Shown: positions 1 to 64,000 of the stretch, in pieces | Layout of the letters: each line of letters starts with the position of its first letter | How positions within the stretch are numbered: the first letter of the stretch is position 1 | IMG/VR virus record: IMGVR_UViG_3300048672_000970 | Coordinates: 64,001 to 128,000 of that record | DNA: 64,000 bases | From: a virus | Lineage: Duplodnaviria; Caudoviricetes | Reading direction: 5' to 3' (one strand) | Notes under the pieces: generated by a model | Databases searched by the model: none | The model's input: the letters and a program-made list of their open reading frames with translations, nothing else | Told to the model about the DNA's origin: nothing | Program-made: the position numbers and the translations under genes

Positions 1-64
1 AAACGAACTGAGGTGGTGATGACTAATGCTGTAATTATCAAAGGCATCACCAAGTTGAAGTAAA

Positions 65-111
65 TGTAACACCGGTTGACAGAATTGGGGATGGACGTTA
101 AAAAACCATCC
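65..111 (+). promoter_or_regulatory. Early sigma70-type promoter with TGTAAC upstream box
   Basis: TGTAAC(65)-N5-TTGACA(76)-17 nt-TAAAAA(99); GGATGG/CCATCC inverted repeat flanks the -10. Confidence 0.6.
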
Positions 112-140
112 TATCAAAGTTATCTTTCAATGGAACTAAA

Positions 141-542
141 ATGTTCATCACCAATCTGCCGCAAATCGAGGTTGTAAACGGCAACCATCCTGATGCCGAT
201 ATTTTGATTCAGATTGCCGATCCTGATGTCAAAGCATTCGTCAATCCCGCAAAGCATTTCCGCGAGATTCATCAGTTTCAATTTTGGGATGCGGAAAACG
301 ATACCCCTGTTCCTGGGGATGAAAAGTTTTCTGTTCGCCAAGCAGAAATCATTGTGGGTGTTCTTCAGTCGGCACTTGAGCGTGAAAAGAATGTTGTGGT
401 TCACTGTCACGCTGGGCGTTGCCGAAGCGGTGCAGTGGTTGAGGTTGCGGAAATGATGGGGTTCAAGCCGCTGCATAACAATCGTCAACCGAATGTGCGG
501 GTCAAGACGATGCTGATGCGCGAACTTGGCTGGTACTATTAA
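141..542 (+). CDS. Protein-tyrosine/dual-specificity phosphatase-like protein
   Basis: HCHAGRCRSG = CX5R P-loop active-site motif. Confidence 0.85.
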   Translation: MFITNLPQIEVVNGNHPDADILIQIADPDVKAFVNPAKHFREIHQFQFWDAENDTPVPGDEKFSVRQAEIIVGVLQSALEREKNVVVHCHAGRCRSGAVVEVAEMMGFKPLHNNRQPNVRVKTMLMRELGWYY

Positions 543-555
543 CTAGGAGAAACAA

Positions 556-975
556 ATGAATGGACTTGAAACTGTGAAGGCATACATTGATGCTCATCAT
601 GTGCTCGAAAAAGCAGAAAACGCAATCCGCGCATACGCGCGGCAGCAAATTGACATTACCGTTTCCGTACTGAATGACGTTGGTATGCCGCAAGAAATGC
701 CGCAAGACTATGCGTGGCTGGCATATAGATTTTTCGATTACTTTGAAGTGACTTTTTCAGATGGGATTATCAGTGTTGAACTATGGTCGCGCGGCCAACC
801 TGATGAAAAGATGCGCGAGTTTGACCTTGATGCCGATATTCTGGATGATCACCCAGAAAAGTTTGAGCAACGACTCCGAAATGAGCTTCAGAGGGCAATT
901 GAGCAAAAGGCTGTAAATGACCGTCAACGGATTCAGAACGAAATCGACCGCCTTCAAAATTTACTAAAGGATTAA
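556..975 (+). CDS. Hypothetical protein (member of local paralogue family A)
   Basis: AGGAG SD; C-terminal DILDDHPEKFEQRLR resembles ORFs at 6.8-8.8 kb. Confidence 0.7.
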   Translation: MNGLETVKAYIDAHHVLEKAENAIRAYARQQIDITVSVLNDVGMPQEMPQDYAWLAYRFFDYFEVTFSDGIISVELWSRGQPDEKMREFDLDADILDDHPEKFEQRLRNELQRAIEQKAVNDRQRIQNEIDRLQNLLKD

Positions 976-979
976 AAAA

Positions 980-1414
980 ATGACCTATCTGCACCTAAAT
1001 GTCAGCAAGTTCACCTGGGAAACCAGACAAGCTGACCCATATGTTCGATATGATCGCGCTGACACGGTTACGCAATGGGACGTGCACGGTATTTCTCTGT
1101 CCGATAAGGATGGAGAGTACGCGCTTCCCGTAGATTTTCCTGTTCAGGTGGGTGATAAAGTTTATGTCGTCTATGCCATTTATAGCAGTGGCGACACATT
1201 TCATCGAGATGTGTCTTCTAACTTTGAAGTGATTTCATTCCATAAAAATTATGACATCGCCATGAAAAATCAGGAAGCTCTACAAGAACTGCACAAAAAT
1301 GCGCAAATGCAAATCGAGTATGACTCTGGTGCAGTCGTTAAGCGATATTGCCCGTGGGATGGCTATTTTGAAAGCCTTGACAATGTGATTGTCGAAGTGT
1401 ACACGGTTGACTAA
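980..1414 (+). CDS. Hypothetical protein
   Basis: AAGGA SD, operonic with upstream ORF. Confidence 0.7.
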   Translation: MTYLHLNVSKFTWETRQADPYVRYDRADTVTQWDVHGISLSDKDGEYALPVDFPVQVGDKVYVVYAIYSSGDTFHRDVSSNFEVISFHKNYDIAMKNQEALQELHKNAQMQIEYDSGAVVKRYCPWDGYFESLDNVIVEVYTVD

Positions 1415-1416
1415 AG

Positions 1417-1466
1417 TGTAACAGTGCTGTACTTCCATGATAGATGGATGTACAATTGATCTATCA
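1417..1466 (+). promoter_or_regulatory. Early promoter with TGTAAC box
   Basis: TGTAAC-N5-TGTACT-17 nt-TACAAT(1451), extended TG; TGATAGAT/ATCTATCA inverted repeat straddles -10. Confidence 0.75.
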
Positions 1467-1483
1467 ACTAATGGAGAATTTTC

Positions 1484-1660
1484 ATGAATATCCCGAATCA
1501 CCTACACCAAGAAATCATGGCAGCGTATGCTGAAATGTTGGATGAATGCCGCGGCGCGGCTCAAGAACTGTGCAACGATGCCTTTTCACAAAAAGTGAAA
1601 AAGTGGGAACAAGTTTTTGAACAGGCTTTATTGACCCCGAGTGATACTGAATTGGCCTAA
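1484..1660 (+). CDS. Small hypothetical protein (~58 aa, below ORF-track cutoff)
   Basis: GGAG SD, ATG right after promoter, open to TAA at 1660. Confidence 0.5.
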   Translation: MNIPNHLHQEIMAAYAEMLDECRGAAQELCNDAFSQKVKKWEQVFEQALLTPSDTELA

Positions 1661-1739
1661 ATTTGTATAAAGTTTTACCGTTCTCTCGATCAGCTAATGA
1701 AGAATGACTTTTGGAAGGTTGAACCTTTCATTCTGCAAA

Positions 1740-1787
1740 TGTAACGGTTGTTGACGCTGATGGAAGAACAACTTACGATTCTTCCAT
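1740..1787 (+). promoter_or_regulatory. Early promoter with TGTAAC box
   Basis: TGTAAC-N5-TTGACG-17 nt-TACGAT; ATGGAAGAA/TTCTTCCAT inverted repeat flanks -10. Confidence 0.7.
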
Positions 1788-1803
1788 AAAACTGGAGTAA
1801 AAA

Positions 1804-2274
1804 ATGAGCAAGTTTAAGCTGAAGATGTCACCTCACACAGTCGGTCAAAAGCCGACTGATGAGAATTTCCTGGATTTCGGTGTGTATCGCACCAAGGAAT
1901 CGATTGTGAATACATTGTGTTCACGCCTTTGGGGCGAGTTTATTGGGTTTAGTAGTGACCGCCACTACAGCAATGTTATTTCATTTAGCGTGGATGGCGA
2001 GCGAGTTGTTCGTGTCTACTCGCTCGAAAAGCATCGTCGGAAGATGAAGGAAATTACCCCACGCGTTCTGACAAAAGATGAAAAGCGTAAATTCAATACG
2101 ACTGACCGTTCTGCACGAATGACCCGTGAAGCGGTTGTTTCCAGAACTTACTGGACAGCGGTGTACTACGATATTCCTGAAAGAGTGTTGAAGTTTTTCA
2201 ACATTCGAGTTGAACAAGGTAATCGCACTTTTACCATTAAGAAACCTGTAAGGATACATCATGCAATCTTTTGA
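1804..2274 (+). CDS. Hypothetical protein
   Basis: GGAG SD, first ORF after promoter. Confidence 0.7.
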   Translation: MSKFKLKMSPHTVGQKPTDENFLDFGVYRTKESIVNTLCSRLWGEFIGFSSDRHYSNVISFSVDGERVVRVYSLEKHRRKMKEITPRVLTKDEKRKFNTTDRSARMTREAVVSRTYWTAVYYDIPERVLKFFNIRVEQGNRTFTIKKPVRIHHAIF

Positions 2275-2836
2275 AAATGGAAAAAGCCCGTATGTGGTGG
2301 GTGAGGTTGGCACTGTCGGGGATGTTATGCTGCGGGTTGAAAAATCTTCGGAATATTCTTGTAACGGGTGCTATTTTGACCAAGCAGACGACGGTAGATG
2401 TCTTCGCCCACTCTCAGTCAGATCATGTTCAGGGCAATACAATAAAGGAACTTACGTTAAGTTCATTCAAATTTTTGAGGAACCGAAAAGTGAGCAGGTT
2501 TCTGCTGAAGCAGTTCTCAAGCGGATTGCCGCTGAAATTATTTCCCCGAATGGCGGTGATAGCATCCTAAATCACTATCACCTAGAGTTCCATGATTCGG
2601 GTAGTAATTCATACTGCCTCATTAACGACCTTAGTAAAATGGACGTGAGTCTACTTGCCAATGTGGTAGCATACGGTTTCAAACCTTCACAATGGACGGT
2701 GATTCCTGTCGATGACCATTACATCGTGTTCATGCAAGGTAACAATGTTCAAACTATTCGTGGCACTTTTGCGCAGTGTGAGAGTGCAGCGAAAGATAAG
2801 CTCATTCTGCATGGCCCAATCCAAATTCCGAAGTGA
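2261..2836 (+). CDS. Hypothetical protein
   Basis: AAGGA SD, overlaps upstream stop; contains CxxC/C cluster (CNGCYF...CL...SC). Confidence 0.65.
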   Translation: MQSFENGKSPYVVGEVGTVGDVMLRVEKSSEYSCNGCYFDQADDGRCLRPLSVRSCSGQYNKGTYVKFIQIFEEPKSEQVSAEAVLKRIAAEIISPNGGDSILNHYHLEFHDSGSNSYCLINDLSKMDVSLLANVVAYGFKPSQWTVIPVDDHYIVFMQGNNVQTIRGTFAQCESAAKDKLILHGPIQIPK

Positions 2837-2841
2837 TTAAG

Positions 2842-2891
2842 TGTAACAGTGATGTACTTTCTTGATAGGTGGATGTACAATTCATCTATCA
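2842..2891 (+). promoter_or_regulatory. Early promoter with TGTAAC box
   Basis: TGTAAC-N5-TGTACT-17 nt-TACAAT(2876); near copy of the 1417 promoter. Confidence 0.75.
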
Positions 2892-2909
2892 ACTTTCAAA
2901 GGATGCCGC

Positions 2910-3161
2910 ATGAAGTTCTTCGCAATCCAGCATAGTCAACAGCCTGAACTGTTCCTGTGTTTCAATAGTGAATTTGGATACGGCTCTTGGCAGCCTATGT
3001 TCGATTTCACTTCTTGTCGTATTGGTGAAACGTTTGAAAATGTTGAAGATGCCAAAAGGCATTTGGAGATGGTTCGTGGGTTGAAGTTGAGAGACAGTCA
3101 ATTTGCAAAAATTGTCAGCATTGATGTTGCCATCAATGTGCAAGTTTCTGAACTGGAATGA
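2910..3161 (+). CDS. Hypothetical protein
   Basis: AAGGA SD before ATG 2910 (ORF-track start 2862 lies inside the promoter). Confidence 0.65.
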   Translation: MKFFAIQHSQQPELFLCFNSEFGYGSWQPMFDFTSCRIGETFENVEDAKRHLEMVRGLKLRDSQFAKIVSIDVAINVQVSELE

Positions 3162-3201
3162 TTGGTTATACGTGTATTGACCTGAACAAAGGACTTTCAA
3201 A

Positions 3202-3558
3202 ATGATGCAAACTGTTAACACGCGGCTTGACACTTCTAACTGCAAGGGATGGAGCGACGAGAGTCGTTATGAGGAACTGTATAAAATCCTTGGACTCGAC
3301 CTACTTCGAGTCAAAAGCGTGCCACAAATCGGCACCGTTATGGTACTTGACCAAAGCACCATCCGCCCGACCCGATGGGAACAGGTGATGAAACGTGTCA
3401 AAAAAGACTACCCAAATGCAGACACCCACCGTGTCAAACTTGAGTTGACACTGCTGTCTATTGAACAACGGATTTTTTCTCCGTTTGATAATTCGATTTG
3501 TGATCTGGAGCTTGATGAAGCGATGACGCTGGTGTTCAAGATGGACATCAAATTTTAG
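3202..3558 (+). CDS. Hypothetical protein
   Basis: AAGGA SD; ends in TAG. Confidence 0.65.
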   Translation: MMQTVNTRLDTSNCKGWSDESRYEELYKILGLDLLRVKSVPQIGTVMVLDQSTIRPTRWEQVMKRVKKDYPNADTHRVKLELTLLSIEQRIFSPFDNSICDLELDEAMTLVFKMDIKF

Positions 3559-3577
3559 GATTGACAAAGGAACTAAC

Positions 3578-3763
3578 ATGAAATTCCTTCAAATGCTTGC
3601 TTCGCCGTGGCTTGCCCTTTACATCCGAATTCGCTACGGCTCAACCCCTGGTCTTGCATATGGCTTTGCAACCGTGATGAACTGGTTCATCGCCATCATG
3701 GAAATCGTTGCCGTCTGTGGCATTTATGCCGCCTACTCTTTCATTTCGTACATCGTTCGTTAA
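3578..3763 (+). CDS. Small membrane protein
   Basis: AAGGA SD; hydrophobic segments. Confidence 0.6.
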   Translation: MKFLQMLASPWLALYIRIRYGSTPGLAYGFATVMNWFIAIMEIVAVCGIYAAYSFISYIVR

Positions 3764-3774
3764 GGAGAACTCTC

Positions 3775-3900
3775 ATGCAAACTGGAAAGACCATCATCAA
3801 GACTGAAAAGACGAAGGTTCGTAAGGAACCTAATAAGAAGGTTCAGAAGTGGGTTCGCAACAGCAACAAGCGTAACTTTGACATCAAAAAGCTGAGTTAA
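3775..3900 (+). CDS. Small basic peptide (41 aa)
   Basis: AAGGAG SD; MQTGKTIIKTEKTKVRKEPNKK..., Lys/Arg rich. Confidence 0.55.
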   Translation: MQTGKTIIKTEKTKVRKEPNKKVQKWVRNSNKRNFDIKKLS

Positions 3901-3945
3901 ACCACGGGGCATTAAATGACGCCCTCAATCATTTAAGGACTTAAC

Positions 3946-4671
3946 ATGTCTTTCGGACAGACTTTCAAGGATTTCGTTGCTAATGGCATCCTCACGCCTG
4001 CCATTAAAACTAATAATCTTCCGCCCGCATTCATTAGCATCCTGGACGCTTTGGCGGAAAAGGCGGAAGCGATGCGACCAATTAATGTCCCAGCCATCAC
4101 GGTTTATGAAAAAGATGGCGTCTACTTTGTCAAATGGGTTACCTACTGGTTCACTAACGACCCACGGTTTCCCGGTATGGAACTTCCAGTGCATATTCTG
4201 GATTATCCCGATGAGCAGATTGTTGCGGCCTATGAAAAGTGGCTAATTGAACAGCGCCAAAAGCAATTGCTTGCTGGAATCCGTGAACTACAAACAGAGT
4301 TCACAGCTCTCAAAGCGTGGCGAGAGGAACTGCAAAACCTTCTCACTACTGCACTGTCTGATGAGCAGAAACGCCAGCTCATGATTGCCGCCAATTCCAC
4401 CGCCATGAATGGCGCGTCAAATCGTGTTCTGCCGAATAGCCAAGAAATCATGCAAATCATTCGTGACCGTTTTTCAGAAGAAGAATGCAAAAACAATCTT
4501 CGTCTATTTCGTGGTTCAGAAGTTATGGGCGTCTACTGGCCGGGCAAGGTTACGGACTATAGTGGAAATTATCATCGTCCAGACTGCATCACGGTTGAAT
4601 ACACTTCTCTTGATGATTCAGAAGAAGATATGTGGCGTCACATTTATAAGCAACTGGAAATTGAGGTTTAA
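3946..4671 (+). CDS. Hypothetical protein
   Basis: AAGGA SD; central coiled-coil-like segment. Confidence 0.7.
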   Translation: MSFGQTFKDFVANGILTPAIKTNNLPPAFISILDALAEKAEAMRPINVPAITVYEKDGVYFVKWVTYWFTNDPRFPGMELPVHILDYPDEQIVAAYEKWLIEQRQKQLLAGIRELQTEFTALKAWREELQNLLTTALSDEQKRQLMIAANSTAMNGASNRVLPNSQEIMQIIRDRFSEEECKNNLRLFRGSEVMGVYWPGKVTDYSGNYHRPDCITVEYTSLDDSEEDMWRHIYKQLEIEV

Positions 4672-4740
4672 CATGAGCAAAATAGTAGAGTTGAAAATCA
4701 GTATTGAGAAGTTTGCTAAGAAGCTTCAGCGCAAGCACAA

Positions 4741-4780
4741 TGTAACAACAGTTGACACGGTGTTGACCTTCAGTTAAACT
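4741..4780 (+). promoter_or_regulatory. Early promoter with TGTAAC box
   Basis: TGTAAC-N5-TTGACA-17 nt-TAAACT. Confidence 0.7.
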
Positions 4781-4810
4781 AGCGACTTCAAACTTAAAGG
4801 AGTATGTGAA

Positions 4811-5017
4811 ATGAGTTACACCACCCTTGATGCGGTTATCGCACGTCTGCAAGAGCTGCGCGCAGAAATTGGAAACGCTACATGTCTGACTGATGAGGGC
4901 TACCAGCTTGGCATCGTGCATGCAACTGATTGTCGATTCCTTAATGATGTGGCTGGCGACTGGCAGCTTGATGTAAATGACCTGAAGAACGGTATCATTT
5001 TGATCTGCGCGGATTAA
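4811..5017 (+). CDS. Hypothetical protein
   Basis: AAGGAG SD after promoter. Confidence 0.6.
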   Translation: MSYTTLDAVIARLQELRAEIGNATCLTDEGYQLGIVHATDCRFLNDVAGDWQLDVNDLKNGIILICAD

Positions 5018-5076
5018 CGCTCGGCGTCACGTGTTCATCTGATAAAATTTGCCAACGTCCACTAAAGGATAATCCA

Positions 5077-5769
5077 ATGTCTCTCCATCCCAATGCTGAT
5101 AAGCTGGTTATTGCAGCCCGCTATTTCCTCGCTGGCGGCAACTACACGAATGCCCAGCGCGCTCTTGAACTTGTGGTATCAACGCTAGATGGACAAGTGC
5201 GCAATGATGGCCGCCCGGCCATCATCCATCAGATTTCGATGTTTCACCATCTGCGAAGCTTCCGGGATACGATTGGAAGTTTCGTCTTGAATGGAAGTTT
5301 CGTCAGTGCCAACCAAAATAGCATAGACGTTGATGCATGGGATTTCGATTGTCTGGCCGCAGCGATCCTGCTACACGATATGCAAGAAGACTTCCCTGAC
5401 ATTTGGGCCGCCAACTCGTTCAAATTTGACGAACCTGTTAGCATGCTGGTGCATCTGCTTTCCAAGCCGGCTGCGAAGGTTGAGTTTCCTGTTTACATCG
5501 AAAGCATCCTTCAACACTCTGCTGCGGCTCCAGCCTATATGCTCAAGCTCATCGACCGGATTAACAACATGAGCACCGCCCCTGGCACGTTCAAAGCCGA
5601 CAGGCTGCAACGTTATCTTGACGAGTCTGAGTACATGATCAAGCAAGTGAAGCGCGTTCGGCGCACGGTGCCGGCTCTGGAAGGCGTCTTCGATGCGTTG
5701 AAAATCAACCTGATTCATTTGGTTGACATCGGCCACACTGTCCTCAAGCTTCGCCAAAATGAAAATTGA
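5077..5769 (+). CDS. HD-domain hydrolase, RelA/SpoT-hydrolase (Mesh1)-like
   Basis: HQ..H motif, AAILLHDMQED and LKLIDRINNM match the (p)ppGpp-hydrolase HD pattern (LLHDxxED ... KxxDRxxN). Confidence 0.75.
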   Translation: MSLHPNADKLVIAARYFLAGGNYTNAQRALELVVSTLDGQVRNDGRPAIIHQISMFHHLRSFRDTIGSFVLNGSFVSANQNSIDVDAWDFDCLAAAILLHDMQEDFPDIWAANSFKFDEPVSMLVHLLSKPAAKVEFPVYIESILQHSAAAPAYMLKLIDRINNMSTAPGTFKADRLQRYLDESEYMIKQVKRVRRTVPALEGVFDALKINLIHLVDIGHTVLKLRQNEN

Positions 5770-5959
5770 GTTCGTAATCTTTCCGGCCATTTTTGCTCTG
5801 TTGGCGCTACTGGCGTTATGCTTGGTTAGTGCTAACATCCTCATACATGATGAAATGGGCACCCTGTCTCCGTACACTAAAGACGATGTGAAATTGCTCA
5901 TCTGGGCGTTTCTCGGATTCTTTGTGGTAACGGGTGTTATGACTGTATTCACTTTTTGA
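5759..5959 (+). CDS. Small two-TM membrane protein
   Basis: Two hydrophobic stretches; overlaps HD gene stop. Confidence 0.55.
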   Translation: MKIEFVIFPAIFALLALLALCLVSANILIHDEMGTLSPYTKDDVKLLIWAFLGFFVVTGVMTVFTF

Positions 5960-5965
5960 AAGATA

Positions 5966-6018
5966 TGTAACACCTGTTGACGAACTTAGGAACGAGGTGT
6001 TAGAATTCATTCATCAAC
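5966..6018 (+). promoter_or_regulatory. Early promoter with TGTAAC box
   Basis: TGTAAC-N5-TTGACG-18 nt-TAGAAT followed by TCATTCATCAAC. Confidence 0.7.
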
Positions 6019-6036
6019 TTTTTGAAAGCAGAGAAC

Positions 6037-6315
6037 ATGCAACGCACCTTTTACGTCATCCGAATTGCTGGAACTGATAAGTACATTCAGCCACTCCATG
6101 AAGGAAACCGCTTGGCAGTTCGTGATGATTTTACCTATATGGCCGTCTGCGATACTGGCTATACTGCATGCTGGTATAACGCCCTGAAATTTTCATCAGA
6201 CGAGTTGGCTAATTATTGGTTGCCCGCGCTAGAAGACATTAATGGCGGTTTTCTGAACCTGCAACGTAATGAAGTGGAGATTGTAAAAATCACTGTCAAC
6301 ATGGAGGTGGTCTAA
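6037..6315 (+). CDS. Hypothetical protein
   Basis: First ORF after promoter. Confidence 0.6.
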   Translation: MQRTFYVIRIAGTDKYIQPLHEGNRLAVRDDFTYMAVCDTGYTACWYNALKFSSDELANYWLPALEDINGGFLNLQRNEVEIVKITVNMEVV

Positions 6316-6498
6316 ATGACAAAACTTCTTTTCCTAGCGGCCTTGTTTTCATCAGCCGCCTGCTGGGCAATCATTATCGATTTGGTCAACTGTGTTAAAA
6401 TTGACTGGAAACGAGTGGGGTACACCGCTCTGGCGGGAATGCTGTTCGGAGTGTGTGGCCTGATTGTCTATCAAATGTTCACTGAAAAGGTGATGTAA
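6316..6498 (+). CDS. Small membrane protein
   Basis: GGAGG SD; two hydrophobic segments. Confidence 0.6.
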   Translation: MTKLLFLAALFSSAACWAIIIDLVNCVKIDWKRVGYTALAGMLFGVCGLIVYQMFTEKVM

Positions 6499-6499
6499 G

Positions 6500-6826
6500 A
6501 TGCTTAAAATTGTTTTCAACGCAGCTATGCAAAAGCCCCGAGACTATGAGGCTCATAACTGCATCATCGCCCATAATGACAGTGTTCTGCTGAAAAATGC
6601 AGAATATGTATTTCGCCGATATGAAGAAAGCGAAGGCGCTTTTACGACGTTCTTCATTTCGCAAGCAACTCAACTTGATGCTCTGCGATTGATTGCGAAA
6701 CGCCGGCAAAAGGATTTTGAACTGGTGATGGATGGCAAGTCGGTGATTATCAGCAAAGGGTATTACACTGAGCCGCATCACTCTTGCTACAATATCTTTG
6801 ATGCCATTCTCAGCGAGCTGCTGTAA
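6500..6826 (+). CDS. Hypothetical protein
   Basis: Operonic spacing. Confidence 0.6.
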   Translation: MLKIVFNAAMQKPRDYEAHNCIIAHNDSVLLKNAEYVFRRYEESEGAFTTFFISQATQLDALRLIAKRRQKDFELVMDGKSVIISKGYYTEPHHSCYNIFDAILSELL

Positions 6827-6835
6827 GGATTAATC

Positions 6836-7144
6836 ATGCATTCTGAAAAAGTTAAAAACTATCTGCAGGCGCTAGAAGTGCTGGGCGACACGGAACCATT
6901 GCTGGAACAACTTGCTCGCCAGCAAATGAATATCTATGACCAGTGCAAGCATGGTCGAAACTATTGGTTAGGGCAATATTTTGAGTTCCGTCAGCATTAT
7001 GATGGTTCACTGCTGTGTATCAGCTATGAGGAACCTGGAGCCTTTGGTGACCATCCGAGAGAGGTTAATAGATGTATTCTGCACGAGTACATCATTGCTG
7101 GCGAACCGGAAAAATTTGAACAACTGCTAAGGAACGGAAAATGA
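6836..7144 (+). CDS. Hypothetical protein (family A)
   Basis: AAGGA SD; YIIAGEPEKFEQLLR. Confidence 0.65.
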   Translation: MHSEKVKNYLQALEVLGDTEPLLEQLARQQMNIYDQCKHGRNYWLGQYFEFRQHYDGSLLCISYEEPGAFGDHPREVNRCILHEYIIAGEPEKFEQLLRNGK

Positions 7145-7617
7145 TTGATAAGAAGATTGACTATAAACAGGCCGTTACCGAGTTTGTTGAAGCGCAAAAG
7201 GTCGTCAATGCGAAACATGTGTATATGCAAGACCTTGCTATTAAGCAGTTTCAAATCATGCACGACCTTGAAACCTTAATGAATTTTGATTCTACTTCAA
7301 GCGACTGCATCGATATCTATTGGGAATCAAGAATTGACTGGAAATTTGAGGTTCGTGATTATACCAAATTTCCAGACAGGCTTTTCTGCATTGGATTCAA
7401 CGAACATCGAGATGTGGTATGCAATTTTTGGTTGGACGAGGATATCATCAGTGGGGATGCTGATACATTCCGCGTTAATTATTCTGAATCGCTGGAAGCA
7501 CTGACAAAGAAACGAGAGACTTCACAAAAGAAAGCCGTTAAGCGGGCGAATGCTAAACGCTTGAAAGAACTCCAGACTGAGATTAAACGTCTGCAGCAGC
7601 AAATGGAAGGAAATTGA
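7141..7617 (+). CDS. Hypothetical protein (family A)
   Basis: ATGA overlap; DIISGDADTFR plus coiled-coil tail. Confidence 0.7.
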   Translation: MIDKKIDYKQAVTEFVEAQKVVNAKHVYMQDLAIKQFQIMHDLETLMNFDSTSSDCIDIYWESRIDWKFEVRDYTKFPDRLFCIGFNEHRDVVCNFWLDEDIISGDADTFRVNYSESLEALTKKRETSQKKAVKRANAKRLKELQTEIKRLQQQMEGN

Positions 7618-7618
7618 A

Positions 7619-8029
7619 ATGAATACCACCCAACAAACTATGGCAATGATCGGCTCGCAACTTTTTGCGGCCCAAACAACTCACGTGATGCTTATCAAAT
7701 GGGCTAAGGCCCAAGCGGAAATTATTCTGGATGTTCAGAAGGAAACTGGTGTGAATTTATGTTGTCGAGATGGTATTAATGTTTTACCAGAACGATGGAT
7801 TTTCACAAGTGTAGTGGATACTCAGAAACGGTTTTACGATGACGATAATCCATATCACATTTATTGTGATGGATATAAAAACATCGATAGCACTAGTGTT
7901 GCGTTCCCTGATATGACCTTTGCGATGGGGTTTGTGCTGCATCCATTGATTGTGGCCGGAAATACCGTTGGCTATGAAAAGTTTTTTCGGGCAGAACTTA
8001 TTGAGTATGCTGGCCGAAACCTTCGATAA
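7619..8029 (+). CDS. Hypothetical protein (family A)
   Basis: LIVAGNTVGYEKFFRAEL. Confidence 0.7.
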   Translation: MNTTQQTMAMIGSQLFAAQTTHVMLIKWAKAQAEIILDVQKETGVNLCCRDGINVLPERWIFTSVVDTQKRFYDDDNPYHIYCDGYKNIDSTSVAFPDMTFAMGFVLHPLIVAGNTVGYEKFFRAELIEYAGRNLR

Positions 8030-8045
8030 CATGAAAGGGCTGAAA

Positions 8046-8453
8046 ATGAACATCAAAGGGCTTTATGAAAATGCGCTTGACGCACTACAGCATGCAGAAC
8101 ATGAGGTTGCTAAAATTGCTGTCCGGCAGCATGCAATTATGCTTGAAGAATGGGAACATACTTCCCCAAATACTAAACCTGAATTTGATGTACAGTTGTT
8201 GTGGCATCTAGGGAATGATTTTCCAAAGGTATTAATCAGACTTGACGCGGATTGTGAATATGCCATAACCCGCCATCCATCTCCATATCGAGGTAAGGGG
8301 CGATTTATGTTTCGTGAAATTATTGACGAAGACTCAGATGGCAGTGTATATGGGGCAACTATCATTATCGATGATAAGATGCTTAACGGTGATGAAGAAG
8401 GTTTTCGCCAAGAGCTTCGCGCTATTATTGAATCCACGCGGGAACGGCAATGA
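8046..8453 (+). CDS. Hypothetical protein (family A)
   Basis: KMLNGDEEGFRQELR; clear similarity to next ORF (IIDEDSDG vs VIDEDSHCG). Confidence 0.7.
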   Translation: MNIKGLYENALDALQHAEHEVAKIAVRQHAIMLEEWEHTSPNTKPEFDVQLLWHLGNDFPKVLIRLDADCEYAITRHPSPYRGKGRFMFREIIDEDSDGSVYGATIIIDDKMLNGDEEGFRQELRAIIESTRERQ

Positions 8454-8809
8454 ACCTATACGACCAGTACACACCGGCCAAAATTGCTCTTTCAAATATT
8501 GAAAACGAGCTGGCACAAATTGCCATTCACCAAAATGACATTATGTGGGATGCTTTAGAAAATATGTCTTGGAATGTGTATTGGGTGGGGTGTGAGTTCG
8601 GTGCCGATTTGTACAAACTGGCAAATGGAGAAACCACTTGGGGGTATGAGGTTGAGTTAGAAGATACTCGAATTGTATGCCGTCAAGTGATTGACGAAGA
8701 CTCCCATTGTGGCACTACATACGGTTTCCACATTGTCATCCACCCACTCATGCTAGAAGGTAATGAAGAAGCTTTCCGAGCGCATTTCATTGACTCACTT
8801 AAAGTGTAA
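8450..8809 (+). CDS. Hypothetical protein (family A)
   Basis: ATGA overlap; LMLEGNEEAFR. Confidence 0.7.
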   Translation: MNLYDQYTPAKIALSNIENELAQIAIHQNDIMWDALENMSWNVYWVGCEFGADLYKLANGETTWGYEVELEDTRIVCRQVIDEDSHCGTTYGFHIVIHPLMLEGNEEAFRAHFIDSLKV

Positions 8810-8858
8810 CAGTGCTGGACTTCCCGAAGAACCCGAGCTATAATTCATTCATCAACTT
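8805..8858 (+). promoter_or_regulatory. Early promoter with TGTAAC box
   Basis: TGTAAC-N5-TGGACT-17 nt-TATAAT then TCATTCATCAAC. Confidence 0.75.
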
Positions 8859-8870
8859 AAGGAGCTTGCG

Positions 8871-9296
8871 ATGATTTACACGATTATTGGTTTCAAGAAC
8901 GGTTATGACGCCTGGCGCAACCGCGAACGAGATTATGAAAACGACAAACCCATGGAATGTCGCATCAAATCATTCCGAGAAAATGAGCGTGAGGCATTCA
9001 TGCAAGAATGGGCGCATGAAGATGTTTTCTGTGAATATGACCATTTTGAAATCCTTTTGAATGGCATCAACGAGCATGATATGACTGACCAAGAGTGGGA
9101 AGAATTTAGCGTGCTTGAAAAGGCAATACGTGAACAGTATATCCCCGCTGTGCGGGCCGCCAAGGTGGCTGCTGAGGCTGAAGAACGCGAACGGCGTGCA
9201 AATGCTGCTGTTGAACAGGCTAGGCGGCTCGCGGCGCAAAACCGTGAAAATGACCTTCGAGCCTTCAACGAACTGAAGCGTAAATTGAACATGTAA
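8871..9296 (+). CDS. Hypothetical protein
   Basis: AAGGAG SD; Ala/Glu/Arg helical C-terminus. Confidence 0.7.
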   Translation: MIYTIIGFKNGYDAWRNRERDYENDKPMECRIKSFRENEREAFMQEWAHEDVFCEYDHFEILLNGINEHDMTDQEWEEFSVLEKAIREQYIPAVRAAKVAAEAEERERRANAAVEQARRLAAQNRENDLRAFNELKRKLNM

Positions 9297-9427
9297 CAGT
9301 GCTTGATTTGCTGCAACGGTAAAACCGTGTTACAATACGTTTGAAACAGTTATGAGATGGATGCAAACCGGCGTTAGCTTGTAACTGTTTTGAACGTGTA
9401 AATAATTGATGAACACTGTGTTATAAT
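9292..9427 (+). promoter_or_regulatory. Promoter region of tRNA cluster (two -10 boxes)
   Basis: TGTAAC at 9292, TACAAT at 9331, TATAAT at 9422 with upstream TG. Confidence 0.55.
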
Positions 9428-9444
9428 TGAAATGTGTGCATAGT

Positions 9445-9532
9445 CCGCCATTGTCGAAACTAGAAAACGAAGTGGACTTAAAATCCACCGCCCTTGACGG
9501 GCTTGCAGGTGCAAATCCTGTATGGCGGACTA
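9445..9532 (+). tRNA. Atypical tRNA-Leu(UAA)-like RNA
   Basis: Anticodon arm GTGGA-CTTAAAA-TCCAC, long variable arm, T arm GCAGG-TGCAAAT-CCTGT; D-loop lacks GG, 3' end is CTA rather than CCA. Confidence 0.7.
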
Positions 9533-9543
9533 TGCGCATATTT

Positions 9544-9618
9544 GCGGGTATAGTTTAGTTGGAAAAACTACTGCCTTCCAAGCAGAAGTCGCCGGTTCGA
9601 TTCCGGCTACCCGCTCCA
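9544..9618 (+). tRNA. tRNA-Gly(UCC)
   Basis: GCGGGTA acceptor, CTGC-CTTCCAA-GCAG anticodon arm, GGTTCGATTCC, U73 and CCA. Confidence 0.92.
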
Positions 9619-9621
9619 AAT

Positions 9622-9709
9622 GGGAACGTATACCTCTAAGGAGAAGGCCCGGACTGTAAATCCGGTGTCCGAAAGGACTCGCTGTGATCGTTACACAGAG
9701 TTCCCACCA
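9622..9709 (+). tRNA. tRNA-Tyr(GUA), non-canonical T-loop
   Basis: CCGGA-CTGTAAA-TCCGG, GTCC-GAAA-GGAC variable arm, A73-CCA; T-loop ATCGTTA. Confidence 0.8.
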
Positions 9710-9716
9710 GAACAAC

Positions 9717-9791
9717 GCGTCTATCATACAATGGATAGTATAACGGTCTTCTAATCCGTAAATTTAGGTTCAATTCCTAATAGACGCCCCA
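9717..9791 (+). tRNA. tRNA-Arg(UCU)
   Basis: GCGTCTA/TAGACGC acceptor, loop CTTCTAA, D-loop GGA (A20), GGTTCAATTCC, CCA. Confidence 0.88.
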
Positions 9792-9798
9792 GAACAAA

Positions 9799-9874
9799 TG
9801 GGGTATAATTCAATTGGTTAGAATAGAAAACTTCTAATTTTCCTATCAGGGTTCGATTCCCTGTGCCCCAACCA
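9799..9874 (+). tRNA. Second tRNA with UCU anticodon (Arg by anticodon; Gln-like acceptor stem)
   Basis: TGGGGTA/TGCCCCA acceptor, GAAAA-CTTCTAA-TTTTC, CAGGG-TTCGATT-CCCTG, A73-CCA. Confidence 0.8.
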
Positions 9875-9877
9875 AAT

Positions 9878-9905
9878 AAAAAGAGACTCCAACGAGTCTC
9901 TTTTT
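9878..9905 (+). terminator. Rho-independent terminator of tRNA cluster
   Basis: GAGACTC-caac-GAGTCTC followed by T run. Confidence 0.85.
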
Positions 9906-10018
9906 CATTCCAACATCATGCGTTTCATAACGGCCGTAAAAACTGTGCTCACGATGGTGCTTAAACTTTGTTTTTGCCAGAACTGGTAATGTCGGTCAAA
10001 ACCAGTTTAACCATCCGT

Positions 10019-10024
10019 TAAATA
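10019..10024 (+). promoter_or_regulatory. TAAATA late-promoter-like box (one of ~12 in the window)
   Basis: TAAATA 18 nt before ATG 10043; same arrangement at 24520, 30503, 34321, 40751, 53203, 60843 (+) and 41879, 45763, 58441, 60833 (-). Confidence 0.65.
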
Positions 10025-10042
10025 CCTAAAACCAATACTCCT

Positions 10043-10663
10043 ATGCTTCTCAAACAACTTCTTTCTGAAATGCCAGTAGCTATTAACACCGAATTGGTCG
10101 ATTCTGGTGATGAACCTTTTACGGTCTTTTTCATGTCTGATGACACTATGAAACGCCGTGGATATAGAGAGATAGGTAAAAAGGGTAAAGTTCATATCAT
10201 GCTCAGTAAAAACAATCAAATCTGCGTGGCTGGATTTGAAGATATTCGGCATGATGGAACTTCTGGTTTCAAGGTTTTAGGGATGTTAGAGTTCAAAATG
10301 CAGCTCAATCTGGGCATCGACCTGCATACACAAGGGCAAATGGTGCAGGTGGAACTGGTTGAGGTATCTGACCAATTCAAAGAGCTTGGATTGGGCAGTT
10401 TCATGTATCATCGGGTGGTGCAGTCTGGCTTGACGTTGGTTTCAGACAATCAACAATATCTTGGCGGACAATCACTCTGGCGAAAGATTGCGAAAGCGCA
10501 TATGGCTGATGAAGTGGTCTATGTCATGCAGAAAGGGAAGTTACTCTCTGATAGTGATGGACAACCTATCGAGTATGATGGCAAGAACATTCCGGATTCG
10601 AGTATTTGGAGTGAAGATGCTACTCACAAGCACACCTTGCTGATTTACACAAAACGGGGGTGA
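10043..10663 (+). CDS. GNAT-like fold protein, putative virion internal protein
   Basis: VEVSDQFKELGLGSFMY (motif-A-like) and SDxQQxxGGxxLW; N-terminal MLLKQLLSE. Confidence 0.55.
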   Translation: MLLKQLLSEMPVAINTELVDSGDEPFTVFFMSDDTMKRRGYREIGKKGKVHIMLSKNNQICVAGFEDIRHDGTSGFKVLGMLEFKMQLNLGIDLHTQGQMVQVELVEVSDQFKELGLGSFMYHRVVQSGLTLVSDNQQYLGGQSLWRKIAKAHMADEVVYVMQKGKLLSDSDGQPIEYDGKNIPDSSIWSEDATHKHTLLIYTKRG

Positions 10664-10796
10664 TGGATGTTGGGTATGCTAAAGAAGGGGTGTTTGAACT
10701 TACTGCGCCGGAGCTGAAAAAGATGCAACAAATGCTTGAAGCGCGTTTCAGAATCCATTACAATCGATGAATCGAAACCAACTGGAGAAAAATTTC

Positions 10797-11489
10797 ATGG
10801 CTGACCAGCAACCGCCGAAACCGGCACGAAATGAAATTGATGAAGAAGAACGTTCGGCACTTAAGCAATGGTCTGAAAATACTCTACTTCTTTCACGCGC
10901 TGAAGCTGATGTCTTCATGAAGGAGAACGCTGAACACATTTATTATAAGTACGGCCTCGGAATGGAAATCATTCAGCGATGTGATACACGCGAACAGTTT
11001 ATTAGTTTCATGCTACGCTCTGCCGTACATTATGACCCGCACAGTTGGATGAACGGTACGCCATATTTTGTGAACGCTGGGGAAAAGCGGAATCTGTGGC
11101 TGTCGACGGAAGCTATTGAACGTATCGTCAAGGAGCATCCAGAGCAATGCTTGGTGGATTCGTGTACGTTTGACTCTGAAGAATTGGATAACGTTTTTGG
11201 GTTTGAAGAATACCGAGTGATGCCTTACAAGGTAGCATCTGAACCGCAATACCTGTTTGATTTCAATAGATTCTATTGGGATGAGCGTGGCGACCGGCGT
11301 TTTCATTTTCAAAAAGTTGAAATGCCTGTTTATGACATCGCCGATTTTGAAGTGGCGGCGGATTTGGAATTTCCGTTAATGGTCAGTTTGATTTCGCATG
11401 ACACGTTTGACCGCTGTGGGTCGATTACGGGGTGCCAAGTGACCATTTACCCGGTAGACCTTGAACCTGGGATTATTCGGGTGGTGTAA
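10797..11489 (+). CDS. Hypothetical protein
   Basis: GGAG SD before ATG 10797. Confidence 0.7.
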   Translation: MADQQPPKPARNEIDEEERSALKQWSENTLLLSRAEADVFMKENAEHIYYKYGLGMEIIQRCDTREQFISFMLRSAVHYDPHSWMNGTPYFVNAGEKRNLWLSTEAIERIVKEHPEQCLVDSCTFDSEELDNVFGFEEYRVMPYKVASEPQYLFDFNRFYWDERGDRRFHFQKVEMPVYDIADFEVAADLEFPLMVSLISHDTFDRCGSITGCQVTIYPVDLEPGIIRVV

Positions 11490-11494
11490 TAAAG

Positions 11495-11534
11495 TGTAAC
11501 GAGGCTTGACCGTTGTGAAAACCATTGGTATCAT
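11495..11534 (+). promoter_or_regulatory. Early promoter with TGTAAC box
   Basis: TGTAAC-N5-TTGACC-17 nt-TATCAT. Confidence 0.7.
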
Positions 11535-11600
11535 TAACCATCTAATCCCAAACAGGAGCAACCTATCAACTATTTCGCCATCCGCCACAAACCTAGCAGT

Positions 11601-11837
11601 TTGTTCCTCACGCCCCGCTCATCTAAAACCGTTGCAACCGATGTTAAAAACATCCTTGACGGTGCAACGTTCACGCTTGGGCAAGGGAGTGAGTTAGCGG
11701 TCAAATTTTCCACAAAGCCGCTGGCCGAAGCGGCGCTAAAGTTCAACTACCCTAGCGAAATTTATTACGTCTGGGTGGGTACAGTGTGTCACATCGTTTC
11801 TGCTGAAACGCTTGAAATCATTGAATTGGAGTGGTAA
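11601..11837 (+). CDS. Hypothetical protein (start uncertain)
   Basis: ORF downstream of promoter; start codon not confident. Confidence 0.45.
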   Translation: MFLTPRSSKTVATDVKNILDGATFTLGQGSELAVKFSTKPLAEAALKFNYPSEIYYVWVGTVCHIVSAETLEIIELEW

Positions 11838-11839
11838 CC

Positions 11840-12136
11840 ATGAAATACTATGTTCTGCAACTTCTTGGAGACAATGTGTTCCTGTCGCCGTGGAACACCG
11901 GCGTTGATCAAGCCTATAACACATCAAGAGATTTGTCCGCAGTATGTAGCGATACGCTCGTTAGCGCCCTTTCCGAAGCACTTCAATTTGCCTCGTTGTC
12001 AGACATCATTTTGGCATTCTATCGATGCGAGAGCATCAACATCTTTTGCCCATTCACCAAAAGGTTCAGATATGTCACCCTGGAAGACTTTGAAGTGATT
12101 GAAGTCTCTGTTAAAATGAAGACTGTTGAAATCTAA
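11840..12136 (+). CDS. Hypothetical protein
   Basis: GGAG SD; ends like 2910 and 6037 ORFs (vxvxvxxxxE). Confidence 0.6.
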   Translation: MKYYVLQLLGDNVFLSPWNTGVDQAYNTSRDLSAVCSDTLVSALSEALQFASLSDIILAFYRCESINIFCPFTKRFRYVTLEDFEVIEVSVKMKTVEI

Positions 12137-12180
12137 CATCGGTTGCAAAACATTGCAGCCGGTGTTAGAATAAAGTTTTA

Positions 12181-12255
12181 GGGCCGGTAGCTCAATGGCA
12201 GAGCAGCGAACTCATAATTCGACGGTCAATGGTTCAATTCCATTCCGGCCTACCA
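12181..12255 (+). tRNA. tRNA with CAU anticodon, probably Ile2 (lysidine type) rather than Met
   Basis: GGGCCGG/CCGGCCT acceptor, loop CTCATAA, A73-CCA; resembles enterobacterial tRNA-Ile2 body; own promoter (TAGAAT at ~12166). Confidence 0.85.
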
Positions 12256-12277
12256 CTCATCTTGAAAAGGAAATATC

Positions 12278-12850
12278 ATGAACATGGAAGCTATCAAGGA
12301 AGTTCTGGCGCGCGCCAGTCAATACATGAATGAACATTGGCAGCAACCCAATGGTCAGTTGACTGTTTGCGCAGAAGCATGGTTCCAAGGCGAACTTGTC
12401 CGAGAAGATTCAGCTACCAACGCTTTTCGGGTTACGTATCTCTATCGTGACTCAGAAGGCGATCTTGAAAGTGAACCAGTTTGTTCATTTTTCGTGTCTG
12501 AGACTGAGACTGGAAAGGTCGCTGGATTTTATGAGTTTTTTGGTATTGATAGCCTGGATAATTTCACGATGTTTCATACTGGCGGTTTCACTGATGAACT
12601 TCTGGCAGCAGCTAAAATGGATGCAACCTCAGCTCCCAAGTGGGCTGCCAATTTTGATGGTGACGAATTTGAAATCTATCAATTGAGTCAAGCGGACATC
12701 ATGTTTGATGTTACTGGATACGATACGCCAGAAGAAGCAAAAGCGGCACTGCTGCGCGAGTATGCCGATGGTGCCCAAAAGTGGCGTGCTCACGCAGACC
12801 TGCAAGAACAGCGCCTGCAACGCTTGCAGCAAGCGATTAACGAAGGCTGA
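12278..12850 (+). CDS. Hypothetical protein
   Basis: AAGGA SD; C-terminal coiled coil. Confidence 0.7.
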   Translation: MNMEAIKEVLARASQYMNEHWQQPNGQLTVCAEAWFQGELVREDSATNAFRVTYLYRDSEGDLESEPVCSFFVSETETGKVAGFYEFFGIDSLDNFTMFHTGGFTDELLAAAKMDATSAPKWAANFDGDEFEIYQLSQADIMFDVTGYDTPEEAKAALLREYADGAQKWRAHADLQEQRLQRLQQAINEG

Positions 12851-12890
12851 TATGGTTTTGTGAACCGAAAAACGAACTGGCTTGAAAGGA

Positions 12891-13550
12891 ATGAAAATGG
12901 GAATTAAGACTGTTGCTGCAAATCTGAAAAAGGCACTTGAGGCGAATGGTTTCAGTGTAACGTCCGTTGACGTTGATTATTCAAATGGACATGACCTGTG
13001 GGTTTGTGTTAGTGGGGAACGGATCGGCCGATATGAAAAAACGGATGGTGAATGGTGGTATGAGCACCACTCGATTAATTACATTGCTATTCGTCCGGTT
13101 TTCCGTGTTTTTGCGGAAAAGCATATTACTGAATGGTTCATGGCCGCTGATGAAAGGCAGCCTAATGCCTATACATGGTACTGGTGCCCTGAACCGGAAC
13201 GTGCCTATATCAGCAATAATGGAGAGCTTACAAGTGGCTATATCAGCAATGATGGAGAGCTTACTAGCGAACTTCGCATTTTCAGTATTTCAGCACCATA
13301 CTCTTGTGAAGCTGACGACTGTACCAACACAGCGGGTTTTACGAAAAATCAACACTTCGTTTTGTTTAACATTTGGCTGGAGAACTCGATTATTGCGGAT
13401 TCCCTTGATGAGTTGCGTGATAAACTACAGCAGCGCATCGCCAACGAATTCAATGTTATACGGGCACAGTTGGCACAGATTGACAAGCGTGAACTCAGTA
13501 TCATTAATTCGCTGTCATCTATCCCCGTGGAGAACATGAATGAAAATTGA
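12891..13550 (+). CDS. Hypothetical protein with internal 11-aa duplication
   Basis: AAGGA SD; YISNNGELTSG/YISNDGELTSE. Confidence 0.7.
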   Translation: MKMGIKTVAANLKKALEANGFSVTSVDVDYSNGHDLWVCVSGERIGRYEKTDGEWWYEHHSINYIAIRPVFRVFAEKHITEWFMAADERQPNAYTWYWCPEPERAYISNNGELTSGYISNDGELTSELRIFSISAPYSCEADDCTNTAGFTKNQHFVLFNIWLENSIIADSLDELRDKLQQRIANEFNVIRAQLAQIDKRELSIINSLSSIPVENMNEN

Positions 13551-13854
13551 AGACCTTGCAGACTACATTCAGTATTTCAATGAACGGGAATACTCTCGTA
13601 TGTGGCCTAAAATAGAGCAATTGCTAGAACGCTACCCGACTGCAAATTTTGGTCACGCATGGAACGAAACTGACAATACCATTTTGATTTACTCTCGGAC
13701 TGCGGGTAATTATTTCAGTGTGGAGTTTTACCCGGATGGTGAACATGTTTTCGCGGTGATGGCTAATGGTGGTGTTGTTGTTAAAACAGGACTTTGGTAT
13801 CTCGCTGATGACCTCCCTGAAGAATTTTGTGAAAGGATTCAAAATGACAATTAA
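13540..13854 (+). CDS. Hypothetical protein
   Basis: GGAG SD, overlapping stop/start. Confidence 0.65.
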   Translation: MKIEDLADYIQYFNEREYSRMWPKIEQLLERYPTANFGHAWNETDNTILIYSRTAGNYFSVEFYPDGEHVFAVMANGGVVVKTGLWYLADDLPEEFCERIQNDN

Positions 13855-14314
13855 ACATTTAGAAACCGCGCTGCAATCTTGTCAAACTGAAAATTATTGG
13901 ATTGATTTTGACCCGTCTAGGCTAGGCTCATTTCAAATCCTGATTGATGATATTATGGATATTTTTGTAATGGAATTGCAAAATGATGGCTCTGTTGTTC
14001 GGGCTACCAATAACATTGAGGTGTTAACTAACTTTCTCAAATGTTTCCCTCTTGCAAAAATTCAAGAGCTACTTGCTTTTGATGATGCTGTTCAAATTCG
14101 TTATAACGCGTATATTGATGAGCATGATAATCTAGTTGTCAAATCTGTTCCACATGACCACATGACTTATCCTGATGCGAAACTGGCAGTGCTTGAAGCG
14201 CTTGAAGATTTGGAACGCGTTTACAATCGGGCTATTGTTGACAATCACCATCGACTTATTCAACTTCAGCATGGAATGGAAATCATCAAAAAGGAAATTT
14301 TGAACCGTAGGTAA
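13844..14314 (+). CDS. Hypothetical protein (paralogue of 14910)
   Basis: AAGGA SD; MTIKHLETAL. Confidence 0.7.
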   Translation: MTIKHLETALQSCQTENYWIDFDPSRLGSFQILIDDIMDIFVMELQNDGSVVRATNNIEVLTNFLKCFPLAKIQELLAFDDAVQIRYNAYIDEHDNLVVKSVPHDHMTYPDAKLAVLEALEDLERVYNRAIVDNHHRLIQLQHGMEIIKKEILNRR

Positions 14315-14343
14315 ATAAATTTCTTTAAGAAAGGTACTGAACA

Positions 14344-14907
14344 ATGTATATCGCTAAGATACAAGAACTTTTGGATACTGTAAGTAACCGGATTAATGCT
14401 GGATACGCCACCCCTATTGGTAAACTGGCTATTACCGTTGATGCTCATGAGTGCGCTCCCGACCTACAGGTTGCAGAGATTTATTTCAATTATTTTCAAG
14501 GTCGTCTTTCACGAGCATGTATCTGCAACATCATAGTGACCGAAATTGATGGTGGTTGGTATTCTGGGATCACCTCTGTCAATCCCTCTCCGGTAATGGG
14601 TTTTGGTATTTTCACGTCTACTGAAATCAATTTACTGCTTGATTATGCACGTGAAAACCCTAATCTCCAGGTTATGTTTGTTGCTGATATTGTTGATGGG
14701 GTAATTGAAGTTAAAGAGATTTCGGCAATTCATCCACTGTATGATCACTCAAGTTACGCGGCATCAAATCCAGAAAAAGCAGTTGAACTTCTGTTAAAGA
14801 ATTCTCAATATGAATTGCAAAACCTAAGGAAACGTGTTGAAGCGCAAATGGATGAAGTTGCAATGATTGAATCTCATCTCTTAGGAATTCAAAAAGGGGG
14901 CTTTTGA
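14344..14907 (+). CDS. Hypothetical protein
   Basis: Long ORF, C-terminal coiled coil. Confidence 0.7.
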   Translation: MYIAKIQELLDTVSNRINAGYATPIGKLAITVDAHECAPDLQVAEIYFNYFQGRLSRACICNIIVTEIDGGWYSGITSVNPSPVMGFGIFTSTEINLLLDYARENPNLQVMFVADIVDGVIEVKEISAIHPLYDHSSYAASNPEKAVELLLKNSQYELQNLRKRVEAQMDEVAMIESHLLGIQKGGF

Positions 14908-14909
14908 AA

Positions 14910-15395
14910 ATGACAATTAAACATTTAGAAGCGGCACTTCTCAAGACATTTGGTGATCTGTTTCTTGTAGATAAGCACGACACTTTTTTCTTCATTAAAT
15001 GTGAGGGAGAAATGGTAATTGAAATGCTATATGATGGTCAAGTGCTTGATATCTCAGAAGCCTCTGGTCAGCTTGAGCATTTGTTAAAGTTTATGCCACT
15101 TAAGAGCATTCGACAATTTCTTGAAATGCCTGAGTCCACAGTTATTGAGCCACGTTACCGCATCACCCATAATCCTCTTATAAAGAACGGTTTGTTTGGA
15201 TTGGAGGCAGTTCCAGTTTATTTTGATGAACCCGGATTTATTGAGGCCATGTCATCGGAGTATGGCGCATGGGTTGTTTATCAGCAGCAGGTTGCGAAAC
15301 AGCTAGATGAGCTTGAAGCTCATAAAAAGCTAGTGGAACTCATTCTGAACTATGCCACAAAAGGCCGAGAACTTGCTGAACCAACTAAAGTGTAA
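14910..15395 (+). CDS. Hypothetical protein (paralogue of 13844)
   Basis: MTIKHLEAAL; shared LL(KC/KF)xPLxxIxxxL segment. Confidence 0.7.
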   Translation: MTIKHLEAALLKTFGDLFLVDKHDTFFFIKCEGEMVIEMLYDGQVLDISEASGQLEHLLKFMPLKSIRQFLEMPESTVIEPRYRITHNPLIKNGLFGLEAVPVYFDEPGFIEAMSSEYGAWVVYQQQVAKQLDELEAHKKLVELILNYATKGRELAEPTKV

Positions 15396-15441
15396 CAGTG
15401 CTGGACTTGCCTGATGAATGAATGTAAAATTCATTCATCAA
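15391..15441 (+). promoter_or_regulatory. Early promoter with TGTAAC box and perfect 12-bp inverted repeat
   Basis: TGTAAC-N5-TGGACT-17 nt-TAAAAT; TGATGAATGAAT/ATTCATTCATCA. Confidence 0.75.
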
Positions 15442-15461
15442 CTTACAGGAGAATGTGATGG

Positions 15462-15707
15462 ATGAGTTTAAGGAATGTAATGCAGAGTAAAATCCAATCA
15501 ATCATGGAATCTGCTGTAAATGTAGGTTCCGGCTTCATTATCAGCTTCATTGTACAGACGCTCATCATGAGCGCATACGGCGTGAATTTCACTTTGGCAC
15601 AAAATTTCTCCATCACGGTAATTTTCACCGTGACATCGTTTATCCGGTCGTATATAATCCGTCGAGTGTTTAACAAATGGAGCGTCCATCATGCAACGCA
15701 GAACTAA
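15462..15707 (+). CDS. Small two-TM membrane protein of a common phage family
   Basis: QSxxQSxxESxxNVGSGFxIS...FTVxSFIRSYIIRRVFN pattern. Confidence 0.75.
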   Translation: MSLRNVMQSKIQSIMESAVNVGSGFIISFIVQTLIMSAYGVNFTLAQNFSITVIFTVTSFIRSYIIRRVFNKWSVHHATQN

Positions 15708-16224
15708 CGCCATGACCGGGATGGTTAATTTCCCGGTGGACTCGGTTAAGAGTTCAGGGGAAGGCGGAATGATTGTCCGCCTATGGGCTGAAATGGGGTT
15801 TGAAGATGAAATGTGCTGTGGGCACACTTTTCGAGAAACCATTTCGGTGTGCGTTGTTGGTGAGCATACGCTAATTACACCCACTCTCGACTGCTATACC
15901 AACGAACCCGGTTGGCTGTACGAATTAGAAGAACGGGAACCGCTCCCCTGGGAAAACCCAAATCAAACCGCGTTTAAGACTAGCCAATGGTGTGAATTTT
16001 CACCATCGTTAGTTGCGTCTGTCACTCTGGGTGCTACCGGCTGGAGTGGAAGTTATTATTCAAGTGATGGTTCGGAAATGGAAATTCCTGGACGAGCCAA
16101 AGATTTCGTTTATTGGGTTTGTCATTTTGATGACTTGACACAAGAAGGAAAAGATGTGGTACACTTGATGCAACGGTTGTACCCAATGGCTGTCATCCGA
16201 ATTGTTACTTTTCTTGATACCTGA
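15691..16224 (+). CDS. Hypothetical protein
   Basis: GGAG SD, overlaps upstream ORF. Confidence 0.65.
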   Translation: MQRRTNAMTGMVNFPVDSVKSSGEGGMIVRLWAEMGFEDEMCCGHTFRETISVCVVGEHTLITPTLDCYTNEPGWLYELEEREPLPWENPNQTAFKTSQWCEFSPSLVASVTLGATGWSGSYYSSDGSEMEIPGRAKDFVYWVCHFDDLTQEGKDVVHLMQRLYPMAVIRIVTFLDT

Positions 16225-16233
16225 AAGTTAACC

Positions 16234-16458
16234 ATGCAACAAATCCTGAAGCAACTTGAGTTATACGAACGACATGCTCTGATTGAACTTTTTCGTGAAG
16301 GGCCATTTGGTGACGAAAACCGTCCTCTTTTCAGTAAAGAACGGGCCATTCTGATTAACCTCGGATTGGCGAGCAAAATCGTTTGTAAGGGTGTTACTGG
16401 TTTCGCCGCCTGTACCGAACTCGGTGCCCAAATTTATCATGAACTGATGGAGTGCTAA
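16234..16458 (+). CDS. Hypothetical protein (possible small winged-helix-like)
   Basis: LINLGLA...TELG ending typical of wHTH; weak. Confidence 0.5.
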   Translation: MQQILKQLELYERHALIELFREGPFGDENRPLFSKERAILINLGLASKIVCKGVTGFAACTELGAQIYHELMEC

Positions 16459-16970
16459 TGAAAGTATCAATTGAAACCATCCTGTACAACGTTGAACTGT
16501 GGGTTCAGGATTCAGAGCAACCAATGCCAGCCAATCTCGCACATATCGTTGGTAGCACCATTGCTCATATACTTACTCCTTTTCAAGAAACCGACCTCAG
16601 TCATTTGGAATGCTGGTCTTACTCATTCCAGCCGGAACTGATTGAAATTCCTGAATGCATGGAATGTTCCGACCTAGCTAACACATACGAATACCAAATC
16701 GAATTTGAAAATTATGATTTCGATTTGGAACAAACTGCAGAAGAACGGGCGGTAAATTTCCGTCCATCCTTTGATTTGAATTTCAAGTCCATTCCGATTG
16801 AAGGTGGAACTATGGGCATCATCTCCACTTTTTGCCACCGAACGCTAGCTGAAGAACCGAGGATTTCCGAAGTTATTTTTCCGCTAGATGCCGATGTTGC
16901 TATTCAACTAACTCCCTCAATCTGCCAGTCGGCAATTGAGGCTTTCAATTATTTCATCAAAGGAGAATAA
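16458..16970 (+). CDS. Hypothetical acidic protein
   Basis: GGAG SD. Confidence 0.65.
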   Translation: MKVSIETILYNVELWVQDSEQPMPANLAHIVGSTIAHILTPFQETDLSHLECWSYSFQPELIEIPECMECSDLANTYEYQIEFENYDFDLEQTAEERAVNFRPSFDLNFKSIPIEGGTMGIISTFCHRTLAEEPRISEVIFPLDADVAIQLTPSICQSAIEAFNYFIKGE

Positions 16971-16971
16971 A

Positions 16972-17418
16972 ATGGCTACTCGCTGCACGATTTCAGTTGT
17001 TATGGACGATGGCTCCATTGTTGGCACTTACTGTCATTTCGATGGTTATCTGTCCCATGTTGGCAGGCTTTTGAACCAGTGTTATGCTTCATACGAAATG
17101 GCCGGCGCCCTGGTTGCTGTCGGCGACATTGCAAGTCTGACGGAATCCATTGAATCCTCAGAGATTAACGGCGATTCGCGCCGACCATATTACAATTTCC
17201 CTCCGCTGGCTAATGGTCAACCGGATTTGCAGCGTTATCGTTACACGGGTGGGCAGGAATATAACTACCTGTTCATTGATGGCCGCTGGCACGTTTGCGC
17301 AGATGACGTTGACGATAATGGAGACGAAACTGAAATTTGTTCTCCTGACACGCTGATGTCATTCGGGTTTTTGCGCCCTCTATCTGCATTCCCGATTTGT
17401 AATGTCTCCCGAAGCTGA
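16972..17418 (+). CDS. Conserved phage hypothetical protein
   Basis: AAGGAG SD; MATRxxI...YCHFDGYxxxVG...EYxYLFxxGxW pattern. Confidence 0.75.
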   Translation: MATRCTISVVMDDGSIVGTYCHFDGYLSHVGRLLNQCYASYEMAGALVAVGDIASLTESIESSEINGDSRRPYYNFPPLANGQPDLQRYRYTGGQEYNYLFIDGRWHVCADDVDDNGDETEICSPDTLMSFGFLRPLSAFPICNVSRS

Positions 17419-17881
17419 AGACAAACTCTATTTCGATTTTGCTTCGAGGGTTGCAGAAGAATCATCAGCTATCCGGTTGAAAGTGGGTGCAGTCATTGTT
17501 AAAGACCATAACATCCTTTCATATGGGTGGAATGGCACTGCGCCGGGTGAAGATAATGCATGTGAATACGTTGACGCAACTGGCAACTTGATTACTAAAT
17601 GGGAAGTTAGGCACGCGGAGTGGAATGCTATTGCAAAGCTTCTCAGACATGGTACACTTGGCATCACTGGCGCAACGATGTACATCACGCACAGTCCTTG
17701 TAAAGAATGTTCCAAGCTGATTGAAGGAACAGGTATCAATCGGGTTGTCTACGGGCAAGTTTATCGAGATGCTGATGGTCTAGCATATCTGGACAGGCGA
17801 GGAATCTTTACTCAGTTGTTTAACTATGAAGGGGACTCAAATGCCAATTCCGAAACCAATCGAACAGTTCAACCCTGCTAA
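17402..17881 (+). CDS. dCMP/cytidine deaminase (ComEB-like)
   Basis: KVGAVIV, GWNG, HAExNAI, THSPCKECSK zinc-deaminase motifs. Confidence 0.9.
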   Translation: MSPEAEDKLYFDFASRVAEESSAIRLKVGAVIVKDHNILSYGWNGTAPGEDNACEYVDATGNLITKWEVRHAEWNAIAKLLRHGTLGITGATMYITHSPCKECSKLIEGTGINRVVYGQVYRDADGLAYLDRRGIFTQLFNYEGDSNANSETNRTVQPC

Positions 17882-18026
17882 TAAAAAGCATGTCGAAGCC
17901 TTGAAAATCTGGCTGCAAACTGGCATATGGAAAATCCAGTTTGCAGTCGAAGCGCCCTATCTGGATGTGCCAACTCTGGCTAAAGACCGTTACGTCAAGT
18001 TTATTCTAAATGTTCAATCTGCCTGA
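17841..18026 (+). CDS. Conserved small hypothetical protein
   Basis: Operonic between deaminase and DnaE piece. Confidence 0.55.
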   Translation: MPIPKPIEQFNPANKKHVEALKIWLQTGIWKIQFAVEAPYLDVPTLAKDRYVKFILNVQSA

Positions 18027-18531
18027 CCGAGTTTTACACCCAAACGGGCAATCAATTGTCTCGGCTGAACAGTGTGTTAATTTCCTTCTAAGGGGATTGA
18101 CACCTGTTCATTTTGCGGTTGAAGAACTTACTCCAGATATTATTGAGCATAACCGGCGTAGCGTAGACAAGATACTGTCGGTATCTGAGCTTAAAGAGCC
18201 TGATTTTGATTTATCTTACGCTATCCCCGTTGAATATCAACAACTTGACGTGTGTAAATACTTTTTAGACAAACTTGAAGCTCGGGAAGAATGGCGGTTG
18301 AATGATGCTATAATTGACCGGGTAGAAAATGAATTGGTCTTCATTCAGCGAACCAGTGCAGAAAACTATTTTCGGACAATCATTTACATTGTGGATAGAT
18401 TGAATGCGGAAAAGGTTGTGTACGGTATTGGGCGGGGATCTTCTTGTGCGTCATTTCTCTTGTACATGATTGGGCTACACACTGTTAATCCGATTGAGTA
18501 TGAGATTCCGATGGAAGAATTTTTCCATTGA
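18010..18531 (+). CDS. DNA polymerase III alpha (DnaE)-like fragment 1
   Basis: RVENEL...YFRTIIYIVD...GIGRGSSCASFLLYMIGLHTVNPI matches DnaE GRGS region. Confidence 0.85.
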   Translation: MFNLPDRVLHPNGQSIVSAEQCVNFLLRGLTPVHFAVEELTPDIIEHNRRSVDKILSVSELKEPDFDLSYAIPVEYQQLDVCKYFLDKLEAREEWRLNDAIIDRVENELVFIQRTSAENYFRTIIYIVDRLNAEKVVYGIGRGSSCASFLLYMIGLHTVNPIEYEIPMEEFFH

Positions 18532-18556
18532 CGCTAATTTATAAAGGAGCATAGCG

Positions 18557-18742
18557 ATGGCTACCACATCACGCCGAGGTGCTAAACTGGTTGATTTTGA
18601 TTTGATGGCGATTAAAGCTGCGCTTGCGCAGCAGGAATCGAACAAAGCGCCAGTGGAGCAACCCGTAGAAACACCAGTGGAACAAAATCCACTACCACCA
18701 GAACCAAAGAAAGGAAAAAATGCTAAAGCCACTCAAGAATAA
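18557..18742 (+). CDS. Hypothetical protein
   Basis: AAGGAG SD; GxxVDFDL motif common upstream of phage groES. Confidence 0.65.
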   Translation: MATTSRRGAKLVDFDLMAIKAALAQQESNKAPVEQPVETPVEQNPLPPEPKKGKNAKATQE

Positions 18743-19049
18743 CGTACTAATCCAGTTCCTTGACGAAACTCAGGGGCCGAAGGGAAAGTTTGTGGAACGC
18801 GGTTCCAAGTTTCTCATTATCCCTGCACTAGACTCTAACCAACATGGCGTGCCACGATGGGCGAAGGTTGTTGCTGTCGGCCCTGAAGCTGACGGTGTTG
18901 CTGTCGGTGATTTCGCCCTGGTTGAACCGATGCAATGGTCATTCCGAACTGAGCCGATGGAAGAATTTGGCAACGCGCCCATCTGGCGGACGTTTGACCA
19001 TAACATCCTCATGGTTACTGACGATGAAAGCTTGACGTATCAGTTCTAA
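18720..19049 (+). CDS. groES: Co-chaperonin GroES
   Basis: LKPLxNxVL...AKVVAVGP...VAVGDxxL. Confidence 0.85.
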   Translation: MLKPLKNNVLIQFLDETQGPKGKFVERGSKFLIIPALDSNQHGVPRWAKVVAVGPEADGVAVGDFALVEPMQWSFRTEPMEEFGNAPIWRTFDHNILMVTDDESLTYQF

Positions 19050-19095
19050 GCTGTCAGAATTCATTCCATCGCAACACGAACCGCCGAGTTAACAA

Positions 19096-20037
19096 ATGAT
19101 CGCTTACTTCTGCTTCATCGCCGCTGCTCTCATCGAAGCCCTGGCGATGATTATTTCTGTCAACGGTATGGCAGCATATTTCGGCATGAACCTGATCATC
19201 ATGGCCCTGGCGGCGACGATTGACATTGGCGCCATTGCTTGCTGGATTGGCACCTATCAATACTGGAACAAACTCAATGCCAAAATGAAAACCATTGGCG
19301 TCGCGCTCTGCGCTGGCACGATGATTTTCTCTGCATCGGGTGTTGCTAGTTTCCTGATGGCTGACTTCCAAAAGGCAGCGGTCGGTGTTAAGGAATCTGC
19401 ACTGCGTATCGACCAACTGCAAGTTGAACGTCAGCGCCTGATTGCTCGCAAGACCAGCATGGAACAGCAAGTTGCTGCTCTGCGCGAAGACATGGTGACG
19501 GCGAAGATTCGTATGCAAAATACGTTCGCTGCTGAAAAGCAAACCGTAGACAACCGTCTTAACGCCGTTGAAACCGAGCTGAACACGCTTGAACAGCAGC
19601 ACGTCACTACGGCTGCTAAGGGTGGCACCATCATGTTTGTTGCTGAAATGTTCGGTCTGACTGAAATGCAAGCTACCAAGTGGGTTGTCGGCTTCGTGGT
19701 GTCCATCTTCACGCCGCTGGCTTTCTTCCTGATGCTGCTGGGCAATTTCATCAAGAACCAATCGGACGAAAAGCCGGCTGAAGAAAAGGTTGTTGCTGAA
19801 GAAAAGGTTGCACCGGAAGTTGAACCGGAAGTTACTGAAGAACCGGCGCCGGAAGTTCACATCGAAGAACTGTACCCGGAACTGACGTTCACGTCGAAGT
19901 TCTCTGCCCCGGCCAAGCCTGCCGCCAAGCGTGGCCGGCCGACCAATGCTGAACGTGCTGCCCGCCTGGCTGCTCAACAAGCCGCTGAAGCTGCAGCGCA
20001 AGAATCTGGCTCGACTCGTCACCTGTACGCTGACTGA
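19096..20037 (+). CDS. Multi-pass membrane protein with coiled coil and C-terminal AT-hook-like motif
   Basis: 3 N-terminal hydrophobic helices, ~100-aa heptad region, further TM, Glu/Pro linker, KRGRP. Confidence 0.75.
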   Translation: MIAYFCFIAAALIEALAMIISVNGMAAYFGMNLIIMALAATIDIGAIACWIGTYQYWNKLNAKMKTIGVALCAGTMIFSASGVASFLMADFQKAAVGVKESALRIDQLQVERQRLIARKTSMEQQVAALREDMVTAKIRMQNTFAAEKQTVDNRLNAVETELNTLEQQHVTTAAKGGTIMFVAEMFGLTEMQATKWVVGFVVSIFTPLAFFLMLLGNFIKNQSDEKPAEEKVVAEEKVAPEVEPEVTEEPAPEVHIEELYPELTFTSKFSAPAKPAAKRGRPTNAERAARLAAQQAAEAAAQESGSTRHLYAD

Positions 20038-20056
20038 ACCGAAACTGTGCTAAACT

Positions 20057-20080
20057 AAAAGCCCGCATCTGCGGGCTTTT
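20057..20080 (+). terminator. Rho-independent terminator
   Basis: GCCCGC-atct-GCGGGC-TTTT. Confidence 0.85.
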
Positions 20081-20100
20081 ACACTTTTGAAAGGATAGCT

Positions 20101-21006
20101 TTGCTCAACAAAAATTCTCTTTGGGTCGAAAAGTATCGACCGGCCCACGTGGCAGATGTCGTGTTTTCGTCAGCGGACGTTAAGGCAAAGTTTGCCGCGT
20201 ATGTTGAAAAGAAAACCATCCCTAACCTATTGTTTTACGGTTCACCCGGAACAGGCAAATCATCCATCAGTTCCGCATTGCTCACAGACCTTCTAATCGA
20301 CCCTGATGACATCCTACGTGTCAATTGCTCGAAGGATAAGATTGATGCCCTACGTGACCGTGTAGACCTGTTCTCGCGGTCTATGCCGCGCGGCGAGCTG
20401 AAAATTGTACAGCTTGAAGAACTGGACGGGATGAGTTTGGATGGGCAACGTCTGCTTAAAACCCTGGTTGAAGACGTGTCGGAATATTGTCGGTTCATTG
20501 CGACCTGTAACGAACCCCATAAAATCATTCCTCCCATCAAATCTAGATTCACTTCATTCCATTTCGCCAAACCAGATTTCGACCAAGTATTTTTTAGACT
20601 GGCTGACATTCTCATTGCTGAACAGGTATCATTCACTCCTGAAGATTTTGACAAAATCATTCAGATGCATTACCCGGATATTAGACAGACCATTCAAGCT
20701 TTGCAGGATTCGTCTATTTCTGGCGCATTAACAATTAACACCGATACACTGGAAGCTGACTGGAAACCTGCACTCCTTAATGCACTTTCTAATTCAGATT
20801 GGCAGGCCGCTCGGCAAGTTGTTTGTTCTTCACTCAGTAAAGAAGATTTGCCAATGATTTACCCATTCCTGTTCACGGCTCTGCGCAATCATCAAAAATT
20901 TAACGTGATGTGCAAAATCATCGCTGAATACCAGTATCGAAGTGCGTTTGTGGCAGACCCTGAAATTCAACTGGCTGCAATGTTTTTCTCGCTGGCGGAT
21001 TGCTGA
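20101..21006 (+). CDS. Clamp loader large subunit (RFC/T4 gp44-like AAA+)
   Basis: WVEKYRP, GSPGTGKS Walker A, LEELD Walker B, SRF, YPDIR. Confidence 0.93.
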   Translation: MLNKNSLWVEKYRPAHVADVVFSSADVKAKFAAYVEKKTIPNLLFYGSPGTGKSSISSALLTDLLIDPDDILRVNCSKDKIDALRDRVDLFSRSMPRGELKIVQLEELDGMSLDGQRLLKTLVEDVSEYCRFIATCNEPHKIIPPIKSRFTSFHFAKPDFDQVFFRLADILIAEQVSFTPEDFDKIIQMHYPDIRQTIQALQDSSISGALTINTDTLEADWKPALLNALSNSDWQAARQVVCSSLSKEDLPMIYPFLFTALRNHQKFNVMCKIIAEYQYRSAFVADPEIQLAAMFFSLADC

Positions 21007-21008
21007 AA

Positions 21009-21521
21009 ATGGCTTATAACGTCGATTTGTTCGGTTTTCTTAATAGCTTGTCAAAGGGTGTTAATCCGTATAGAGAGATGACGGAAATAGAACAGAAAGA
21101 ACTGCAACCAGTCATCATTTATCGATGGCTTTCCGGATGCAGTTCAGGGCATCAAGTTCAAAAACTGGCCGAGCTGAACCATTTCATTTTCACCATCTCT
21201 GATAAAGCGACTCTGTTCGATTTGATGGCCGCTGCATGCGATGGGAAAAGCTATCGGTACAAATGGATTAAACCGGCTGGCTCACAATCTGCGCCCATCT
21301 GCTTGAAAGTGATAATGACGGCTTATAATTGCAGTGAGAGGGAAGCAATCGGTTATCTTCCTAAGTTAGATGCAAATGATATCTATGAATCTGCTGAAAT
21401 GCAGGGAATGGATGATGCGACGTTAACCAAGCTTATTCAGGAGTTGAAAAATGGACATGCAAAAACTACGTTCACAGGCAGCGAGCCGACGAAACGAGCA
21501 AAGCGAACAAAAAGAGCCTGA
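21009..21521 (+). CDS. Clamp loader small subunit (T4 gp62-like)
   Basis: Adjacent to gp44-like gene; FxxxxIxRWLS...YxCSxREAxxYL pattern. Confidence 0.7.
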   Translation: MAYNVDLFGFLNSLSKGVNPYREMTEIEQKELQPVIIYRWLSGCSSGHQVQKLAELNHFIFTISDKATLFDLMAAACDGKSYRYKWIKPAGSQSAPICLKVIMTAYNCSEREAIGYLPKLDANDIYESAEMQGMDDATLTKLIQELKNGHAKTTFTGSEPTKRAKRTKRA

Positions 21522-22197
21522 AATTTCTGGATGGAAGTGTGAGTATTGCCAGAAATCATTTGCCCGAGAATCTACATTCATGCGGCATTCATGTCGGGAG
21601 CGTGAGCGAGCCATTGAACTGAAATCGTTTGTTGGGCAAAAAGCGTATGGGTATTATGGTGAATGGATGAAACAACGTCATCGCAGTGTTCCAAAAATAG
21701 AAACGTTTGCCACGTCGCAATACTACACGTCGTTCGTTAAATTTGCCAAATGGGCCGAGCAAGTAAATCTACCTTCAATCACTAATTACATCAAGGTGAT
21801 GATTGACCAAGGATTTGATAACCCCCACTATTGGGTTGATGCTGAACGGCATGCCATGTATCTAGAATGGTACGATAACGCAAAATCGCCCCAAGATGCA
21901 TTTGTTGATTCAATCGAGTATATTGAAAGCTACCTAGAATCCAATCATGTTACTGGCAATGTCTTTGAGCATTTAGGAATCAGAGAACTCGGCCAGCTAA
22001 TCAAGAAACGGAAAATATCTATGTGGTTTGTGTTAGCATCACCCGCCTGCAAAGATTTTATCATCCGTGCCAAATCAGACCCGGACTTTAATCAATTCAT
22101 TTCGGCATACGATGTTAACGCATGGGGAATCAGAATCAAAAATAACACAGCGATGATTAAGGAGTTTGCCGAAGTATGCAAAGCGATGAATCTGTAA
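21451..22197 (+). CDS. Conserved jumbo-phage protein with Zn-finger-like motif
   Basis: WKCEYCQKSF...HSC. Confidence 0.7.
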   Translation: MDMQKLRSQAASRRNEQSEQKEPEISGWKCEYCQKSFARESTFMRHSCRERERAIELKSFVGQKAYGYYGEWMKQRHRSVPKIETFATSQYYTSFVKFAKWAEQVNLPSITNYIKVMIDQGFDNPHYWVDAERHAMYLEWYDNAKSPQDAFVDSIEYIESYLESNHVTGNVFEHLGIRELGQLIKKRKISMWFVLASPACKDFIIRAKSDPDFNQFISAYDVNAWGIRIKNNTAMIKEFAEVCKAMNL

Positions 22198-22775
22198 TTT
22201 TTTCAGCCGACGTTGATATTGATACTTGTTCCTCGTTCAACGCCTCATCTTTTTTCGGATGGACGAGAGCATCAGTCATTGATGAAAATATCTCTCCGCA
22301 TCCATGCGGAGTTTATCCACAACCCATTCCGGTTGACCACTTAACGGGACTGGCGGCGATGCCATACGATTTTGCCGAGCTGGCCGGCTACAATAAAATA
22401 GATTTCCTTCATTTGGCCGTCTATGATAATTTCACATCTAGACAAGAGATTTTAGAACTGGACGCGAAAGAACCGAAATGGGAGTTACTTACGAAAGCTT
22501 CCGTCTGCCCCAAATTGTTCCAGTTGGCTAAACATCATGCGTTGCTGGCAAAAATTAAACCGACTTCGGTGTTAGAATTGGCCGATGTCCTTGCACTCAT
22601 CAGACCTGCAAAACGGCAGTACGAAGATTTGTATCTGGCGCAACGAGGGAAAATTCGACCTTTGCTCTTTTTGAAAGAATTGTCGGAAGCGTATGCATTC
22701 AAGAAATCGCACGCGATTAGCTATGCGAAAGTAATCTGTTTGCAACTGCACCTAATTGAGCTTAACAGGCTCTGA
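22176..22775 (+). CDS. DNA polymerase III alpha (DnaE)-like fragment 2
   Basis: ADVDID (PDIDxD equivalent), HPCGV, KIDFL, LALIRP, YAFKKSHAISYA. Confidence 0.85.
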   Translation: MQSDESVIFSADVDIDTCSSFNASSFFGWTRASVIDENISPHPCGVYPQPIPVDHLTGLAAMPYDFAELAGYNKIDFLHLAVYDNFTSRQEILELDAKEPKWELLTKASVCPKLFQLAKHHALLAKIKPTSVLELADVLALIRPAKRQYEDLYLAQRGKIRPLLFLKELSEAYAFKKSHAISYAKVICLQLHLIELNRL

Positions 22776-23148
22776 AAATTGCTTTACGTCTGCGAATTTT
22801 AACTTCGGTGTCAAACTCAAACTTGAACATTTTACCGTGAAAGCGATTGATGGTATGGATATCAAATGATTTGTAAATGCGGGAGGTGGCGGATGTTAAT
22901 CCTCGGCGGGAGAATTCGATTGACAGAGGATGTTTTGCTGAGTTTGTTTGTTCCCATTCTTTCGCCACTGCAATAATTTTGTGCGGGTCTAACCCTTCAG
23001 AATCGGCATAGTCGAGAATGTATGCGAACAAAACTTCATCTTTGATGTTGTCCACGATTGCCAAATACGAGTTGTTATCATGGTCGATAAAACTGAGAAT
23101 GAATTGGTTAGACTCGTCGCTCACATATACAAATTTTGAATCAATCAT
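22762..23148 (-). CDS. Conserved hypothetical protein
   Basis: Only long ORF filling the gap; convergent with DnaE piece. Confidence 0.6.
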   Translation of the reverse strand: MIDSKFVYVSDESNQFILSFIDHDNNSYLAIVDNIKDEVLFAYILDYADSEGLDPHKIIAVAKEWEQTNSAKHPLSIEFSRRGLTSATSRIYKSFDIHTINRFHGKMFKFEFDTEVKIRRRKAIFRAC

Positions 23149-23197
23149 CGTTTTTCACATTTTCATTATTTACTTCACCAAAACAGGAGAATCCTCA

Positions 23198-24517
23198 ATG
23201 AGTAAAACCAACTTTTTTGAAATCATGCACGCTTGCGAATCCACTTCCGGGAAGGGAGCAAAGGAACGCATTCAGCAACAACTAACCCTGCTGGATGAAA
23301 CGGGCCAAAAGCTCGTAGAAGCCGCGCTAAACCCGTTTAGGACGTTTGGAGTGAAGAAGGTGAAGGTGAAAGGTTCTAACGGCTCTGGCAGCGTTCTAGA
23401 CCCCTTCCTGAGCCTTTTGGACAAGCTGGAAAAGCGAGAATTGACGGGGAATGCCGCGAAGGACAGTATCGAATCTGTACTCAGTCAATACAGTAAAGAA
23501 GAACAGAATTGGCTTATTCGAGTCATTATGAAGAATCTTCGAGCCGGTTTTACGGAGAACACTTATAACAAAGTGTTCCCGGATGCTGTCCCCGTTTTTG
23601 ATATCATGCTGGCTGATAAATATGATACGGATGAACAACTGAAACAAAACATTAAGTTCCCGGTATATGCTGAACACAAACTTGATGGGCAGCGGACAAT
23701 CGCGTTCCATTGTAATAATAACTCAACCGTGTATTATGCCCGAGGCGGCAGGCTGTCTGAACATCTGAATGGGTTGTTTGATTCGGAATTGCAACTACTG
23801 CGTGATATGTATGGATATGATATTGTCATTGACGGTGAAGTGATGGGTGAGTATTTCACCCAAACCATTAATGCCAAGAAGGGTGGTAATGACGATGCAA
23901 AACAAGCACTGGTGTTCCATGTTTTCAATATCATCCCAATGGATGAATGGAAAACTCGAAAGGTTTCTAGTAAGCTTTATGCGATGGCAACTGAACGCAA
24001 TGCCATGCTGGCCGCGCTGCATCAAGTTATGGCTCCCGCAAAATCTAAAATCGTGCCAGTAGAAGGAAAGATTGTTAACTCATTTGAAGAAGCTCAGGAA
24101 TTCTTTTCAGAAGTCATTGAATTTGCAGAAGGTCTTATCCTGAAAAATCCAATGGCTCACTATGAATTCGACCGTTCTCGTGAGTCTCGTGCGTGGATTA
24201 AATGGAAACCGTTTTTTGATGTAGACCTTGAAATCTATGATTGGTATTATGGCAATCCCGGTACTCGTCTAGAACATACTGTCGGTGGAATTAAATGCCG
24301 GGGTGCTGATGAGCATGGTAATAAAATCGATACCAATGTTGGCTCAGGTTTTTCTGATGAATTGCGTGCTGATATCCTCACCAACTTTGCTTCAAAGTAT
24401 TGCAACAAGATGGTTGAACTTCGTTACCAAGAATTGACCCTTGCTGAAAATGCATCAACCTACTCGCTCCGATTCCCGACTTTTAGAAAGATGCGTCCTG
24501 ATAAATTCGCCATGTGA
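23198..24517 (+). CDS. ATP-dependent DNA ligase
   Basis: EHKLDGQR (KxDG adenylation), IDGE, FHVFN, EGLILK, WIKWK, VGSG, LRFPTF; AGGAG SD before 23198. Confidence 0.95.
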   Translation: MSKTNFFEIMHACESTSGKGAKERIQQQLTLLDETGQKLVEAALNPFRTFGVKKVKVKGSNGSGSVLDPFLSLLDKLEKRELTGNAAKDSIESVLSQYSKEEQNWLIRVIMKNLRAGFTENTYNKVFPDAVPVFDIMLADKYDTDEQLKQNIKFPVYAEHKLDGQRTIAFHCNNNSTVYYARGGRLSEHLNGLFDSELQLLRDMYGYDIVIDGEVMGEYFTQTINAKKGGNDDAKQALVFHVFNIIPMDEWKTRKVSSKLYAMATERNAMLAALHQVMAPAKSKIVPVEGKIVNSFEEAQEFFSEVIEFAEGLILKNPMAHYEFDRSRESRAWIKWKPFFDVDLEIYDWYYGNPGTRLEHTVGGIKCRGADEHGNKIDTNVGSGFSDELRADILTNFASKYCNKMVELRYQELTLAENASTYSLRFPTFRKMRPDKFAM

Positions 24518-24547
24518 TGTAAATAGAGAAAACCAAATGGGAGTTAT

Positions 24548-24892
24548 ATGGAATTTGAACGTCTAGTTGAATTGGCTGGCATCAGTAACGAAGGGACATC
24601 AATCTCTGAACAAATGCTTGAAGAAGGTATCATCAGTAAGGTTGCACGGGTTGGTATCCTGATGGGTGAATCTGACGACCTTAAGACGACCGGCAAGGTG
24701 TTTTTCATCAAGAATGATAATCCGGCCGTTGAACTACTGGTACAGACACTCGGTATTCCGGGTGATGGCACCGCATTTCGTACAGGTATGCAAGGTTTCG
24801 CGTGCTATCACGAAGACCGGCAATTACTGTTTTTTGCGAAGTACAAGCGTGACCTGCCTGTGTACATTGACACGATGAATAAAAAGAAGTAA
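24548..24892 (+). CDS. Hypothetical late protein
   Basis: TAAATA at 24520; MEFERLVELAG. Confidence 0.65.
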   Translation: MEFERLVELAGISNEGTSISEQMLEEGIISKVARVGILMGESDDLKTTGKVFFIKNDNPAVELLVQTLGIPGDGTAFRTGMQGFACYHEDRQLLFFAKYKRDLPVYIDTMNKKK

Positions 24893-24909
24893 GATGGTGT
24901 GATAAGTTT

Positions 24910-24934
24910 AGCCCCGGCAAAGCCGGGGCTTTTT
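24910..24934 (+). terminator. Rho-independent terminator
   Basis: GCCCCGGC-aaa-GCCGGGGC-TTTTT. Confidence 0.88.
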
Positions 24935-24952
24935 CTTTAGGTGGGACAAAAG

Positions 24953-24992
24953 TGTAACAGTCCTTGACTTGCAGCCTCGTTCTTGGCACAAT
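24953..24992 (+). promoter_or_regulatory. Early promoter with TGTAAC box
   Basis: TGTAAC-N5-TTGACT-17 nt-CACAAT. Confidence 0.65.
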
Positions 24993-25032
24993 TCAATCAC
25001 TGTCTATCAAGTTCTCTTTTTTCGGAGCTACC

Positions 25033-25287
25033 ATGCAAGAAGTTATCGTTTATCGCAATCCGCTCGAAGCTGCGATGTGGCATGCCATCGCTAATACAGA
25101 GGCAAGCATTTGGCAGTACATTCTGTTCGGCGCACTGGTTGCTTTCATCATTCCGGTGCTGACCAATTACATTGCTGGTTGGCTCAAAATCCCGATGTAC
25201 AAGAAACAACAAATTCTGGCGAAGGGTGTTTACGTTGGCATCATTGTCGGTCTGGTAACGATGTTCATCGCCCCTTGGTTCATGTGA
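25033..25287 (+). CDS. Small membrane protein
   Basis: GGAG SD; IVYRNPLEAAMW + 2 TM. Confidence 0.7.
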   Translation: MQEVIVYRNPLEAAMWHAIANTEASIWQYILFGALVAFIIPVLTNYIAGWLKIPMYKKQQILAKGVYVGIIVGLVTMFIAPWFM

Positions 25288-25296
25288 AAGGAAAAT

Positions 25297-25488
25297 ATGA
25301 ACGAAAATCAGCAAACGCTTTGTAAAGTGATTGCATACCAAATGTATGCAGCCCTGAAGAAAATTCCACCTGACAATCCGCAGCTTGCCAGTCAAATGCA
25401 GGAACTGGTGATGCGTCATTTGAATCGATTTCTGCATGGTGAGCAGGGTGGAATAGAATCAACCTGTAGTGAAGTGAAGGATTCATAA
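25297..25488 (+). CDS. Hypothetical protein
   Basis: AAGGA SD. Confidence 0.55.
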   Translation: MNENQQTLCKVIAYQMYAALKKIPPDNPQLASQMQELVMRHLNRFLHGEQGGIESTCSEVKDS

Positions 25489-26609
25489 TGGACATGTTCC
25501 TGTGCGGAATCATTTTGCTGGTTGTAACGGGCGTTGTCGCTTTTCGAGTCAACAAGACCAGTTATGCACTGGTCGTTCCGATTTGTTTTTTCGTTGGTGG
25601 GCTGGCCCTATTGGTAATGATTTGGGGAATGAACGTATATGCTCAAGCGGCCGATGTTGAAATTTGGAATGGGATGGTGAACACTAAACACCGGGTGCAC
25701 GATAGTTATACCCGGCGTTATGACTGTAATTGCCACCAAGTTTGCTCCGGGTCTGGAAAGGATAGGTCGTGCTCAAATCGGTGTGATACCTGTACGGAAG
25801 AACATTACACGGTCAAGTGGTGGCTCAACACAACTATCGGAAAAATGTCGGTCAAAGAACTGGACAGCACTTCCCAATCCGTTTATAATGCCCCTGACCC
25901 GCAGTTGTTCATTGCCACTCAGCCCGGACAGCCAGTTGCAAAAACGCATACTTACATGAATTGGGTGAAAGCAAATGAACATTCCATTTTGAATCAACAG
26001 GCAATGGATATGTTCAAGCAGCATATCCCGCCTTACCCGAGTGGTGTGTATAACTTGTATCAAGTTGATCGTGTCCTGTGGGTGAACATGCCTGTAGTAA
26101 ATGCGCAACGGTGGAATAACGCCTTAGCAGAAATGCTGAAATTACGTGGCAATTCCGAGCAAGTGAACGTGGTACTTGTGTTTGCAAATCTGGACGATTC
26201 GATGTATAGTGAGGCACTGGAAGCCGCATGGAATCGTGCGAAAAAGAATGATGTCGTCATTGTCGTTGGTGTCACTGCAGAATTCAACGAACCGAAATGG
26301 GTGCGTGTGTTTTCGTGGACTGATGCGGCCGAATTCAAAATTATGCTCGCTGATGAATTGCTAACCACTCCGCTGAATCATGTTGACTTCATGCGTGTTA
26401 TCGGTGATAATATCGATAAGCGATTCGTTCGTAAGCAGATGAAAGATTTTGCTTACATGCAAGGGATGATTGAACTGCCCTGGTGGGCGGTCATGATTTA
26501 TCTGGCAATGCTGTGCGGTGCTGCGGTCTGGACGGTTGCATCGTATGGATACAGCGGATACAATAACCGCAAAAAGTTTTCTCCCAAGTCGTTCCGTAAC
26601 TTCCGTTGA
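25488..26609 (+). CDS. Membrane protein with Cys-rich periplasmic segment and TPM-like domain
   Basis: 2 N-terminal TM, CNC..C...C..CDTC, WxxAKKNDVVIVVG...W..VFSWT, C-terminal TM. Confidence 0.7.
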   Translation: MDMFLCGIILLVVTGVVAFRVNKTSYALVVPICFFVGGLALLVMIWGMNVYAQAADVEIWNGMVNTKHRVHDSYTRRYDCNCHQVCSGSGKDRSCSNRCDTCTEEHYTVKWWLNTTIGKMSVKELDSTSQSVYNAPDPQLFIATQPGQPVAKTHTYMNWVKANEHSILNQQAMDMFKQHIPPYPSGVYNLYQVDRVLWVNMPVVNAQRWNNALAEMLKLRGNSEQVNVVLVFANLDDSMYSEALEAAWNRAKKNDVVIVVGVTAEFNEPKWVRVFSWTDAAEFKIMLADELLTTPLNHVDFMRVIGDNIDKRFVRKQMKDFAYMQGMIELPWWAVMIYLAMLCGAAVWTVASYGYSGYNNRKKFSPKSFRNFR

Positions 26610-26615
26610 AAGGAA

Positions 26616-27170
26616 ATGAAAATGTCGAAGATGATTATGATTGGTGCTGGTATTGCACTGGCAGTTGTCGCGGTCGCCGGTTATGTTGGTGCGGCCAATT
26701 CTGGCAACACCTTTGAACAGCAAATCAAGTACAAGTTCAAGGACAATGAAAACGTCCTTGCGCAGTATGGGCAAAAGATTACTGAGGCGGCGGGCGTGAC
26801 GGGGCTTGCTGCTGAAGACCTGCAAAAGACCATCAAGTCGGCCATTTCCGGCCGATACGGTGAAAACGGGTCTACTGCCGTCATGCAGATGATTACCGAA
26901 CAAAATCCGACTATCGCCCCCACGCTGTATCGCAATCTGCAAACCATGATTGCTGCCGGTCGTGACCGGTTTGAAAGTGCGCAAACGCAGCGAATGGCTA
27001 TTTGTCAAGCCTATGAAACGAAGCTTGGCACGGTTTTTGGTGGCACTATGATGCGCATTGCCGGCTATCCCCGTATTGACCTTGACAAATACTGTAAGGT
27101 CATCACTACTGTCCGAGCTGATGAAGCTTTCCGAACCGGCATTGAATCCGGCCCGTTGCTCAAGCGTTAA
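26616..27170 (+). CDS. Membrane-anchored LemA-like conserved phage protein
   Basis: N-terminal TM; ITEQNP...LYRNLQ..I.AGRDxF...Q. Confidence 0.6.
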   Translation: MKMSKMIMIGAGIALAVVAVAGYVGAANSGNTFEQQIKYKFKDNENVLAQYGQKITEAAGVTGLAAEDLQKTIKSAISGRYGENGSTAVMQMITEQNPTIAPTLYRNLQTMIAAGRDRFESAQTQRMAICQAYETKLGTVFGGTMMRIAGYPRIDLDKYCKVITTVRADEAFRTGIESGPLLKR

Positions 27171-27184
27171 CCCAGGAGACTAAC

Positions 27185-27379
27185 ATGTTCACGCCCGATA
27201 AGTCCCCTGAACAACGCGATAATCAGCTCGTTTCATTAAAGGCACAGCTTCATCAGGCTGAAGCCAATCTGAAGGCAGCTACCCATCCTTTCGCTATTCA
27301 AGCCTTTTCGGAACTGCGTGACATGTTGGTCAAGCGTATCACCACCATCGAAAAGACGTTTTCTAGTATTCCCAGCTAA
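27185..27379 (+). CDS. Hypothetical protein
   Basis: AGGAG SD. Confidence 0.6.
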   Translation: MFTPDKSPEQRDNQLVSLKAQLHQAEANLKAATHPFAIQAFSELRDMLVKRITTIEKTFSSIPS

Positions 27380-27436
27380 CATTTGCATTCCGTTAGCGGG
27401 TATGGTAGAATGAATTAAATTGAACGAAAGGACACT

Positions 27437-27625
27437 ATGGCACAACTCGAAATCTTTGACATCAATAACCCGGACATGTATGACGAAACCGGCGTGTTGA
27501 AGAAAGAGTATTTTGAGCATATTTTCCGATTGACCACTTTGCAACCGAGTGATGTAATTGGTAAGGTTGCTAACAGCATCTTCCAGCTTGGTGAGATTCT
27601 AAATCCTGAGCTACATACAGAATAA
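27437..27625 (+). CDS. Hypothetical protein
   Basis: AAGGA SD, own TAGAAT -10 upstream. Confidence 0.55.
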   Translation: MAQLEIFDINNPDMYDETGVLKKEYFEHIFRLTTLQPSDVIGKVANSIFQLGEILNPELHTE

Positions 27626-27699
27626 CATCTAATAAATGTTATACTAGGCATCGGGAGGGGTTCTCGATGCTTCATTAACCCTCATTCAAGGAGTCAAGA

Positions 27700-28749
27700 A
27701 TGAAAATGAAAAAAGTAAAAGTAGTTATTGGCCGTTTTAGTGGCCTACACAATGGGCACATCAATCTACTGAATGTTGCTGCATCCGATGCTGACCTTGT
27801 GATCGTTGTTATTGGGAGTAGTTTCATCGCCCCGAATCCAAAAAATCCGTTTTCTTTTAGTGACCGGCGATACATGCTCCAAGAAGCAGTTGAAGCGATG
27901 CCATCAATGAATAACGTCGGTCTGCGAGTGGTTGGCGTTCGTGATTATGCTAACAACTCAAAGTGGATTGCCGAAACGGAACGAGTCGTCCATGAAGCCA
28001 TCACCGAATTTATGCCCGGTGAAAATCATGAAATCACACTGGTTGGATATGAGAAGGATGAAACTTCTTCTTATGTACACATGTTCAAGTGGAAGAAATA
28101 TCTGCTGTCCGACGCTGTCAATTTCAATAACCGGGTACTGTCTGCTACCGATATTCGTGAAGCACTGTTTAACGGGCAGCTAGAAAGTATCAAAGAGGGT
28201 GTGCCGGAAAGTACCTATCGGTTTCTATCCCGATATGCACAATCTGATGCGTTCAATTTGATGCGAGCTGAAAAGCAGTATTATACGGATTACCAAGCAG
28301 CGGCATCGGTGGCACCTTATCCTATCATTTACCAAACGTCTGATGCGGTGGTTGTCCAATCTGGACACATTCTACTAATCGAACGTAAGCACATTCCGGG
28401 CCAAGGACTTCTCGCGCTCCCTGGTGGATTCCTGCACACGAATGAACTGCGGATTGACGGGATGGTTCGTGAACTGCGGGAAGAAACTAGGATGAAAGTT
28501 CCCGAACCCGTTATTCGGCGGTCGGTGGTTAAATCTGAAGAATTTGAAGATCCGAATCGAAGCCTTCGGGGCCGTGTCATCACGAAAGCTTTTCTGGTAC
28601 AATTGGACGATACAAAAGACCTGCCGGCCGTCAAGGCGGCAGATGATGCAAAGAAGGCGTTTTGGTTCCCTTTGAGCCGCATTGATGAAATTCAGGACAG
28701 GTTCTTTGAAGACCATTACGACATTATCAAAACGTTGACTGGAGTCTAA
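27700..28749 (+). CDS. nadM: Bifunctional NMN adenylyltransferase / Nudix ADP-ribose hydrolase (NadM-Nudix, NatV-like)
   Basis: GRFSGLHNGH (HxGH), NPFSFSDR, SATDIR, then LALPGG...RELREET Nudix box, AADDA, FEDH. Confidence 0.93.
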   Translation: MKMKKVKVVIGRFSGLHNGHINLLNVAASDADLVIVVIGSSFIAPNPKNPFSFSDRRYMLQEAVEAMPSMNNVGLRVVGVRDYANNSKWIAETERVVHEAITEFMPGENHEITLVGYEKDETSSYVHMFKWKKYLLSDAVNFNNRVLSATDIREALFNGQLESIKEGVPESTYRFLSRYAQSDAFNLMRAEKQYYTDYQAAASVAPYPIIYQTSDAVVVQSGHILLIERKHIPGQGLLALPGGFLHTNELRIDGMVRELREETRMKVPEPVIRRSVVKSEEFEDPNRSLRGRVITKAFLVQLDDTKDLPAVKAADDAKKAFWFPLSRIDEIQDRFFEDHYDIIKTLTGV

Positions 28750-28947
28750 ATGTTTTACACCTTGGTGCAAATGGCGTGCGTTTCTATCTGCTGGGCCGCC
28801 CTTTATGATAGAATGACTGAACATGAATTGCCGTTCCTTCGCAAAAGCTTTCTGGCAACGGTATTCAGTTCATTTGCACTTATCCCAATTTTCGGATGGC
28901 TGCTTGTGTGGCTGGCGATTATCGACTTGTTCGTTAAGCGCAAGTGA
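28750..28947 (+). CDS. Small membrane protein
   Basis: Hydrophobic, abutting upstream stop. Confidence 0.55.
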   Translation: MFYTLVQMACVSICWAALYDRMTEHELPFLRKSFLATVFSSFALIPIFGWLLVWLAIIDLFVKRK

Positions 28948-29045
28948 TGGTAGTCGATTCTGAAATGAACTGAGAAATCAGTTCACACCAGTTATCAAGG
29001 GGGTCTTGATAACTGTTCTCTCAACTAAAGTAAAGGAGTTTTACT

Positions 29046-30455
29046 ATGAATGCAAATAATCCCGCCCTCCGTTTCATGAACACGAATCTCATCCTGGCCG
29101 CTGACTCGTATAAGACGAGCCAGTATCCGATTTTCCCGGATAGCCAAGAAGGGCTGTATGTGTACATTGAGGCGCGGAGTAAGGGTGATATCATTGTTCC
29201 AGCCGGCATTAAGGCCATGCTTGAACGGTATCTCAGTACGCCAATCACTCAGGAAATGATTGATGAAGCCGAACAGTTCATCACCGGGCATGGCGAGCCG
29301 TTTAACCGTGAAGGATGGGAATACATCCTGAATCAATATGGCGGTTGGCTTCCGTTCACGATTCGAGCTATTCCGGAAGGCATGCCGGTTCCGTCGAGCA
29401 TTCCGCTGTTCACGGTTGAATGCTCTGACAAGAAGGCTAAATTCGCTGCGACGTATATTGAAACATGGTGTCAGCGAGGTGTGTGGTATCCTACTACCAT
29501 TGCTTCGCAAGGCTATGAAGCGAAAAAGGAAATCAAGCGGTATTACGAAATTTCTGGCGCAGAAATGAGTGATCTGGCGTTTGGTCTTCTAGATTTTGCT
29601 GGCCGCGGTTTTACTTGTGGCGAACAGGCGCAACTTGGCACGATGGCGCACATGTACAATTGGCTCGGCACTGATACGATGGAAGGTGTTCTGTTCACTA
29701 ACAACCTGTACGGCTGTGAAATGGCAGGATTTTCTGTCCCAGCGTCCGAACACAATAATCAAATTTCGTTTGGGGAAGAAAACGAATATGAATATGTGAA
29801 AAAGATGCTGGACACGTATGCCAAGCCTGGAAAGGTCGTTAGCATTGTCATTGATGGATATAATGCACACCAGTGTGTTGACATGCTGTGTGAACAGTTT
29901 GGCGATTTCATCAAAACGAGTGGTGCTTTGGTTTGTGCACGTCATGATTCCGGCCTCGCCGAAGAACAGATTAGCTGGCTGCTGAATCGACTGGCTAAGA
30001 CGTTCGGTTATACCATTAACGCGAAGGGGTACAAAAAGCTCAATTGCGTGAAGGTGCTGTGGGGTGATGGCATCAATCAAATGACCATTCGGAGCCTGTA
30101 CGGTTTCGTTGTGGCTAACGGATGGGCTGCAAATAACATCACTCTCGGTTCTGGTGGTGGTCTGATGCAATCGTGCACCCGTGACACTTACAAGTTTGCC
30201 ATGAAGGGTTCTGCCCAACTGGTGAATGGTGTTTGGAAGGGTATGTCGAAGCGGCCGATTACTGACCCTGGCAAGCGCAGCAAGGAAGGTCGTGTTGCGG
30301 CTTGCCAGATGGCGGATGGAAGTTATGGTTGGTATGACCTTGATATTGGTCTGCCGGAAGGTGCTTCTGATATCATGGAAACCATCTATGATTGCGGAAA
30401 GCGGTTTGAAATGGCAAATCTGGATACCATCCGTGCTCGCACGGGACTGTGGTGA
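29046..30455 (+). CDS. nadV: Nicotinamide phosphoribosyltransferase
   Basis: LAADSYKTSQ, LLDFAGRG, SVPASEH, RHDSG, WGDGI, TLGSGGGL, RDTYKFAMK, TDPGKRSKEG. Confidence 0.95.
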   Translation: MNANNPALRFMNTNLILAADSYKTSQYPIFPDSQEGLYVYIEARSKGDIIVPAGIKAMLERYLSTPITQEMIDEAEQFITGHGEPFNREGWEYILNQYGGWLPFTIRAIPEGMPVPSSIPLFTVECSDKKAKFAATYIETWCQRGVWYPTTIASQGYEAKKEIKRYYEISGAEMSDLAFGLLDFAGRGFTCGEQAQLGTMAHMYNWLGTDTMEGVLFTNNLYGCEMAGFSVPASEHNNQISFGEENEYEYVKKMLDTYAKPGKVVSIVIDGYNAHQCVDMLCEQFGDFIKTSGALVCARHDSGLAEEQISWLLNRLAKTFGYTINAKGYKKLNCVKVLWGDGINQMTIRSLYGFVVANGWAANNITLGSGGGLMQSCTRDTYKFAMKGSAQLVNGVWKGMSKRPITDPGKRSKEGRVAACQMADGSYGWYDLDIGLPEGASDIMETIYDCGKRFEMANLDTIRARTGLW

Positions 30456-30463
30456 TTCAGCAG

Positions 30464-30490
30464 AAAAGGGGCTTCGGCCCCTTTTCTTTT
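30464..30490 (+). terminator. Rho-independent terminator
   Basis: GGGGC-TTCG-GCCCC + T run. Confidence 0.9.
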
Positions 30491-30526
30491 TCTAACCCCA
30501 TGTAAATAATAAAAACTATCATTGGC

Positions 30527-32146
30527 ATGGCAGCATTCAAACAATTTTTAGCTGAGATGAAATTTACCGAAGTGATGCCGAAAGGCTTCAAAGAGTTTCA
30601 CGACAAGTACAAGACGAAACAATTCAAAGACGAGCATCTATTTGTCAACTTTTCAAACCATATTGGTAACGTTGATGACAAAACTTCTTATGCAAATCCA
30701 GACCATCATGACCCGCAAGGCACATATGGCTATCCACTGAAATATGTGATTGACCATCCGAGTGACCTGATGTATGGGGTGTCGGCGAAGTTTTTACGGG
30801 TGTTACAACCTTCTTCTAATGCAAACATTCTCTGGCTTCAACATATGATGCCAAACCAACAGCGGAAAATGTTCAACCAGTTTTTTCATAAGATTGAAAT
30901 GGAAACGGCGATTAAAGCCATGCGCACTCATCGGAATCTAGAAAATGATAACTCAGCTTGGTTTTCGTGTATGCAGCTACCCGAGACTGAAATGGATACA
31001 CTGATTAGCTGGTATAAAACTAAAAAACAAAACAGGGAACGAATTGACCTGAAAATTTTATCTGCTGGCGAGCAAACAAAAAGATTCCGAATGTTTGACA
31101 TTGACGCCATTCTAGATACGGCGTCTAATCTCAAAAAAGCCATTATCAACGACCGTGAGCCGGAACAAATTGTGTTCCTACACCGAGGCGCTTTCAAAAC
31201 TGTGGAAGTGTTTAATCTAAGGGACGTTAAAGAAACTCGTGGTGAAAGTATCACTAACATTTCTTCTGCGCACGAGCAAGAAACTTGTAGAAAGATTGCT
31301 GCTGAAGTTGCATTGCGTATCGGTGAAAAGTTACTTTCAACTGCACCAATGACTAATAACATGGGCGGCTATAACGTATTTTTCACGAAGTCTGGACAAC
31401 TCATTTGGGTTGACATGCAGAATTCTGCCGAACGAGAGGGTTTGAAAATGGGGCAGAAGAAACATAAAGAATTTAAGAAGAATGACAGGCATGAAGTGGC
31501 TATTCGAGTTACTGGAAAGAAACAAAAGGTTGAGGGAAAGTTTGGTATTGATTACTCGATTGAGGAAATGGCTAATATTATCAAGCGGTATTATGAAATG
31601 GCTGATGACGTTGAAACCTTTACCCCGTTCCATTCTGCCAAAGAATATACAGACCATCAGGCCAAATTGAGTAGTCTGGCCGCCAAAAAACGTGCGCGCG
31701 CCGAATACATGGCTGCAGGTACGGAGAAGATTAAAGAAGGTGTAGAAAAGTTCTATCATGCTTTCGGAGTGACCCCTGATAACTTAGCTACAGAAGCTGA
31801 TGTGTTATGGGTATTCAAAAACATTCAAATGGCGTTACCGTTCTATTTTGATTCTAAAGAGTCAGTGCAAGATGAGGCATTACAGCAAGAATCATACCTC
31901 AGAAATATTGGCACCAAAATTGCTCGTAATTTTGTAATGTCGTTGGCTGATGAGTTACCCGCCCGGATGGATTTGCCACAGCTTGAAAAGGTGTTAGATA
32001 AAATTCGTGTAATGGCGAAGGATTGGGATGAATCGACTTTAAGACGGATTAAACATCTGGCGTTTAGCGGCGGGATGTCAAGTACGCCGAACTACTCCTA
32101 TCCAGAGCATGTTGTAGACCTGCTGACTCGTGAAAAGTTGATTTAA
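30527..32146 (+). CDS. Large hypothetical late protein, putative virion internal protein
   Basis: TAAATA at 30503; MAAFKQFLAE; PxGTYGYPL motif. Confidence 0.75.
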   Translation: MAAFKQFLAEMKFTEVMPKGFKEFHDKYKTKQFKDEHLFVNFSNHIGNVDDKTSYANPDHHDPQGTYGYPLKYVIDHPSDLMYGVSAKFLRVLQPSSNANILWLQHMMPNQQRKMFNQFFHKIEMETAIKAMRTHRNLENDNSAWFSCMQLPETEMDTLISWYKTKKQNRERIDLKILSAGEQTKRFRMFDIDAILDTASNLKKAIINDREPEQIVFLHRGAFKTVEVFNLRDVKETRGESITNISSAHEQETCRKIAAEVALRIGEKLLSTAPMTNNMGGYNVFFTKSGQLIWVDMQNSAEREGLKMGQKKHKEFKKNDRHEVAIRVTGKKQKVEGKFGIDYSIEEMANIIKRYYEMADDVETFTPFHSAKEYTDHQAKLSSLAAKKRARAEYMAAGTEKIKEGVEKFYHAFGVTPDNLATEADVLWVFKNIQMALPFYFDSKESVQDEALQQESYLRNIGTKIARNFVMSLADELPARMDLPQLEKVLDKIRVMAKDWDESTLRRIKHLAFSGGMSSTPNYSYPEHVVDLLTREKLI

Positions 32147-32213
32147 CCCCTTGTGTTTCCCTCGATAGTCTTTTACAATAACGTCCATCAACAACTTTGC
32201 GAGGAACCGAATC

Positions 32214-32525
32214 ATGATTACTGCACATCTGGCCGACTACCTGCACAATGAGGTGGACGTTTGTAAGCTGACCACAGCAAAGCTGGCCGCCAATATTGAC
32301 CATTTCCTATCAGCGGATGTTGATGGGACGGTTGAACTGATGGACAATCTGCTGTCTTCGTTTGAGAACCGGGTACGAAACAATATCGACAAGGTATGGT
32401 CTTTCTGCCATGAACAGGGGTATCATCTTTCAACCGTCAACATCTTTTCTGAAGATGGTATTGCGAAGGTAATGCTAGTTTGGAATGATGAATGGATTGA
32501 ACAGTTCAATCTGTCCGATTTTTGA
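32214..32525 (+). CDS. Hypothetical protein
   Basis: GAGG SD, TACAAT -10 upstream. Confidence 0.65.
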   Translation: MITAHLADYLHNEVDVCKLTTAKLAANIDHFLSADVDGTVELMDNLLSSFENRVRNNIDKVWSFCHEQGYHLSTVNIFSEDGIAKVMLVWNDEWIEQFNLSDF

Positions 32526-32570
32526 GTAATGTGTTATACTCCTACAACAAAAATTACATAGGAGTATAAC

Positions 32571-32837
32571 ATGTGGAAAGTAGCAGAATTGACTGAGGTT
32601 TCAAAGGGCATTTTTTCAAAGCATTTTTATGGTGGGCAAGTATTTTGCAGAGAGTATGAATACATGCCAGGAAGGAAGAAAGTTTTGATTACGCCGAGAA
32701 TTGCTGAAACCTCAGTGAAAGTGCTTTCAGCCGTATTAGCCAAAAACTTTTACAACATCGTCGGAGATACAACGCCTGAACAGCAGGAGAAACTGATTGC
32801 ATTAGAGCAAGTGTTCGTTAATAGCGGTCGATTATAA
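32571..32837 (+). CDS. Hypothetical protein
   Basis: AGGAG SD. Confidence 0.65.
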   Translation: MWKVAELTEVSKGIFSKHFYGGQVFCREYEYMPGRKKVLITPRIAETSVKVLSAVLAKNFYNIVGDTTPEQQEKLIALEQVFVNSGRL

Positions 32838-32850
32838 GGAGAATAGAGAC

Positions 32851-33093
32851 ATGCACCATCTTGAGTTTCATCTAAAAAGTGCCATTGATAAAGTGGTCGT
32901 CATTTTGTGGGTTATAGCCATGATGGTGTGTGTTTTAGACTTATTGGTTTTTAAATTCGTCCCCGGATTAGCGGCCATCGTGTTAATGGTCAACGGAATT
33001 TCCGGTAGTTCTTGGTGTTTTATCAAGAAGTACCTCTATGATAAAGAAGAAACGCAGACAGAAAAAACACCAACTGACCGCAACGGTCTTTGA
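32851..33093 (+). CDS. Small membrane protein
   Basis: AAGGAG SD; 2 TM. Confidence 0.55.
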   Translation: MHHLEFHLKSAIDKVVVILWVIAMMVCVLDLLVFKFVPGLAAIVLMVNGISGSSWCFIKKYLYDKEETQTEKTPTDRNGL

Positions 33094-33364
33094 TAAGAAA
33101 GGCAATGTGTTGAGCATTGCCGGCAATAGTTTTTCCAAAACCCATCCTGAACAGAAACGATTAGCGTATCGGTGTGGCTTACACCATAAAATTTTCCTCC
33201 ACGCGGAAATCGCGGCGCTTATCAAAGTAAGAAATGGAACACCGTACAAGATAAAAGTTGAACGGTATGATAATTGTGGCAATCCGGTGTTAGCAAAACC
33301 GTGCCCAATTTGCGAGCTGGCTATCAAAGAAGCCGGCATTAAATTCGTTGAATACACCATGTAA
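33038..33364 (+). CDS. Stand-alone cytidine-deaminase-superfamily protein
   Basis: HAEIAAL ... AKPCPIC zinc motif. Confidence 0.85.
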   Translation: MIKKKRRQKKHQLTATVFDKKGNVLSIAGNSFSKTHPEQKRLAYRCGLHHKIFLHAEIAALIKVRNGTPYKIKVERYDNCGNPVLAKPCPICELAIKEAGIKFVEYTM

Positions 33365-33369
33365 GGAAA

Positions 33370-33774
33370 ATGATGAATCTCATTCAAACCCTGAAAATTG
33401 AACTGTTCACCCATCGACGTGCTAATAACGTCGTTGCCCGGAACCTGCTAACCACCCTGATTGGTGAAGCTGAAATGGTCGGCAAGAACGCCGGTAATCG
33501 AGAAACGACAGACGCAGAAGTAATCGCCATTGTTAAAAAGTTCATTGACAAGAATCGTGAATTTGCACAACTGGCGGGTGATTCTGACGTGCTGAAAGAA
33601 GAACTGGACATCCTGCAAAAGATTATGCCACCGCAACTGAGTTATAACGAATTGGTTGCCATCTTCCAAGAACTGAACGCGATGAATCTTGGCGAGGCGA
33701 TGAAATGGCTCAAACAAAATTATCCCGGCCGCTATGACGGCAAAGAGGCCAAGAAGGCTTTTGAGGCACAATGA
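33370..33774 (+). CDS. GatB/YqeY-domain protein
   Basis: LTTLIGE...EVIAIVKKFI...E.DIL.K.MPPQLS...LGEAMKWLK...GRYDGK. Confidence 0.85.
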   Translation: MMNLIQTLKIELFTHRRANNVVARNLLTTLIGEAEMVGKNAGNRETTDAEVIAIVKKFIDKNREFAQLAGDSDVLKEELDILQKIMPPQLSYNELVAIFQELNAMNLGEAMKWLKQNYPGRYDGKEAKKAFEAQ

Positions 33775-34367
33775 TGCGTTCAGTAGTCATCAACCTATTC
33801 GCCGGCCCTGGAGCTGGTAAATCAACCACTGCGGCTCGTTTGTTTTCATCCCTGAAGCTGCTGGGTAAGAATGCTGAACTGGTGCAGGAATTTGCCAAAG
33901 GGGCTGTGTGGGAAAAGCGAAGTCAAAAGCTGTTTGCTTGCCAACCGTATATCACAGGTAAACAAATTTGGCAACAGGCTCGGCTAGCCGATGAAGTGGA
34001 ATTCATGGTATCCGATTCGCCGATTCTGCTAGGGCTGGCTTATATTTCTGACGATGAACCCTCCGAGTATAAATCAGCTTTCCAGACGGTTTTGCTTCAC
34101 GAGTTCAATCGCCATACCAACATCAATTTCTTCATCAAGCGGGCCAAAGCTTATAACCCGAAAGGACGGAATCAAACTGAGCAGGAAGCGATTGAGAAGG
34201 ATAATGAAGTGAAAGCATTCCTGAATTCTCTTAACATTCCGTTCATTGAAATTTCGGGCGATGCTTCGGCGGACATGCAAATTATCGACCACCTTATTTT
34301 GAAGGGCGTTATCAATGAAGTAAATAATGGAAACACCCTCCATTATGAAACTTCGCCAAATTATTGA
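33771..34367 (+). CDS. P-loop NTPase / NadR-like nucleoside kinase family
   Basis: INLFAGPGAGKST, ELVQEFAK, SDSPILL, GRNQTE. Confidence 0.8.
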   Translation: MMRSVVINLFAGPGAGKSTTAARLFSSLKLLGKNAELVQEFAKGAVWEKRSQKLFACQPYITGKQIWQQARLADEVEFMVSDSPILLGLAYISDDEPSEYKSAFQTVLLHEFNRHTNINFFIKRAKAYNPKGRNQTEQEAIEKDNEVKAFLNSLNIPFIEISGDASADMQIIDHLILKGVINEVNNGNTLHYETSPNY

Positions 34368-35196
34368 GTCACCTATTCCTGACGCCGACCCCCTGAATGA
34401 TTTCTATCATCATTCAGGGAGTTTTTCATTTCGTGAAAACATCGGCCGTTTCAAGAAACGATTTCCGATTATTGGGCAAGGGTCATCGAGAGTAGTTTTC
34501 TCCGCACCAATCGATATCAGTTGGTTGAAAGCAAATGATATAGAGAAGGTTGGTAACAAACAAACCGGCATTAAAACCGCCATCAAACTAGCTAAAAATG
34601 CTAAAGGCTTATTTCAGAACGCGGAAGAACTGCGTATCTATGAAATAGCAAAACACATGGGTAAAGAAAGGTTCCTATGCCCTATCATCGATTGGGCTGG
34701 TAATCCAGCTTATAAGAATGATATCGTTTATACCATTTCCAGTGGGCATGATTTTGAAGCGAAGAATGGTTCTAGAAAAGCTCCATTCTGGCTCCAAATG
34801 CCGCAGGTGGTATCTCCATCTGTATCCACCTTCGATAAGTTTTTCAGCAAGCAATTTGGTTTTGTGCCAGAGTTTAGTTTGACTGAATATAATTACATGT
34901 CATCCGATGAGGCTCATGCTGAAATGGCGGCGGATGTATATGCACAGGCGTGCGACCAGTTTTCTAGCACGAAAGAGCAAGAGGATGAATTTGCCGATTT
35001 CCTTTCGTTAGCTAACGCAGTATTTGGTACAGGAATCGTAGACATGAACAACCCCGCTAATTGGGGCATTTTAGATGGGAAGCTGGTCATCATCGATTTC
35101 GGATATTCGGAAGACGTGCAGGATACTTATTCCGGGCATGTCAACATGGAAACTGCCGTTGTAAATAACGAAATAGTTATAAGTATTGAAGAATGA
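34345..35196 (+). CDS. Protein-kinase-like protein 1, putative virion internal protein
   Basis: IGQGSSRVVF Gly-loop, AIKLA, QNAEE, DMNNPANWG, VIIDFG; TAAATA at 34321; MKLRQIIE. Confidence 0.8.
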   Translation: MKLRQIIESPIPDADPLNDFYHHSGSFSFRENIGRFKKRFPIIGQGSSRVVFSAPIDISWLKANDIEKVGNKQTGIKTAIKLAKNAKGLFQNAEELRIYEIAKHMGKERFLCPIIDWAGNPAYKNDIVYTISSGHDFEAKNGSRKAPFWLQMPQVVSPSVSTFDKFFSKQFGFVPEFSLTEYNYMSSDEAHAEMAADVYAQACDQFSSTKEQEDEFADFLSLANAVFGTGIVDMNNPANWGILDGKLVIIDFGYSEDVQDTYSGHVNMETAVVNNEIVISIEE

Positions 35197-35999
35197 AACT
35201 GCGCGCATTGTTAGAAACTCCCATTGATGATGGGGCAGAAATGCACACGACTAAATCTTGGTTTTCATCTCACACCAAGATGGATTTCAAGAAGACCACT
35301 AAATCATTTTCAAAAACCTACCAAGTATTAGGAAAGGGGTCATCAAGAATTGCTTTCTCAGCCCCTATGAATATTGATGTATTCAAAGCCGATGATTTAA
35401 CGAACGTTAGTCAAAAAGATGGCAAAGCTGATACAGTCATCAAACTGGCATTCAATGAAAAAGGATTGGCTCAAAACATTGAAGAACTGAAACTATGGCA
35501 TCTGGCGAAACAACTTGGGCATGAGACGTTACTTTGCCCTATCATTGATTGGGCCGGTAATCCAGCGTATAAGAATGATACGAAGTACGTTATCGACGGG
35601 CAAAACTTTGCGGCGAAGAACGGAGATAAGAAAGCCCCTTTTTGGATTCAGTTGGCGGCGGTAAAACAGTTAACGTCCGACGCACAATTGTCCAAACTTT
35701 TTGAAGATGAGTTTGGGTTTTCAATCGAAGAACTTCGCTTACTAGCTCTGCACGCTAAACAAACTGGTAAAAAGAATTATACCAAGTCGAATGCCAGCGA
35801 GTTTTTACGGATGTGCGATTCACTCAAAATGTCGGCGGGTGATTTATTCGCGTATGAAAATTGGGGATTGCTGAAAGGTAATTTAGTTATTATCGACTAC
35901 GGTCTAACAGATGCCAATGAACACTTGTACGATTCGGAGGCGGGAGATGTTAAAATCTATTCCTCCGTTGAAAACGGAGAAGTCACTATAAGGATTTGA
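35193..35999 (+). CDS. Protein-kinase-like protein 2 (tandem paralogue)
   Basis: LGKGSSRIAF, VIKLA, QNIEE, DLFAYENWG, VIIDYG; shares LCPIIDWAGNPAYKND with upstream ORF. Confidence 0.8.
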   Translation: MKLRALLETPIDDGAEMHTTKSWFSSHTKMDFKKTTKSFSKTYQVLGKGSSRIAFSAPMNIDVFKADDLTNVSQKDGKADTVIKLAFNEKGLAQNIEELKLWHLAKQLGHETLLCPIIDWAGNPAYKNDTKYVIDGQNFAAKNGDKKAPFWIQLAAVKQLTSDAQLSKLFEDEFGFSIEELRLLALHAKQTGKKNYTKSNASEFLRMCDSLKMSAGDLFAYENWGLLKGNLVIIDYGLTDANEHLYDSEAGDVKIYSSVENGEVTIRI

Positions 36000-36002
36000 A
36001 AG

Positions 36003-36797
36003 ATGCGTACAATTATTGCTGGGTCGAGAACAGTTACTAACTATGGGGCGTTAACTCACGCCCTCCGATATGTTGATTGGGAAATCACTGAAGTGGTGTC
36101 AGGTACTGCAAATGGCGCGGACAAACTCGGCGAGCAATATGTGTATCAGCGGGATTTGATGTGTAAGAAATTTCCGGCCGATTGGGATAGGTATGGAAAA
36201 CGCGCGGGGATGATGAGAAATCAGAAGATGGCTGGATACGCAAACGCTTTAATCGCGCTCTGGGACATGAAATCAGCCGGGCCAGCTAACATGATAGGTC
36301 TGGCCGAAGAAATGGGCCTGAAGGTCGTTATCATGCCTTGCATCCTTGGATTTCAGGATGAATTCAGATGGTTGAGTAATTTTGCACCATGCGGTATCGA
36401 AATGGATGGCGACCGTTATCCATCAGTTGAACATGCCTATCAAGCTGCTAAAATGCCGGCAGGGTATCACCGTGAGCAAATTAAATTTCGGTCTGCAGGC
36501 GCTGCTAAAAAATATGTGCAGCAACCATCGGTGTGCCGATTACTTGACCCAGAATGGCATTCATATAAAATAGATATCATGCTCGATTGCTTGATGCAAA
36601 AATATACGGATGGTATCTATTATGAATTACTTCTAGCTACAGAAAATTATTACATCGAGGAAACTAACGCCTGGAAAGACACGTTCTGGGGAGTTTATAA
36701 CGGCCGAGGGAAAAATGTGTTGGGTGAAATGATCATGGCAATCCGGGATGAGCTTGCAGCCATGCAGTCGGATGTGCTACAATGCAGTCATTGCTAA
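36003..36797 (+). CDS. SLOG (YspA/DUF2493-like)-NADAR fusion protein
   Basis: N-half IIAGSRT..VVSGTANGAD..FPADW..YGKRAG.MRN..MA; C-half WLSNF..SVEHAYQAAK..EETNAWKDTFWG..GKNVLGEMIMAIR. Confidence 0.85.
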   Translation: MRTIIAGSRTVTNYGALTHALRYVDWEITEVVSGTANGADKLGEQYVYQRDLMCKKFPADWDRYGKRAGMMRNQKMAGYANALIALWDMKSAGPANMIGLAEEMGLKVVIMPCILGFQDEFRWLSNFAPCGIEMDGDRYPSVEHAYQAAKMPAGYHREQIKFRSAGAAKKYVQQPSVCRLLDPEWHSYKIDIMLDCLMQKYTDGIYYELLLATENYYIEETNAWKDTFWGVYNGRGKNVLGEMIMAIRDELAAMQSDVLQCSHC

Positions 36798-36813
36798 CTT
36801 CTAGAGGATCAAC

Positions 36814-37362
36814 ATGGCTACGTCTTTTTTCATTTCCGACCTGCACTTTGGTCACGAAAACGCCATTCGGACATTTATGCGGGAAGACGGAACGAAGCTT
36901 CGCAATTTTTCGTCAGTTGAAGAAATGAACGAATTCATCATTGACCGCATTAACTCAGTTGTCAAGCCGAATGACCATCTTAACATCGTTGGTGATTTGG
37001 CAATGAGCAAAAAGTATATCTACCTCGCTGGCCGTCTGAACGGACATAAGCGGCTGGTGCTTGGCAATCATGACATTTTTAACATGGAGCTGTACGCACC
37101 ATATTTTGAAAAGATTGTGGGTTATCGTCAGTTTGACAAAGACATCATTGTCAGTCATATCCCCGTCCATCCGAGTCAACTTGAACAACGGTTCAAGTTC
37201 AACATTCATGGACATCTGCATGATAAAAATGTGCGGCATGCTAATCTTTTTACCGATGTCCGTTATTTCAATGTCTCTTGTGATAACGACCTTATGCAGT
37301 ATGTCCCTAAGAGTCTGGAAGAACTGAAAGAGATTGCATACAATAGGGGGATTGACCTGTGA
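36814..37362 (+). CDS. Calcineurin-like metallophosphoesterase
   Basis: SDLHFGH, VGD, LGNHD, SHIP, IHGHLH. Confidence 0.9.
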   Translation: MATSFFISDLHFGHENAIRTFMREDGTKLRNFSSVEEMNEFIIDRINSVVKPNDHLNIVGDLAMSKKYIYLAGRLNGHKRLVLGNHDIFNMELYAPYFEKIVGYRQFDKDIIVSHIPVHPSQLEQRFKFNIHGHLHDKNVRHANLFTDVRYFNVSCDNDLMQYVPKSLEELKEIAYNRGIDL

Positions 37363-37694
37363 ATTTCACGATTGCTAAAATTTGTTTAGTTATTGGCCTG
37401 TTAGGTATTGCCTATGTTAATGGCAAAAAGTTTGGCATTGCCGAACAGGCGATGGTTACTCATCGAGTGCAAGCCGAATATGATGCTTACCGACTTGAAC
37501 AAGAGTCGGCGATGAATGAACTACAAGCCAAAGCAAATGAGCAAGTAGCAATTGCAGACATGGCTAGTATCAAAAAGTCGGCGACCATTACTAAAATCGT
37601 TACGCAATTTGTTGACCGGCCGCCCGAACCTACGGAATGCTTTTTGTCTTCGCCGGCCATCAAAACCCTTAACGAATTGATTGCCATTCCATGA
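37359..37694 (+). CDS. Probable inner-membrane spanin (Rz-like)
   Basis: N-terminal TM, helical periplasmic domain, C-terminal Cys; directly followed by lipoprotein gene. Confidence 0.7.
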   Translation: MNFTIAKICLVIGLLGIAYVNGKKFGIAEQAMVTHRVQAEYDAYRLEQESAMNELQAKANEQVAIADMASIKKSATITKIVTQFVDRPPEPTECFLSSPAIKTLNELIAIP

Positions 37695-37951
37695 AATACA
37701 TATTAGCTGTTTTACTTTCCATTTTAGCGGGATGTGCATCACCAGTAAAAGCACCCGTGCAAGTAGTTTTACCCGTTAAGAAACTATCGATAAATCCTGA
37801 ACTGACTAAACCTTGTGTGCCATATACCACACCATTACAGCACGGCACTGAAGCAGAGTTGGTCATTTGGGTTGGAAATCTGGTAAAATCCTATTCTGAT
37901 TGTGCTATCATGCATGAAGCACTTGTAACTACATTAAAGGAGTATCAATGA
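37691..37951 (+). CDS. Probable outer-membrane spanin lipoprotein (Rz1-like)
   Basis: Lipobox LAGC, Pro-rich, PELTKPC...YSDCAIMHEAL. Confidence 0.75.
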   Translation: MKYILAVLLSILAGCASPVKAPVQVVLPVKKLSINPELTKPCVPYTTPLQHGTEAELVIWVGNLVKSYSDCAIMHEALVTTLKEYQ

Positions 37952-38211
37952 GCGAAAATGAACAAGTAAAGCGGTCGCGTGGTCGTCCACGCAAGATTCG
38001 TCCAGAAGACGCCAATGCGGCGAAGATAGATGCATTTAACGTCTTTTGCGAACAGCTTCACTTCGCTTATGATTTTGGGCAAGACACTAAACCGTTCTTT
38101 GTTCGGTTAGTCAACTATGCGAAAGAGGTGTCAGATACTGGTAAAGAATCTGAACAAGATTATCAATCGCGGCTTGATGCCGCATTCAAGAAATTCATTG
38201 GAGATTTTTAA
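37948..38211 (+). CDS. Small protein with AT-hook-like motif
   Basis: KRSRGRPRK. Confidence 0.65.
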   Translation: MSENEQVKRSRGRPRKIRPEDANAAKIDAFNVFCEQLHFAYDFGQDTKPFFVRLVNYAKEVSDTGKESEQDYQSRLDAAFKKFIGDF

Positions 38212-38447
38212 TGACTGCGTATAACGACATTACTGGTGATGCAATTCAATCGAAGCTGGCTACTGAAGCTTATGTTTCAAATCATGCATCCATTTTTACT
38301 CAGAAGCGTGAGCAATGGTTTTACCATTCGTCGAATGGTAAGGTTCCGTGTGAAGTGATTGGTCGAACTGGTGCTGATTTTATTATCAAGGTGGGCGAAG
38401 AATCTGTTACTGTGCCGTTCAGTCTTTTATCAAAGGAACGACTATGA
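38211..38447 (+). CDS. Conserved phage hypothetical protein
   Basis: NDITGDAIQSK..TEAY..N...IF pattern. Confidence 0.7.
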   Translation: MTAYNDITGDAIQSKLATEAYVSNHASIFTQKREQWFYHSSNGKVPCEVIGRTGADFIIKVGEESVTVPFSLLSKERL

Positions 38448-39322
38448 TTCATACTCTAGAGCAAAATCATAACGGGCGAGATTTCGTGGTTGGAGATTTG
38501 CATGGCAATTATGACATGTTCATGGCTGGCCTTGATTTCTTAAAATTTGACCCGGCGAATGATCGGGTCATTTCGGTGGGTGATGTAATCGATCGTGGCC
38601 CGAAGTCGATGGAGTGCCTGCAATTGAATTTCCAGCCGTGGTTCCGCCAAATCAAAGGTAATCATGAGCATCTGATGATGCAAGCTGTCAAGCATGAAGG
38701 GCATCGTGATTTGTTCTTTTATAACGGCGGTGAATGGGCGATGGAATATCTGGGCGAGATTTATCGGAATGAAGTTTATCTAGATGAATCTGCCGACCTG
38801 CTCGCTTTAACGGCCATCCTAGAGTCTGCACCAGATGTTATTCGTATGAAGGTAAATGGCGAATGGAAATACATCGTTCATGCGGAATTGCCGTATTATC
38901 GACCAATCACCGCATATTCTGATACAGCCGAATATCAGACTAAATGGACGGATGAGTTGATGGCGTCAGAATGCATTAACGATATTTTGATGACTAAAGA
39001 TTCTTCTGGGTCATTACCGATTACTTGGGATAGAAACATTTGGCGGCAAATTGCTTGGACTGAACTAACACCCGTTCGTCTAAACGGTTTGCGTGCCGTT
39101 TTTGATGAATACATTGCCCCGCATATTGGTGAGCAGTTTGGCACGGTAATTTCTGGTCATACCATTCTACGAGAGCCTGTCAGATTACCTCATCATGTAA
39201 ATATCGACACTGGTGCATTTATGCCGTCTGGAAATCTAACGTTCCTTGAACTAGGAACAGACCGTGTTTTCAGTGTGGACAAACAGAACAATGTGCGAGA
39301 AACCGTTTTTAGGGAAGCATGA
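38444..39322 (+). CDS. PPP-family Ser/Thr protein phosphatase (PphA/lambda NinI-like)
   Basis: VGDLHG, SVGDVIDRGP, GNHE, VHAE, SGHT, NIDTG. Confidence 0.92.
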   Translation: MIHTLEQNHNGRDFVVGDLHGNYDMFMAGLDFLKFDPANDRVISVGDVIDRGPKSMECLQLNFQPWFRQIKGNHEHLMMQAVKHEGHRDLFFYNGGEWAMEYLGEIYRNEVYLDESADLLALTAILESAPDVIRMKVNGEWKYIVHAELPYYRPITAYSDTAEYQTKWTDELMASECINDILMTKDSSGSLPITWDRNIWRQIAWTELTPVRLNGLRAVFDEYIAPHIGEQFGTVISGHTILREPVRLPHHVNIDTGAFMPSGNLTFLELGTDRVFSVDKQNNVRETVFREA

Positions 39323-39549
39323 TTACTGAACTTGAATTTAGTGATTGCCAATGGGACATCATTGAAGCATACGCTGCAGATGAAATTGATGAGCTGGGTG
39401 TAGACCCTGACGAATACAAACGGCTAATCAAATTTGTCAATGAAACTTACCCCGGCCATATAATCGTGTCGGCAGACCTTGATTTAGAAATTGGAGTATG
39501 GAGAATAGAGCATGAAAAAGCGAACAAAGAAAATCGAGAAGCCGGGTAA
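39319..39549 (+). CDS. Hypothetical acidic protein
   Basis: ATGA overlap. Confidence 0.55.
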   Translation: MITELEFSDCQWDIIEAYAADEIDELGVDPDEYKRLIKFVNETYPGHIIVSADLDLEIGVWRIEHEKANKENREAG

Positions 39550-39599
39550 AAATCATGCGGCAGCTCGGGTAGTGAACGACATTCTTCGGGCAAAGAAAG

Positions 39600-40031
39600 G
39601 TGGTAAAATGGCGGACAAGCGGAAGGAGCCAAACGATGCTTTCTTTCATTGAAGAATTGCAAAACGAATGCACAACCGTTTTATCCAATGCGCTTCTTAA
39701 CAAAGAAGTGTTTGCTTTTGGCGTGGATGGATATGGGAAATATGGCAAGTCATCAAGTGCTTTTTATTTCACAATCTCCAATGTCAATGTTTCCATCGAT
39801 GCGGATAATGACGATGATTTGCCGCCAGCGGTGCTAACAATCGTTCTGGATAACTATTCTTGTTTAACGTGTGGTGATATTTGCACTGACCAAAATTTTC
39901 AGCATGCGCTAAATAATTTACTTTCATCAGCCAAGATTAAAACGGATTGTTGGTCTTGGATGCCGATTGGACAGCAAGGCGGGAACTATGTTCAGCTTTG
40001 GCTAGATGTTCGGAAACTGATGAATCTGTGA
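39600..40031 (+). CDS. Hypothetical protein (start may be 39636)
   Basis: YxDxxF...L...GWSEQGMQ-like C-terminus (WSWMPIGQQGGNYVQL). Confidence 0.6.
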   Translation: MVKWRTSGRSQTMLSFIEELQNECTTVLSNALLNKEVFAFGVDGYGKYGKSSSAFYFTISNVNVSIDADNDDDLPPAVLTIVLDNYSCLTCGDICTDQNFQHALNNLLSSAKIKTDCWSWMPIGQQGGNYVQLWLDVRKLMNL

Positions 40032-40103
40032 GGGGATTCCCTCAAAACCGGGTTGCCGAAAGGAACCCAAATTTCAACCTAACTTGCTTTTAAGGAGTTT
40101 TAC

Positions 40104-40508
40104 ATGTCTGATTTCCAAGCTATTGTTTCTAGTATTTTCAACGAATTTGACCGCGCCAGTGGTCATTCATTCCCTCCGACTAATTGCTATCGGCAGGAAA
40201 ACGGTTTTCTGATTGAGCTGGCTGTAGCTGGCTATCCGAAGGCCGGATTGAAGGTTGTGCATGACAAAGCACGCGAGACGCTTACCGTCTCCTACACCAC
40301 CCCAGAAGGGCTTGAAAAGGCCGAGAAGGGTGAACTGCAGCGCGGCTCATCTATCGCTCAACGCGAGTTCGTTCGGCGCTGGTCAACTGCCGCAGAGTAT
40401 GACCGTTATGACCTTGAAGATACCTCCCTTGTTGATGGTATTCTTTCAATGAAGCTGGTCAAGCGGCCGGAAAACCCGGAGCAAAAGCGCACGGTAACGT
40501 TCGATTAA
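40104..40508 (+). CDS. Small heat-shock protein (Hsp20/alpha-crystallin)
   Basis: FPPTNCY..IELAVAGY..IAQREFVRRW..LVDGILSMKL. Confidence 0.88.
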   Translation: MSDFQAIVSSIFNEFDRASGHSFPPTNCYRQENGFLIELAVAGYPKAGLKVVHDKARETLTVSYTTPEGLEKAEKGELQRGSSIAQREFVRRWSTAAEYDRYDLEDTSLVDGILSMKLVKRPENPEQKRTVTFD

Positions 40509-40509
40509 C

Positions 40510-40530
40510 AAAAGGGGCTTCGGCCCCTTT
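40510..40530 (+). terminator. Rho-independent terminator
   Basis: GGGGC-TTCG-GCCCC-TTT. Confidence 0.8.
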
Positions 40531-40543
40531 AGCATTTACTATC

Positions 40544-40753
40544 ATGAGTTATTCAATCAAAGACATCGCTAAAGATTTTCTGCGTGGTAAATTACCAGTT
40601 ATCACCCAAGAAGAAATTGCCGTAGAACGCATGAAAGTCTGTAACGACTGTTCGTACAAAACTAAATTATCGAATCAATGTTCGCTGTGCCATTGCTTTC
40701 TCGACCTGAAAACAAAACTTGTTCAATCATCTTGCCCGATTGACAAGTGGTAA
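40544..40753 (+). CDS. Small Cys-rich (Zn-binding) protein
   Basis: ERMKVCNDC..QCSLCHCFLDLKT...CPIDKW. Confidence 0.8.
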   Translation: MSYSIKDIAKDFLRGKLPVITQEEIAVERMKVCNDCSYKTKLSNQCSLCHCFLDLKTKLVQSSCPIDKW

Positions 40754-40781
40754 ATAATGGCTAACAAGTAAAATACTCCAT

Positions 40782-41585
40782 ATGGGTTCATTCAAAAACT
40801 TTCTTACCGAGTATGATTTCTCGGGTAACTTTGCCAACGATATTCGACATGCACATTTTCCGGGGGTGCATGCCATTGAGCGGGCTGTAATGTCATCAGG
40901 ATATTCAACTAACATTCCGAGCATGATTAATTTGATTGCTCAGAAATTGTTGTCACCCCATGTTTCGTTAGAATCTTTTGAAGGGCTAGAACGAACGAAT
41001 GACGCGACCAAAACTGCCTTTCTTAATGCGTTAAAGAAAATCTCGGATAACCTTGAGAAGTTCAAAAGTAAAACTTATTTGCAGAGTTTGAAAAAAGACC
41101 CTGAATTAAATGGAATCGTGGCGGATGTCTCCCATCGGCAAAAGATTTCAAAGGACTTTACACAGGCTGAAAAACGAGCATGTGAAAAATTTGGTTCTAC
41201 TTCCAATCCGCAGCAGCGCGAGCTGTACATCAAATTAATGCGTGGCACTGCTCCAGATGCAGTGGGCGAAGCTTTCAAAAATTCCATTAAAGTGAAAGTT
41301 GATTCAATTGGTGATTCAGATGGTCTGCCACGAGAAGACAATCTCGTGAAATATATTCGTGTGGCTTATATCAGGTTTTCTATTTTACACACACGGGCAA
41401 CTGCACTAATCGCCGAAATGGCTGATTTGATGGGGATGGTTGATGCGTCAGATACCGTCAATTATGACGCCAGTACCGACCCGGATGCTAACACCAATAA
41501 CACCCCTCAAACAAATCAACCGGCTCAAGCGACTGCAGCAGCGTCTGTAGCACCTTCACCGGCACCAGCACAAACTAAACCATAA
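40782..41585 (+). CDS. Hypothetical late protein, putative virion internal protein
   Basis: TAAATA at 40751; MGSFKNFLTE. Confidence 0.7.
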   Translation: MGSFKNFLTEYDFSGNFANDIRHAHFPGVHAIERAVMSSGYSTNIPSMINLIAQKLLSPHVSLESFEGLERTNDATKTAFLNALKKISDNLEKFKSKTYLQSLKKDPELNGIVADVSHRQKISKDFTQAEKRACEKFGSTSNPQQRELYIKLMRGTAPDAVGEAFKNSIKVKVDSIGDSDGLPREDNLVKYIRVAYIRFSILHTRATALIAEMADLMGMVDASDTVNYDASTDPDANTNNTPQTNQPAQATAAASVAPSPAPAQTKP

Positions 41586-41589
41586 AAAC

Positions 41590-41616
41590 AAAAGCCGGGC
41601 TTTGCCCGGCTTTTTT
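41590..41616. terminator. Bidirectional terminator
   Basis: AAAA-GCCGGGC-ttt-GCCCGGC-TTTTTT between convergent genes. Confidence 0.88.
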
Positions 41617-41854
41617 ATTCAGAGAGTTGGTGTTTTACGACCAGTTGATAGAAATCTTCTACAGTCTCGATGAGTAACAGAGCTTGCTTCAAATCTGCCG
41701 CAGCTTTAGTTTGAACATAATGAGTTGATGCGATGCCAACTTTCTTCAGTAAGTTAGTTAACACATTTTGCTGGGCCGGTGATAATTGTAATTCAGCGCG
41801 AACTGCAGCTTTTCGCATGTCAAGAGAAGTGGTCATATGCTTAGAATCAGTCAT
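41615..41854 (-). CDS. Small hypothetical late protein
   Basis: TAAATA on minus strand at 41879-41884. Confidence 0.6.
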   Translation of the reverse strand: MTDSKHMTTSLDMRKAAVRAELQLSPAQQNVLTNLLKKVGIASTHYVQTKAAADLKQALLLIETVEDFYQLVVKHQLSE

Positions 41855-41949
41855 GTGCGAGTAAGGGTTATCAACCAGTATTTACAGGGCGCGTAAATAC
41901 ATGTAACCAAATTTATCTCAAATTATTTTGTCTTTAGGGAAAGAAGTTC

Positions 41950-42327
41950 ATGGCAGATACATTAGAAACCAGAGTTGCGCTATTGGAGCAAAAAACTGCT
42001 TTTATTGAAGAACAGATGGATACCTCGTATAAAACGGTCAGCAAGTTAGGGGATCGGGTTGAGGTACATATCCAAGATGGACTTAATAAAGACGCCCAGA
42101 TGCAAATTGACCTAAATCGTGTCACTGATGCCGTAACTAACTTATCGCAAGTGATGGCGACGGCCACCGATAGTCTTAAATTGATTGCTGACAGCTCGAA
42201 CAACTATCAGCAAAAAATTATGAAGTACGAAACGGTCGCAGAAACGTTAATGAAAATTGGCTCAATCGCCATGGTGCTCTGTTCGGCTGGTTGGGCGCTC
42301 TACACTTATTTCGCTGACAAGATATAA
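41950..42327 (+). CDS. Coiled-coil protein with C-terminal TM (holin/XhlA-like candidate)
   Basis: TAAATA at 41894; LETRVALLEQ coiled coil, single C-terminal TM. Confidence 0.55.
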   Translation: MADTLETRVALLEQKTAFIEEQMDTSYKTVSKLGDRVEVHIQDGLNKDAQMQIDLNRVTDAVTNLSQVMATATDSLKLIADSSNNYQQKIMKYETVAETLMKIGSIAMVLCSAGWALYTYFADKI

Positions 42328-42400
42328 TTTCGTCCTACACATGCTACAATCTCCGTGTGAGAAATCACATGCTTAACAAAATTTTGATAGGAGAAATAGC

Positions 42401-42886
42401 ATGTTTGACGAAAGTGAAAGCACATACGAAAAGCGCGCCCGCGCTGGCCTAATTCCTTATACCCGTAACGAACGTGGGGAACTGATTTATCTGTTGATGG
42501 TCGCTTCAGACCCGATGTTTGGTGGGCCGAAGCCGATGATTAGTAAAGGCAAAATTGAAGAAGGTGAAGCGCCAATGGAAACTGCGCTTAGAGAAGCACA
42601 AGAAGAACTCGGCCTTCTTGAATCAAATATCAAGGGTGATATTAAACTGGTGGCTGAAGAACAAGTTAGGCTGCGTAGCGGTACTTATTTTCTGTCGGTG
42701 TATGCAGTGGAAGTTATCAGTCGCCGAGATTTTGGCATGTGGGAAGATGAAACTGAATATACCCAATGGATGACTCTTGCTGAATTCAAAGAAAATGGAC
42801 GGAAAGACCATTACAAGTATCTGGAAATGATTGAGCATAACATCGGTTTCGGTCGGTCATTCATGAATGTGACTCAAGCTGCATAA
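42401..42886 (+). CDS. Nudix hydrolase
   Basis: KGKIEEGEAPMETALREAQEELG Nudix box. Confidence 0.9.
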   Translation: MFDESESTYEKRARAGLIPYTRNERGELIYLLMVASDPMFGGPKPMISKGKIEEGEAPMETALREAQEELGLLESNIKGDIKLVAEEQVRLRSGTYFLSVYAVEVISRRDFGMWEDETEYTQWMTLAEFKENGRKDHYKYLEMIEHNIGFGRSFMNVTQAA

Positions 42887-42895
42887 GTAACAAAG

Positions 42896-42935
42896 TGTAA
42901 CAAGCATGGACTTTCTTCTTCCATGCTTTTACACT
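42896..42935 (+). promoter_or_regulatory. Early promoter with TGTAAC box
   Basis: TGTAAC-N5-TGGACT-17 nt-TACACT. Confidence 0.7.
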
Positions 42936-42968
42936 AACCAAGTGGTTTTTCAACGGAGAAAAATTGAA

Positions 42969-43553
42969 ATGCGAAATGTGCTCATGCTAACTGAAGATGG
43001 ATTCCCGGCCGGGTGGATTTCACCTGAACGAGCCATTTCATATCACGCCTCAGAAAAGGTGGCGTGGGAACTTGGTTCCCCAAAATTTCTGTTCCGGGGT
43101 GGAGAACAAAATGGCCGGCAATCTGTATTGAAAACTGCCGCTGTAATTGCAGTCAAGGGTGCACCTGGGCCATACAAACGATATGCCCCTACCACCATTT
43201 TTTCCAACAAGCAATTGTTCGCCAGAGATAACTGGACATGCTGCTATTGCAATGAACAATTCGCCACGTCTGAATTGACGCGGGATCATGTCATCCCAAC
43301 GTCGAGAGGTGGACTTGATACCTGGAAAAATGTGGTGTCGGCATGTCTTCCGTGTAATCGATTCAAGGGCAATCGACTGATTCAGCGAACCGGCATGCAA
43401 ATGCATTATCAACCGTATGCACCGAGCTATGTGGAAAATTTCGTTCTAAAGGGCCGACATCTGTTCAATGAACAGGCTGAATACCTGCGGACTTTTCTTC
43501 CAGAGCAAAGTGAAGTACACTACGTCCTCGACCAAATCACTGTTGGAGATTAA
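42969..43553 (+). CDS. HNH endonuclease
   Basis: CCYC..TRDHVIPTSRGG..TWKNVVSACLPCNRFKGN; GGAG SD before 42969. Confidence 0.9.
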   Translation: MRNVLMLTEDGFPAGWISPERAISYHASEKVAWELGSPKFLFRGGEQNGRQSVLKTAAVIAVKGAPGPYKRYAPTTIFSNKQLFARDNWTCCYCNEQFATSELTRDHVIPTSRGGLDTWKNVVSACLPCNRFKGNRLIQRTGMQMHYQPYAPSYVENFVLKGRHLFNEQAEYLRTFLPEQSEVHYVLDQITVGD

Positions 43554-43966
43554 TGATGCCTCTCATTCCTTCGCTTGTTTTATTCGGCTTTCTTGCCGCA
43601 TGGTTGACAGATTGGGATTTCGGCACATTCATTGCCGCATGGATTGTGTTGACTTTTGTCGAGATTTCAGTTGCGACTTTCATCGCAATGCATCGCCGGC
43701 AACCGGCGCATGAAGCATCGGATGAAGCAGACTTTTCGGACGAAGTGATTGACATGAACACGGGTGGGGTGGTAATTGGCCGGTTTAACGACCAAGACAT
43801 TTTTGAGTTCATGACCGTCAAACTTTCTTCTGGAAAGCTGTTGACATTACCGTACCATTCGTGTTTTAATTCGCCTGCGGACGTTCCTGAGAGTCTGCTC
43901 GCCAAGCAAGATTGTTCGACAGTCGTGCTTACTTCCGGAATTTGCTATCACGGAGAAGATAAATGA
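43553..43966 (+). CDS. Membrane protein
   Basis: 2 N-terminal TM. Confidence 0.65.
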   Translation: MMPLIPSLVLFGFLAAWLTDWDFGTFIAAWIVLTFVEISVATFIAMHRRQPAHEASDEADFSDEVIDMNTGGVVIGRFNDQDIFEFMTVKLSSGKLLTLPYHSCFNSPADVPESLLAKQDCSTVVLTSGICYHGEDK

Positions 43967-44211
43967 TTGCCTCTTATTTCAACTACGAAACCATGCAGCC
44001 GCATAACATCCACGCCCATATGCCGACTCATTCGGCGTTTGATGTGGATAAGGCGCTCGACGCGGCGGTGAACGGGGCGAATGATTACATCACGTTGCTG
44101 ACGCTGCAGCGAGCCGGCTCCCTGTTTTACCAGCTTGATTGCAATAACCTGTCGGCGAAGGAAATCGCCGATTTCATCATCGGACAAGAACAACAAAATC
44201 AATTTACCTGA
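43963..44211 (+). CDS. Hypothetical protein
   Basis: GGAG SD, overlap. Confidence 0.6.
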   Translation: MIASYFNYETMQPHNIHAHMPTHSAFDVDKALDAAVNGANDYITLLTLQRAGSLFYQLDCNNLSAKEIADFIIGQEQQNQFT

Positions 44212-44219
44212 AAGGTTAT

Positions 44220-44531
44220 ATGGATGAAGTGATTTTTCAATCAATCCTTGGCGTGTGGTTTATCCTCGCGCTGCTTGACACGGTTTACACCGTCACCGAA
44301 CTGGAGTTCAATTTCTATTTGCTGAAAGATAGGTTGCAGCTTCAGACGGCAAAAGTACGTTACACGGTTTTGGCAATTTGTTCCATTGGCATTTTCGTGT
44401 CAACCATTCTTTACGTGCCTATCGTGCTTGTTAAAAGCATGATTGACCGTGAACTTTGGTACCCGGGCAAGTATTCCACCACGTATTCTGCGTACCTGAT
44501 TAGAAAACTCAGGCGCAAGTTCCACAACTGA
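44220..44531 (+). CDS. Two-TM membrane protein
   Basis: AAGG SD, hydrophobic helices. Confidence 0.6.
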   Translation: MDEVIFQSILGVWFILALLDTVYTVTELEFNFYLLKDRLQLQTAKVRYTVLAICSIGIFVSTILYVPIVLVKSMIDRELWYPGKYSTTYSAYLIRKLRRKFHN

Positions 44532-44555
44532 AAAGCCGGGCAATGCCCGGCTTTT
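44531..44555. terminator. Bidirectional terminator
   Basis: AAAA-GCCGGGC-aat-GCCCGGC-TTTT. Confidence 0.88.
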
Positions 44556-44556
44556 C

Positions 44557-45147
44557 TCATTCATACTTCTGTTTTTCTCGCATCACCTTTGCTGAATAGC
44601 GCGGATTCTTTCTTTTACCCGTCTTATAACTCGTGATACCGACGTTATACGCTTCCAGTGCAGCTTTCTCTGAGCCAAGCTGGCGATAATAATCTGCAAG
44701 CATTTGCGCACCGACTTTAATCTGATAGTCAATATCCGAGCCAATTTTCACCGCGTCCAAATCATTAACACCCGGTCGAATTTGCATCAATCCTAACGCC
44801 GGGTCGGATGCTAACTTTGATTTGGCCCGAGGGTTAAATTCTGATTCAACCCCAATCACAGCTAACAAATCTTCCGCTTTAGGAAAATCAGGTTTGGCAT
44901 GCCGTGATACCGATTTCATGATTTTGTCCACTAGACTAGGAGCGACATCATATGAATCAATGACAACTTGCTTCAAATTTTCTAACGCAGCTTTTTGCTG
45001 CTGCACCATTTTATGAACAGTATTCTGTTGCTGATGCATTTTCCCGCCATGCATCAATAATGCAGCGGCCGTCGCTACCGTCGCCACACCCGTTTTTAAC
45101 TTACCTTCCTCCAGGCGAGTTTGGTACAGTTCCTTGATGAGCTTCAT
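44557..45147 (-). CDS. Soluble lytic transglycosylase (SLT) domain protein
   Basis: AVIGVESEFNPRAKS (catalytic Glu), ALGLMQI, ALEAYNVG, YSAKV. Confidence 0.9.
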   Translation of the reverse strand: MKLIKELYQTRLEEGKLKTGVATVATAAALLMHGGKMHQQQNTVHKMVQQQKAALENLKQVVIDSYDVAPSLVDKIMKSVSRHAKPDFPKAEDLLAVIGVESEFNPRAKSKLASDPALGLMQIRPGVNDLDAVKIGSDIDYQIKVGAQMLADYYRQLGSEKAALEAYNVGITSYKTGKRKNPRYSAKVMREKQKYE

Positions 45148-45737
45148 ACCATTTCTTTAATGGATGCCAGCTTGCGGTCATACGACCGTCCCCATACCGT
45201 CATAGACCGCGTTAAACCGGCCAAAATAACTTTAACCTGCCCGAACACTTCTTTAAGACCTTCATCCAATTTGGTGACCCGTAACGCCGGTTCCTTCTTC
45301 GCCACTTGAACAATTTTCGTGTATTTGGCGACAATTTCTTCCACTTGCGGCTGAAGGTCATCTTCAATCAGTTCTGATAACGCCCGTGCAACTGCTTCCC
45401 AATCAGTATCAGATTTGGTACTAGCCTTTTCTACATTTTTAGCTACTGATGCGGAAAATCGAGCAGTTTCAACTACTCGGGTATATACTTCGTCGGTCGC
45501 GTCAAATAACTCAGTTACTTTCACTCGCACATCGGCGTGCAACGATTTTTGTAAGGATGAAAGCCGGTCAAGTAATGTCGAAATTTTGTTATACTTGGCA
45601 AGCATTTTAGTGATGCTGGTTGCCGTAGAACCTTCGGCGGCGAGAGTAACTTTATCAATAGCACCTTTAGCTATCTTTTCAGTATATTTCGCACCAGGGA
45701 TACGCGCTTCAGAGAGTAGTTGTTGAATGAGAATCAT
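45144..45737 (-). CDS. Hypothetical late protein, putative virion internal protein
   Basis: TAAATA (minus) at 45763; MILIQQLLSE. Confidence 0.7.
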   Translation of the reverse strand: MILIQQLLSEARIPGAKYTEKIAKGAIDKVTLAAEGSTATSITKMLAKYNKISTLLDRLSSLQKSLHADVRVKVTELFDATDEVYTRVVETARFSASVAKNVEKASTKSDTDWEAVARALSELIEDDLQPQVEEIVAKYTKIVQVAKKEPALRVTKLDEGLKEVFGQVKVILAGLTRSMTVWGRSYDRKLASIKEMV

Positions 45738-45775
45738 CTTATGGTAGAATTGTTGCAAACAGTATTTATCAAAAA

Positions 45776-46300
45776 ATGCGGGAAATGATTTTAGCTATTG
45801 ATAGAAGTAACGCGATTGGCTATCATGATGGCAGATTGGCATGGCGAATCAAAGCGGACATGCAACATTTCAAACAGAACACGATGGGTAAAACAGTCGT
45901 CATGGGGCACAAGACATTTGTAAGTCTTTGTAACAAGACTGGACTTCCGGGTCGAACTAACGTAGTATTGAGTTCAAGAAATCGAGAAGAACTTCAGCTA
46001 GACCAGGCGGTTGAGTTGATTCATTCGATACGAGACATTCCTGAAAATTGCGTTATCATTGGCGGCGCTTCGTTATACGACCAAGTGCTAGATGCGAAAA
46101 TAATAGATGTAATAAATGTAACATTGATAGGAGAGTCATCGAATGCTGATGTAAAATTGACCCATCAACTAGGAACACTAGATGTGTTCCTCAAAAGTCA
46201 GGCAGAATCTGGCGTTCAATGGCAAGTGACCAATTCCGAATCAGTCAAGATGACTGATTCTCATCCAAGTTTTAAGTTTGTTAATCTTAGGCGTATTTGA
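45776..46300 (+). CDS. folA: Dihydrofolate reductase
   Basis: AIG..G.LAW.IKADMQHFK..TMGKTVVMGHKTF.SL..LPGRTNVVLS..IIGGASLY. Confidence 0.93.
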   Translation: MREMILAIDRSNAIGYHDGRLAWRIKADMQHFKQNTMGKTVVMGHKTFVSLCNKTGLPGRTNVVLSSRNREELQLDQAVELIHSIRDIPENCVIIGGASLYDQVLDAKIIDVINVTLIGESSNADVKLTHQLGTLDVFLKSQAESGVQWQVTNSESVKMTDSHPSFKFVNLRRI

Positions 46301-46348
46301 AGCAGACGGGTACGTTCTATTTTTTATCTCTGCGTGAAAGGAAACCCA

Positions 46349-48304
46349 ATGAGTCTCCCCATGAGTATTACCGCCCTGGCCGCCCGCGTTGCGGAAAAGT
46401 ATGAAACCGTTGCGCTGTCTGTCGAGCAATGGTACGAACAAGCGGCTTCCGCGCCGGATATGTATGCTGGGGTTCATGCCCGGCTCCTGAAGGCAATTGG
46501 TGATCCAATCATCATTGACACGAAGGCAGACGCGCGGCTAAGTCGCATTTTCTCGGGTCGCAAGATCCGGGTTTATGAGCCGTTCAAGGATTTCTTCGGC
46601 ATCGAAGAAACGATTGATGAAATTATCAGCAAGCTGCGCGCTGGCGCGCAAAATCAAGAACCGGCTCGCCAAGTTCTTGACCTTGTTGGCCCGGTTGGTT
46701 CGGCAAAGTCTTCACTGGCTCGCCGTCTCGTCAGCCTAATTGAAAAGGAACCAATCTGGGTGGTAGCTACCGCGAAGGGTGACGTTAGCCCCGTTAATGA
46801 CAATCCGCTGGCGTTCCTGCGACTGCTAGGCGATGCTGAATCACTGTGCAAGGATTTTAACATTCCTGTCTCGGTCATGTCAAAGGTTTTCCCGTCGCCG
46901 TGGCTTGTTCAGCAATTCAAGGATGCTAAGTCTGACCTGACCAAGTTCCAAATTCGCAAGGTTTATCCGAGCGTGCTGGAGTCGATTGCAGTTGCTCGCA
47001 TCGAACCGGGTGATGAAAACAATCAGGATATTTCCACGATTGTTGGTAAGACTGACCTTCGCTCGCTGGAAAAGTATCCTCAAGAGCACCCGTATTCGTA
47101 CAGCTATTCGGGCGGTCTGTGCCGCGCCAACCGGGGCGTCGCTGAATTTGTCGAAATCTTCAAGGCACCGACGAAGGCTCTGCATCCCATTCTGACCGCA
47201 ACTCAGGAGTACATTTATAACGGCACTGAAAACATTGGCGCCCTTCCTTTCGATGGCCTGATTATCGCCCACCACAATTCGAGTGAATGGGACGAATTCC
47301 GCACCAATCCGAAGAATGAAGCATTCCTCGACCGACTGTGTGTTGTTCAAGTACCGTACACGCTTCGTCACGCTGAAGAAGCCGCCATCTACAAGAAGAT
47401 GATTGACCAGAGCACCACGCCAAATGTGCCGATTGCTCCGGGTACGATTGAAATGCTGGCAAAGTGGAGTGTTCTTTCTCGCCTGTCGGCTCCGGCTAAT
47501 TCGTCCATCATTGCCAAGCTGCATGTCTATAACGGCGAAAACGTCAAGGATCGTATGCCGACTGCCAAGCCGATTGGCGAATACCGAGACGCCGCCGGCC
47601 TGCATGAAGGTATGACGGGGATGTCTACCCGGTTCGCGTTCAAGGTGCTGGCAGATACGTTTGACCTTCGTCCGGAAGAAATGCAAGCGAATCCGGTTGA
47701 CCTGATGTTTGTCCTGCAAGAAGCCATTAAGAAGGATTCAACGCTGGCTGACGCTCGACGGGAAGAACTGCTCAACTTCATTGAAAGCCACCTGAAAGTT
47801 GAGTATTTCGAGCTGCTGGATAAGCAACTGCGCGAAGCGTACATGGAAAGTTTTGGCGCCTATGGGCAAAATATGTTCGACCGATACGTCAGTCTGGCCG
47901 CCGCGTGGATTGATGCTGAAGTCATTCGAGATCCTGAGACTCACATGACTCTCGACCGACAAGCCATTAACGGCAAGCTTGAAGAAATTGAAAGGCCAGC
48001 CGGTGTTATGAATGTTAGTGATTTCCGCCATAACATCGTGACCTATGTGCTCCGGTATCAGGCGCGTAATGCCGGTGCGTCACCGCGTTGGCAGGATTAT
48101 GAGAAGATCAAGACGGTCATTGAAAAGAAGCTGTTCACCGGCACGCAAAACATTCTGCCGGTCATTTCGTTCGGCACGAAGCAAGATTCTGAAATTGAAT
48201 CGAAGCATCATGCATTCGTTGACCGAATGATTGCAATGGGGTACACCAAGCACCAGATTGAAATTCTGGTTGCATGGTGGAGTGCCAATACAAAGGCAGC
48301 CTAA
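46349..48304 (+). CDS. prkA: PrkA/YeaG-family AAA+ serine kinase
   Basis: FFGIEETI, LVGPVGSAKSSLA, YSYSGGLCRANRG..EFVEIFKAP...LHPILTATQE, EAFLDR, GMSTRFAFK. Confidence 0.95.
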   Translation: MSLPMSITALAARVAEKYETVALSVEQWYEQAASAPDMYAGVHARLLKAIGDPIIIDTKADARLSRIFSGRKIRVYEPFKDFFGIEETIDEIISKLRAGAQNQEPARQVLDLVGPVGSAKSSLARRLVSLIEKEPIWVVATAKGDVSPVNDNPLAFLRLLGDAESLCKDFNIPVSVMSKVFPSPWLVQQFKDAKSDLTKFQIRKVYPSVLESIAVARIEPGDENNQDISTIVGKTDLRSLEKYPQEHPYSYSYSGGLCRANRGVAEFVEIFKAPTKALHPILTATQEYIYNGTENIGALPFDGLIIAHHNSSEWDEFRTNPKNEAFLDRLCVVQVPYTLRHAEEAAIYKKMIDQSTTPNVPIAPGTIEMLAKWSVLSRLSAPANSSIIAKLHVYNGENVKDRMPTAKPIGEYRDAAGLHEGMTGMSTRFAFKVLADTFDLRPEEMQANPVDLMFVLQEAIKKDSTLADARREELLNFIESHLKVEYFELLDKQLREAYMESFGAYGQNMFDRYVSLAAAWIDAEVIRDPETHMTLDRQAINGKLEEIERPAGVMNVSDFRHNIVTYVLRYQARNAGASPRWQDYEKIKTVIEKKLFTGTQNILPVISFGTKQDSEIESKHHAFVDRMIAMGYTKHQIEILVAWWSANTKAA

Positions 48305-48307
48305 ATC

Positions 48308-48329
48308 AAAGGGGCTTCAGCCCCTTTTT
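48308..48329 (+). terminator. Rho-independent terminator after prkA
   Basis: GGGGC-ttca-GCCCC-TTTTT. Confidence 0.8.
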
Positions 48330-48345
48330 CTTTACAGGAAAAGTT

Positions 48346-49695
48346 ATGAATAAAATGTCTGCATATGTCATCGGAGCCGGCGTGATTGGCATTAACACCG
48401 CTCACCGACTCGCTGCCGATGGTTTTAACGTTACTGTTTTCGATTCGGAACATGATGTCGCCCTTGACACTTCTTATAGAAATGGCGGCCAGCTTTCTGT
48501 CGGCCATTGTGTTCCGTGGAGTAATCCATCTGCGCCTGCTAAAGTCCTTAAGTGGCTCTTTCAAAAAGATGCACCCCTCCTTTTCACGCCACGTTTTTCT
48601 GTTAAGCAACTGAAATGGATTGCCAATTTCTTCCGGCAATGTACTCGGTCTAATACCGATTTCAATACCGAATCCCTTATCAATCTTGGCATGCTGTCAC
48701 GAGATGCGATGCAAAATCTTCAAGCGGCATATCCTGAAGTTCTAGCTAATGAAAAATTTAGCAAACTGGACAACGGTATTATCCATTTCTATCGCAATGA
48801 AAAAGAATACAATGATGCGGTTAGGGATGTTATCTTCATGAATGGATGTGACCTTGAACGAAAACTGATTTCCAGAGAGAAAGTTTTTGAACTTGAGCCT
48901 AGTTTGCAAATGAATGAAAACATTATCGGCGGCACATATACTCCTGGTGATGCGTCGTGCGATGTCCATCAGTTCACAAAAGCTATTGCATCCATTACCG
49001 AGTTTCCAAATTCCGGTGGGTCAATCAGATATAAACTCCGGCATTACGTTCGTGAGCTGGTCTGTGATGAAGATAGTGGTCGAATTGTTTCTTTAACCGT
49101 GTATGACGAAGACAACGATGGTATCGTTCATTTTGCCGATAATCCGGATGTCGTTGTAGTTGCAGCGGCCAATTCGACATATGATTTGGTTAAGCCGTTA
49201 GGTATCAATCTGACCATGTATCCGGCCAAGGGGTATTCAGCTACTATCAAACTTCACCCTGATGAACTTGATAAAGCCCCTTACGTCAGTTTGACCGATG
49301 ATGAAAACAAACTAGTGTTTTCTCGTCTAGGCGATACTTTGCGAGTTGCGGGCACAGCCCATCTGACAGACGAGCCGACATGGATGTTGGACATGGTTCG
49401 GTGCAATTCTCTGATTGAAAAAACTAGAAGCATCTTTGACATTCGAGCCGATGAGTATGAATTCTGGTCGGGTGCTAGACCGCTAACACCTAGTAACAGA
49501 CCTTACATCTGTTCAACTGACTATGAAAATCTGTTTCTGAACACCGGGCATGGGTCACTTGGCCTTACAATGTCAGCAGGTTCAGCAGAATTACTTTCTT
49601 ACATTATTGCCAATAGCCTTTACGGCGTAAGTATGCTACAGTGTGATGAAATGGATGCTATGGTGAAAGCTTTCTCCCTGGACATCGCCCATTGA
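48346..49695 (+). CDS. dadA: D-amino acid dehydrogenase (FAD-dependent)
   Basis: VIGAGVIG Rossmann, TSYRNGGQLS...PW, YPAKGYS, FSRLGDTLRVAG, W.G.RPLTP, LFLNTGHGSLGLTMSAGSA. Confidence 0.9.
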   Translation: MNKMSAYVIGAGVIGINTAHRLAADGFNVTVFDSEHDVALDTSYRNGGQLSVGHCVPWSNPSAPAKVLKWLFQKDAPLLFTPRFSVKQLKWIANFFRQCTRSNTDFNTESLINLGMLSRDAMQNLQAAYPEVLANEKFSKLDNGIIHFYRNEKEYNDAVRDVIFMNGCDLERKLISREKVFELEPSLQMNENIIGGTYTPGDASCDVHQFTKAIASITEFPNSGGSIRYKLRHYVRELVCDEDSGRIVSLTVYDEDNDGIVHFADNPDVVVVAAANSTYDLVKPLGINLTMYPAKGYSATIKLHPDELDKAPYVSLTDDENKLVFSRLGDTLRVAGTAHLTDEPTWMLDMVRCNSLIEKTRSIFDIRADEYEFWSGARPLTPSNRPYICSTDYENLFLNTGHGSLGLTMSAGSAELLSYIIANSLYGVSMLQCDEMDAMVKAFSLDIAH

Positions 49696-49739
49696 ACCGA
49701 CGACCCGCTTCGCGGGTCTATTACACGAAAGGAATTGAA

Positions 49740-51056
49740 ATGAGTGTGCAACCTTCGCAACCTTCGCTAATTTTCATCGACCGAACCAAGACTGGTCGCG
49801 GTAGTTCGGCCGCCAATCGAGACAAGTATCTGAAGCGCATTAAGGCATCAGTAAAGGCTGCGCGAAATATTGCCCTCGGCGGGCTGACATCTGACACGAA
49901 GCAAACGGTCAATCCGATCACCGTCGCCCGGCAAAAGCTTAATGAACCGTCTTTCCATTATGACCATTCAACGGGCGTCATTACGAACGTTTTGATTGGC
50001 AACCAAATTTTTGAACGAGGTGATGAAATTCCCATGAAGAATTCGTCGGAAGGGCAAGGGGACGGTTCGGGAAATGGTGCTGGCAATGGTGGCAATGGCG
50101 AAGATGATTTCATCGTGCATGTCACGAAAGATGAATTTCTCAATATCTTCTTTGAAGATTGTGAGCTGCCGAACATGCAGCATAACTCAAAGAAGCAATT
50201 GAAGCTGCCAACCTTCCACAAAGCCGGGTATCGAACGTCCGGCAGTCCGGCCACTCTGTCTGTTATCAAGAGCTTCAAAAACTCTCTCGGACGCAGAATT
50301 GCCATCAAGGGGTCTTTCCAGTCGCGGATTGATGAACTGACCGAACAAGATAACGTCCTTGCCGAACTGATTCAAAGCCAGGATATTGAACTTGAACGAG
50401 CTTGTATCAAGGAAGAAATTACTGAACTGACTTCCCGAAAAGGCAAAGTCATGTTTTTTGACGACATGGATTTGCGGTATCGGAAAATGGAGCAAGAGAC
50501 GAAACGAACGGCTGATGCTATTTTCGTGATGATCATGGACGTTTCCGGGTCGATGGATCAGGAACGCAAAACGATGGCACGCAAGTTTTTCAGTCTGCAA
50601 TACGCTTTCCTGAAGCGACATTATCCTGACACTCAACTGGTCTTCATTGCTCATACTGAAACTGCTGAAGAAATGGATGAGGATGAATTTTTCTCCACTC
50701 GCATTTCTGGTGGCACGGTCGTTTCCCCTGCATACGAACTGGCTCTGGAAATCATTCAGGAACGATTTGATGCAAATGTTTCAAATATCTACTTGTCACA
50801 AGCGAGTGATGGTGATAACATGGAGTCTGACAATGCGAATCTAATTCCGGCTCTGGAACAGTCGGGACTTCTGAGCAAGATTCGGCACATGAGTTACATT
50901 CAAACGTGCCCGAAATCTCAATGGCATTATTCGCATGGGATGTGGGACGTACTGCAAAGTATCGCCCACACCCATCCGGAAAAGTTTGGTATGCAGCAAA
51001 TCACATCTGATGCAGAAGTGTTCGACGCATTCAAGGCAATTTATCACAAGCAATGA
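49740..51056 (+). CDS. yeaH: YeaH/YhbH (DUF444) vWA-domain protein
   Basis: IDR..S.ANR..YLKR, FEDCELPN, F.DDMDLRYR, MDVSGSM, FIAHT..AEE.DEDEFF, GGT.VS, Q.SDGDN. Confidence 0.93.
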   Translation: MSVQPSQPSLIFIDRTKTGRGSSAANRDKYLKRIKASVKAARNIALGGLTSDTKQTVNPITVARQKLNEPSFHYDHSTGVITNVLIGNQIFERGDEIPMKNSSEGQGDGSGNGAGNGGNGEDDFIVHVTKDEFLNIFFEDCELPNMQHNSKKQLKLPTFHKAGYRTSGSPATLSVIKSFKNSLGRRIAIKGSFQSRIDELTEQDNVLAELIQSQDIELERACIKEEITELTSRKGKVMFFDDMDLRYRKMEQETKRTADAIFVMIMDVSGSMDQERKTMARKFFSLQYAFLKRHYPDTQLVFIAHTETAEEMDEDEFFSTRISGGTVVSPAYELALEIIQERFDANVSNIYLSQASDGDNMESDNANLIPALEQSGLLSKIRHMSYIQTCPKSQWHYSHGMWDVLQSIAHTHPEKFGMQQITSDAEVFDAFKAIYHKQ

Positions 51057-51064
51057 AAGGATTG

Positions 51065-52576
51065 ATGATGGAGCAAATTACTAGCAAGACCGTCTGGTCT
51101 GAACAGCTCATTCGAGCTGTTTGGGAAGAAATTAAAATCGTTGCAGAAGAAGAACTGGAAATTAGTTTTCCGGAGCATCTGTACCCATTTCAAATCGAGA
51201 TGATTACGGCTGATTCAATGATTAATGCCTATGCGAGTATTGGCATGCCCATCATGTACTCACACTGGAGTTTTGGTAAGGAATATATGCGCAATAAGCA
51301 CGCATATGACAACGGGCAGTCGGGGCTAGCTCTAGAGCTGATCACAAACGATTCCCCGTGTTCCACAATGCTGATGGAAGATAACGCCATGTACCAACAG
51401 GCGATGGTCATTGCGCATTGTGTCGGTCATAACAGCTTTTTCAAGTGCAATGATTATTTCGTCCAATGGACTAACGCCGGTTCCATCATTGATTACCTAG
51501 CGTTTGCCAAGCGGTACATCACGCAATGTGAACTGCGGTACGGTGAAGAAGAAGTTGAACGGGTACTTGATGCCGCGCATTCTCTAGCTCAACATGGTGT
51601 TGACAAGCATCCCCGCAAGTCGGCCCGAAAGATGACTGAATCTCAGTACCTGCAAATGCTTGTTGAAAAAGAAGAACGTGAGATGCAGGAATCGGACTAT
51701 ATCCTGAACCGGACGAAGCTGAAATCATCTGACAAGGATGAACCGAGTCCAGATTGGATGGATGAAACTTATGACCCGCTCGTCGGGGAAGAAAACCTGC
51801 TTTATTACATCATGAAGCGGGCGCCCAACATGCCGACCTGGAAACGTGAAATTCTGCGTATCGTCTGGAAGATTAACCAATATTTCTATATTCAGGGGCA
51901 GACGAAGATTAGCAATGAAGGGTGGGCCAGTTTCTGCCACTATTTCATCATGACTCGACTTGAAGAAAAGGGCGTTATTAGCAGTGATGCGTTCCTCGCT
52001 TTCCTGCGCGACCATTCGGGTGTTATTTTCCAACCGACGTTTGACAAGCAGTATTATTCCGGCGTGAATCCTTACGCAGTGGGTTTTGCCATCTATCAAG
52101 ACATCAAGCGGATTTGCGAAAATCCAACTAATGAAGATAAGAAATTTATGCCGCATCTCATTGGGCAGAAATGGCAAGATGCTGTTACGCGGGCCGCTTT
52201 TGAATATCGTGATGACAGTTTCATCATGCAATTCATGTCTCCGAAAGTGGCGCGGGATTTGGCGCTGTTTTCAGTAGAAATTAGTACCAAGCAAAATGTC
52301 CTTGGGCAGAAAAAGCAAACTGCTCTGGTAACGGACGTCGCCGATTTGGACGGGTTTCGCAACCTGCGCAATATGATGGCTGAGAATACTCAACGGATTG
52401 AGCACGTGCCTGAAATCAGGGTTAGTGGTGCTGATTTTGAGGGCGATCGAACGCTGGTGCTGCACTATCATCCGTACAAAAATCGAGAACTGGACGTTGA
52501 AGATACGCAAGCAGTCATTTCGTACATTGATGAACTGTGGGGATATCCGGTTGAACTTTACACGGTGACGGGTTAA
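51065..52576 (+). CDS. spoVR: SpoVR/YcgB family protein
   Basis: YASIGMP.MYSHWSFGK, LELITN, VIAHC.GHNSFFK.N, NEGWASFCHY, NPYA.GF, RDDSFI.QF. Confidence 0.95.
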   Translation: MMEQITSKTVWSEQLIRAVWEEIKIVAEEELEISFPEHLYPFQIEMITADSMINAYASIGMPIMYSHWSFGKEYMRNKHAYDNGQSGLALELITNDSPCSTMLMEDNAMYQQAMVIAHCVGHNSFFKCNDYFVQWTNAGSIIDYLAFAKRYITQCELRYGEEEVERVLDAAHSLAQHGVDKHPRKSARKMTESQYLQMLVEKEEREMQESDYILNRTKLKSSDKDEPSPDWMDETYDPLVGEENLLYYIMKRAPNMPTWKREILRIVWKINQYFYIQGQTKISNEGWASFCHYFIMTRLEEKGVISSDAFLAFLRDHSGVIFQPTFDKQYYSGVNPYAVGFAIYQDIKRICENPTNEDKKFMPHLIGQKWQDAVTRAAFEYRDDSFIMQFMSPKVARDLALFSVEISTKQNVLGQKKQTALVTDVADLDGFRNLRNMMAENTQRIEHVPEIRVSGADFEGDRTLVLHYHPYKNRELDVEDTQAVISYIDELWGYPVELYTVTG

Positions 52577-52577
52577 A

Positions 52578-52808
52578 ATGAGCAAGCATGATCTGATGAA
52601 CGCCTGTTTGAGCATGATGGGCGTCTCTCATGTGTCAATGCTTGCACCCTGTTTTAATTTGGCGAGCGACTTTATCAAAACACGCGTAGATGCGGATAAT
52701 TTGGTCGAGGCGCTTTCCAAGATGCAGGAACGTGATCTACAATCTGTCTTCCAACTTCTCACTTTGAAAGGTAATCATGAACAAGTTTTTTCAATCCCTC
52801 AACTATAA
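52578..52808 (+). CDS. Hypothetical protein
   Basis: Abuts spoVR stop. Confidence 0.55.
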   Translation: MSKHDLMNACLSMMGVSHVSMLAPCFNLASDFIKTRVDADNLVEALSKMQERDLQSVFQLLTLKGNHEQVFSIPQL

Positions 52809-53160
52809 ACTGTTTGCGATGGCTGTCGCAGTTGGCACAATGATGTATTTCCTGCAAGATGCCGGGAAAGCCATTCAGCTTTGGGCCTGTGTATATTTTG
52901 CCGTAGCCTGCATGTTCATGATGGAACTGCTTATGTTTCAATACACCAATAACACCCTTGGCCTGAAAACCATGCTTGATAAACTTCCAAAGTTGAATTT
53001 CTGGGGAACCACTCGCACTACTGGTGATTTGGCATGGCTGGTCGTCTCGGCCGTTATTCTTCTTTCTCCAATTGGTACAGTTTTCGTCCTGTTCCCGATT
53101 GCCATCGTGTGTGCAGTAACCGGGCAAAGTGCAGAAGAACTTATCGGATTCATCAAGTGA
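52777..53160 (+). CDS. Membrane protein
   Basis: AAGG SD; 3 hydrophobic segments. Confidence 0.6.
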   Translation: MNKFFQSLNYKLFAMAVAVGTMMYFLQDAGKAIQLWACVYFAVACMFMMELLMFQYTNNTLGLKTMLDKLPKLNFWGTTRTTGDLAWLVVSAVILLSPIGTVFVLFPIAIVCAVTGQSAEELIGFIK

Positions 53161-53185
53161 AAAAGCCGGGCATTGCCCGGCTTTT
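53161..53185 (+). terminator. Rho-independent terminator
   Basis: GCCGGGC-att-GCCCGGC-TTTT. Confidence 0.88.
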
Positions 53186-53227
53186 CTTTTTCCTGATTGG
53201 AGTAAATAGATGAAACCAACATACATA

Positions 53228-53560
53228 ATGGCTAAATTCAAAGATTTTCTTGCGTCGGTGAATGCCGATTTGAAGAAGTACAAAGTCATCCCGGTCAATA
53301 AATCAGCATTCAAGCCGGCTGCTCCACTCGACCAGTTTTCGTCAGATTCTGAAATCGAGCATCGAATCAAAGAGGTGAAAAAACAAATTGCTGCGCTGGA
53401 ACGAGCACATACTGATTTCCATAATTTAGTGTCACCAACCCCTGAGCAAGCTAAAAAGTATCGCAAGACCATTGAACACTGGCCCGCCCTCAACTTTGAA
53501 TTAGAGCGCCTAGAAGCCGATTTGCATGGTAAGGTGCCAGACACCATCAAGAAGGGTTGA
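53228..53560 (+). CDS. Hypothetical late protein
   Basis: TAAATA at 53203; MAKFKDFLAS. Confidence 0.65.
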   Translation: MAKFKDFLASVNADLKKYKVIPVNKSAFKPAAPLDQFSSDSEIEHRIKEVKKQIAALERAHTDFHNLVSPTPEQAKKYRKTIEHWPALNFELERLEADLHGKVPDTIKKG

Positions 53561-53569
53561 AAAGCGCGT

Positions 53570-54106
53570 ATGGGCCGTTTTAGAGCGTTTCTGATTGAGG
53601 CTAATGAGTTGACTTTCAGTGATGAAACCACCGGATATCATCATGGGCAAACTGATGCTCGCCTGCACATTGCTGTTAATGGTGAAGCAGTTGGGTATAT
53701 CGACTATGTTATCTATGAGGACAAAATTCATATCTCAATGATTGAGATTTCTGCCTCAGCTAAACGTAAGGGGTATGCGACGGCCGCATTAAAGCATCTT
53801 CAAAAAAATAATCCTGATACTGAGATTGATTTTGGCATGCTAACCTCTGATGGGTCAGCTTTACATCAATCATTGTCATTTGTTAAAGTCCCTAACAAAC
53901 TTTATGCTGAAGACTTTGAAAAGTTAGACCAGATGAAACTTGACCGGGAACGGTTGACCCAGCAGCAAAAGGTATTATCTAAAAAAGATGATAAGTATTG
54001 GGAGCTTGAAAACGAGATTGATGACCTAGCGTATGAAATCGAGAAAGAAGAAACTTATTTCTCAATTCGCAAAATCAAACCGTATAAAACATTAATTAAG
54101 GTGTAA
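53570..54106 (+). CDS. GNAT-like acetyltransferase, putative virion internal protein
   Basis: VGYIDY..IHISMIEI...KRKGYATAAL (motif A); MGRFRAFLIE. Confidence 0.7.
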   Translation: MGRFRAFLIEANELTFSDETTGYHHGQTDARLHIAVNGEAVGYIDYVIYEDKIHISMIEISASAKRKGYATAALKHLQKNNPDTEIDFGMLTSDGSALHQSLSFVKVPNKLYAEDFEKLDQMKLDRERLTQQQKVLSKKDDKYWELENEIDDLAYEIEKEETYFSIRKIKPYKTLIKV

Positions 54107-54107
54107 C

Positions 54108-54971
54108 ATGTCATTCAAGCAATTTCTATTCGAGGGCGGAAAAGCTACTGCCAAATTTCATACTAAGCGGGCGACAAAACCAGATATTGAGGCAGCAATC
54201 GAGTTTGTTTCTTCGACGTTAGGTATTGACAAGCAATCTATCATTGATAATTTGGTTGGCTCAACGGTGTTAACTTATAACGGAGATAGGGAAGATTCCG
54301 GCGACATTGATATCGTCTTTGAGTCTGAGCATAAAGATGAGTATGTCAAAAAGATGTCTGAAGCCACTAACGAACCCTGTGTTATCGCTAACGTCACTTA
54401 CTCATTCCCTGTACCAGTTTCAGATACCAAAATGGTTCAAGTGGATTTTACTTTCTCTGACAATATCGAATGGGCAAAATTTTCTTATCACGCGGACAAG
54501 AACTCGAAATACAAATCTGGCGTAAGGAACGAGTTTTTACATTCAGTCGTCAAATACACGCCGAAAGATGGGGAAGATTTGAAGGTCAAGGATGAGAATG
54601 GCAACCTTATCGTGAAAGCTGCCAGAAGTTTCAGGCTTGATAAAGGATTTGAGCGAGTGTTCAAAATTGCACCTGAGAGAAAAGATGGGAAAGGACGTGT
54701 CAAATCCATGCAATCAGTGGAACCGGATGCCATTGATGCCGAGCTGAAAAAACTAGACAAAGAAGGGTCTTACAGTAAAGACGCCGATTTGATTACAGAC
54801 CCGGATAAATTTGCGAGTATGCTTTTTGGCGAAGGTGTTAAAGCAAAAGACATCATGACGGCAGAGCAAGTTATTGCGTTGATTAAAAAACGCCCGGATG
54901 CTGTCAAAGTATTCGCTGATGCTAAAAAAGGATTGGAGAAACGGAAACTAGAAATTCCGGAAGGGATATAA
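54108..54971 (+). CDS. Pol-beta-superfamily nucleotidyltransferase, putative virion internal protein
   Basis: LVGST...DSGDIDIV (GS + DxD), VQVDF third Asp; MSFKQFLFE. Confidence 0.75.
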   Translation: MSFKQFLFEGGKATAKFHTKRATKPDIEAAIEFVSSTLGIDKQSIIDNLVGSTVLTYNGDREDSGDIDIVFESEHKDEYVKKMSEATNEPCVIANVTYSFPVPVSDTKMVQVDFTFSDNIEWAKFSYHADKNSKYKSGVRNEFLHSVVKYTPKDGEDLKVKDENGNLIVKAARSFRLDKGFERVFKIAPERKDGKGRVKSMQSVEPDAIDAELKKLDKEGSYSKDADLITDPDKFASMLFGEGVKAKDIMTAEQVIALIKKRPDAVKVFADAKKGLEKRKLEIPEGI

Positions 54972-54996
54972 AAAGAGGGCCAATGGCCCTCTTTTT
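54970..54996. terminator. Bidirectional terminator
   Basis: AAAA-GAGGGCC-aat-GGCCCTC-TTTTT. Confidence 0.88.
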
Positions 54997-57019
54997 AGTT
55001 TGGAGCACCCCACTCCAAGTAGCAGAATCCGGGCTTGCCCGGTGATGATAATTGCGCACCAACTTGCGAGTATCCTCCCATGCCCATGTTATTTTGAGTA
55101 TAAGTACCAGTAACATCTGTTCCAGTACCAGGGAAAATTAACGTGGTGGTTGAAGGGAAATACCAGTTATAACGAATGGTCGTCGTCGGAATTGAATAGC
55201 CCGGCACGCCATACGCCAAACCGGGATTCTGAGTGCTCATGGCTAATGATGCCAGTTGCGTACATCCTAGCATCACATAGTCAAAGCCATTGGTGCCAGC
55301 CGCGCCGGCCGTATTACCAAATCCACCAATTGCGCCACCAAGACCTGCGCCACCACCGCCACCACCTGCGCCACCGCCGTTATCCGGGCCATTTGGCACT
55401 GAGTTGCCATACACATCATCCGTGAAAAAGCCAAACGTATTGACAGAAAACCCTTCAGTTGCGCGGCGGAAAGCAGTAGTCCCGTTTCCGATTGAAGTTG
55501 AAAAATCTTGACTCAATCCTCTCAATGATTCATTACCCGGATGGTAATATCCACCATCACCACCTGCACCACCTGCACCGCCACCGCCACCTGCTAACGC
55601 AATGACAGAAAACTTGACTGATGCGACGTTAGTCGATTCAATATCTTCAATCTCCATGATGTAAGAGGCGCCGCCGCCTCCGCCGCCTGAGGCCGATGTA
55701 CCAAAAAATCCTGAAGTGCCACCCGCAGCCCCTTTTCCAACCGCTGAAATAGCCCCAATTCCTTGAGGGTAATTATCCCGAGTAGTCCATACGATAGTGC
55801 CACTGGCATTTTTGATGACAATAGCAAACATACAAGGATTGAACGATGGATATGGTGAATTGGCATTCTCAACAAACACATTCAGGCCAATTAACATATA
55901 TTTGCCATCACCACCCGATGAATGTTTTGTGGAAGGTAGGACAGAAAAATCTAACGACTGGTCAATAACTGTACTGTGTAAATTTGCCGTTCCAAGCATA
56001 CCTGTACTGCTTCCCGTAATAGGGTCGAACAGTTGAAATTTCATAATGTCATCCGCTTCATATGAAATGGTATAACCTGTCAATTCAGCATCGGCCGTGT
56101 ATGGAACATAAAAAACGAATCGATGGTTGAATTGCGAAAGTCCGTTCGTGATAATGTCTTTCACCATTCCATTTTCAGTGGTGGACAAGATATTGCTATC
56201 CCAATGATTTGCGTTAACAATCACTGGCCGCGTCATGTATGGATTCTCGCGCCGCTTATAACTCACTGCATATGTTTTCAGAAACGTTGAATAAGGCGCC
56301 ATACTATTCGCTTCTGGGTAATTCAGAATGATATCATCCACCGGGAAAATTTCTCCGGAATTTCCACCCATTCCACCTTCCACCCATGTCCCACCAAGCC
56401 CGCTAAATCCGGGCGTACCTGCCACCATCACATATCGACGCCACCGGGTAGCCGATGCAGAAATATCAAGTTTGCCAGTGACAAAATTGCCGGCGCCGCC
56501 GACCGCTCCTTCTGCCACATCTGACAACGTGCCGCCGCCCCCAGCTCCTACTAACATGAATGACAGTTCTTTCACACCGGGCGGCACATCAACCACTCTA
56601 ACAAATCCTGCATCATATCCTCGATAGGGATAATGACTGTTTACCTCCTGTGTTACTGACCCACCGACATAATGCTTAACTCGGGCGTCATTCAAATAAG
56701 ACATTCGCATCTGATTAGAAGCAACCGGCACATTTGAATAAGTAGAAACGCCCGGTAATTTTGAAATAGTGGAATTGATAAGGTAATCATTCTTGTTAAA
56801 GAAACCGGGCGAAGCCATGTGCATAAATGAGTTATACACATTTGAATAAGTACCCAACTCTGACGATGCGGAATATTTGGAAGGATTGGCTGCATAGAAA
56901 ATAGTAGGGCCGCCAGCATTAGTTTGCCAACTTGTCCGGTAATAATGTTTTGCTGACCCACTTGCACTGGTTGAATAATTTGCCCCTAATCGGGCAACAT
57001 CATTTTTCATACTAGGCAT
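54995..57019 (-). CDS. Glycine-rich tail/baseplate-associated structural protein
   Basis: VVDVPPGV..LVGAGGGG, repeated GGGGG/GGAGG runs, terminal GKPGFCYLEW. Confidence 0.7.
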   Translation of the reverse strand: MPSMKNDVARLGANYSTSASGSAKHYYRTSWQTNAGGPTIFYAANPSKYSASSELGTYSNVYNSFMHMASPGFFNKNDYLINSTISKLPGVSTYSNVPVASNQMRMSYLNDARVKHYVGGSVTQEVNSHYPYRGYDAGFVRVVDVPPGVKELSFMLVGAGGGGTLSDVAEGAVGGAGNFVTGKLDISASATRWRRYVMVAGTPGFSGLGGTWVEGGMGGNSGEIFPVDDIILNYPEANSMAPYSTFLKTYAVSYKRRENPYMTRPVIVNANHWDSNILSTTENGMVKDIITNGLSQFNHRFVFYVPYTADAELTGYTISYEADDIMKFQLFDPITGSSTGMLGTANLHSTVIDQSLDFSVLPSTKHSSGGDGKYMLIGLNVFVENANSPYPSFNPCMFAIVIKNASGTIVWTTRDNYPQGIGAISAVGKGAAGGTSGFFGTSASGGGGGGASYIMEIEDIESTNVASVKFSVIALAGGGGGAGGAGGDGGYYHPGNESLRGLSQDFSTSIGNGTTAFRRATEGFSVNTFGFFTDDVYGNSVPNGPDNGGGAGGGGGGAGLGGAIGGFGNTAGAAGTNGFDYVMLGCTQLASLAMSTQNPGLAYGVPGYSIPTTTIRYNWYFPSTTTLIFPGTGTDVTGTYTQNNMGMGGYSQVGAQLSSPGKPGFCYLEWGAPN

Positions 57020-57021
57020 GA

Positions 57022-58416
57022 TTATTCACCCATCTTCTTTTTCAGCTCTTGCACTTGGGCCGACAATTCTTTAACAGCTTCTACCAGTAACGAAGTTAAC
57101 CGTTCATACCTGACTGTAATATAGTCCGGATTGAAAGCAGTTGGAGCAACCATATCTGGCGCGACCATCTGCACATCTTGTGCAATCAATCCATGCTCAT
57201 GAGTCCTACTCGGTTTATAACCTGCAGACTGACAAACTTCCACATCCCAATCATATTCAACACCTGTCAGCGAAGAAACTTTATCTAACGCATTTTCAAT
57301 CCGTTTGATATTCTTTTTCAGACGAACATCTGAAGCGCCAAAAATAACATCACCGGCCGCAGATACATCACCCCCTGAATAGATATTTCCGCCAACTGCC
57401 ATGCCGCCTGTCAGGATAACTGCCCCGGTACTGGTACTTGTTGAGTTAGTCGCATTGGACGAAATAAGTACACCCGTCATTGTGTCACCCGCTTTTTGAA
57501 CATATCCGGCCAGTGAGGAACTGTTAACAGTGGCAGTTAACGTCACATCAGATGACCCATTGAACGCGACACTTCCCGCCAAATCTCCAGCAAGGGTAAT
57601 TGTTCTGGCAGTCTGTAACTTAACTGCATCGGTGGCAAGAGTTGCCGTTCCGGCATTTCCCGAAATTGAAATTCCATACGAACCGGACAACCGAGCAGCA
57701 GGAACTACACCGGACGTTAAATTATCTGCATTCTGATAGAAACTGGCTAATTGGCCGTTTAGTTGAGATGCTGACCCGGAAATACTGATTGAGTAAGTTC
57801 CGGCCAGTCTACCCGATGGAACTGTACCAGCATTCAGATTGCCAGCATTTTGATAGAAGGCGCCATGTTGTCCATCCAGTAAATCAGCATCAAGTCCAGA
57901 AGCAGCACCGTCATTAGCGGAATGCCATACTTGATTAGACCTGAATGTCAGGCCCGTATCAGAGGATGCATCGATAACTAATCCATTGGTGAGAGTGCCC
58001 CCATTCCCAACCCATGAATTGCCCTGTCCAATCGACACAATACCATTCTGTCCCGAGATTATAGCAGGTTTGTTCAAACCTCCTGAATCTTTGTTACCAA
58101 TCAGTAACCGTTGTTCACCCGTCGCGGCAGTCAGTGAAAGCAAATTTGGCACAGAAAGCGGGCCGGTCATTGTGTCACCCGCGATAGCAACATAAACGCC
58201 TACTAAATCTGCCGGCGATAAACCAACGCGTTGCCATGCTTGACCCACTTGTGAACCGGGCGTGGATGGAAGTAAATCCTGCACGAACCCATATAGATAC
58301 AGGCCAGTAGGTTGAGAGTCAGAGATAGTTTTGTAATACAGCGCGCCATCGTAGCTGTCTGCATTGTTCGGGAGAGTGTCCCCATAAGCGGCGGCCGAGC
58401 CTGAAAGAGTCTTCAT
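57022..58416 (-). CDS. Tail fibre protein with C-terminal intramolecular chaperone (peptidase S74)
   Basis: YVxxxGDTMTG repeats, DADLLDGQH, SDVRLKKNI..ALDKV..L.G..Y.W..GLIAQDV..V.YERL..LLVEAVKEL. Confidence 0.88.
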   Translation of the reverse strand: MKTLSGSAAAYGDTLPNNADSYDGALYYKTISDSQPTGLYLYGFVQDLLPSTPGSQVGQAWQRVGLSPADLVGVYVAIAGDTMTGPLSVPNLLSLTAATGEQRLLIGNKDSGGLNKPAIISGQNGIVSIGQGNSWVGNGGTLTNGLVIDASSDTGLTFRSNQVWHSANDGAASGLDADLLDGQHGAFYQNAGNLNAGTVPSGRLAGTYSISISGSASQLNGQLASFYQNADNLTSGVVPAARLSGSYGISISGNAGTATLATDAVKLQTARTITLAGDLAGSVAFNGSSDVTLTATVNSSSLAGYVQKAGDTMTGVLISSNATNSTSTSTGAVILTGGMAVGGNIYSGGDVSAAGDVIFGASDVRLKKNIKRIENALDKVSSLTGVEYDWDVEVCQSAGYKPSRTHEHGLIAQDVQMVAPDMVAPTAFNPDYITVRYERLTSLLVEAVKELSAQVQELKKKMGE

Positions 58417-58499
58417 TGTGGCTTTTTCCTTGTTTGCCTTTATTTAGGATGACGGCTGAAGCCAGTTGGACTGTGTCTGGTGGCGACGGTGTTCGGATG

Positions 58500-59340
58500 C
58501 TGAAACCAAACGGGCTAAAACGCGCTAGGAGCGATTTGTTGGTGGAAGGTAGGCATGGGTAGCTTGACGGATGAAATCGGCTCTATGACCCGTTTAAGTG
58601 CCTTCGCGGCCCATGCTCTTATTTGTCACCTATAGGAGTTTATTGAATGAATGGAAAAGCCGGTAGGTCAGTCGGTTGGTTCCGTTCAGAGAAAGGCTGG
58701 TAGCCGGTTTGTGTGATTGGTTAGCTCAAGCGAGTTAGCTACATGTTGGTTTAACGGCTGTTAGCGCGTTCGTTGACCTGTTGGCTACCTGGGTAGTCTG
58801 TTGAGAGAAAACGGCGCTAATGCCCGTTAAACGCATTCTGGTAGCATGTTCTTATTTGTCACCTATAGGTATTTCTCAAATGAGTGGAGAGAGCTTGGTG
58901 GGTGGCTTAGGTTGATTAGCTCTCAGAAAAGCTCGGTCAAGCAGTGGCGTGAGTCGGCTTGCAGCCGGTAGGCTCAAGGTGCGAAAGAACTGCTTGACTG
59001 CTGAAGCCCTAACGGGCTGAGGTTATGTGTACAGATAGGTTAACAAACGGATGTCTAGTATCTGATAGATGAGCCTATAGAGCGATTAGGTAGAGAGGTA
59101 GCTACCCTGGTAGCCTAACGGATGAAAACGGCTCTAAAGCCCGTTAAGGCTCATTACGAGTCAATTCCTTATTTGTCACCTATAGGAGTTAGTCGAAGAA
59201 ATGAGAGGAAGGGTGGTTGGTTAGGTTGGTTCAGAGAAAAGTTAGCCGGAGTGATCAGGGCTGGCTTGACTGCTTGTTAGAGCAGCAAACAGCGAATGAC
59301 TACCCCGGCTACTGAAAAGCCCTTTAGGGCTTAAGGTTAG
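58500..59340. repeat. Non-coding three-unit hairpin/box array
   Basis: Identical CTTATTTGTCACCTATAGG at 58618, 58851, 59168, each 28-29 nt after a CCCGTT(T)AA hairpin base; no ORF of 60 aa or more. Confidence 0.85.
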
Positions 59341-59343
59341 GTG

Positions 59344-60813
59344 TTAATAGCCTCTAAGTTCGATTCTGTCATGTTCGTCAAGGAAACGCATGAACACCAC
59401 ATTTTGAAGAAGTTCATAGTTGGTGATGTCTAACTCAGTATTTTGGTATTCATCCATAGTTTCTTTAACCTTTTTTCGGATGGCAGTCGGTTCTGCTAAA
59501 AACTTTTTAACTTGGGTTAAACGATGTTCGTTGAATTGATTTGTCCAAGTGATGACATCTCGCGGAAGATAATCGGCAATGTCAATTGAGTATTCATCAA
59601 ATTCTTCGTCGTTTTCTATAGCGGCATCACGCGCCGCATCAACATCTTGTTCATACCTCTTATACCCGTCGTTGTATTCTTCCACCTGTGCATTTACATA
59701 TGGCTGCAGGTCACGGTCGAAATATTCAGCACCATGCTTTTTCATATCTTCATCAGATACAACCAATATGTGATTAACTAAATCTGGTGAAGTTCGTACA
59801 TACTCGCGCACGATATCCATATGGGGATACTTCTGTTCAAACTCAAGTGCCCATAAAATCTGTCCATTAAACTCATTCTGTGGTTCGTCAATCATGGCTA
59901 GTTGTTCACCATCTTGTTGAATGACAGCCAAATCAGCCAAATCAGATTTTTGAAGCACGATGATGTTCTTTGCTGGGTTTGCGTTATCGATGAAAAACCA
60001 GTGTCGTGAATAATCATTCCAGAAAGATTTTGTTTCAGCGGCGGCTAAAGAAGCATTGGCGAACGCTGACAGAAGTTTTGAATCTCCATCAAGTTTGAAA
60101 TGTTCTTTGATGATGCGTTGCATGATGGCAGGGGTGTTATAATGGGTGTCATAGACAGTCACGCCATGTTCAGCATGTGGTCGTTCAGCCAATACAGCTT
60201 TGTGTTTTGATTTCTGAATGGCATTGATGATAAATGTCATCATGTTTTTTACTGCGCCAACCGTAGGATTCATTTTCCCCCAGATGAATCGACGGAATGA
60301 AAACGCCCCCTTAACAATACCATTTTCCGATTGCTCGACCCGTTCGGTAATGTCTCGATTGGCTTGGTTGTACCGTTGCATAAATTCGGTGGCAAGGTCA
60401 TCAATCGCGTCTTCAAGTTCGTCAGAATCCACGTCTACATCTTCTTCAACTGTCGTGACGATTTTTTCCCATTTGAAACGGAATGATTGGCGGTCAAATC
60501 TATTCAGAAAATAAGTGAAATGTGGATCAAGTGCCGGGTCGGTTGCACGATTATAGTTGGTGAATTGCATGGCCAGCGCGGAAAAGTTATGTGTACCGCT
60601 GCTATTATCCGCCGTGATATTAACGTAAGGTGTGACGATTGCCCCAATCAACCCTTGGGCATATTTCTCTTTCCCATATACTCCTGGCATAAAATAAACG
60701 TTCTCTTTTCGATGTTTGGAAAACTGCTTGTAATAATCTGAATAATCAGTTCCCCAATATGATTCACGTAACACAGGGTCGGTGAATGCTTCCAAAATAT
60801 GCTTTAGCTTCAT
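59344..60813 (-). CDS. Large hypothetical late protein, putative virion internal protein
   Basis: TAAATA (minus) at 60833; MKLKHILE. Confidence 0.75.
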   Translation of the reverse strand: MKLKHILEAFTDPVLRESYWGTDYSDYYKQFSKHRKENVYFMPGVYGKEKYAQGLIGAIVTPYVNITADNSSGTHNFSALAMQFTNYNRATDPALDPHFTYFLNRFDRQSFRFKWEKIVTTVEEDVDVDSDELEDAIDDLATEFMQRYNQANRDITERVEQSENGIVKGAFSFRRFIWGKMNPTVGAVKNMMTFIINAIQKSKHKAVLAERPHAEHGVTVYDTHYNTPAIMQRIIKEHFKLDGDSKLLSAFANASLAAAETKSFWNDYSRHWFFIDNANPAKNIIVLQKSDLADLAVIQQDGEQLAMIDEPQNEFNGQILWALEFEQKYPHMDIVREYVRTSPDLVNHILVVSDEDMKKHGAEYFDRDLQPYVNAQVEEYNDGYKRYEQDVDAARDAAIENDEEFDEYSIDIADYLPRDVITWTNQFNEHRLTQVKKFLAEPTAIRKKVKETMDEYQNTELDITNYELLQNVVFMRFLDEHDRIELRGY

Positions 60814-60866
60814 AGGTCTATTCATTTAGAAGTATTTATCAATAAATAACTCAAAATGACAATGGT

Positions 60867-61679
60867 ATGCAACTTCTTCAAGAACTCATCGGTATCAAGA
60901 AATATTCCGGGATGACCATCATCAATGCTATCAAGCAAATTGTGCAACGAACACCAGCCGGAATCAAAACTTTCAGCGGGTCATTTGGTATCACTTTGGT
61001 TGCAGATGCATTACCGTATGTGTACAAAGTTTGGTTAGCTGACGCGGCGTATGAAAAATATATTGAACTGGTGTTAGCTCACCAAGATAACCCATTTTTC
61101 CCAAAAGTGATTGGAGATGTAGTTGAGTTGAAAAACATCTTTGCTGAAGGAAAACCACCTATTCCAACTATCAAAGTAATTCGATTGGAAAAGCTGAAAC
61201 ATGGAAATTTGTCAGAATTGAAAAATGAGGCGTTAGCCAGTGTCATTCGAGCTGGATTCGTATCGCTGGAACGTGATACCAATAAAGACCGTGTGAAAGA
61301 AAAAGTAATTCAGCGTATCAAGGAATTAGAAATTGCCTATAACGGATTCAAGACTGATTCTAAAACTGGCGCCAATCTGGCTTATATACAAAAAGCTAAT
61401 GGTAATCCGACACGCACGTTTGTCGCTTCAAATGAAGTGATGAAAGGTCGCAGTAAAGCGGCGGCGTATCTGGCTATTTCAAAAATGGATGTTGATAAGC
61501 TGGTTGACACCATTATTCAAATCCATGAAGCCTGTACTGCTCTGAACAAAATCGACCCGGAATATGATGTCTATGCGGACATGCACGAAGGCAACATCAT
61601 GTTCCGGGCGAATGGTGAATTAGTTATCACCGACCCGATGACATCTAGTAAAGGTACATACCCATTGACTCTGTTTTAA
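60867..61679 (+). CDS. Protein-kinase-like protein 3
   Basis: SGSFG, VYKVW, YEKY, FFPKV, ADMHEGNIM, VITDP; TAAATA at 60843; MQLLQEL. Confidence 0.75.
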   Translation: MQLLQELIGIKKYSGMTIINAIKQIVQRTPAGIKTFSGSFGITLVADALPYVYKVWLADAAYEKYIELVLAHQDNPFFPKVIGDVVELKNIFAEGKPPIPTIKVIRLEKLKHGNLSELKNEALASVIRAGFVSLERDTNKDRVKEKVIQRIKELEIAYNGFKTDSKTGANLAYIQKANGNPTRTFVASNEVMKGRSKAAAYLAISKMDVDKLVDTIIQIHEACTALNKIDPEYDVYADMHEGNIMFRANGELVITDPMTSSKGTYPLTLF

Positions 61680-61761
61680 CAATTGGTTACAAAGACGGTG
61701 TTGACAGTCGATGAATGCTTTGATAAAGTTCATCCATCAACAACTGCTCTAGGAGCTTTCC

Positions 61762-62139
61762 ATGGACTCATCCAACTTTTTCAATTCTACCACCACCATT
61801 TCCAATTTCAAGCCGCATGAACTGGTGGCGCATATTTATGCTCGTTTGGAAAAAGAAAAAACTCACCCCGGAACGAGTGGGATGGTTATCGACCATGATT
61901 TCAAAATGGTTGTCATCGACCGCATTGTCATGGCTGCAGCAAGTGAATTTAACGGGCACGAAAACCTGCTTCGCAATCCGCAATTTGAGACAGTATCGGC
62001 TGCTTTGAAAGTGAGGAACTGGCGAGTTCAATCTATCCAGCATCAACTAATTGTCACTGAACCGAATGACTATTCGGTTTCTTCCAATCCGCCGAAACTG
62101 CATGGTTTCACGGTGGCTATGCAAGCAATTAACGGATGA
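61762..62139 (+). CDS. Hypothetical protein
   Basis: AGGAG SD; TTGACA promoter at ~61701. Confidence 0.65.
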   Translation: MDSSNFFNSTTTISNFKPHELVAHIYARLEKEKTHPGTSGMVIDHDFKMVVIDRIVMAAASEFNGHENLLRNPQFETVSAALKVRNWRVQSIQHQLIVTEPNDYSVSSNPPKLHGFTVAMQAING

Positions 62140-62249
62140 AACAGAATTAACCAATCTTAACATCCGTCATGTCTTAAGCCCCATGTAAGAATATCAGATT
62201 TTGCATATGTCAATAAATATGTGGAATCTGATAGGACAGGGTTTTTGAC

Positions 62250-62699
62250 ATGGTGTATGACGCAACGACCGTCATGACGGACTTCGTTTGGCCTAAAGCG
62301 CCGGAATCAGTGATCATTCCTGTATCACAAGTGATTCCGGCTGATTCCATTTCCATTTTAGATAAGCCGGTCACGCCGGTTTTAGATGTGACGCAATTTT
62401 CTGCAGCTCATATTCCGATTGTGGTATCAACTATCACTCAGCAAGTAAATGACTTTATCGAACTGGCTAATTTGAAACTGAAGGAATTGAGTGGGAAAGT
62501 ATCTACCATTCGATTGAATCAAGAAGGCATCATTTCTGGTTATGTCCAATTTTCACTTGCATTTTCTTACATGCAGGACGTGACTATTCATCAGTGTAGA
62601 CAAGAAATCCTGAAAGGAGGGTGGAAAGATGCGTCAATCGTCATATCCTCTTTTCAAGATCCCTTGTACCTGTATTCAGTAATCTTAAGTTTGCCTTAA
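62250..62699 (+). CDS. Hypothetical protein
   Basis: TAAATA at 62214. Confidence 0.6.
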   Translation: MVYDATTVMTDFVWPKAPESVIIPVSQVIPADSISILDKPVTPVLDVTQFSAAHIPIVVSTITQQVNDFIELANLKLKELSGKVSTIRLNQEGIISGYVQFSLAFSYMQDVTIHQCRQEILKGGWKDASIVISSFQDPLYLYSVILSLP

Positions 62700-62722
62700 G
62701 CGAGAAAATTTATAAATAAGGC

Positions 62723-62911
62723 TTGGGAGGGAATGAACCGATGGAAAAGTTATCAATTTTAGCCGCCATCATGATTACTGTGCTGAATTTTAACGCATCA
62801 TTGGAGCGAGACAAATACACTGGTCGGTTTTCTGATTTAATCACGTTGGTAGTTTTTCTTACGACCGTGGTATGTTTGTTCGTGCTAGTCTTTTCATTCT
62901 GGAAGGTTTGA
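62723..62911 (+). CDS. Small two-TM protein (start uncertain)
   Basis: Hydrophobic segments. Confidence 0.45.
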   Translation: MGGNEPMEKLSILAAIMITVLNFNASLERDKYTGRFSDLITLVVFLTTVVCLFVLVFSFWKV

Positions 62912-62914
62912 CCG

Positions 62915-63139
62915 ATGTTACCGTTCATCACGTTCATTTCAATTTCCAATCCTCCGCAATATTTTCGGCAATACTTTGAAAATCTGTTCATTGATGATTA
63001 CGAACAACTGTTTCATGGATTCTCGGTGGCAGTATCTGATGATATCGCCGGGACGATAAAATCGTTGTGCAATGAACACGGCATTGTTTGCACCTCGCAT
63101 TCATGTGATAGAATAGACAATTCTCCCATCAACTCTTAA
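62915..63139 (+). CDS. Hypothetical protein
   Basis: Operonic ORF. Confidence 0.45.
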   Translation: MLPFITFISISNPPQYFRQYFENLFIDDYEQLFHGFSVAVSDDIAGTIKSLCNEHGIVCTSHSCDRIDNSPINS

Positions 63140-63148
63140 AAGGAAATT

Positions 63149-64000
63149 ATGACAAAACAAAATCTGACAGCTCTTTTTGCAGCAGTCCTGGCCCTATCTG
63201 CTCCGGCAGCTAACGCCGCTCTGAACATTCCAACCAATGTGCAAGTTGTGCCAGATTCAACTTCGGCCGTTATTTCTTTCGTGGATACTTCCACGACTGA
63301 AACTGGTTTTGATATTCGTGCTTGTTTCGTGGGTAACTGCGCGGCGACTAGCCCATACTGGAAGTCCCTGGGTACTGTTAACACTGCCGATTCTGCTGGA
63401 ACTGGCGGTGTGGTATCGTTTACTGCTTCGGGCCTGACTCCGCAGATGACTTACAACCTCCGTGTGCGCGCCATTAAAACCACTTCAACAGGTACTGTTT
63501 CTGTTGGTACTGGTTCAGTGAATACTGTGTTCACTACTCTGGCGGGCACTGCTACCCCAGCTCCGGTGCCGACGAATAATCCGGTTGTTATCACTCAATC
63601 GTCGGTGATGACAGTTGTGGATGCGTCTGGTGGTAATAACGGTTGCCCGGCTCCCACACCGGCTCCCACACCGGCTCCCACACCGGCTCCCACACCGGCT
63701 CCCACACCGGCTCCCACACCGGCTCCCACACCGGCTCCCACACCGGCTCCCACACCGGCTCCCACACCGGCTCCCGCAACTGCGAGTTCCTGCGTTGCGG
63801 GCACAGGAGTCGATTACACGGTTGGTACTGGTCAAAAGTATGCCACCCTCGATCTAGTACCGTGGGAAACTCTGAAGGCCGGTGATACCGTTCGTATTTT
63901 CTATTCGGCAACACCTTATACTGGCAAGTTCCTTATTTCAGGTTCAGGTACTGCTACTACGCCAATTCGGGTTTGTGGCGTGAAGGGTGTTAACGGAGAG
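63149..64000 (+). CDS. Signal-peptide protein: FN3-like domain, (PAPT)n linker, probable beta-helix (polysaccharide lyase-like) domain; truncated at window end
   Basis: My translation: [30 protein letters not shown]-, [19 protein letters not shown], (PAPT)x11, [30 protein letters not shown]; open to 64000. Confidence 0.8.
63647..63778 (+). repeat. 12-bp tandem repeat (CCGGCTCCCACA) x ~11, encoding Pro-Ala-Pro-Thr
   Basis: 10 perfect units plus one variant. Confidence 0.95.

Follow-up and report, generated by a model that had tools for sequence, protein, structure and literature searches.

In an uncultivated T4-superfamily jumbo phage, a subset of the late genes encodes proteins with a shared short N-terminal leader, and the explanation that we favour, with somewhat better than even confidence, is that these leaders load the late proteins into the prohead, where a gp21-type protease cuts after the leader Glu, the proteins are retained in the head and at least some of them are ejected with the DNA. 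Two scopes were used: the window, which is the whole 64,000-nt stretch of DNA analysed, and the 200-kb contig, a fragment of the phage genome (271 called genes; 56% complete by CheckV).

A shared N-terminal leader

The preliminary description of this DNA listed 13 start codons with their N-terminal peptides, and all 13 were found at their coordinates. The proteins, named below by start-codon position and with a slash at the end of the leader, are:

10043–10663, plus strand: GNAT-like protein, 206 aa, MLLKQLLSE/M (motif, ESM Atlas, phrog_7522)
24548–24892, plus strand: 114-aa tagged protein, MEFERLVE/L, no known family
30527–32146, plus strand: 539-aa tagged protein, MAAFKQFLAE/M (homologues, AlphaFold2, Foldseek, VIA)
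34345–35196, plus strand: protein-kinase-like, 283 aa, MKLRQIIE/SPIP (alignment motifs, predicted fold)
35193–35999, plus strand: kinase-like, 268 aa, MKLRALLE/TPID (39% identity to its paralogue 34345)
40782–41585, plus strand: 267-aa tagged protein, MGSFKNFLTE/Y, no known family
44557–45147, minus strand: SLT lytic transglycosylase, 196 aa, short Alt-like leader MKLIKE/L (Pfam, PHROG)
45144–45737, minus strand: 197-aa tagged protein, MILIQQLLSE/A, basic (pI 9.1), no known family
53228–53560, plus strand: 110-aa protein, MAKFKDFLAS, targeting half of the tag with Ser replacing Glu
53570–54106, plus strand: GNAT acetyltransferase, 178 aa, MGRFRAFLIE/A (Pfam Acetyltransf_1)
54108–54971, plus strand: nucleotidyltransferase-like, 287 aa, MSFKQFLFE/G (motif, ESM Atlas)
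59344–60813, minus strand: 489-aa acidic tagged protein, MKLKHILE/A, no known family
60867–61679, plus strand: kinase-like, 270 aa, MQLLQE/L (PHROG; T7 gp0.7 family relation)

The shared leader pattern is real and non-random. Written post hoc as M, 0–3 residues, a hydrophobic residue, two residues of any kind, two hydrophobic residues, 0–1 residue and Glu, it matched 19 of the 271 called gene starts in the 200-kb contig where its internal frequency would give 3.6 (Poisson P about 1e-8), an approximately five-fold enrichment, and 2000 shuffles of the N-termini gave 3.1 ± 1.7 matches with a maximum of 10. Run on 100 kb of T4, the pattern recovered IPII, IPIII, Alt and gp24 and also matched gp2 and four non-head proteins, indicating false positives at about 3% of genes; given this rate and the post hoc pattern, 4–6 of the contig matches may be chance. 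The leaders were 6–10 residues long and ended in L/I/F-x-Glu or hydrophobic-hydrophobic-Glu. Three of the 13 fitted poorly, 53228 lacking the Glu and both 45147 and 60867 having a 6-residue leader only, and their tags are weak or ambiguous. Our count of tagged late genes is at least 10–11 for the window and about 20 for the whole contig. BLASTP among the 13 window proteins detected 34345 and 35193 as the sole related pair; the tag is portable, its carriers being mostly without detectable relation to each other. Most tagged proteins were acidic or neutral (pI 5–6).

Linkage of the leader to a TAAATA late promoter

With start codons chosen by a procedure of our own that favoured TAAATA by a bonus, 41 of the 72 TAAATA copies in the contig fell at −36 to −18 of a start in the sense direction, compared to 0.9 expected, while base composition predicted about 190 copies in total. 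TAAATA is thus a genuine signal, a position-locked late promoter element, and it was also located upstream of the tail-tube and tail-fibre genes. Ten tagged genes (10043, 24548, 30527, 34345, 35193, 40782, 53228 and 60867 on the plus strand, 45737 and 60813 on the minus strand) carried the hexamer 18–25 nt before the ATG (hexamer start −24 to −31):

10019–10024, plus strand: TAAATA, 18 nt before the ATG at 10043
24520–24525, plus strand: TAAATA, 22 nt before the ATG at 24548
30503–30508, plus strand: TAAATA directly after an intrinsic terminator hairpin (GGGGCTTCGGCCCC and a T run)
34321–34326, plus strand: TAAATA, 18 nt before the ATG at 34345
35162–35167, plus strand: TAAATA within the preceding gene, 25 nt before the ATG at 35193
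40751–40756, plus strand: TAAATA, 25 nt before the ATG at 40782
45763–45768, minus strand: TAAATA, 25 nt before the ATG at 45737
53203–53208, plus strand: TAAATA directly after an intrinsic terminator hairpin (GCCGGGCATTGCCCGGC and a T run)
60833–60838, minus strand: TAAATA, back to back with the hexamer at 60843
60843–60848, plus strand: TAAATA, 18 nt before the ATG at 60867

For 60813, an alternative ATG at 60825 is possible, only 7 nt past the hexamer. The preliminary description had counted nine such starts and had taken the other four as next genes in the same unit; our recount raised the first number to ten, and three genes (45147 on the minus strand, 53570 and 54108) did prove to be the next gene in a tagged unit. 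It had also named a leader no commoner behind TAAATA than elsewhere as an argument against its reading; across the contig, 10 of the 41 genes that follow a positioned TAAATA carried the leader versus 9 of 230 other genes (Fisher P 7e-5), seven of the latter nine lying within late operons. Of the 15 positioned hexamers in the window, 10 preceded tagged genes.

That the resemblance reflects chance or an N-terminal compositional bias could be argued from the after-the-fact pattern and from the T4 genes that match it without being head proteins, but this is extremely improbable: it is already contradicted by the enrichment, with 19 matches against the shuffle maximum, by the TAAATA linkage and by conservation of the leader in homologues, including an invariant Glu in the 34345 family.

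The promoter context bears on another explanation, that the shared N-terminus is unrelated to the capsid: a different phage enzyme or a chaperone may recognise it as a tag, it may form a helix that targets a membrane or compartment, or it may be a translation-start feature of late mRNAs without a Shine-Dalgarno site. Most TAAATA-driven tagged genes indeed have no Shine-Dalgarno site and very short mRNA leaders, and the protease gene was not found in the contig. However, the genes for the tail tube, fibres and large structural proteins, which are late but untagged, share the promoter and the mRNA leader type without the peptide, and operon-internal tagged genes do have Shine-Dalgarno sites. The Leu, Phe and Glu codons of the leader vary freely while the residues are kept, showing conservation at the peptide rather than the codon level; the invariant residue is Glu, as the protease rule predicts; the contig contains no radical-SAM gene whose product might recognise such a tag; and tagged proteins occur in virions of the relative RsoM2USA. 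We therefore regard a role outside the capsid as quite unlikely.

Enzyme-like folds of the tagged proteins

Three kinase-like proteins, two GNAT-like proteins, one nucleotidyltransferase and one SLT protein had been proposed for the tagged set, and all seven found support at the fold or family level, from Pfam for the SLT protein and one GNAT, from ESM Atlas for the second GNAT and the nucleotidyltransferase, and from PHROG for one kinase.

Conserved motifs and predicted fold supported, at the family or fold level, the assignment of 34345 and 35193 as kinase-like paralogues. The 34345 family has 111 representative relatives, and the leader was present in 89 of 113 unselected members, many of them with MKTFKEFL.E. 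An alignment of 61 sequences contained invariant E8, G46, R49, K81, E95, D233, D251 and G253, so that the leader Glu8 was as invariant as the kinase-motif residues. The AlphaFold2 model (pLDDT 84) had only protein kinases among its top Foldseek and VIA matches (best Z 7.4). An orthologue of 35193, P0004, begins MRLHTLLE/APID and keeps L3, L6, L7 and E8 while four leader residues, including P1′, are changed. The third kinase-like protein, 60867, matched phrog_15752, the protein kinase family of T7 gp0.7 (E 7e-7), and phrog_2828 (E 3e-5), and its DMHEGN and VITD motifs could be read directly. T7 gp0.7 is an early product made after entry and is neither packaged nor tagged. Relatives of 60867 keep MLLQELIGIKQY with conservation running well past the Glu, and the status of its short leader as a tag is uncertain.

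Motif VSDQFKELGLGSF was read directly in 10043, and ESM Atlas gave feature scores of 0.94–0.96 to clusters with Acetyltransf_1 and structural TM of 0.58–0.78, making GNAT identity a lead. Alignment of 10043 with bacterial GNAT look-alikes begins only at residue 21, and its 45% identical homologue RsoM2USA_116 begins MKLDELLKKHLQE followed by MP behind TAAATA. The second GNAT, 53570, matched Pfam Acetyltransf_1 over residues 20–78 (E 4e-6, 27.5 bits versus a cut-off of 20.7). For 54108, a Pol-beta-type motif (GS, 13 residues, DIDIV) was read directly and a Pfam search gave no match; its ESM Atlas scores of 0.95–0.97 to viral clusters named nucleotidyltransferase, or with NTP_transf_2 in 33% of members, are likewise a lead to nucleotidyltransferase identity.

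The SLT protein (44557–45147) matched Pfam SLT (E 3e-13, 49.7 bits versus a cut-off of 21.3) and PHROG transglycosylase, endolysin and internal-virion-protein families, and contains ES, GLMQI and AYNVG motifs that were read directly. This protein may be a lysis enzyme: it is possible, though doubtful, that it is a SAR-type endolysin exported via a weakly hydrophobic N-terminal segment rather than capsid cargo. After MKLIKE/L follows a weakly hydrophobic Gly/Ala/Thr-rich segment (TGVATVATAAALLMHGG, coming after MKLIKELYQTRLEEGKLK), which is typical of signal-arrest-release domains, and two small membrane-protein genes (43553–43966 and 44220–44531) converge on the gene; these features and the endolysin matches favour export. 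On the other side, translation of the gene is coupled to that of a late gene with a clear tag, whose end its start overlaps by 4 nt, the protein also matched phrog_342, "internal virion protein with endolysin domain", and no holin or spanin families were recognised in the neighbourhood.

Protein 30527 had 29 homologues in which the leader varies in length but ends in hydrophobic-x-E followed by a conserved (V/M)HY, and no less than 90% of the 24 sequences aligned retained E10. Thus, in two protein families, 34345 and 30527, the leader Glu is nearly as conserved as the core residues. AlphaFold2 placed the leaders of both outside the folded domains, with pLDDT <50 at residues 1–6 of 34345 and 1–11 of 30527 (pLDDT 72 for the whole of 30527). 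The best structural match of 30527 was an ejection protein of the cyanophage A4 pre-ejectosome (PMC12002296), chain 9k3a_B (Foldseek E 6e-4; VIA Z 7.2 to residues 1117–1611 for the N-terminal domain), followed by toxin and PARP ART folds at Z 4–5. Residues 14–249 resemble part of this ejection protein and, weakly, ADP-ribosyltransferase folds.

Head machinery and virion proteins of relatives

A search of the contig found T4-type replication genes (topoisomerase II, UvsX) but no gp21-type protease, gp23 capsid protein, T4 portal or T4 gp55 late sigma factor. The PF03420 protease, Gp23 and the T4 portal are present in two distant relatives, G001 and G002, the former of which also carries about 11 tags of its own, of the form xFxxLFE/S. 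The closest cultured relative found, RsoM2USA (PrkA 53%, the 10043 homologue 45% and topoisomerase II 40% identical), encodes a gp21-like protease, a capsid protein with ...MIAE/TAAS and TAAATA-driven late genes with the same leaders. Among its virion bands identified by mass spectrometry, two are tagged, ORF89 (MKTFKQFLSE) and ORF132 (MKTFKQFLNTLME), both beginning MKTFKQFL; that study covered major bands only and did not remark on the leader (PMC8504454). Homologues of ORF89 and ORF132 were not detected in the contig. RsoM2USA_438 has a 21-residue leader that its contig homologue at 149,953 lacks, so orthologues differ in whether they are tagged. Chitinase and lipase, enzymes of the XacN1 virion, have no such tag, indicating that tagging is not the sole route into these virions.

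Comparison with known capsid-targeting systems

The gp21 prohead protease cuts off the capsid targeting sequence (CTS) of T4 IPI, IPII, IPIII and Alt (Mullaney and Black 1996, reviewed in PMC9026906, PMC3012670); in IPIII (MKTYQEFIAE), residues 4 and 7 target the protein and residues 8 and 10 direct cutting, Asp10 blocking cutting but not targeting (PMC9026906). The phage leaders are similarly hydrophobic at positions equivalent to 4 and 7 before L/I-x-Glu, MAAFKQFLAE, MGSFKNFLTE and MGRFRAFLIE resemble IPIII, and MKLIKE and MQLLQE resemble the Alt leader MELITE. As in T4, where the carriers include the enzyme Alt, they occur on unrelated proteins from scattered, late-expressed genes. In contrast to T4, the phage has about 20 tagged genes in 200 kb rather than about five, mostly acidic enzymes rather than small basic internal proteins as cargo, leaders in 8-, 9- and 10-residue registers, and TAAATA rather than TATAAATA as the promoter element; its protease and head genes are absent from the contig.

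In phiKZ, 201phi2-1 and SPN3US, inner-body or ejection proteins are cut after Glu by a gp21-related protease and ejected into the host; phiKZ-like phages have many head-internal proteins, some in paralogue families, with N-termini conserved between diverged paralogues (PMC5694885). Their propeptides are mostly >100 residues with an A/S-x-E motif, whereas the present leaders are of T4 length with L/I-x-E, and the phage has T4-type replication genes. Polyvalent and podovirus ejection proteins (T7 gp14–16; cyanophage A4 gp26–29, PMC12002296) likewise carry enzyme domains in the capsid for release at infection (lytic transglycosylase, peptidase, ART, GNAT), the SLT domain being shared with the tagged set; these are giant, multidomain, portal-stacked proteins without a short cleavable tag, unlike the separate small proteins tagged here.

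It may be that some tagged proteins belong to the scaffold core, and 45737 could be a core or scaffold-type component. In the broader form of this idea, many tagged proteins would be core, scaffold or head-internal parts rather than host-modifying effectors, and would be degraded or act in assembly or on packaged DNA; we consider it unlikely. T4 core proteins gp22, gp67 and gp68 have similar leaders (MLKEQLIAE, MEGLIE, MLLIPE) and are degraded (PMC9026906), scaffold candidates of XacN1 and RsoM2USA begin MKELLEKLL and MDEILQKLL, and 45737, 53228 and 24548 are small, without an enzyme family and partly basic. However, enzyme folds with intact catalytic motifs occur in seven or eight of the tagged proteins and make little sense in a disposable scaffold, and T4 already offers an enzyme, Alt, that is both tagged and ejected (PMC9026906).

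The original proposal of T4-type capsid-targeting N-termini on late genes found circumstantial support in the T4 rules, the portability of the tag, the conservation of its Glu, the protease and capsid genes of relatives and the two RsoM2USA virion proteins. In the mechanism that we favour, the leader would dock its protein on the scaffolding core while the prohead assembles, a gp21-type protease would then cleave after the leader Glu, the mature protein would remain within the filled head, and at least some tagged proteins would exit with the DNA at infection. The cargo would comprise the protein-kinase-like pair, the T7-gp0.7-like kinase, two GNAT acetyltransferases, the nucleotidyltransferase-like protein, the SLT transglycosylase and a possible ADP-ribosyltransferase-like protein, analogous to T4 Alt. 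The phage thus probably carries tagged proteins in its capsid, and we infer that they may be injected and modify the host before gene expression.

Source contig and its relatives

The window covers bases 64,001-128,000 of the contig, a single linear IMG/VR virus record of 200,363 bp rated 56% complete by CheckV, and a megablast search with 12 kb of it against 50,697 phage records gave no close match. Among its genes are those for T4-type topoisomerase II subunits, for UvsX and for tail-tube proteins, the topoisomerase II being 43% identical to that of Pseudomonas phage pf16 and 40% to that of the Ralstonia jumbo phage RsoM2USA, the closest cultured relative found. The T4-type genes, together with the distance of even the nearest cultured relatives, identified the source as a jumbo phage, uncultivated and belonging to the T4 superfamily in its wider sense. 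The gp21 protease (PF03420), Gp23 (PF07068) and T4 portal (PF07230) families had no member in the 200-kb contig, pointing to an incomplete contig and not to their absence from the phage. A protein search with T4 gp55 gave no match in the contig and a weak one in the distant IMG/VR relative G002 alone; a search of the contig for the radical-SAM family found none, and a related-locus search with genes 34345 and 40782 (named, like those below, by the window coordinate of their start codon) confirmed no relatives.

Several further features of the contig were recorded. At window 46334-52576, a PrkA AAA+/PrkA kinase gene (E = 4e-122; 53% identity to RsoM2USA) stands ahead of an FAD-dependent oxidoreductase (DAO) gene and two further large genes, and the group looks like a phage-borne PrkA/YeaG-type stress-kinase operon. 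A box, (T)CCAT(C)CATCAAC, placed just ahead of a strong AAGGAG ribosome-binding site is common to many early-type genes contig-wide (for example, at window 8871, 15462 and 32214) and is probably an early promoter or leader element distinct from the late-promoter-like hexamer TAAATA. Short repeated frames starting MKTA(V/L)... occur in gene-free stretches (window 59122-59280; contig 51,944 and 61,020) as part of non-coding repeat arrays.

Tagged genes and the predicted TAAATA late promoter

TAAATA occurs 72 times in the contig compared with ~190 copies predicted from base composition, and 41 of the 72 lie in sense orientation at −36 to −18 relative to a called start, where 0.9 would be expected. 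The hexamer is thus a true signal. Genes for the tail tube, tail fibres and very large structural proteins also have it upstream, and none was found in front of the ligase, topoisomerase and UvsX genes.

Thirteen window genes begin with a 6-10-residue leader resembling the capsid-targeting sequence (CTS) of T4. All 13 N-termini named in the preliminary description were located at their coordinates, and its placement of the genes relative to TAAATA was borne out; its counts needed correction, from nine genes with the hexamer and four next in the same unit to ten and three, respectively.

Tagged genes of the window: start and strand, leader, register, position relative to TAAATA
10043 (+), MLLKQLLSE, 9-residue, behind TAAATA
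24548 (+), MEFERLVE, 8-residue, behind TAAATA
30527 (+), MAAFKQFLAE, 10-residue, behind TAAATA
34345 (+), MKLRQIIE, 8-residue, behind TAAATA
35193 (+), MKLRALLE, 8-residue, behind TAAATA
40782 (+), MGSFKNFLTE, 10-residue, behind TAAATA
45147 (-), MKLIKE, 6-residue, next gene in a tagged unit
45737 (-), MILIQQLLSE, 10-residue, behind TAAATA
53228 (+), MAKFKDFLAS (without Glu), 10-residue, behind TAAATA
53570 (+), MGRFRAFLIE, 10-residue, next gene in a tagged unit
54108 (+), MSFKQFLFE, 9-residue, next gene in a tagged unit
60813 (-), MKLKHILE, 8-residue, behind TAAATA
60867 (+), MQLLQE, 6-residue, behind TAAATA

The hexamer starts 24-31 nt before the ATG in the ten genes, leaving a gap of 18-25 nt. 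With ten genes behind a position-locked TAAATA and three downstream in tagged units, the whole set is predicted to be made late. A textbook intrinsic terminator followed by TAAATA precedes both 30527 and 53228, making them apparent self-contained late cassettes among early genes. At window 60833-60848, two TAAATA on opposite strands, 4 nt apart (TATTTATTGATAAATA), stand before the divergent genes 60813 and 60867 as a predicted compact bidirectional late promoter. A GAAAC box after TAAATA, considered as leader-specific, was dropped because tagged and untagged late genes alike include some that have it. Window 14312-14907 holds one more late gene behind TAAATA, absent from the preliminary list, which belongs to no known family and starts MYIAKIQE/LLD (here and below, the slash marks the predicted cut after Glu), a short Alt-type I-x-E leader.

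Leader sequence and portability

In IPIII of T4 (MKTYQEFIAE), amber suppression assigned targeting to residues 4 and 7 and processing to residues 8 and 10, and Asp10 blocked cutting and left targeting unaffected (PMC9026906). Eleven of the 13 leaders fit a 10-, 9- or 8-residue register with hydrophobics at the positions corresponding to residues 4 and 7 of IPIII, and the two 6-residue leaders are like MELITE of Alt. All except 53228, which has Ser for Glu, end in hydrophobic-x-E or hydrophobic-hydrophobic-E. Once the first 12 residues were removed, the only related window proteins were 34345 and 35193 (39% identical). Outside the window, MKLxxLFES leaders mark a paralogue array at contig 167.9-177.4 kb, and a single gene at contig 6,805 starts MKLLQRFLAE. 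The leader codons vary (CTT, CTC, CTA, CTG, TTA and TTG for Leu; GAA and GAG for Glu; TTT and TTC for Phe), which argues for selection on the peptide rather than on the mRNA. The leaders had pLDDT below 50 in the AlphaFold2 models of 34345 and 30527, as would fit a free tag that is not part of the folded domain.

Enrichment of the leader and the T4 control

A pattern derived from the hits themselves (M, 0-3 residues, hydrophobic, two residues, two hydrophobic, 0-1 residue, Glu) starts 19 of the 271 called genes of the contig, compared with 3.6 predicted by how often it occurs within proteins (P ~1e-8) and 3.1 ± 1.7 matches in shuffled N-termini. Gene calling overlooked three others that carry the tag: 53570 and two members of the array that lies beyond the window. 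The preliminary description had allowed that the motif might prove no commoner behind TAAATA than at other genes; it is clearly more frequent there (10/41 versus 9/230; Fisher P = 7e-5), and 7 of the 9 tagged genes lacking their own TAAATA lie inside late operons.

As a control, the same pattern was run on T4 bases 50,001-150,000. At true gene starts it matched four known substrates of gp21 (IPII, IPIII, Alt and gp24) together with gp2; it also matched rnlA, ligase, cd.3 and e.6, and missed IPI. The pattern is therefore specific and imperfect, with ~3% false positives in T4. Four to six of the contig matches could be due to chance, far fewer among the TAAATA genes. The control region also holds a 76-codon frame (T4 114,210-114,440, within the annotated uvsW range) with a very CTS-like start, MLLEFKQFLYE/A.

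Conservation of the leader in homologues

An exhaustive HMMER search with 34345 collected 111 representative proteins (clusters at 50% identity), and among unselected relatives the leader was present on 89 of 113. Family N-termini are strikingly T4-like (MKTFKEFLSE-APIP, MKTFKEFLLE-TPLL, MRLKEFLTE-NPLP) and are followed by a conserved PLPxDWD. In the 61-sequence alignment, from which two N-terminally short sequences were left out so that "invariant" refers to full-length members, the leader Glu (E8) was invariant, level with G46, R49, K81, E95, D233, D251 and G253. The orthologue of 35193 keeps L3, L6, L7 and E8 and changes the remainder (MRLHTLLE/A versus MKLRALLE/T). Among the 29 proteins of the 30527 family, the leader varies in length and always ends hydrophobic-x-E just before a conserved (V/M)HY, E10 being kept in at least 90%. 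RsoM2USA_116, 45% identical to 10043, starts MKLDELLKKHLQE/MP behind TAAATA, and the same was seen in XacN1 ORF170 and three Alishewanella phage genes. The 60867 family conserves MLLQELIGIKQY, far past the Glu, so that this N-terminus may belong to the fold, and we regard the tag of 60867 as doubtful.

A 21-residue leader ending ILTE is present in RsoM2USA_438 and absent from its contig homologue (contig 149,953-153,500, outside the window), which begins exactly where the RsoM2USA protein continues after that leader; the next contig gene starts MKFLQQLEE and is homologous to the tagged RsoM2USA_437. In G001, another distant IMG/VR relative, a 30527-type domain forms the C-terminal part of a 701-aa frame (L011:2653-4758) whose extra ~115 N-terminal residues start MIIYRGVS..., and an internal MRLLGRCTE/M stands ahead of the conserved domain; the frame may be a fusion or two genes.

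Head machinery and virion proteins of relatives

The distant relatives G001 (94% complete) and G002, both found via 30527, have genes for the PF03420 protease, the Gp23 capsid protein and the T4 portal, and ~11 proteins of G001 start xFxxLFE/(S/T/A). In RsoM2USA, ORF379 is a gp21-like protease, a candidate scaffold protein begins MDEILQKLL, and ...SRMIAE/TAAS occurs in a capsid protein; the XacN1 capsid protein contains ...IMLAE/TAS.

RsoM2USA virion gel bands have been identified by LC-MS/MS (PMC8504454), and we counted the three hypothetical proteins whose published masses match locus tags: ORF89 starts MKTFKQFLSE, ORF132 starts MKTFKQFLNTLME, and ORF86 is without a leader. The sole experimental support is indirect and comes from the tagged ORF89 and ORF132, proteins of another phage with no homology to those of the window. 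ORF257 and ORF438 were not counted, their masses in the paper being 17.6 and 51.7 kDa versus 19.6 and 62.4 kDa for the locus tags; the N-terminus of RsoM2USA_438 is leader-like. Inspection of the virion-packed chitinase and lipase of XacN1 found no tag.

Predicted functions of the tagged proteins

The kinase-like assignment of 34345 and 35193 is supported by an invariant motif set and the AlphaFold2 model. Besides the seven invariant residues that accompany E8, N239 is nearly invariant across the 61 sequences, and the proteins display a Gly-rich loop, N-lobe Lys and Glu, a catalytic Asp...Asn and D-x-G. The 34345 model (pLDDT 84) placed protein kinases (Rio1, PRPK, MPS1, CDKL1) in all top Foldseek and VIA rows with weak scores (Foldseek E ~1e-3, TM ~0.3; best VIA Z 7.4, rmsd 3.6 over 134 residues), and a profile of the family alignment against PDB sequences gave nothing significant (E = 0.36). 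For 60867, the kinase-like assignment comes from matches to the T7 gp0.7 and Ser/Thr kinase families of PHROG.

Pfam Acetyltransf_1 identified 53570 as a GNAT (27.5 bits versus a curated cut-off of 20.7). The tentative GNAT assignment of 10043, which has no Pfam match, is based on ESM Atlas look-alikes in features and structure and a motif-A-like ELGLG; the bacterial look-alikes align only from residue 21. 54108, a candidate nucleotidyltransferase, carries the Pol-beta-type motif GS, 13 residues, DIDIV and scores 0.95-0.97 to viral nucleotidyltransferase clusters in ESM Atlas, with no match in Pfam or PHROG. The SLT gene (44557-45147, minus strand) matches Pfam SLT (E = 3e-13, 49.7 bits versus a cut-off of 21.3), and its catalytic motifs VESEF, GLMQI and AYNVG can be read directly. 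Its product may be a SAR endolysin; a PHROG scan of the surrounding genes recognised no holin or spanin.

The 30527 model (pLDDT 72) best matched residues 1117-1611 of a cyanophage A4 pre-ejectosome chain (Foldseek E = 6e-4, VIA Z 7.2). The next matches, over residues ~20-235 and with middling scores (VIA Z 4-5.2), were ADP-ribosyltransferase (ART) folds: a diphtheria-toxin homologue, ParT, MbcT, RES toxins and PARPs. H60, Y67, Y69, Y73 and E211 are invariant in the family, with a spacing unlike that of DT or PARP, and searches of Pfam and of PDB sequences with the family profile gave no match and nothing significant, respectively. As a lead from the model, 30527 may be an Alt-like ART-fold cargo protein. 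Directly upstream of 30527 (30527-32146) lies a NAMPT-type nicotinamide phosphoribosyltransferase gene (window 29046-30455; Pfam NAPRTase, NAMPT_N), and 4 kb downstream a gene for a NADAR plus SLOG (YAcAr) protein (window 36003-36797); by their predicted products, the genes of window 29046-36797 form a putative NAD-related neighbourhood.

Even with E relaxed to 10, Pfam yielded no usable match for 10043, 24548, 30527, 34345, 35193, 40782, 53228, 54108 and 60813, and ESM Atlas nothing for 60813; Pfam, PHROG and ESM Atlas between them matched no family for 24548, 40782, 45737, 53228 and 60813.

Discussion

Capsid targeting is, in our judgement, probably the best reading for most of the tagged set, given the tag itself, its linkage to late genes, its portability, the conservation of the residues critical in T4 and its occurrence in protease-bearing relatives. 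Delivery into the host and modification of host proteins are a further step, which we propose tentatively. Some tagged proteins may instead be core parts. The tagged cargo is mostly acidic, unlike T4 internal proteins, and tagging is neither universal among orthologues nor the sole route into related virions. At its widest, and with the balance tipping somewhat against it, the leader would be a sequence-readable address label shared by much of the T4 superfamily, jumbo phages among them, and would in this lineage load at least 20 separate proteins into the head for injection with the DNA, including the hitherto undescribed kinase-like family, nearly all of whose clusters are tagged, the GNATs, the nucleotidyltransferase and the Alt-like ART-fold protein.

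The CTS has already been suggested to let T4-like phages load varied proteins (PMC9026906). The window adds cassettes of terminator, promoter and gene at dispersed sites, a cargo rich in enzymes, a kinase-like family that is both tagged and widespread, and a link to cultivable phages. The mechanism would be T4's own; what stands out is how many cargo proteins there are and of what kinds (kinase-like, acetyltransferase, nucleotidyltransferase, transglycosylase and possibly ADP-ribosyltransferase proteins), which suggests that Alt, the single packaged enzyme of T4, is the small end of a far larger jumbo-phage strategy.

The kinase-like family of 34345, with its invariant leader Glu, is widespread in metagenomes under the annotation "unknown function" and would be a suitable protein family to study first. 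The same leaders occur in RsoM2USA, XacN1 and the Alishewanella phages, all cultivable, which opens the idea to direct experiment. As natural variants, the tags may also find a use in T4 protein-packaging technology. If they work as in T4, head-carried proteins could be named from sequence, which normally needs virion proteomics of cultivated phages. Should the wider reading be true, the injected effector sets of uncultivated phages would be predictable from sequence alone, and phosphorylation and acetylation of host proteins would begin before any phage gene expression.

Follow-up and report, generated by a model that had tools for sequence, protein, structure and literature searches.

An ORF-free stretch in the 64-kb window of phage DNA analysed here (positions 64001-128000 of an IMG/VR virus record of 200,363 bp with an estimated completeness of 56%) was found to be one of at least five homologous cassettes. 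Each cassette is a row of units of one architecture, in which a conserved box is preceded by a long inverted repeat and followed by sequence whose composition and folding are RNA-like on one strand and whose helices carry compensatory changes; the family is conserved in two other contigs. Our preferred reading, held tentatively, is that every cassette comprises three or four autonomous non-coding RNA genes in tandem, each with the box as its promoter, and that the inverted repeat acts at the DNA level or in a terminator-like manner. From the sequence we infer that the box is a dedicated promoter, and transcription from it is predicted. The phage, an uncultured myovirus from fresh water, belongs to the Rak2 / PA5oct / XacN1 / RsoM2USA jumbo-phage supergroup and shares 44% identity with RsoM2USA in the baseplate wedge protein.

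In the window, the stretch (58417-59343) lies between a tail-fibre gene (57022-58416, minus strand) and a gene for a 493-aa protein of no known family (59344-60825, minus strand). An ORF scan of the window revealed no reading frame above 52 aa within it. As an earlier note on this DNA had pointed out, this is the largest ORF-free part of the window: with ORFs of at least 90 aa counted, it spans 927 bp, compared to 749 bp for a row of 78-87-aa ORFs and 726 bp for a group of tRNA genes. The 19-bp box reported in that note, CTTATTTGTCACCTATAGG, was confirmed as exact plus-strand matches at 58618, 58851 and 59168, with spacings of 233 and 317, and is absent elsewhere in the window even when 3 mismatches are allowed (chance expectation 0.02 matches). 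An inverted repeat precedes every box, and the spacer between them is nearly constant (~28 nt); the hairpin at a fixed distance described earlier is real. Also present are the apex GCTACC-NN-GGTAG, the second-hairpin stem GTCAAGCAGT/ACTGCTTGAC (58936-58945 / 58989-58998) and, after each box, the G/T-rich tract and TCAGA(G)AAA motif, which are followed by further hairpins. The units are not decayed coding genes, for they contain no ORF and have no similarity to coding sequence; small conserved ORFs were likewise rejected by the ORF scan and by comparison of the units.

Extending the search to the rest of the 200-kb record revealed 17 boxes with at most 2 mismatches, located in five homologous ORF-free cassettes: A1 (51.8-52.8 kb, plus strand), A2 (60.6-61.5 kb, minus strand), A3, which is the present locus (122.4-123.3 kb, plus strand), A4 (153.5-154.7 kb, plus strand) and A5 (182.5-183.9 kb, minus strand). 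These are the five largest gaps without an ORF of at least 90 aa in the record. The cassettes align end to end, starting with the 5' arm of the first inverted repeat and finishing with the last short hairpin, and no conserved sequence was detected upstream of that arm when the five were compared. The order within a unit is the inverted repeat (H), the ~28-nt spacer, the box, a leader of ~75 nt and then, in two units per cassette and in one unit of A5, a ~100-nt D domain. The cassettes of the record have 3-4 units each (2 to 4 when the array of contig G001, described below, is included), the box-to-box spacing is 176-349 bp, and (GTCA)n and (GGTT)n tracts are expanded in some leaders. The cassettes adjoin tail, baseplate and virion genes, and an 8-kb module lies between A1 and A2, which are inverted relative to each other. 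Since there are five or more paralogous cassettes, a single packaging site is unlikely and a single origin impossible, both of which had been among the options considered earlier. Template and variable repeats of a DGR were rejected because the cassettes match only cassettes.

Alignment of the 17 boxes yielded 15 invariant columns that form one contiguous block: the core TTATTTGTCACCTA, with an AT-rich 5' part, then W-R, an invariant G and S. The box precedes no ordinary gene in the record and is confined to the cassettes. Among the 8-mers that precede genes, the class with the strongest enrichment in this genome is a T4-late-like box, (G)TAAATA(A/C). The idea, put forward in the earlier note, that the minus strand of the box is a late promoter did not hold: this strand reads CAAATAAG in 17/17 copies, not GTAAATA(A/C), and the RNA-like signal is on the opposite strand. 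A sigma-70 promoter was rejected as well, since no -35/-10 pattern above chance exists near the box (1 bipartite site found compared to 1.2 expected, and on the other strand). DnaA, IHF and sigma-54 sites were rejected for want of a consistent match by eye.

A TAAATA motif of its own, located between the cassette end and the ATG, was found for each of the genes that follow A1 (baseplate wedge), A2 (an M23/GH108 lysin) and A4 (a 2738-aa virion protein); A3, A5 and the G001 array run towards a convergent gene and face its 3' end. INDEPENDENCE of the cassettes from the neighbouring genes is evident. The upstream neighbour is divergent in 5 of the 6 arrays, and in A4 a canonical terminator stops ~10 nt before the first inverted repeat. 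These divergent neighbours and the A4 terminator leave no room, and there is no conserved sequence, for a promoter upstream of a cassette; a transcription start upstream of the first inverted repeat therefore appears unlikely. On the left of A3, the late-promoter-like TAAATA box of the divergent tail-fibre gene (58437-58448, reading CCTAAATAAAGG on the minus strand) lies outside the cassette and marks its upstream limit.

A3 itself begins with H1 (58509-58602, plus strand), a long inverted repeat that folds, has a degenerate apex and is the weakest copy (17 bits, E 0.08, with the long-hairpin covariance model R1). It is followed by box 1 (58618-58636, plus strand), consisting of the core TTATTTGTCACCTA and W-R-G-S, the proposed promoter with the invariant G as putative +1. 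Payload a (58637-58743, plus strand) has no D domain; it consists of a leader with a nested hairpin (GAAUGGAA...UUCCGUUC around AGCCGG...UCGGUU), then TCAGAGAAAGG and a short hairpin, and is supported by a fold z of -3.6, an alignment of 20 leaders and strand asymmetry. The second unit starts with H2 (58744-58835, inverted repeat I1, given no strand), which matches model R1 with 108 bits on the plus and 43.8 bits on the minus strand and has the stems GTTTAACGG/CCGTTAAAC and TGTTAGCGC/GCGCTAATG and the apex GGCTACC-N4-GGTAGTC. Box 2 (58851-58869, plus strand) is an exact match. Leader b (58870-58923, plus strand) contains a small hairpin, a G-rich tract and GAGAGCU...AGCUCUC. D domain b (58924-59022) matches the D-domain model R2 with 108.9 bits on the plus strand only. 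Its 12-bp closing stem P1 (58934-58945 / 58989-59000) is preceded by CAGAAAAGCU and encloses the inner hairpin GCUUG-[CAGCC-GGUA-GGCU]-CAAG, followed by GCGAAAG; the terminal hairpin is GAAGCCC-UAAC-GGGCUGAGG.

In the third unit, H3 (59060-59151, no strand assigned, 32.3 bits with model R1) has AUGAGCC / GGCUCAU in place of the usual outer stem, extending into the spacer. The swap is suggestive of a helix under selection, but is confined to this one copy. Box 3 (59168-59186, plus strand) is again an exact match. It is followed on the plus strand by the purine-rich leader c with its GGGUGGUUGGUUAGGUUGG tract (59187-59231) and by D domain c, variant II (59232-59335), which matches model R2 with 34.1 bits and folds into a closing stem and the inner element GGCUUG-[ACUGCUUG-UUAG-AGCAGC]-AAAC. 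The same architecture recurs, with different helix sequences, in contig L136. The terminal hairpin of D domain c, AAGCCC-UUUA-GGGCUU (59317-59332), is followed by UUUU on the minus strand and, judged by its sequence, could end the convergent 493-aa gene there.

The sequences before and after the box were found to behave differently. The long inverted repeats are real: when the register is slid, pairing falls from 80% to 21-53%. Their pairing is nevertheless no better than in shuffled alignments (80.4% vs 80.2%; 228/500 shuffles), there is no compensatory excess, and the arm-swap test gave p = 0.68. RNAalifold applied to a plain MAFFT alignment of the long hairpins returned no structure; the model R1 alignment was left out of the counting because both strands are aligned together in it. 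Model R1 matches both strands. The hairpins of units 2-4 are strand-symmetric (29 vs 31 G-U pairs), so that the G.U-compatible mismatches noticed previously on the plus strand hold for unit 2 itself and not across the copies; the first-unit hairpins do fold better on the box strand. The 3' arm is more conserved than the 5' arm. An attC-like core, GTTTAAC...GTTAAAC, is present in some copies, and others have GTTTAAG, GTTAAGG or GTTAACC. We conclude that the inverted repeat is conserved in sequence, with no sign of a selected RNA helix. One lies ~28 bp before each of the 17 boxes, including the first box of an array, and it can therefore not be just the 3' end of an RNA from the unit before.

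Downstream of the box the sequence is RNA-like. The D domain consists of CAGAAAAGCU, a 12-bp closing stem, an inner GCUUG-[hairpin]-CAAG/CAAA with a GGUA, GGAA or GCGA loop, GCGAAAG and a terminal hairpin GAAGCCC-N3-5-GGGCUGAGG. Across seven copies, compensatory changes on both sides were seen at 9 of the 12 closing-stem pairs, with pairing in 94% of cells, a result matched by 0/500 shuffles, although these counts are inflated because the copies are paralogues of one genome and not independent samples. Sliding the partner by 1-3 columns reduces pairing to 22-47%, and native arms fold better than swapped ones (mean -31.2 vs -23.9 kcal/mol for the chimeras, p = 0/5000). Model R2 detected nine copies in the record and a further one in G001; every match lies within a cassette and on the box strand. 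For whole payloads the mean MFE is -46.7 kcal/mol on the box strand and -32.3 kcal/mol on the opposite strand, with 174 and 30 predicted G-U pairs, respectively; the box strand folds better in 19 of 20 units, by 13.4 kcal/mol on average. Each cassette has a GC skew of +0.18 to +0.26, independent of the genome orientation; the skew reaches +0.4 to +0.5 at 20-80 nt past the box, with runs of GG tracts.

The earlier proposal of a selected structured element, in which sequence had diverged while pairing was kept, thus stands for the covarying, box-strand-specific sequence after the box, the second hairpin in particular, and falls for the long hairpins. Among the options then listed, an array of small structured RNAs is favoured because the helices after the box covary and the signal is box-strand-specific, with the amendment that there are at least five such cassettes. 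No U-run follows the terminal or the long hairpins on the box strand, and since the terminal hairpins lack one, the RNA 3' ends are undefined. A search of the window with Rfam 15 covariance models matched only tRNAs, and for the cassettes nothing was retrieved at E <= 1-10 beyond one chance-level snoRNA match. Hammerhead and other ribozymes were rejected on the same grounds. The predicted folded non-coding RNA is thus a member of no named family and would represent a family not yet described. Among the sequencing runs listed for this stretch there was no RNA run; a single presumed-RNA run yielded two short contigs, possibly of DNA, and the reads of four runs gave only short sibling-strain contigs and cross-mapping paralogues, with no usable ends.

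The cassette is conserved in relatives. The 32.6-kb IMG/VR viral contig L129/G001 contains, at 7420-7900, a two-unit array with the same box, leader and D domain, and the cassette is the sole similarity between G001 and the record (G000). The second relative, the 3.4-kb Logan contig L136, shares synteny with A3 on the right flank, encodes a flanking protein 49% identical to its counterpart and breaks inside the box. Retained in its unit are the ~40 nt directly after the box and, in the D domain, the closing, inner and terminal helices, whose sequences differ; global identity between this unit and the paralogues was not discriminating. The known carriers are thus three contigs of one lineage. 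Similarity searches with cassette DNA against 50,697 phage records gave no match. In IMG/VR, a box search with 14 specified bases produced only chance single matches and a two-box pattern nothing, while a pattern of hairpin end plus box gave 6 matches against an estimated ~6 expected, the one in L129 being real. Two-box and single-box patterns retrieved nothing from JGI metagenome contigs. GTDB genomes contained 9 box matches, compared to an estimated ~35 expected by chance; two of them, in Undibacterium, fall in one orthologous coding gene. In RsoM2USA the box occurs at chance level, and the D-domain model had no match in RsoM2USA, PA5oct or G002. Flanking proteins led to no useful relatives in IMG/VR. 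Separately, an H-like element (24 bits) with a terminator-like U-run at its end was seen in an unrelated viral contig, inside a non-coding region of 1.27 kb.

The simplest model for a strand-neutral, non-covarying segment before the box and a strand-specific, covarying one after it is that the box is a promoter and the payload its RNA. The box (15-19 bp, contiguous, with a T7/T3-like start region C-TATA/TAAA-G) would serve as the dedicated promoter of each unit, with the invariant G as +1. The G/U-rich RNA made from it would consist of a ~75-nt leader, to which two units per cassette (one in A5) would add the ~100-nt folded domain with its 12-bp closing stem and an end formed by a short GC hairpin. 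The ~90-nt inverted repeat would most likely be a DNA-level regulator site, an insulator or a site that halts incoming transcription irrespective of strand. So high a number of gene copies points to a stoichiometric role, and our guess is that the RNA may act as an abundant decoy or scaffold.

The weak point of the promoter reading is the missing reader of a T7-like box. The single-subunit RNA polymerase family PF00940 had no match in the 200-kb record, that is 56% of the genome, nor in G001 or RsoM2USA, although the control genomes could give no match for this family. Sigma-70 region 2 likewise had no match in the 200 kb, and protein scans revealed no polymerase among the large proteins of the record, which led us to reject a polymerase hidden among the largest of them. 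RsoM2USA, the nearest cultured relative, has no annotated RNA polymerase (PMC8504454), and PA5oct depends on the host polymerase (PMC7318152). Moreover, identity of the box to T7, T3 and SP6 promoters is confined to positions -5..+2. With no such polymerase visible and relatives that use the host enzyme, it has to be assumed that the box would be read by a specificity factor for the host polymerase or by the product of a gene in the unsequenced 44% of the genome. A bolder version of the promoter reading, to which we give low credence, is that the box is the promoter class of a dedicated transcription system that serves only this high-copy structured-RNA family, with at least 17 genes per 200 kb. 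A phage polymerase or specificity factor as yet unseen, perhaps encoded in the missing 44%, would then produce large amounts of these RNAs in infected cells, where they would act as decoys, as scaffolds or against host defence.

It is possible, though doubtful, that each cassette is transcribed as one long (~0.9-1.2 kb) precursor or large modular RNA. The box would then be an RNA-level element, either an endoribonuclease recognition or cleavage site or a segment for pairing or tertiary contacts, and the long hairpins would be processed by an RNase III-type enzyme, like the sites between T7 early genes or in CRISPR and ToxI-type repeat arrays. The positive GC skew extends over the whole cassette, including most of the inverted repeat, and the box-strand preference of the first-unit hairpins is also in line with such a transcript; the box of several units can form base pairs with GGUAGGUG or CAAAUGA further downstream, and the combination of a long irregular hairpin with an AU-rich single strand after it is reminiscent of a nuclease site. 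A precursor would, however, have to start where no conserved promoter candidate is found and, in A4, ~10 nt beyond a canonical terminator. The strand symmetry of the hairpins of units 2-4 and the lack of covariation in the long hairpins also speak against it, as do the 15 invariant bases, which exceed the usual need of a nuclease site, and the absence of an Rfam match to any large RNA.

Transcription-primed (R-loop) replication origins of the kind of T4 oriF/oriG or the T7 primary origin are an unlikely explanation. The box would fire into the G-rich non-template tract, and the hybridised RNA would prime DNA synthesis; the strong skew and GG-tract runs just past the box are as this would predict. 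Five dispersed sites are no obstacle, since several origins are normal in T4-type replication, and the record encodes the T4-like replication proteins SSB, UvsX, topoisomerase II, helicases and ligase. A1 is located at the main strand-switch and at the minimum of the cumulative skew. The other four cassettes, including A3, are not at skew inflections. Furthermore, priming needs no 3-4 tandem promoters with different payloads, the covarying helices and GNRA-type loops of the D domain are typical of folded free RNA, and a conserved AT-rich unwinding element was not seen in the cassettes.

The cassettes might also be PeSL-like terminator-promoter elements for insulation and homologous recombination, with a payload that is a leader without a function of its own; this too we consider improbable. 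The recurrence of a hairpin and a promoter-like box at module borders, beside genes for tail, baseplate and virion proteins, would fit, as would the inverted A1 and A2 around an 8-kb module, the variation in unit number from 2 to 4 and the fact that G000 and G001 share only the cassette. PeSLs, however, have sigma-70 consensus promoters and flank ORFs (PMC2839356), neither of which is the case here; the payload helices covary, and the downstream genes use late promoters of their own.

Least probable in our judgement is an array of sites for a phage DNA-binding protein, acting as DNA only (for partition or packaging, site-specific nicking for clamp loading, or an attC or IS200/605-type hairpin recombinase), which fits the invariant box, the strand-neutral, non-covarying inverted repeat and the resemblance of some hairpin ends to attC core sites (GTTTAAC ... 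GTTAAAC), but leaves the strand-specific covarying payload and the 176-349 bp spacing unexplained, has an R' core that fits only part of the copies, and would, through recombination of direct cassettes 30-70 kb apart, delete essential genes. Tyrosine recombinase (PF00589, absent from the 200 kb; control genomes positive 14/14) and Y1 (HUH) transposase (PF01797, also absent from the 200 kb) were rejected as partners.

We compared the tandem RNA-gene arrangement favoured here with known systems. GOLLD, found in lake metagenomes, and ROOL are large structured phage-associated non-coding RNAs in Rfam; the cassettes match neither at E <= 1-10, and are modular with internal promoter-like boxes. The rsmX arrays and CsrB-type decoys are examples of multi-copy sRNA genes in tandem, each with its own promoter, whose high dosage suggests titration of a partner. 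Head-to-tail paralogous genes and high dosage are common to them and the cassettes, which is an analogy only; unlike rsmX and CsrB, the cassette has no established GGA-loop repeat pattern and no canonical terminator.

The T7 promoter ends with ...CACTATAGG and the T3 promoter with ...CACTAAAGG. The box resembles promoters of the T7 group in being contiguous and near-invariant over ~17-19 bp, with an AT-rich 5' part, a C-TATA/TAAA-GG end and a purine start; the CTATAGG or CTAAAGG of the box is also that of the T7 and T3 promoters. The T7 layout, with its RNase III hairpins, also places a long irregular hairpin near a promoter. T7-group promoters, however, serve phage protein genes, whereas the box never precedes protein genes, and PF00940 is missing from the record and from RsoM2USA. 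Like the cassettes, T4 oriF and oriG occur at several sites per genome and have a promoter directed into a tract prone to form RNA-DNA hybrids; they are, however, single promoters in or beside genes with an unwinding element and have neither tandem units nor covarying RNA domains.

Within the same jumbo-phage supergroup, PA5oct has four long non-coding RNAs defined by RNA-seq, two of them very abundant, that are described as 'lacking known promoters' (PMC7318152). They share with the RNAs predicted here the location in ORF-free regions and the lack of a recognised promoter, yet they are single-copy, have no repeated box and have no sequence or model similarity to the cassette RNAs. Abundant non-coding RNAs are known in the Rak2/PA5oct/XacN1 supergroup, and to our knowledge none has been defined by structure as a family. 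The present locus offers such a family, with compensatory helices and a fixed architecture of inverted repeat, box, leader and domain. Its dosage is unusual: roughly half of the genome contains at least 17 units, spread over five or more cassettes. A promoter function of the box would imply a transcription specificity beyond the known late (TAAATA) and sigma-70 signals, and if a dedicated system reads it, jumbo phages would have in the cassettes a new class of RNA, served by a promoter class of its own. Other huge-phage assemblies can be searched with the covariance models; short-read contigs are prone to break at repeats of this kind, as happened in L136.

Among described elements, the PeSL of T4-type phages comes closest: it combines a stem-loop with an early promoter, is repeated in the genome and mediates module exchange (PMC2839356, PMC4122927). 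Both are composites of a stem-loop and a promoter, putative in the case of the cassette, present in many copies in a T4-related myovirus at module borders, and both are candidate sites of homologous exchange. PeSLs are short, have sigma-70 promoters and flank ORFs in hyperplastic regions, whereas the cassette units are 176-349 bp long, tandem and ORF-less, with a box that is not of the sigma-70 type. Of the three PeSL features tested, the repeated stem-loop next to a (here putative) promoter is thus present, and the sigma-70 promoter and the flanking ORFs are absent. We class the locus as a family of phage non-coding RNA genes headed by a composite of hairpin and putative promoter; it lies outside all named families and adds covarying RNA domains to a PeSL-like layout.

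Over the whole record, the 80 nt preceding start codons are enriched 15–18-fold in the motif (G)TAAATA(A/C), which is therefore probably the late promoter of the phage. Examples are found at window positions 58437–58448 (minus strand), at about 6650–6700 of L010, the DNA that carries ORF-free cassette A4, and at about 7740–7770 of L009, which carries cassettes A1 and A2. A second word enriched before genes throughout the record, AA(G/T)GTAACA(G), may represent a further class of promoters.

In the leaders of first-type units there are two kinds of microsatellite, (GTCA)n and (GGTT)n, that vary in length; they lie at about 7040–7070 (A1 unit 1) and 16290–16340 (A2 unit 1) of L009 and at about 5950–5990 of L010 (A4 unit 2). 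Runs of GGTTGG in these leaders could form two-tetrad G-quadruplexes.

A terminator-like hairpin of 27–29 nt, of the AAAAAGCCGGGCATTGCCCGGCTTTTT type, is near-identical at two sites of the phage record (G000), 153514–153540 and 117160–117188 (window 53160–53188), and at 2655–2683 of L129, an otherwise unrelated 32.6-kb contig (G001). In another viral contig, L155 (IMGVR_UViG_3300037313_000101), a 1.27-kb non-coding region (2907–4175) contains a long hairpin that resembles the inverted repeat H of the units, scores 24 bits with its covariance model R1 and ends as a canonical terminator. More hairpins and an (AT)n tract are present in the same region.

The second-largest gap of the window lacking an ORF of at least 90 aa is probably coding, since it is filled by a row of three small plus-strand ORFs (86, 87 and 78 aa) at 37691–38447. 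Five tRNA genes (Leu-UAA, Gly-UCC, two Arg-UCU and Met-CAU) lie at 9445–9874 and 12181–12255. The 270-aa protein encoded at 60867–61679 (plus strand) shows weak similarity at its C terminus to protein kinase families of the T7 type (phrog_15752, E 7e-7); its homologue on L136, a 3.4-kb Logan contig syntenic with the right flank of A3, bears a weak Phage_T7_kinase Pfam mark.

Within the phage, a plus-strand gene row at window 46334–52576 encodes PrkA, an FAD oxidoreductase (DAO), YeaH/DUF444 and SpoVR. The SpoVR-like protein is 41–44% identical to proteins of the nearest cultured relative, jumbo phage RsoM2USA, and of three 630–640-kb "huge phage" records.
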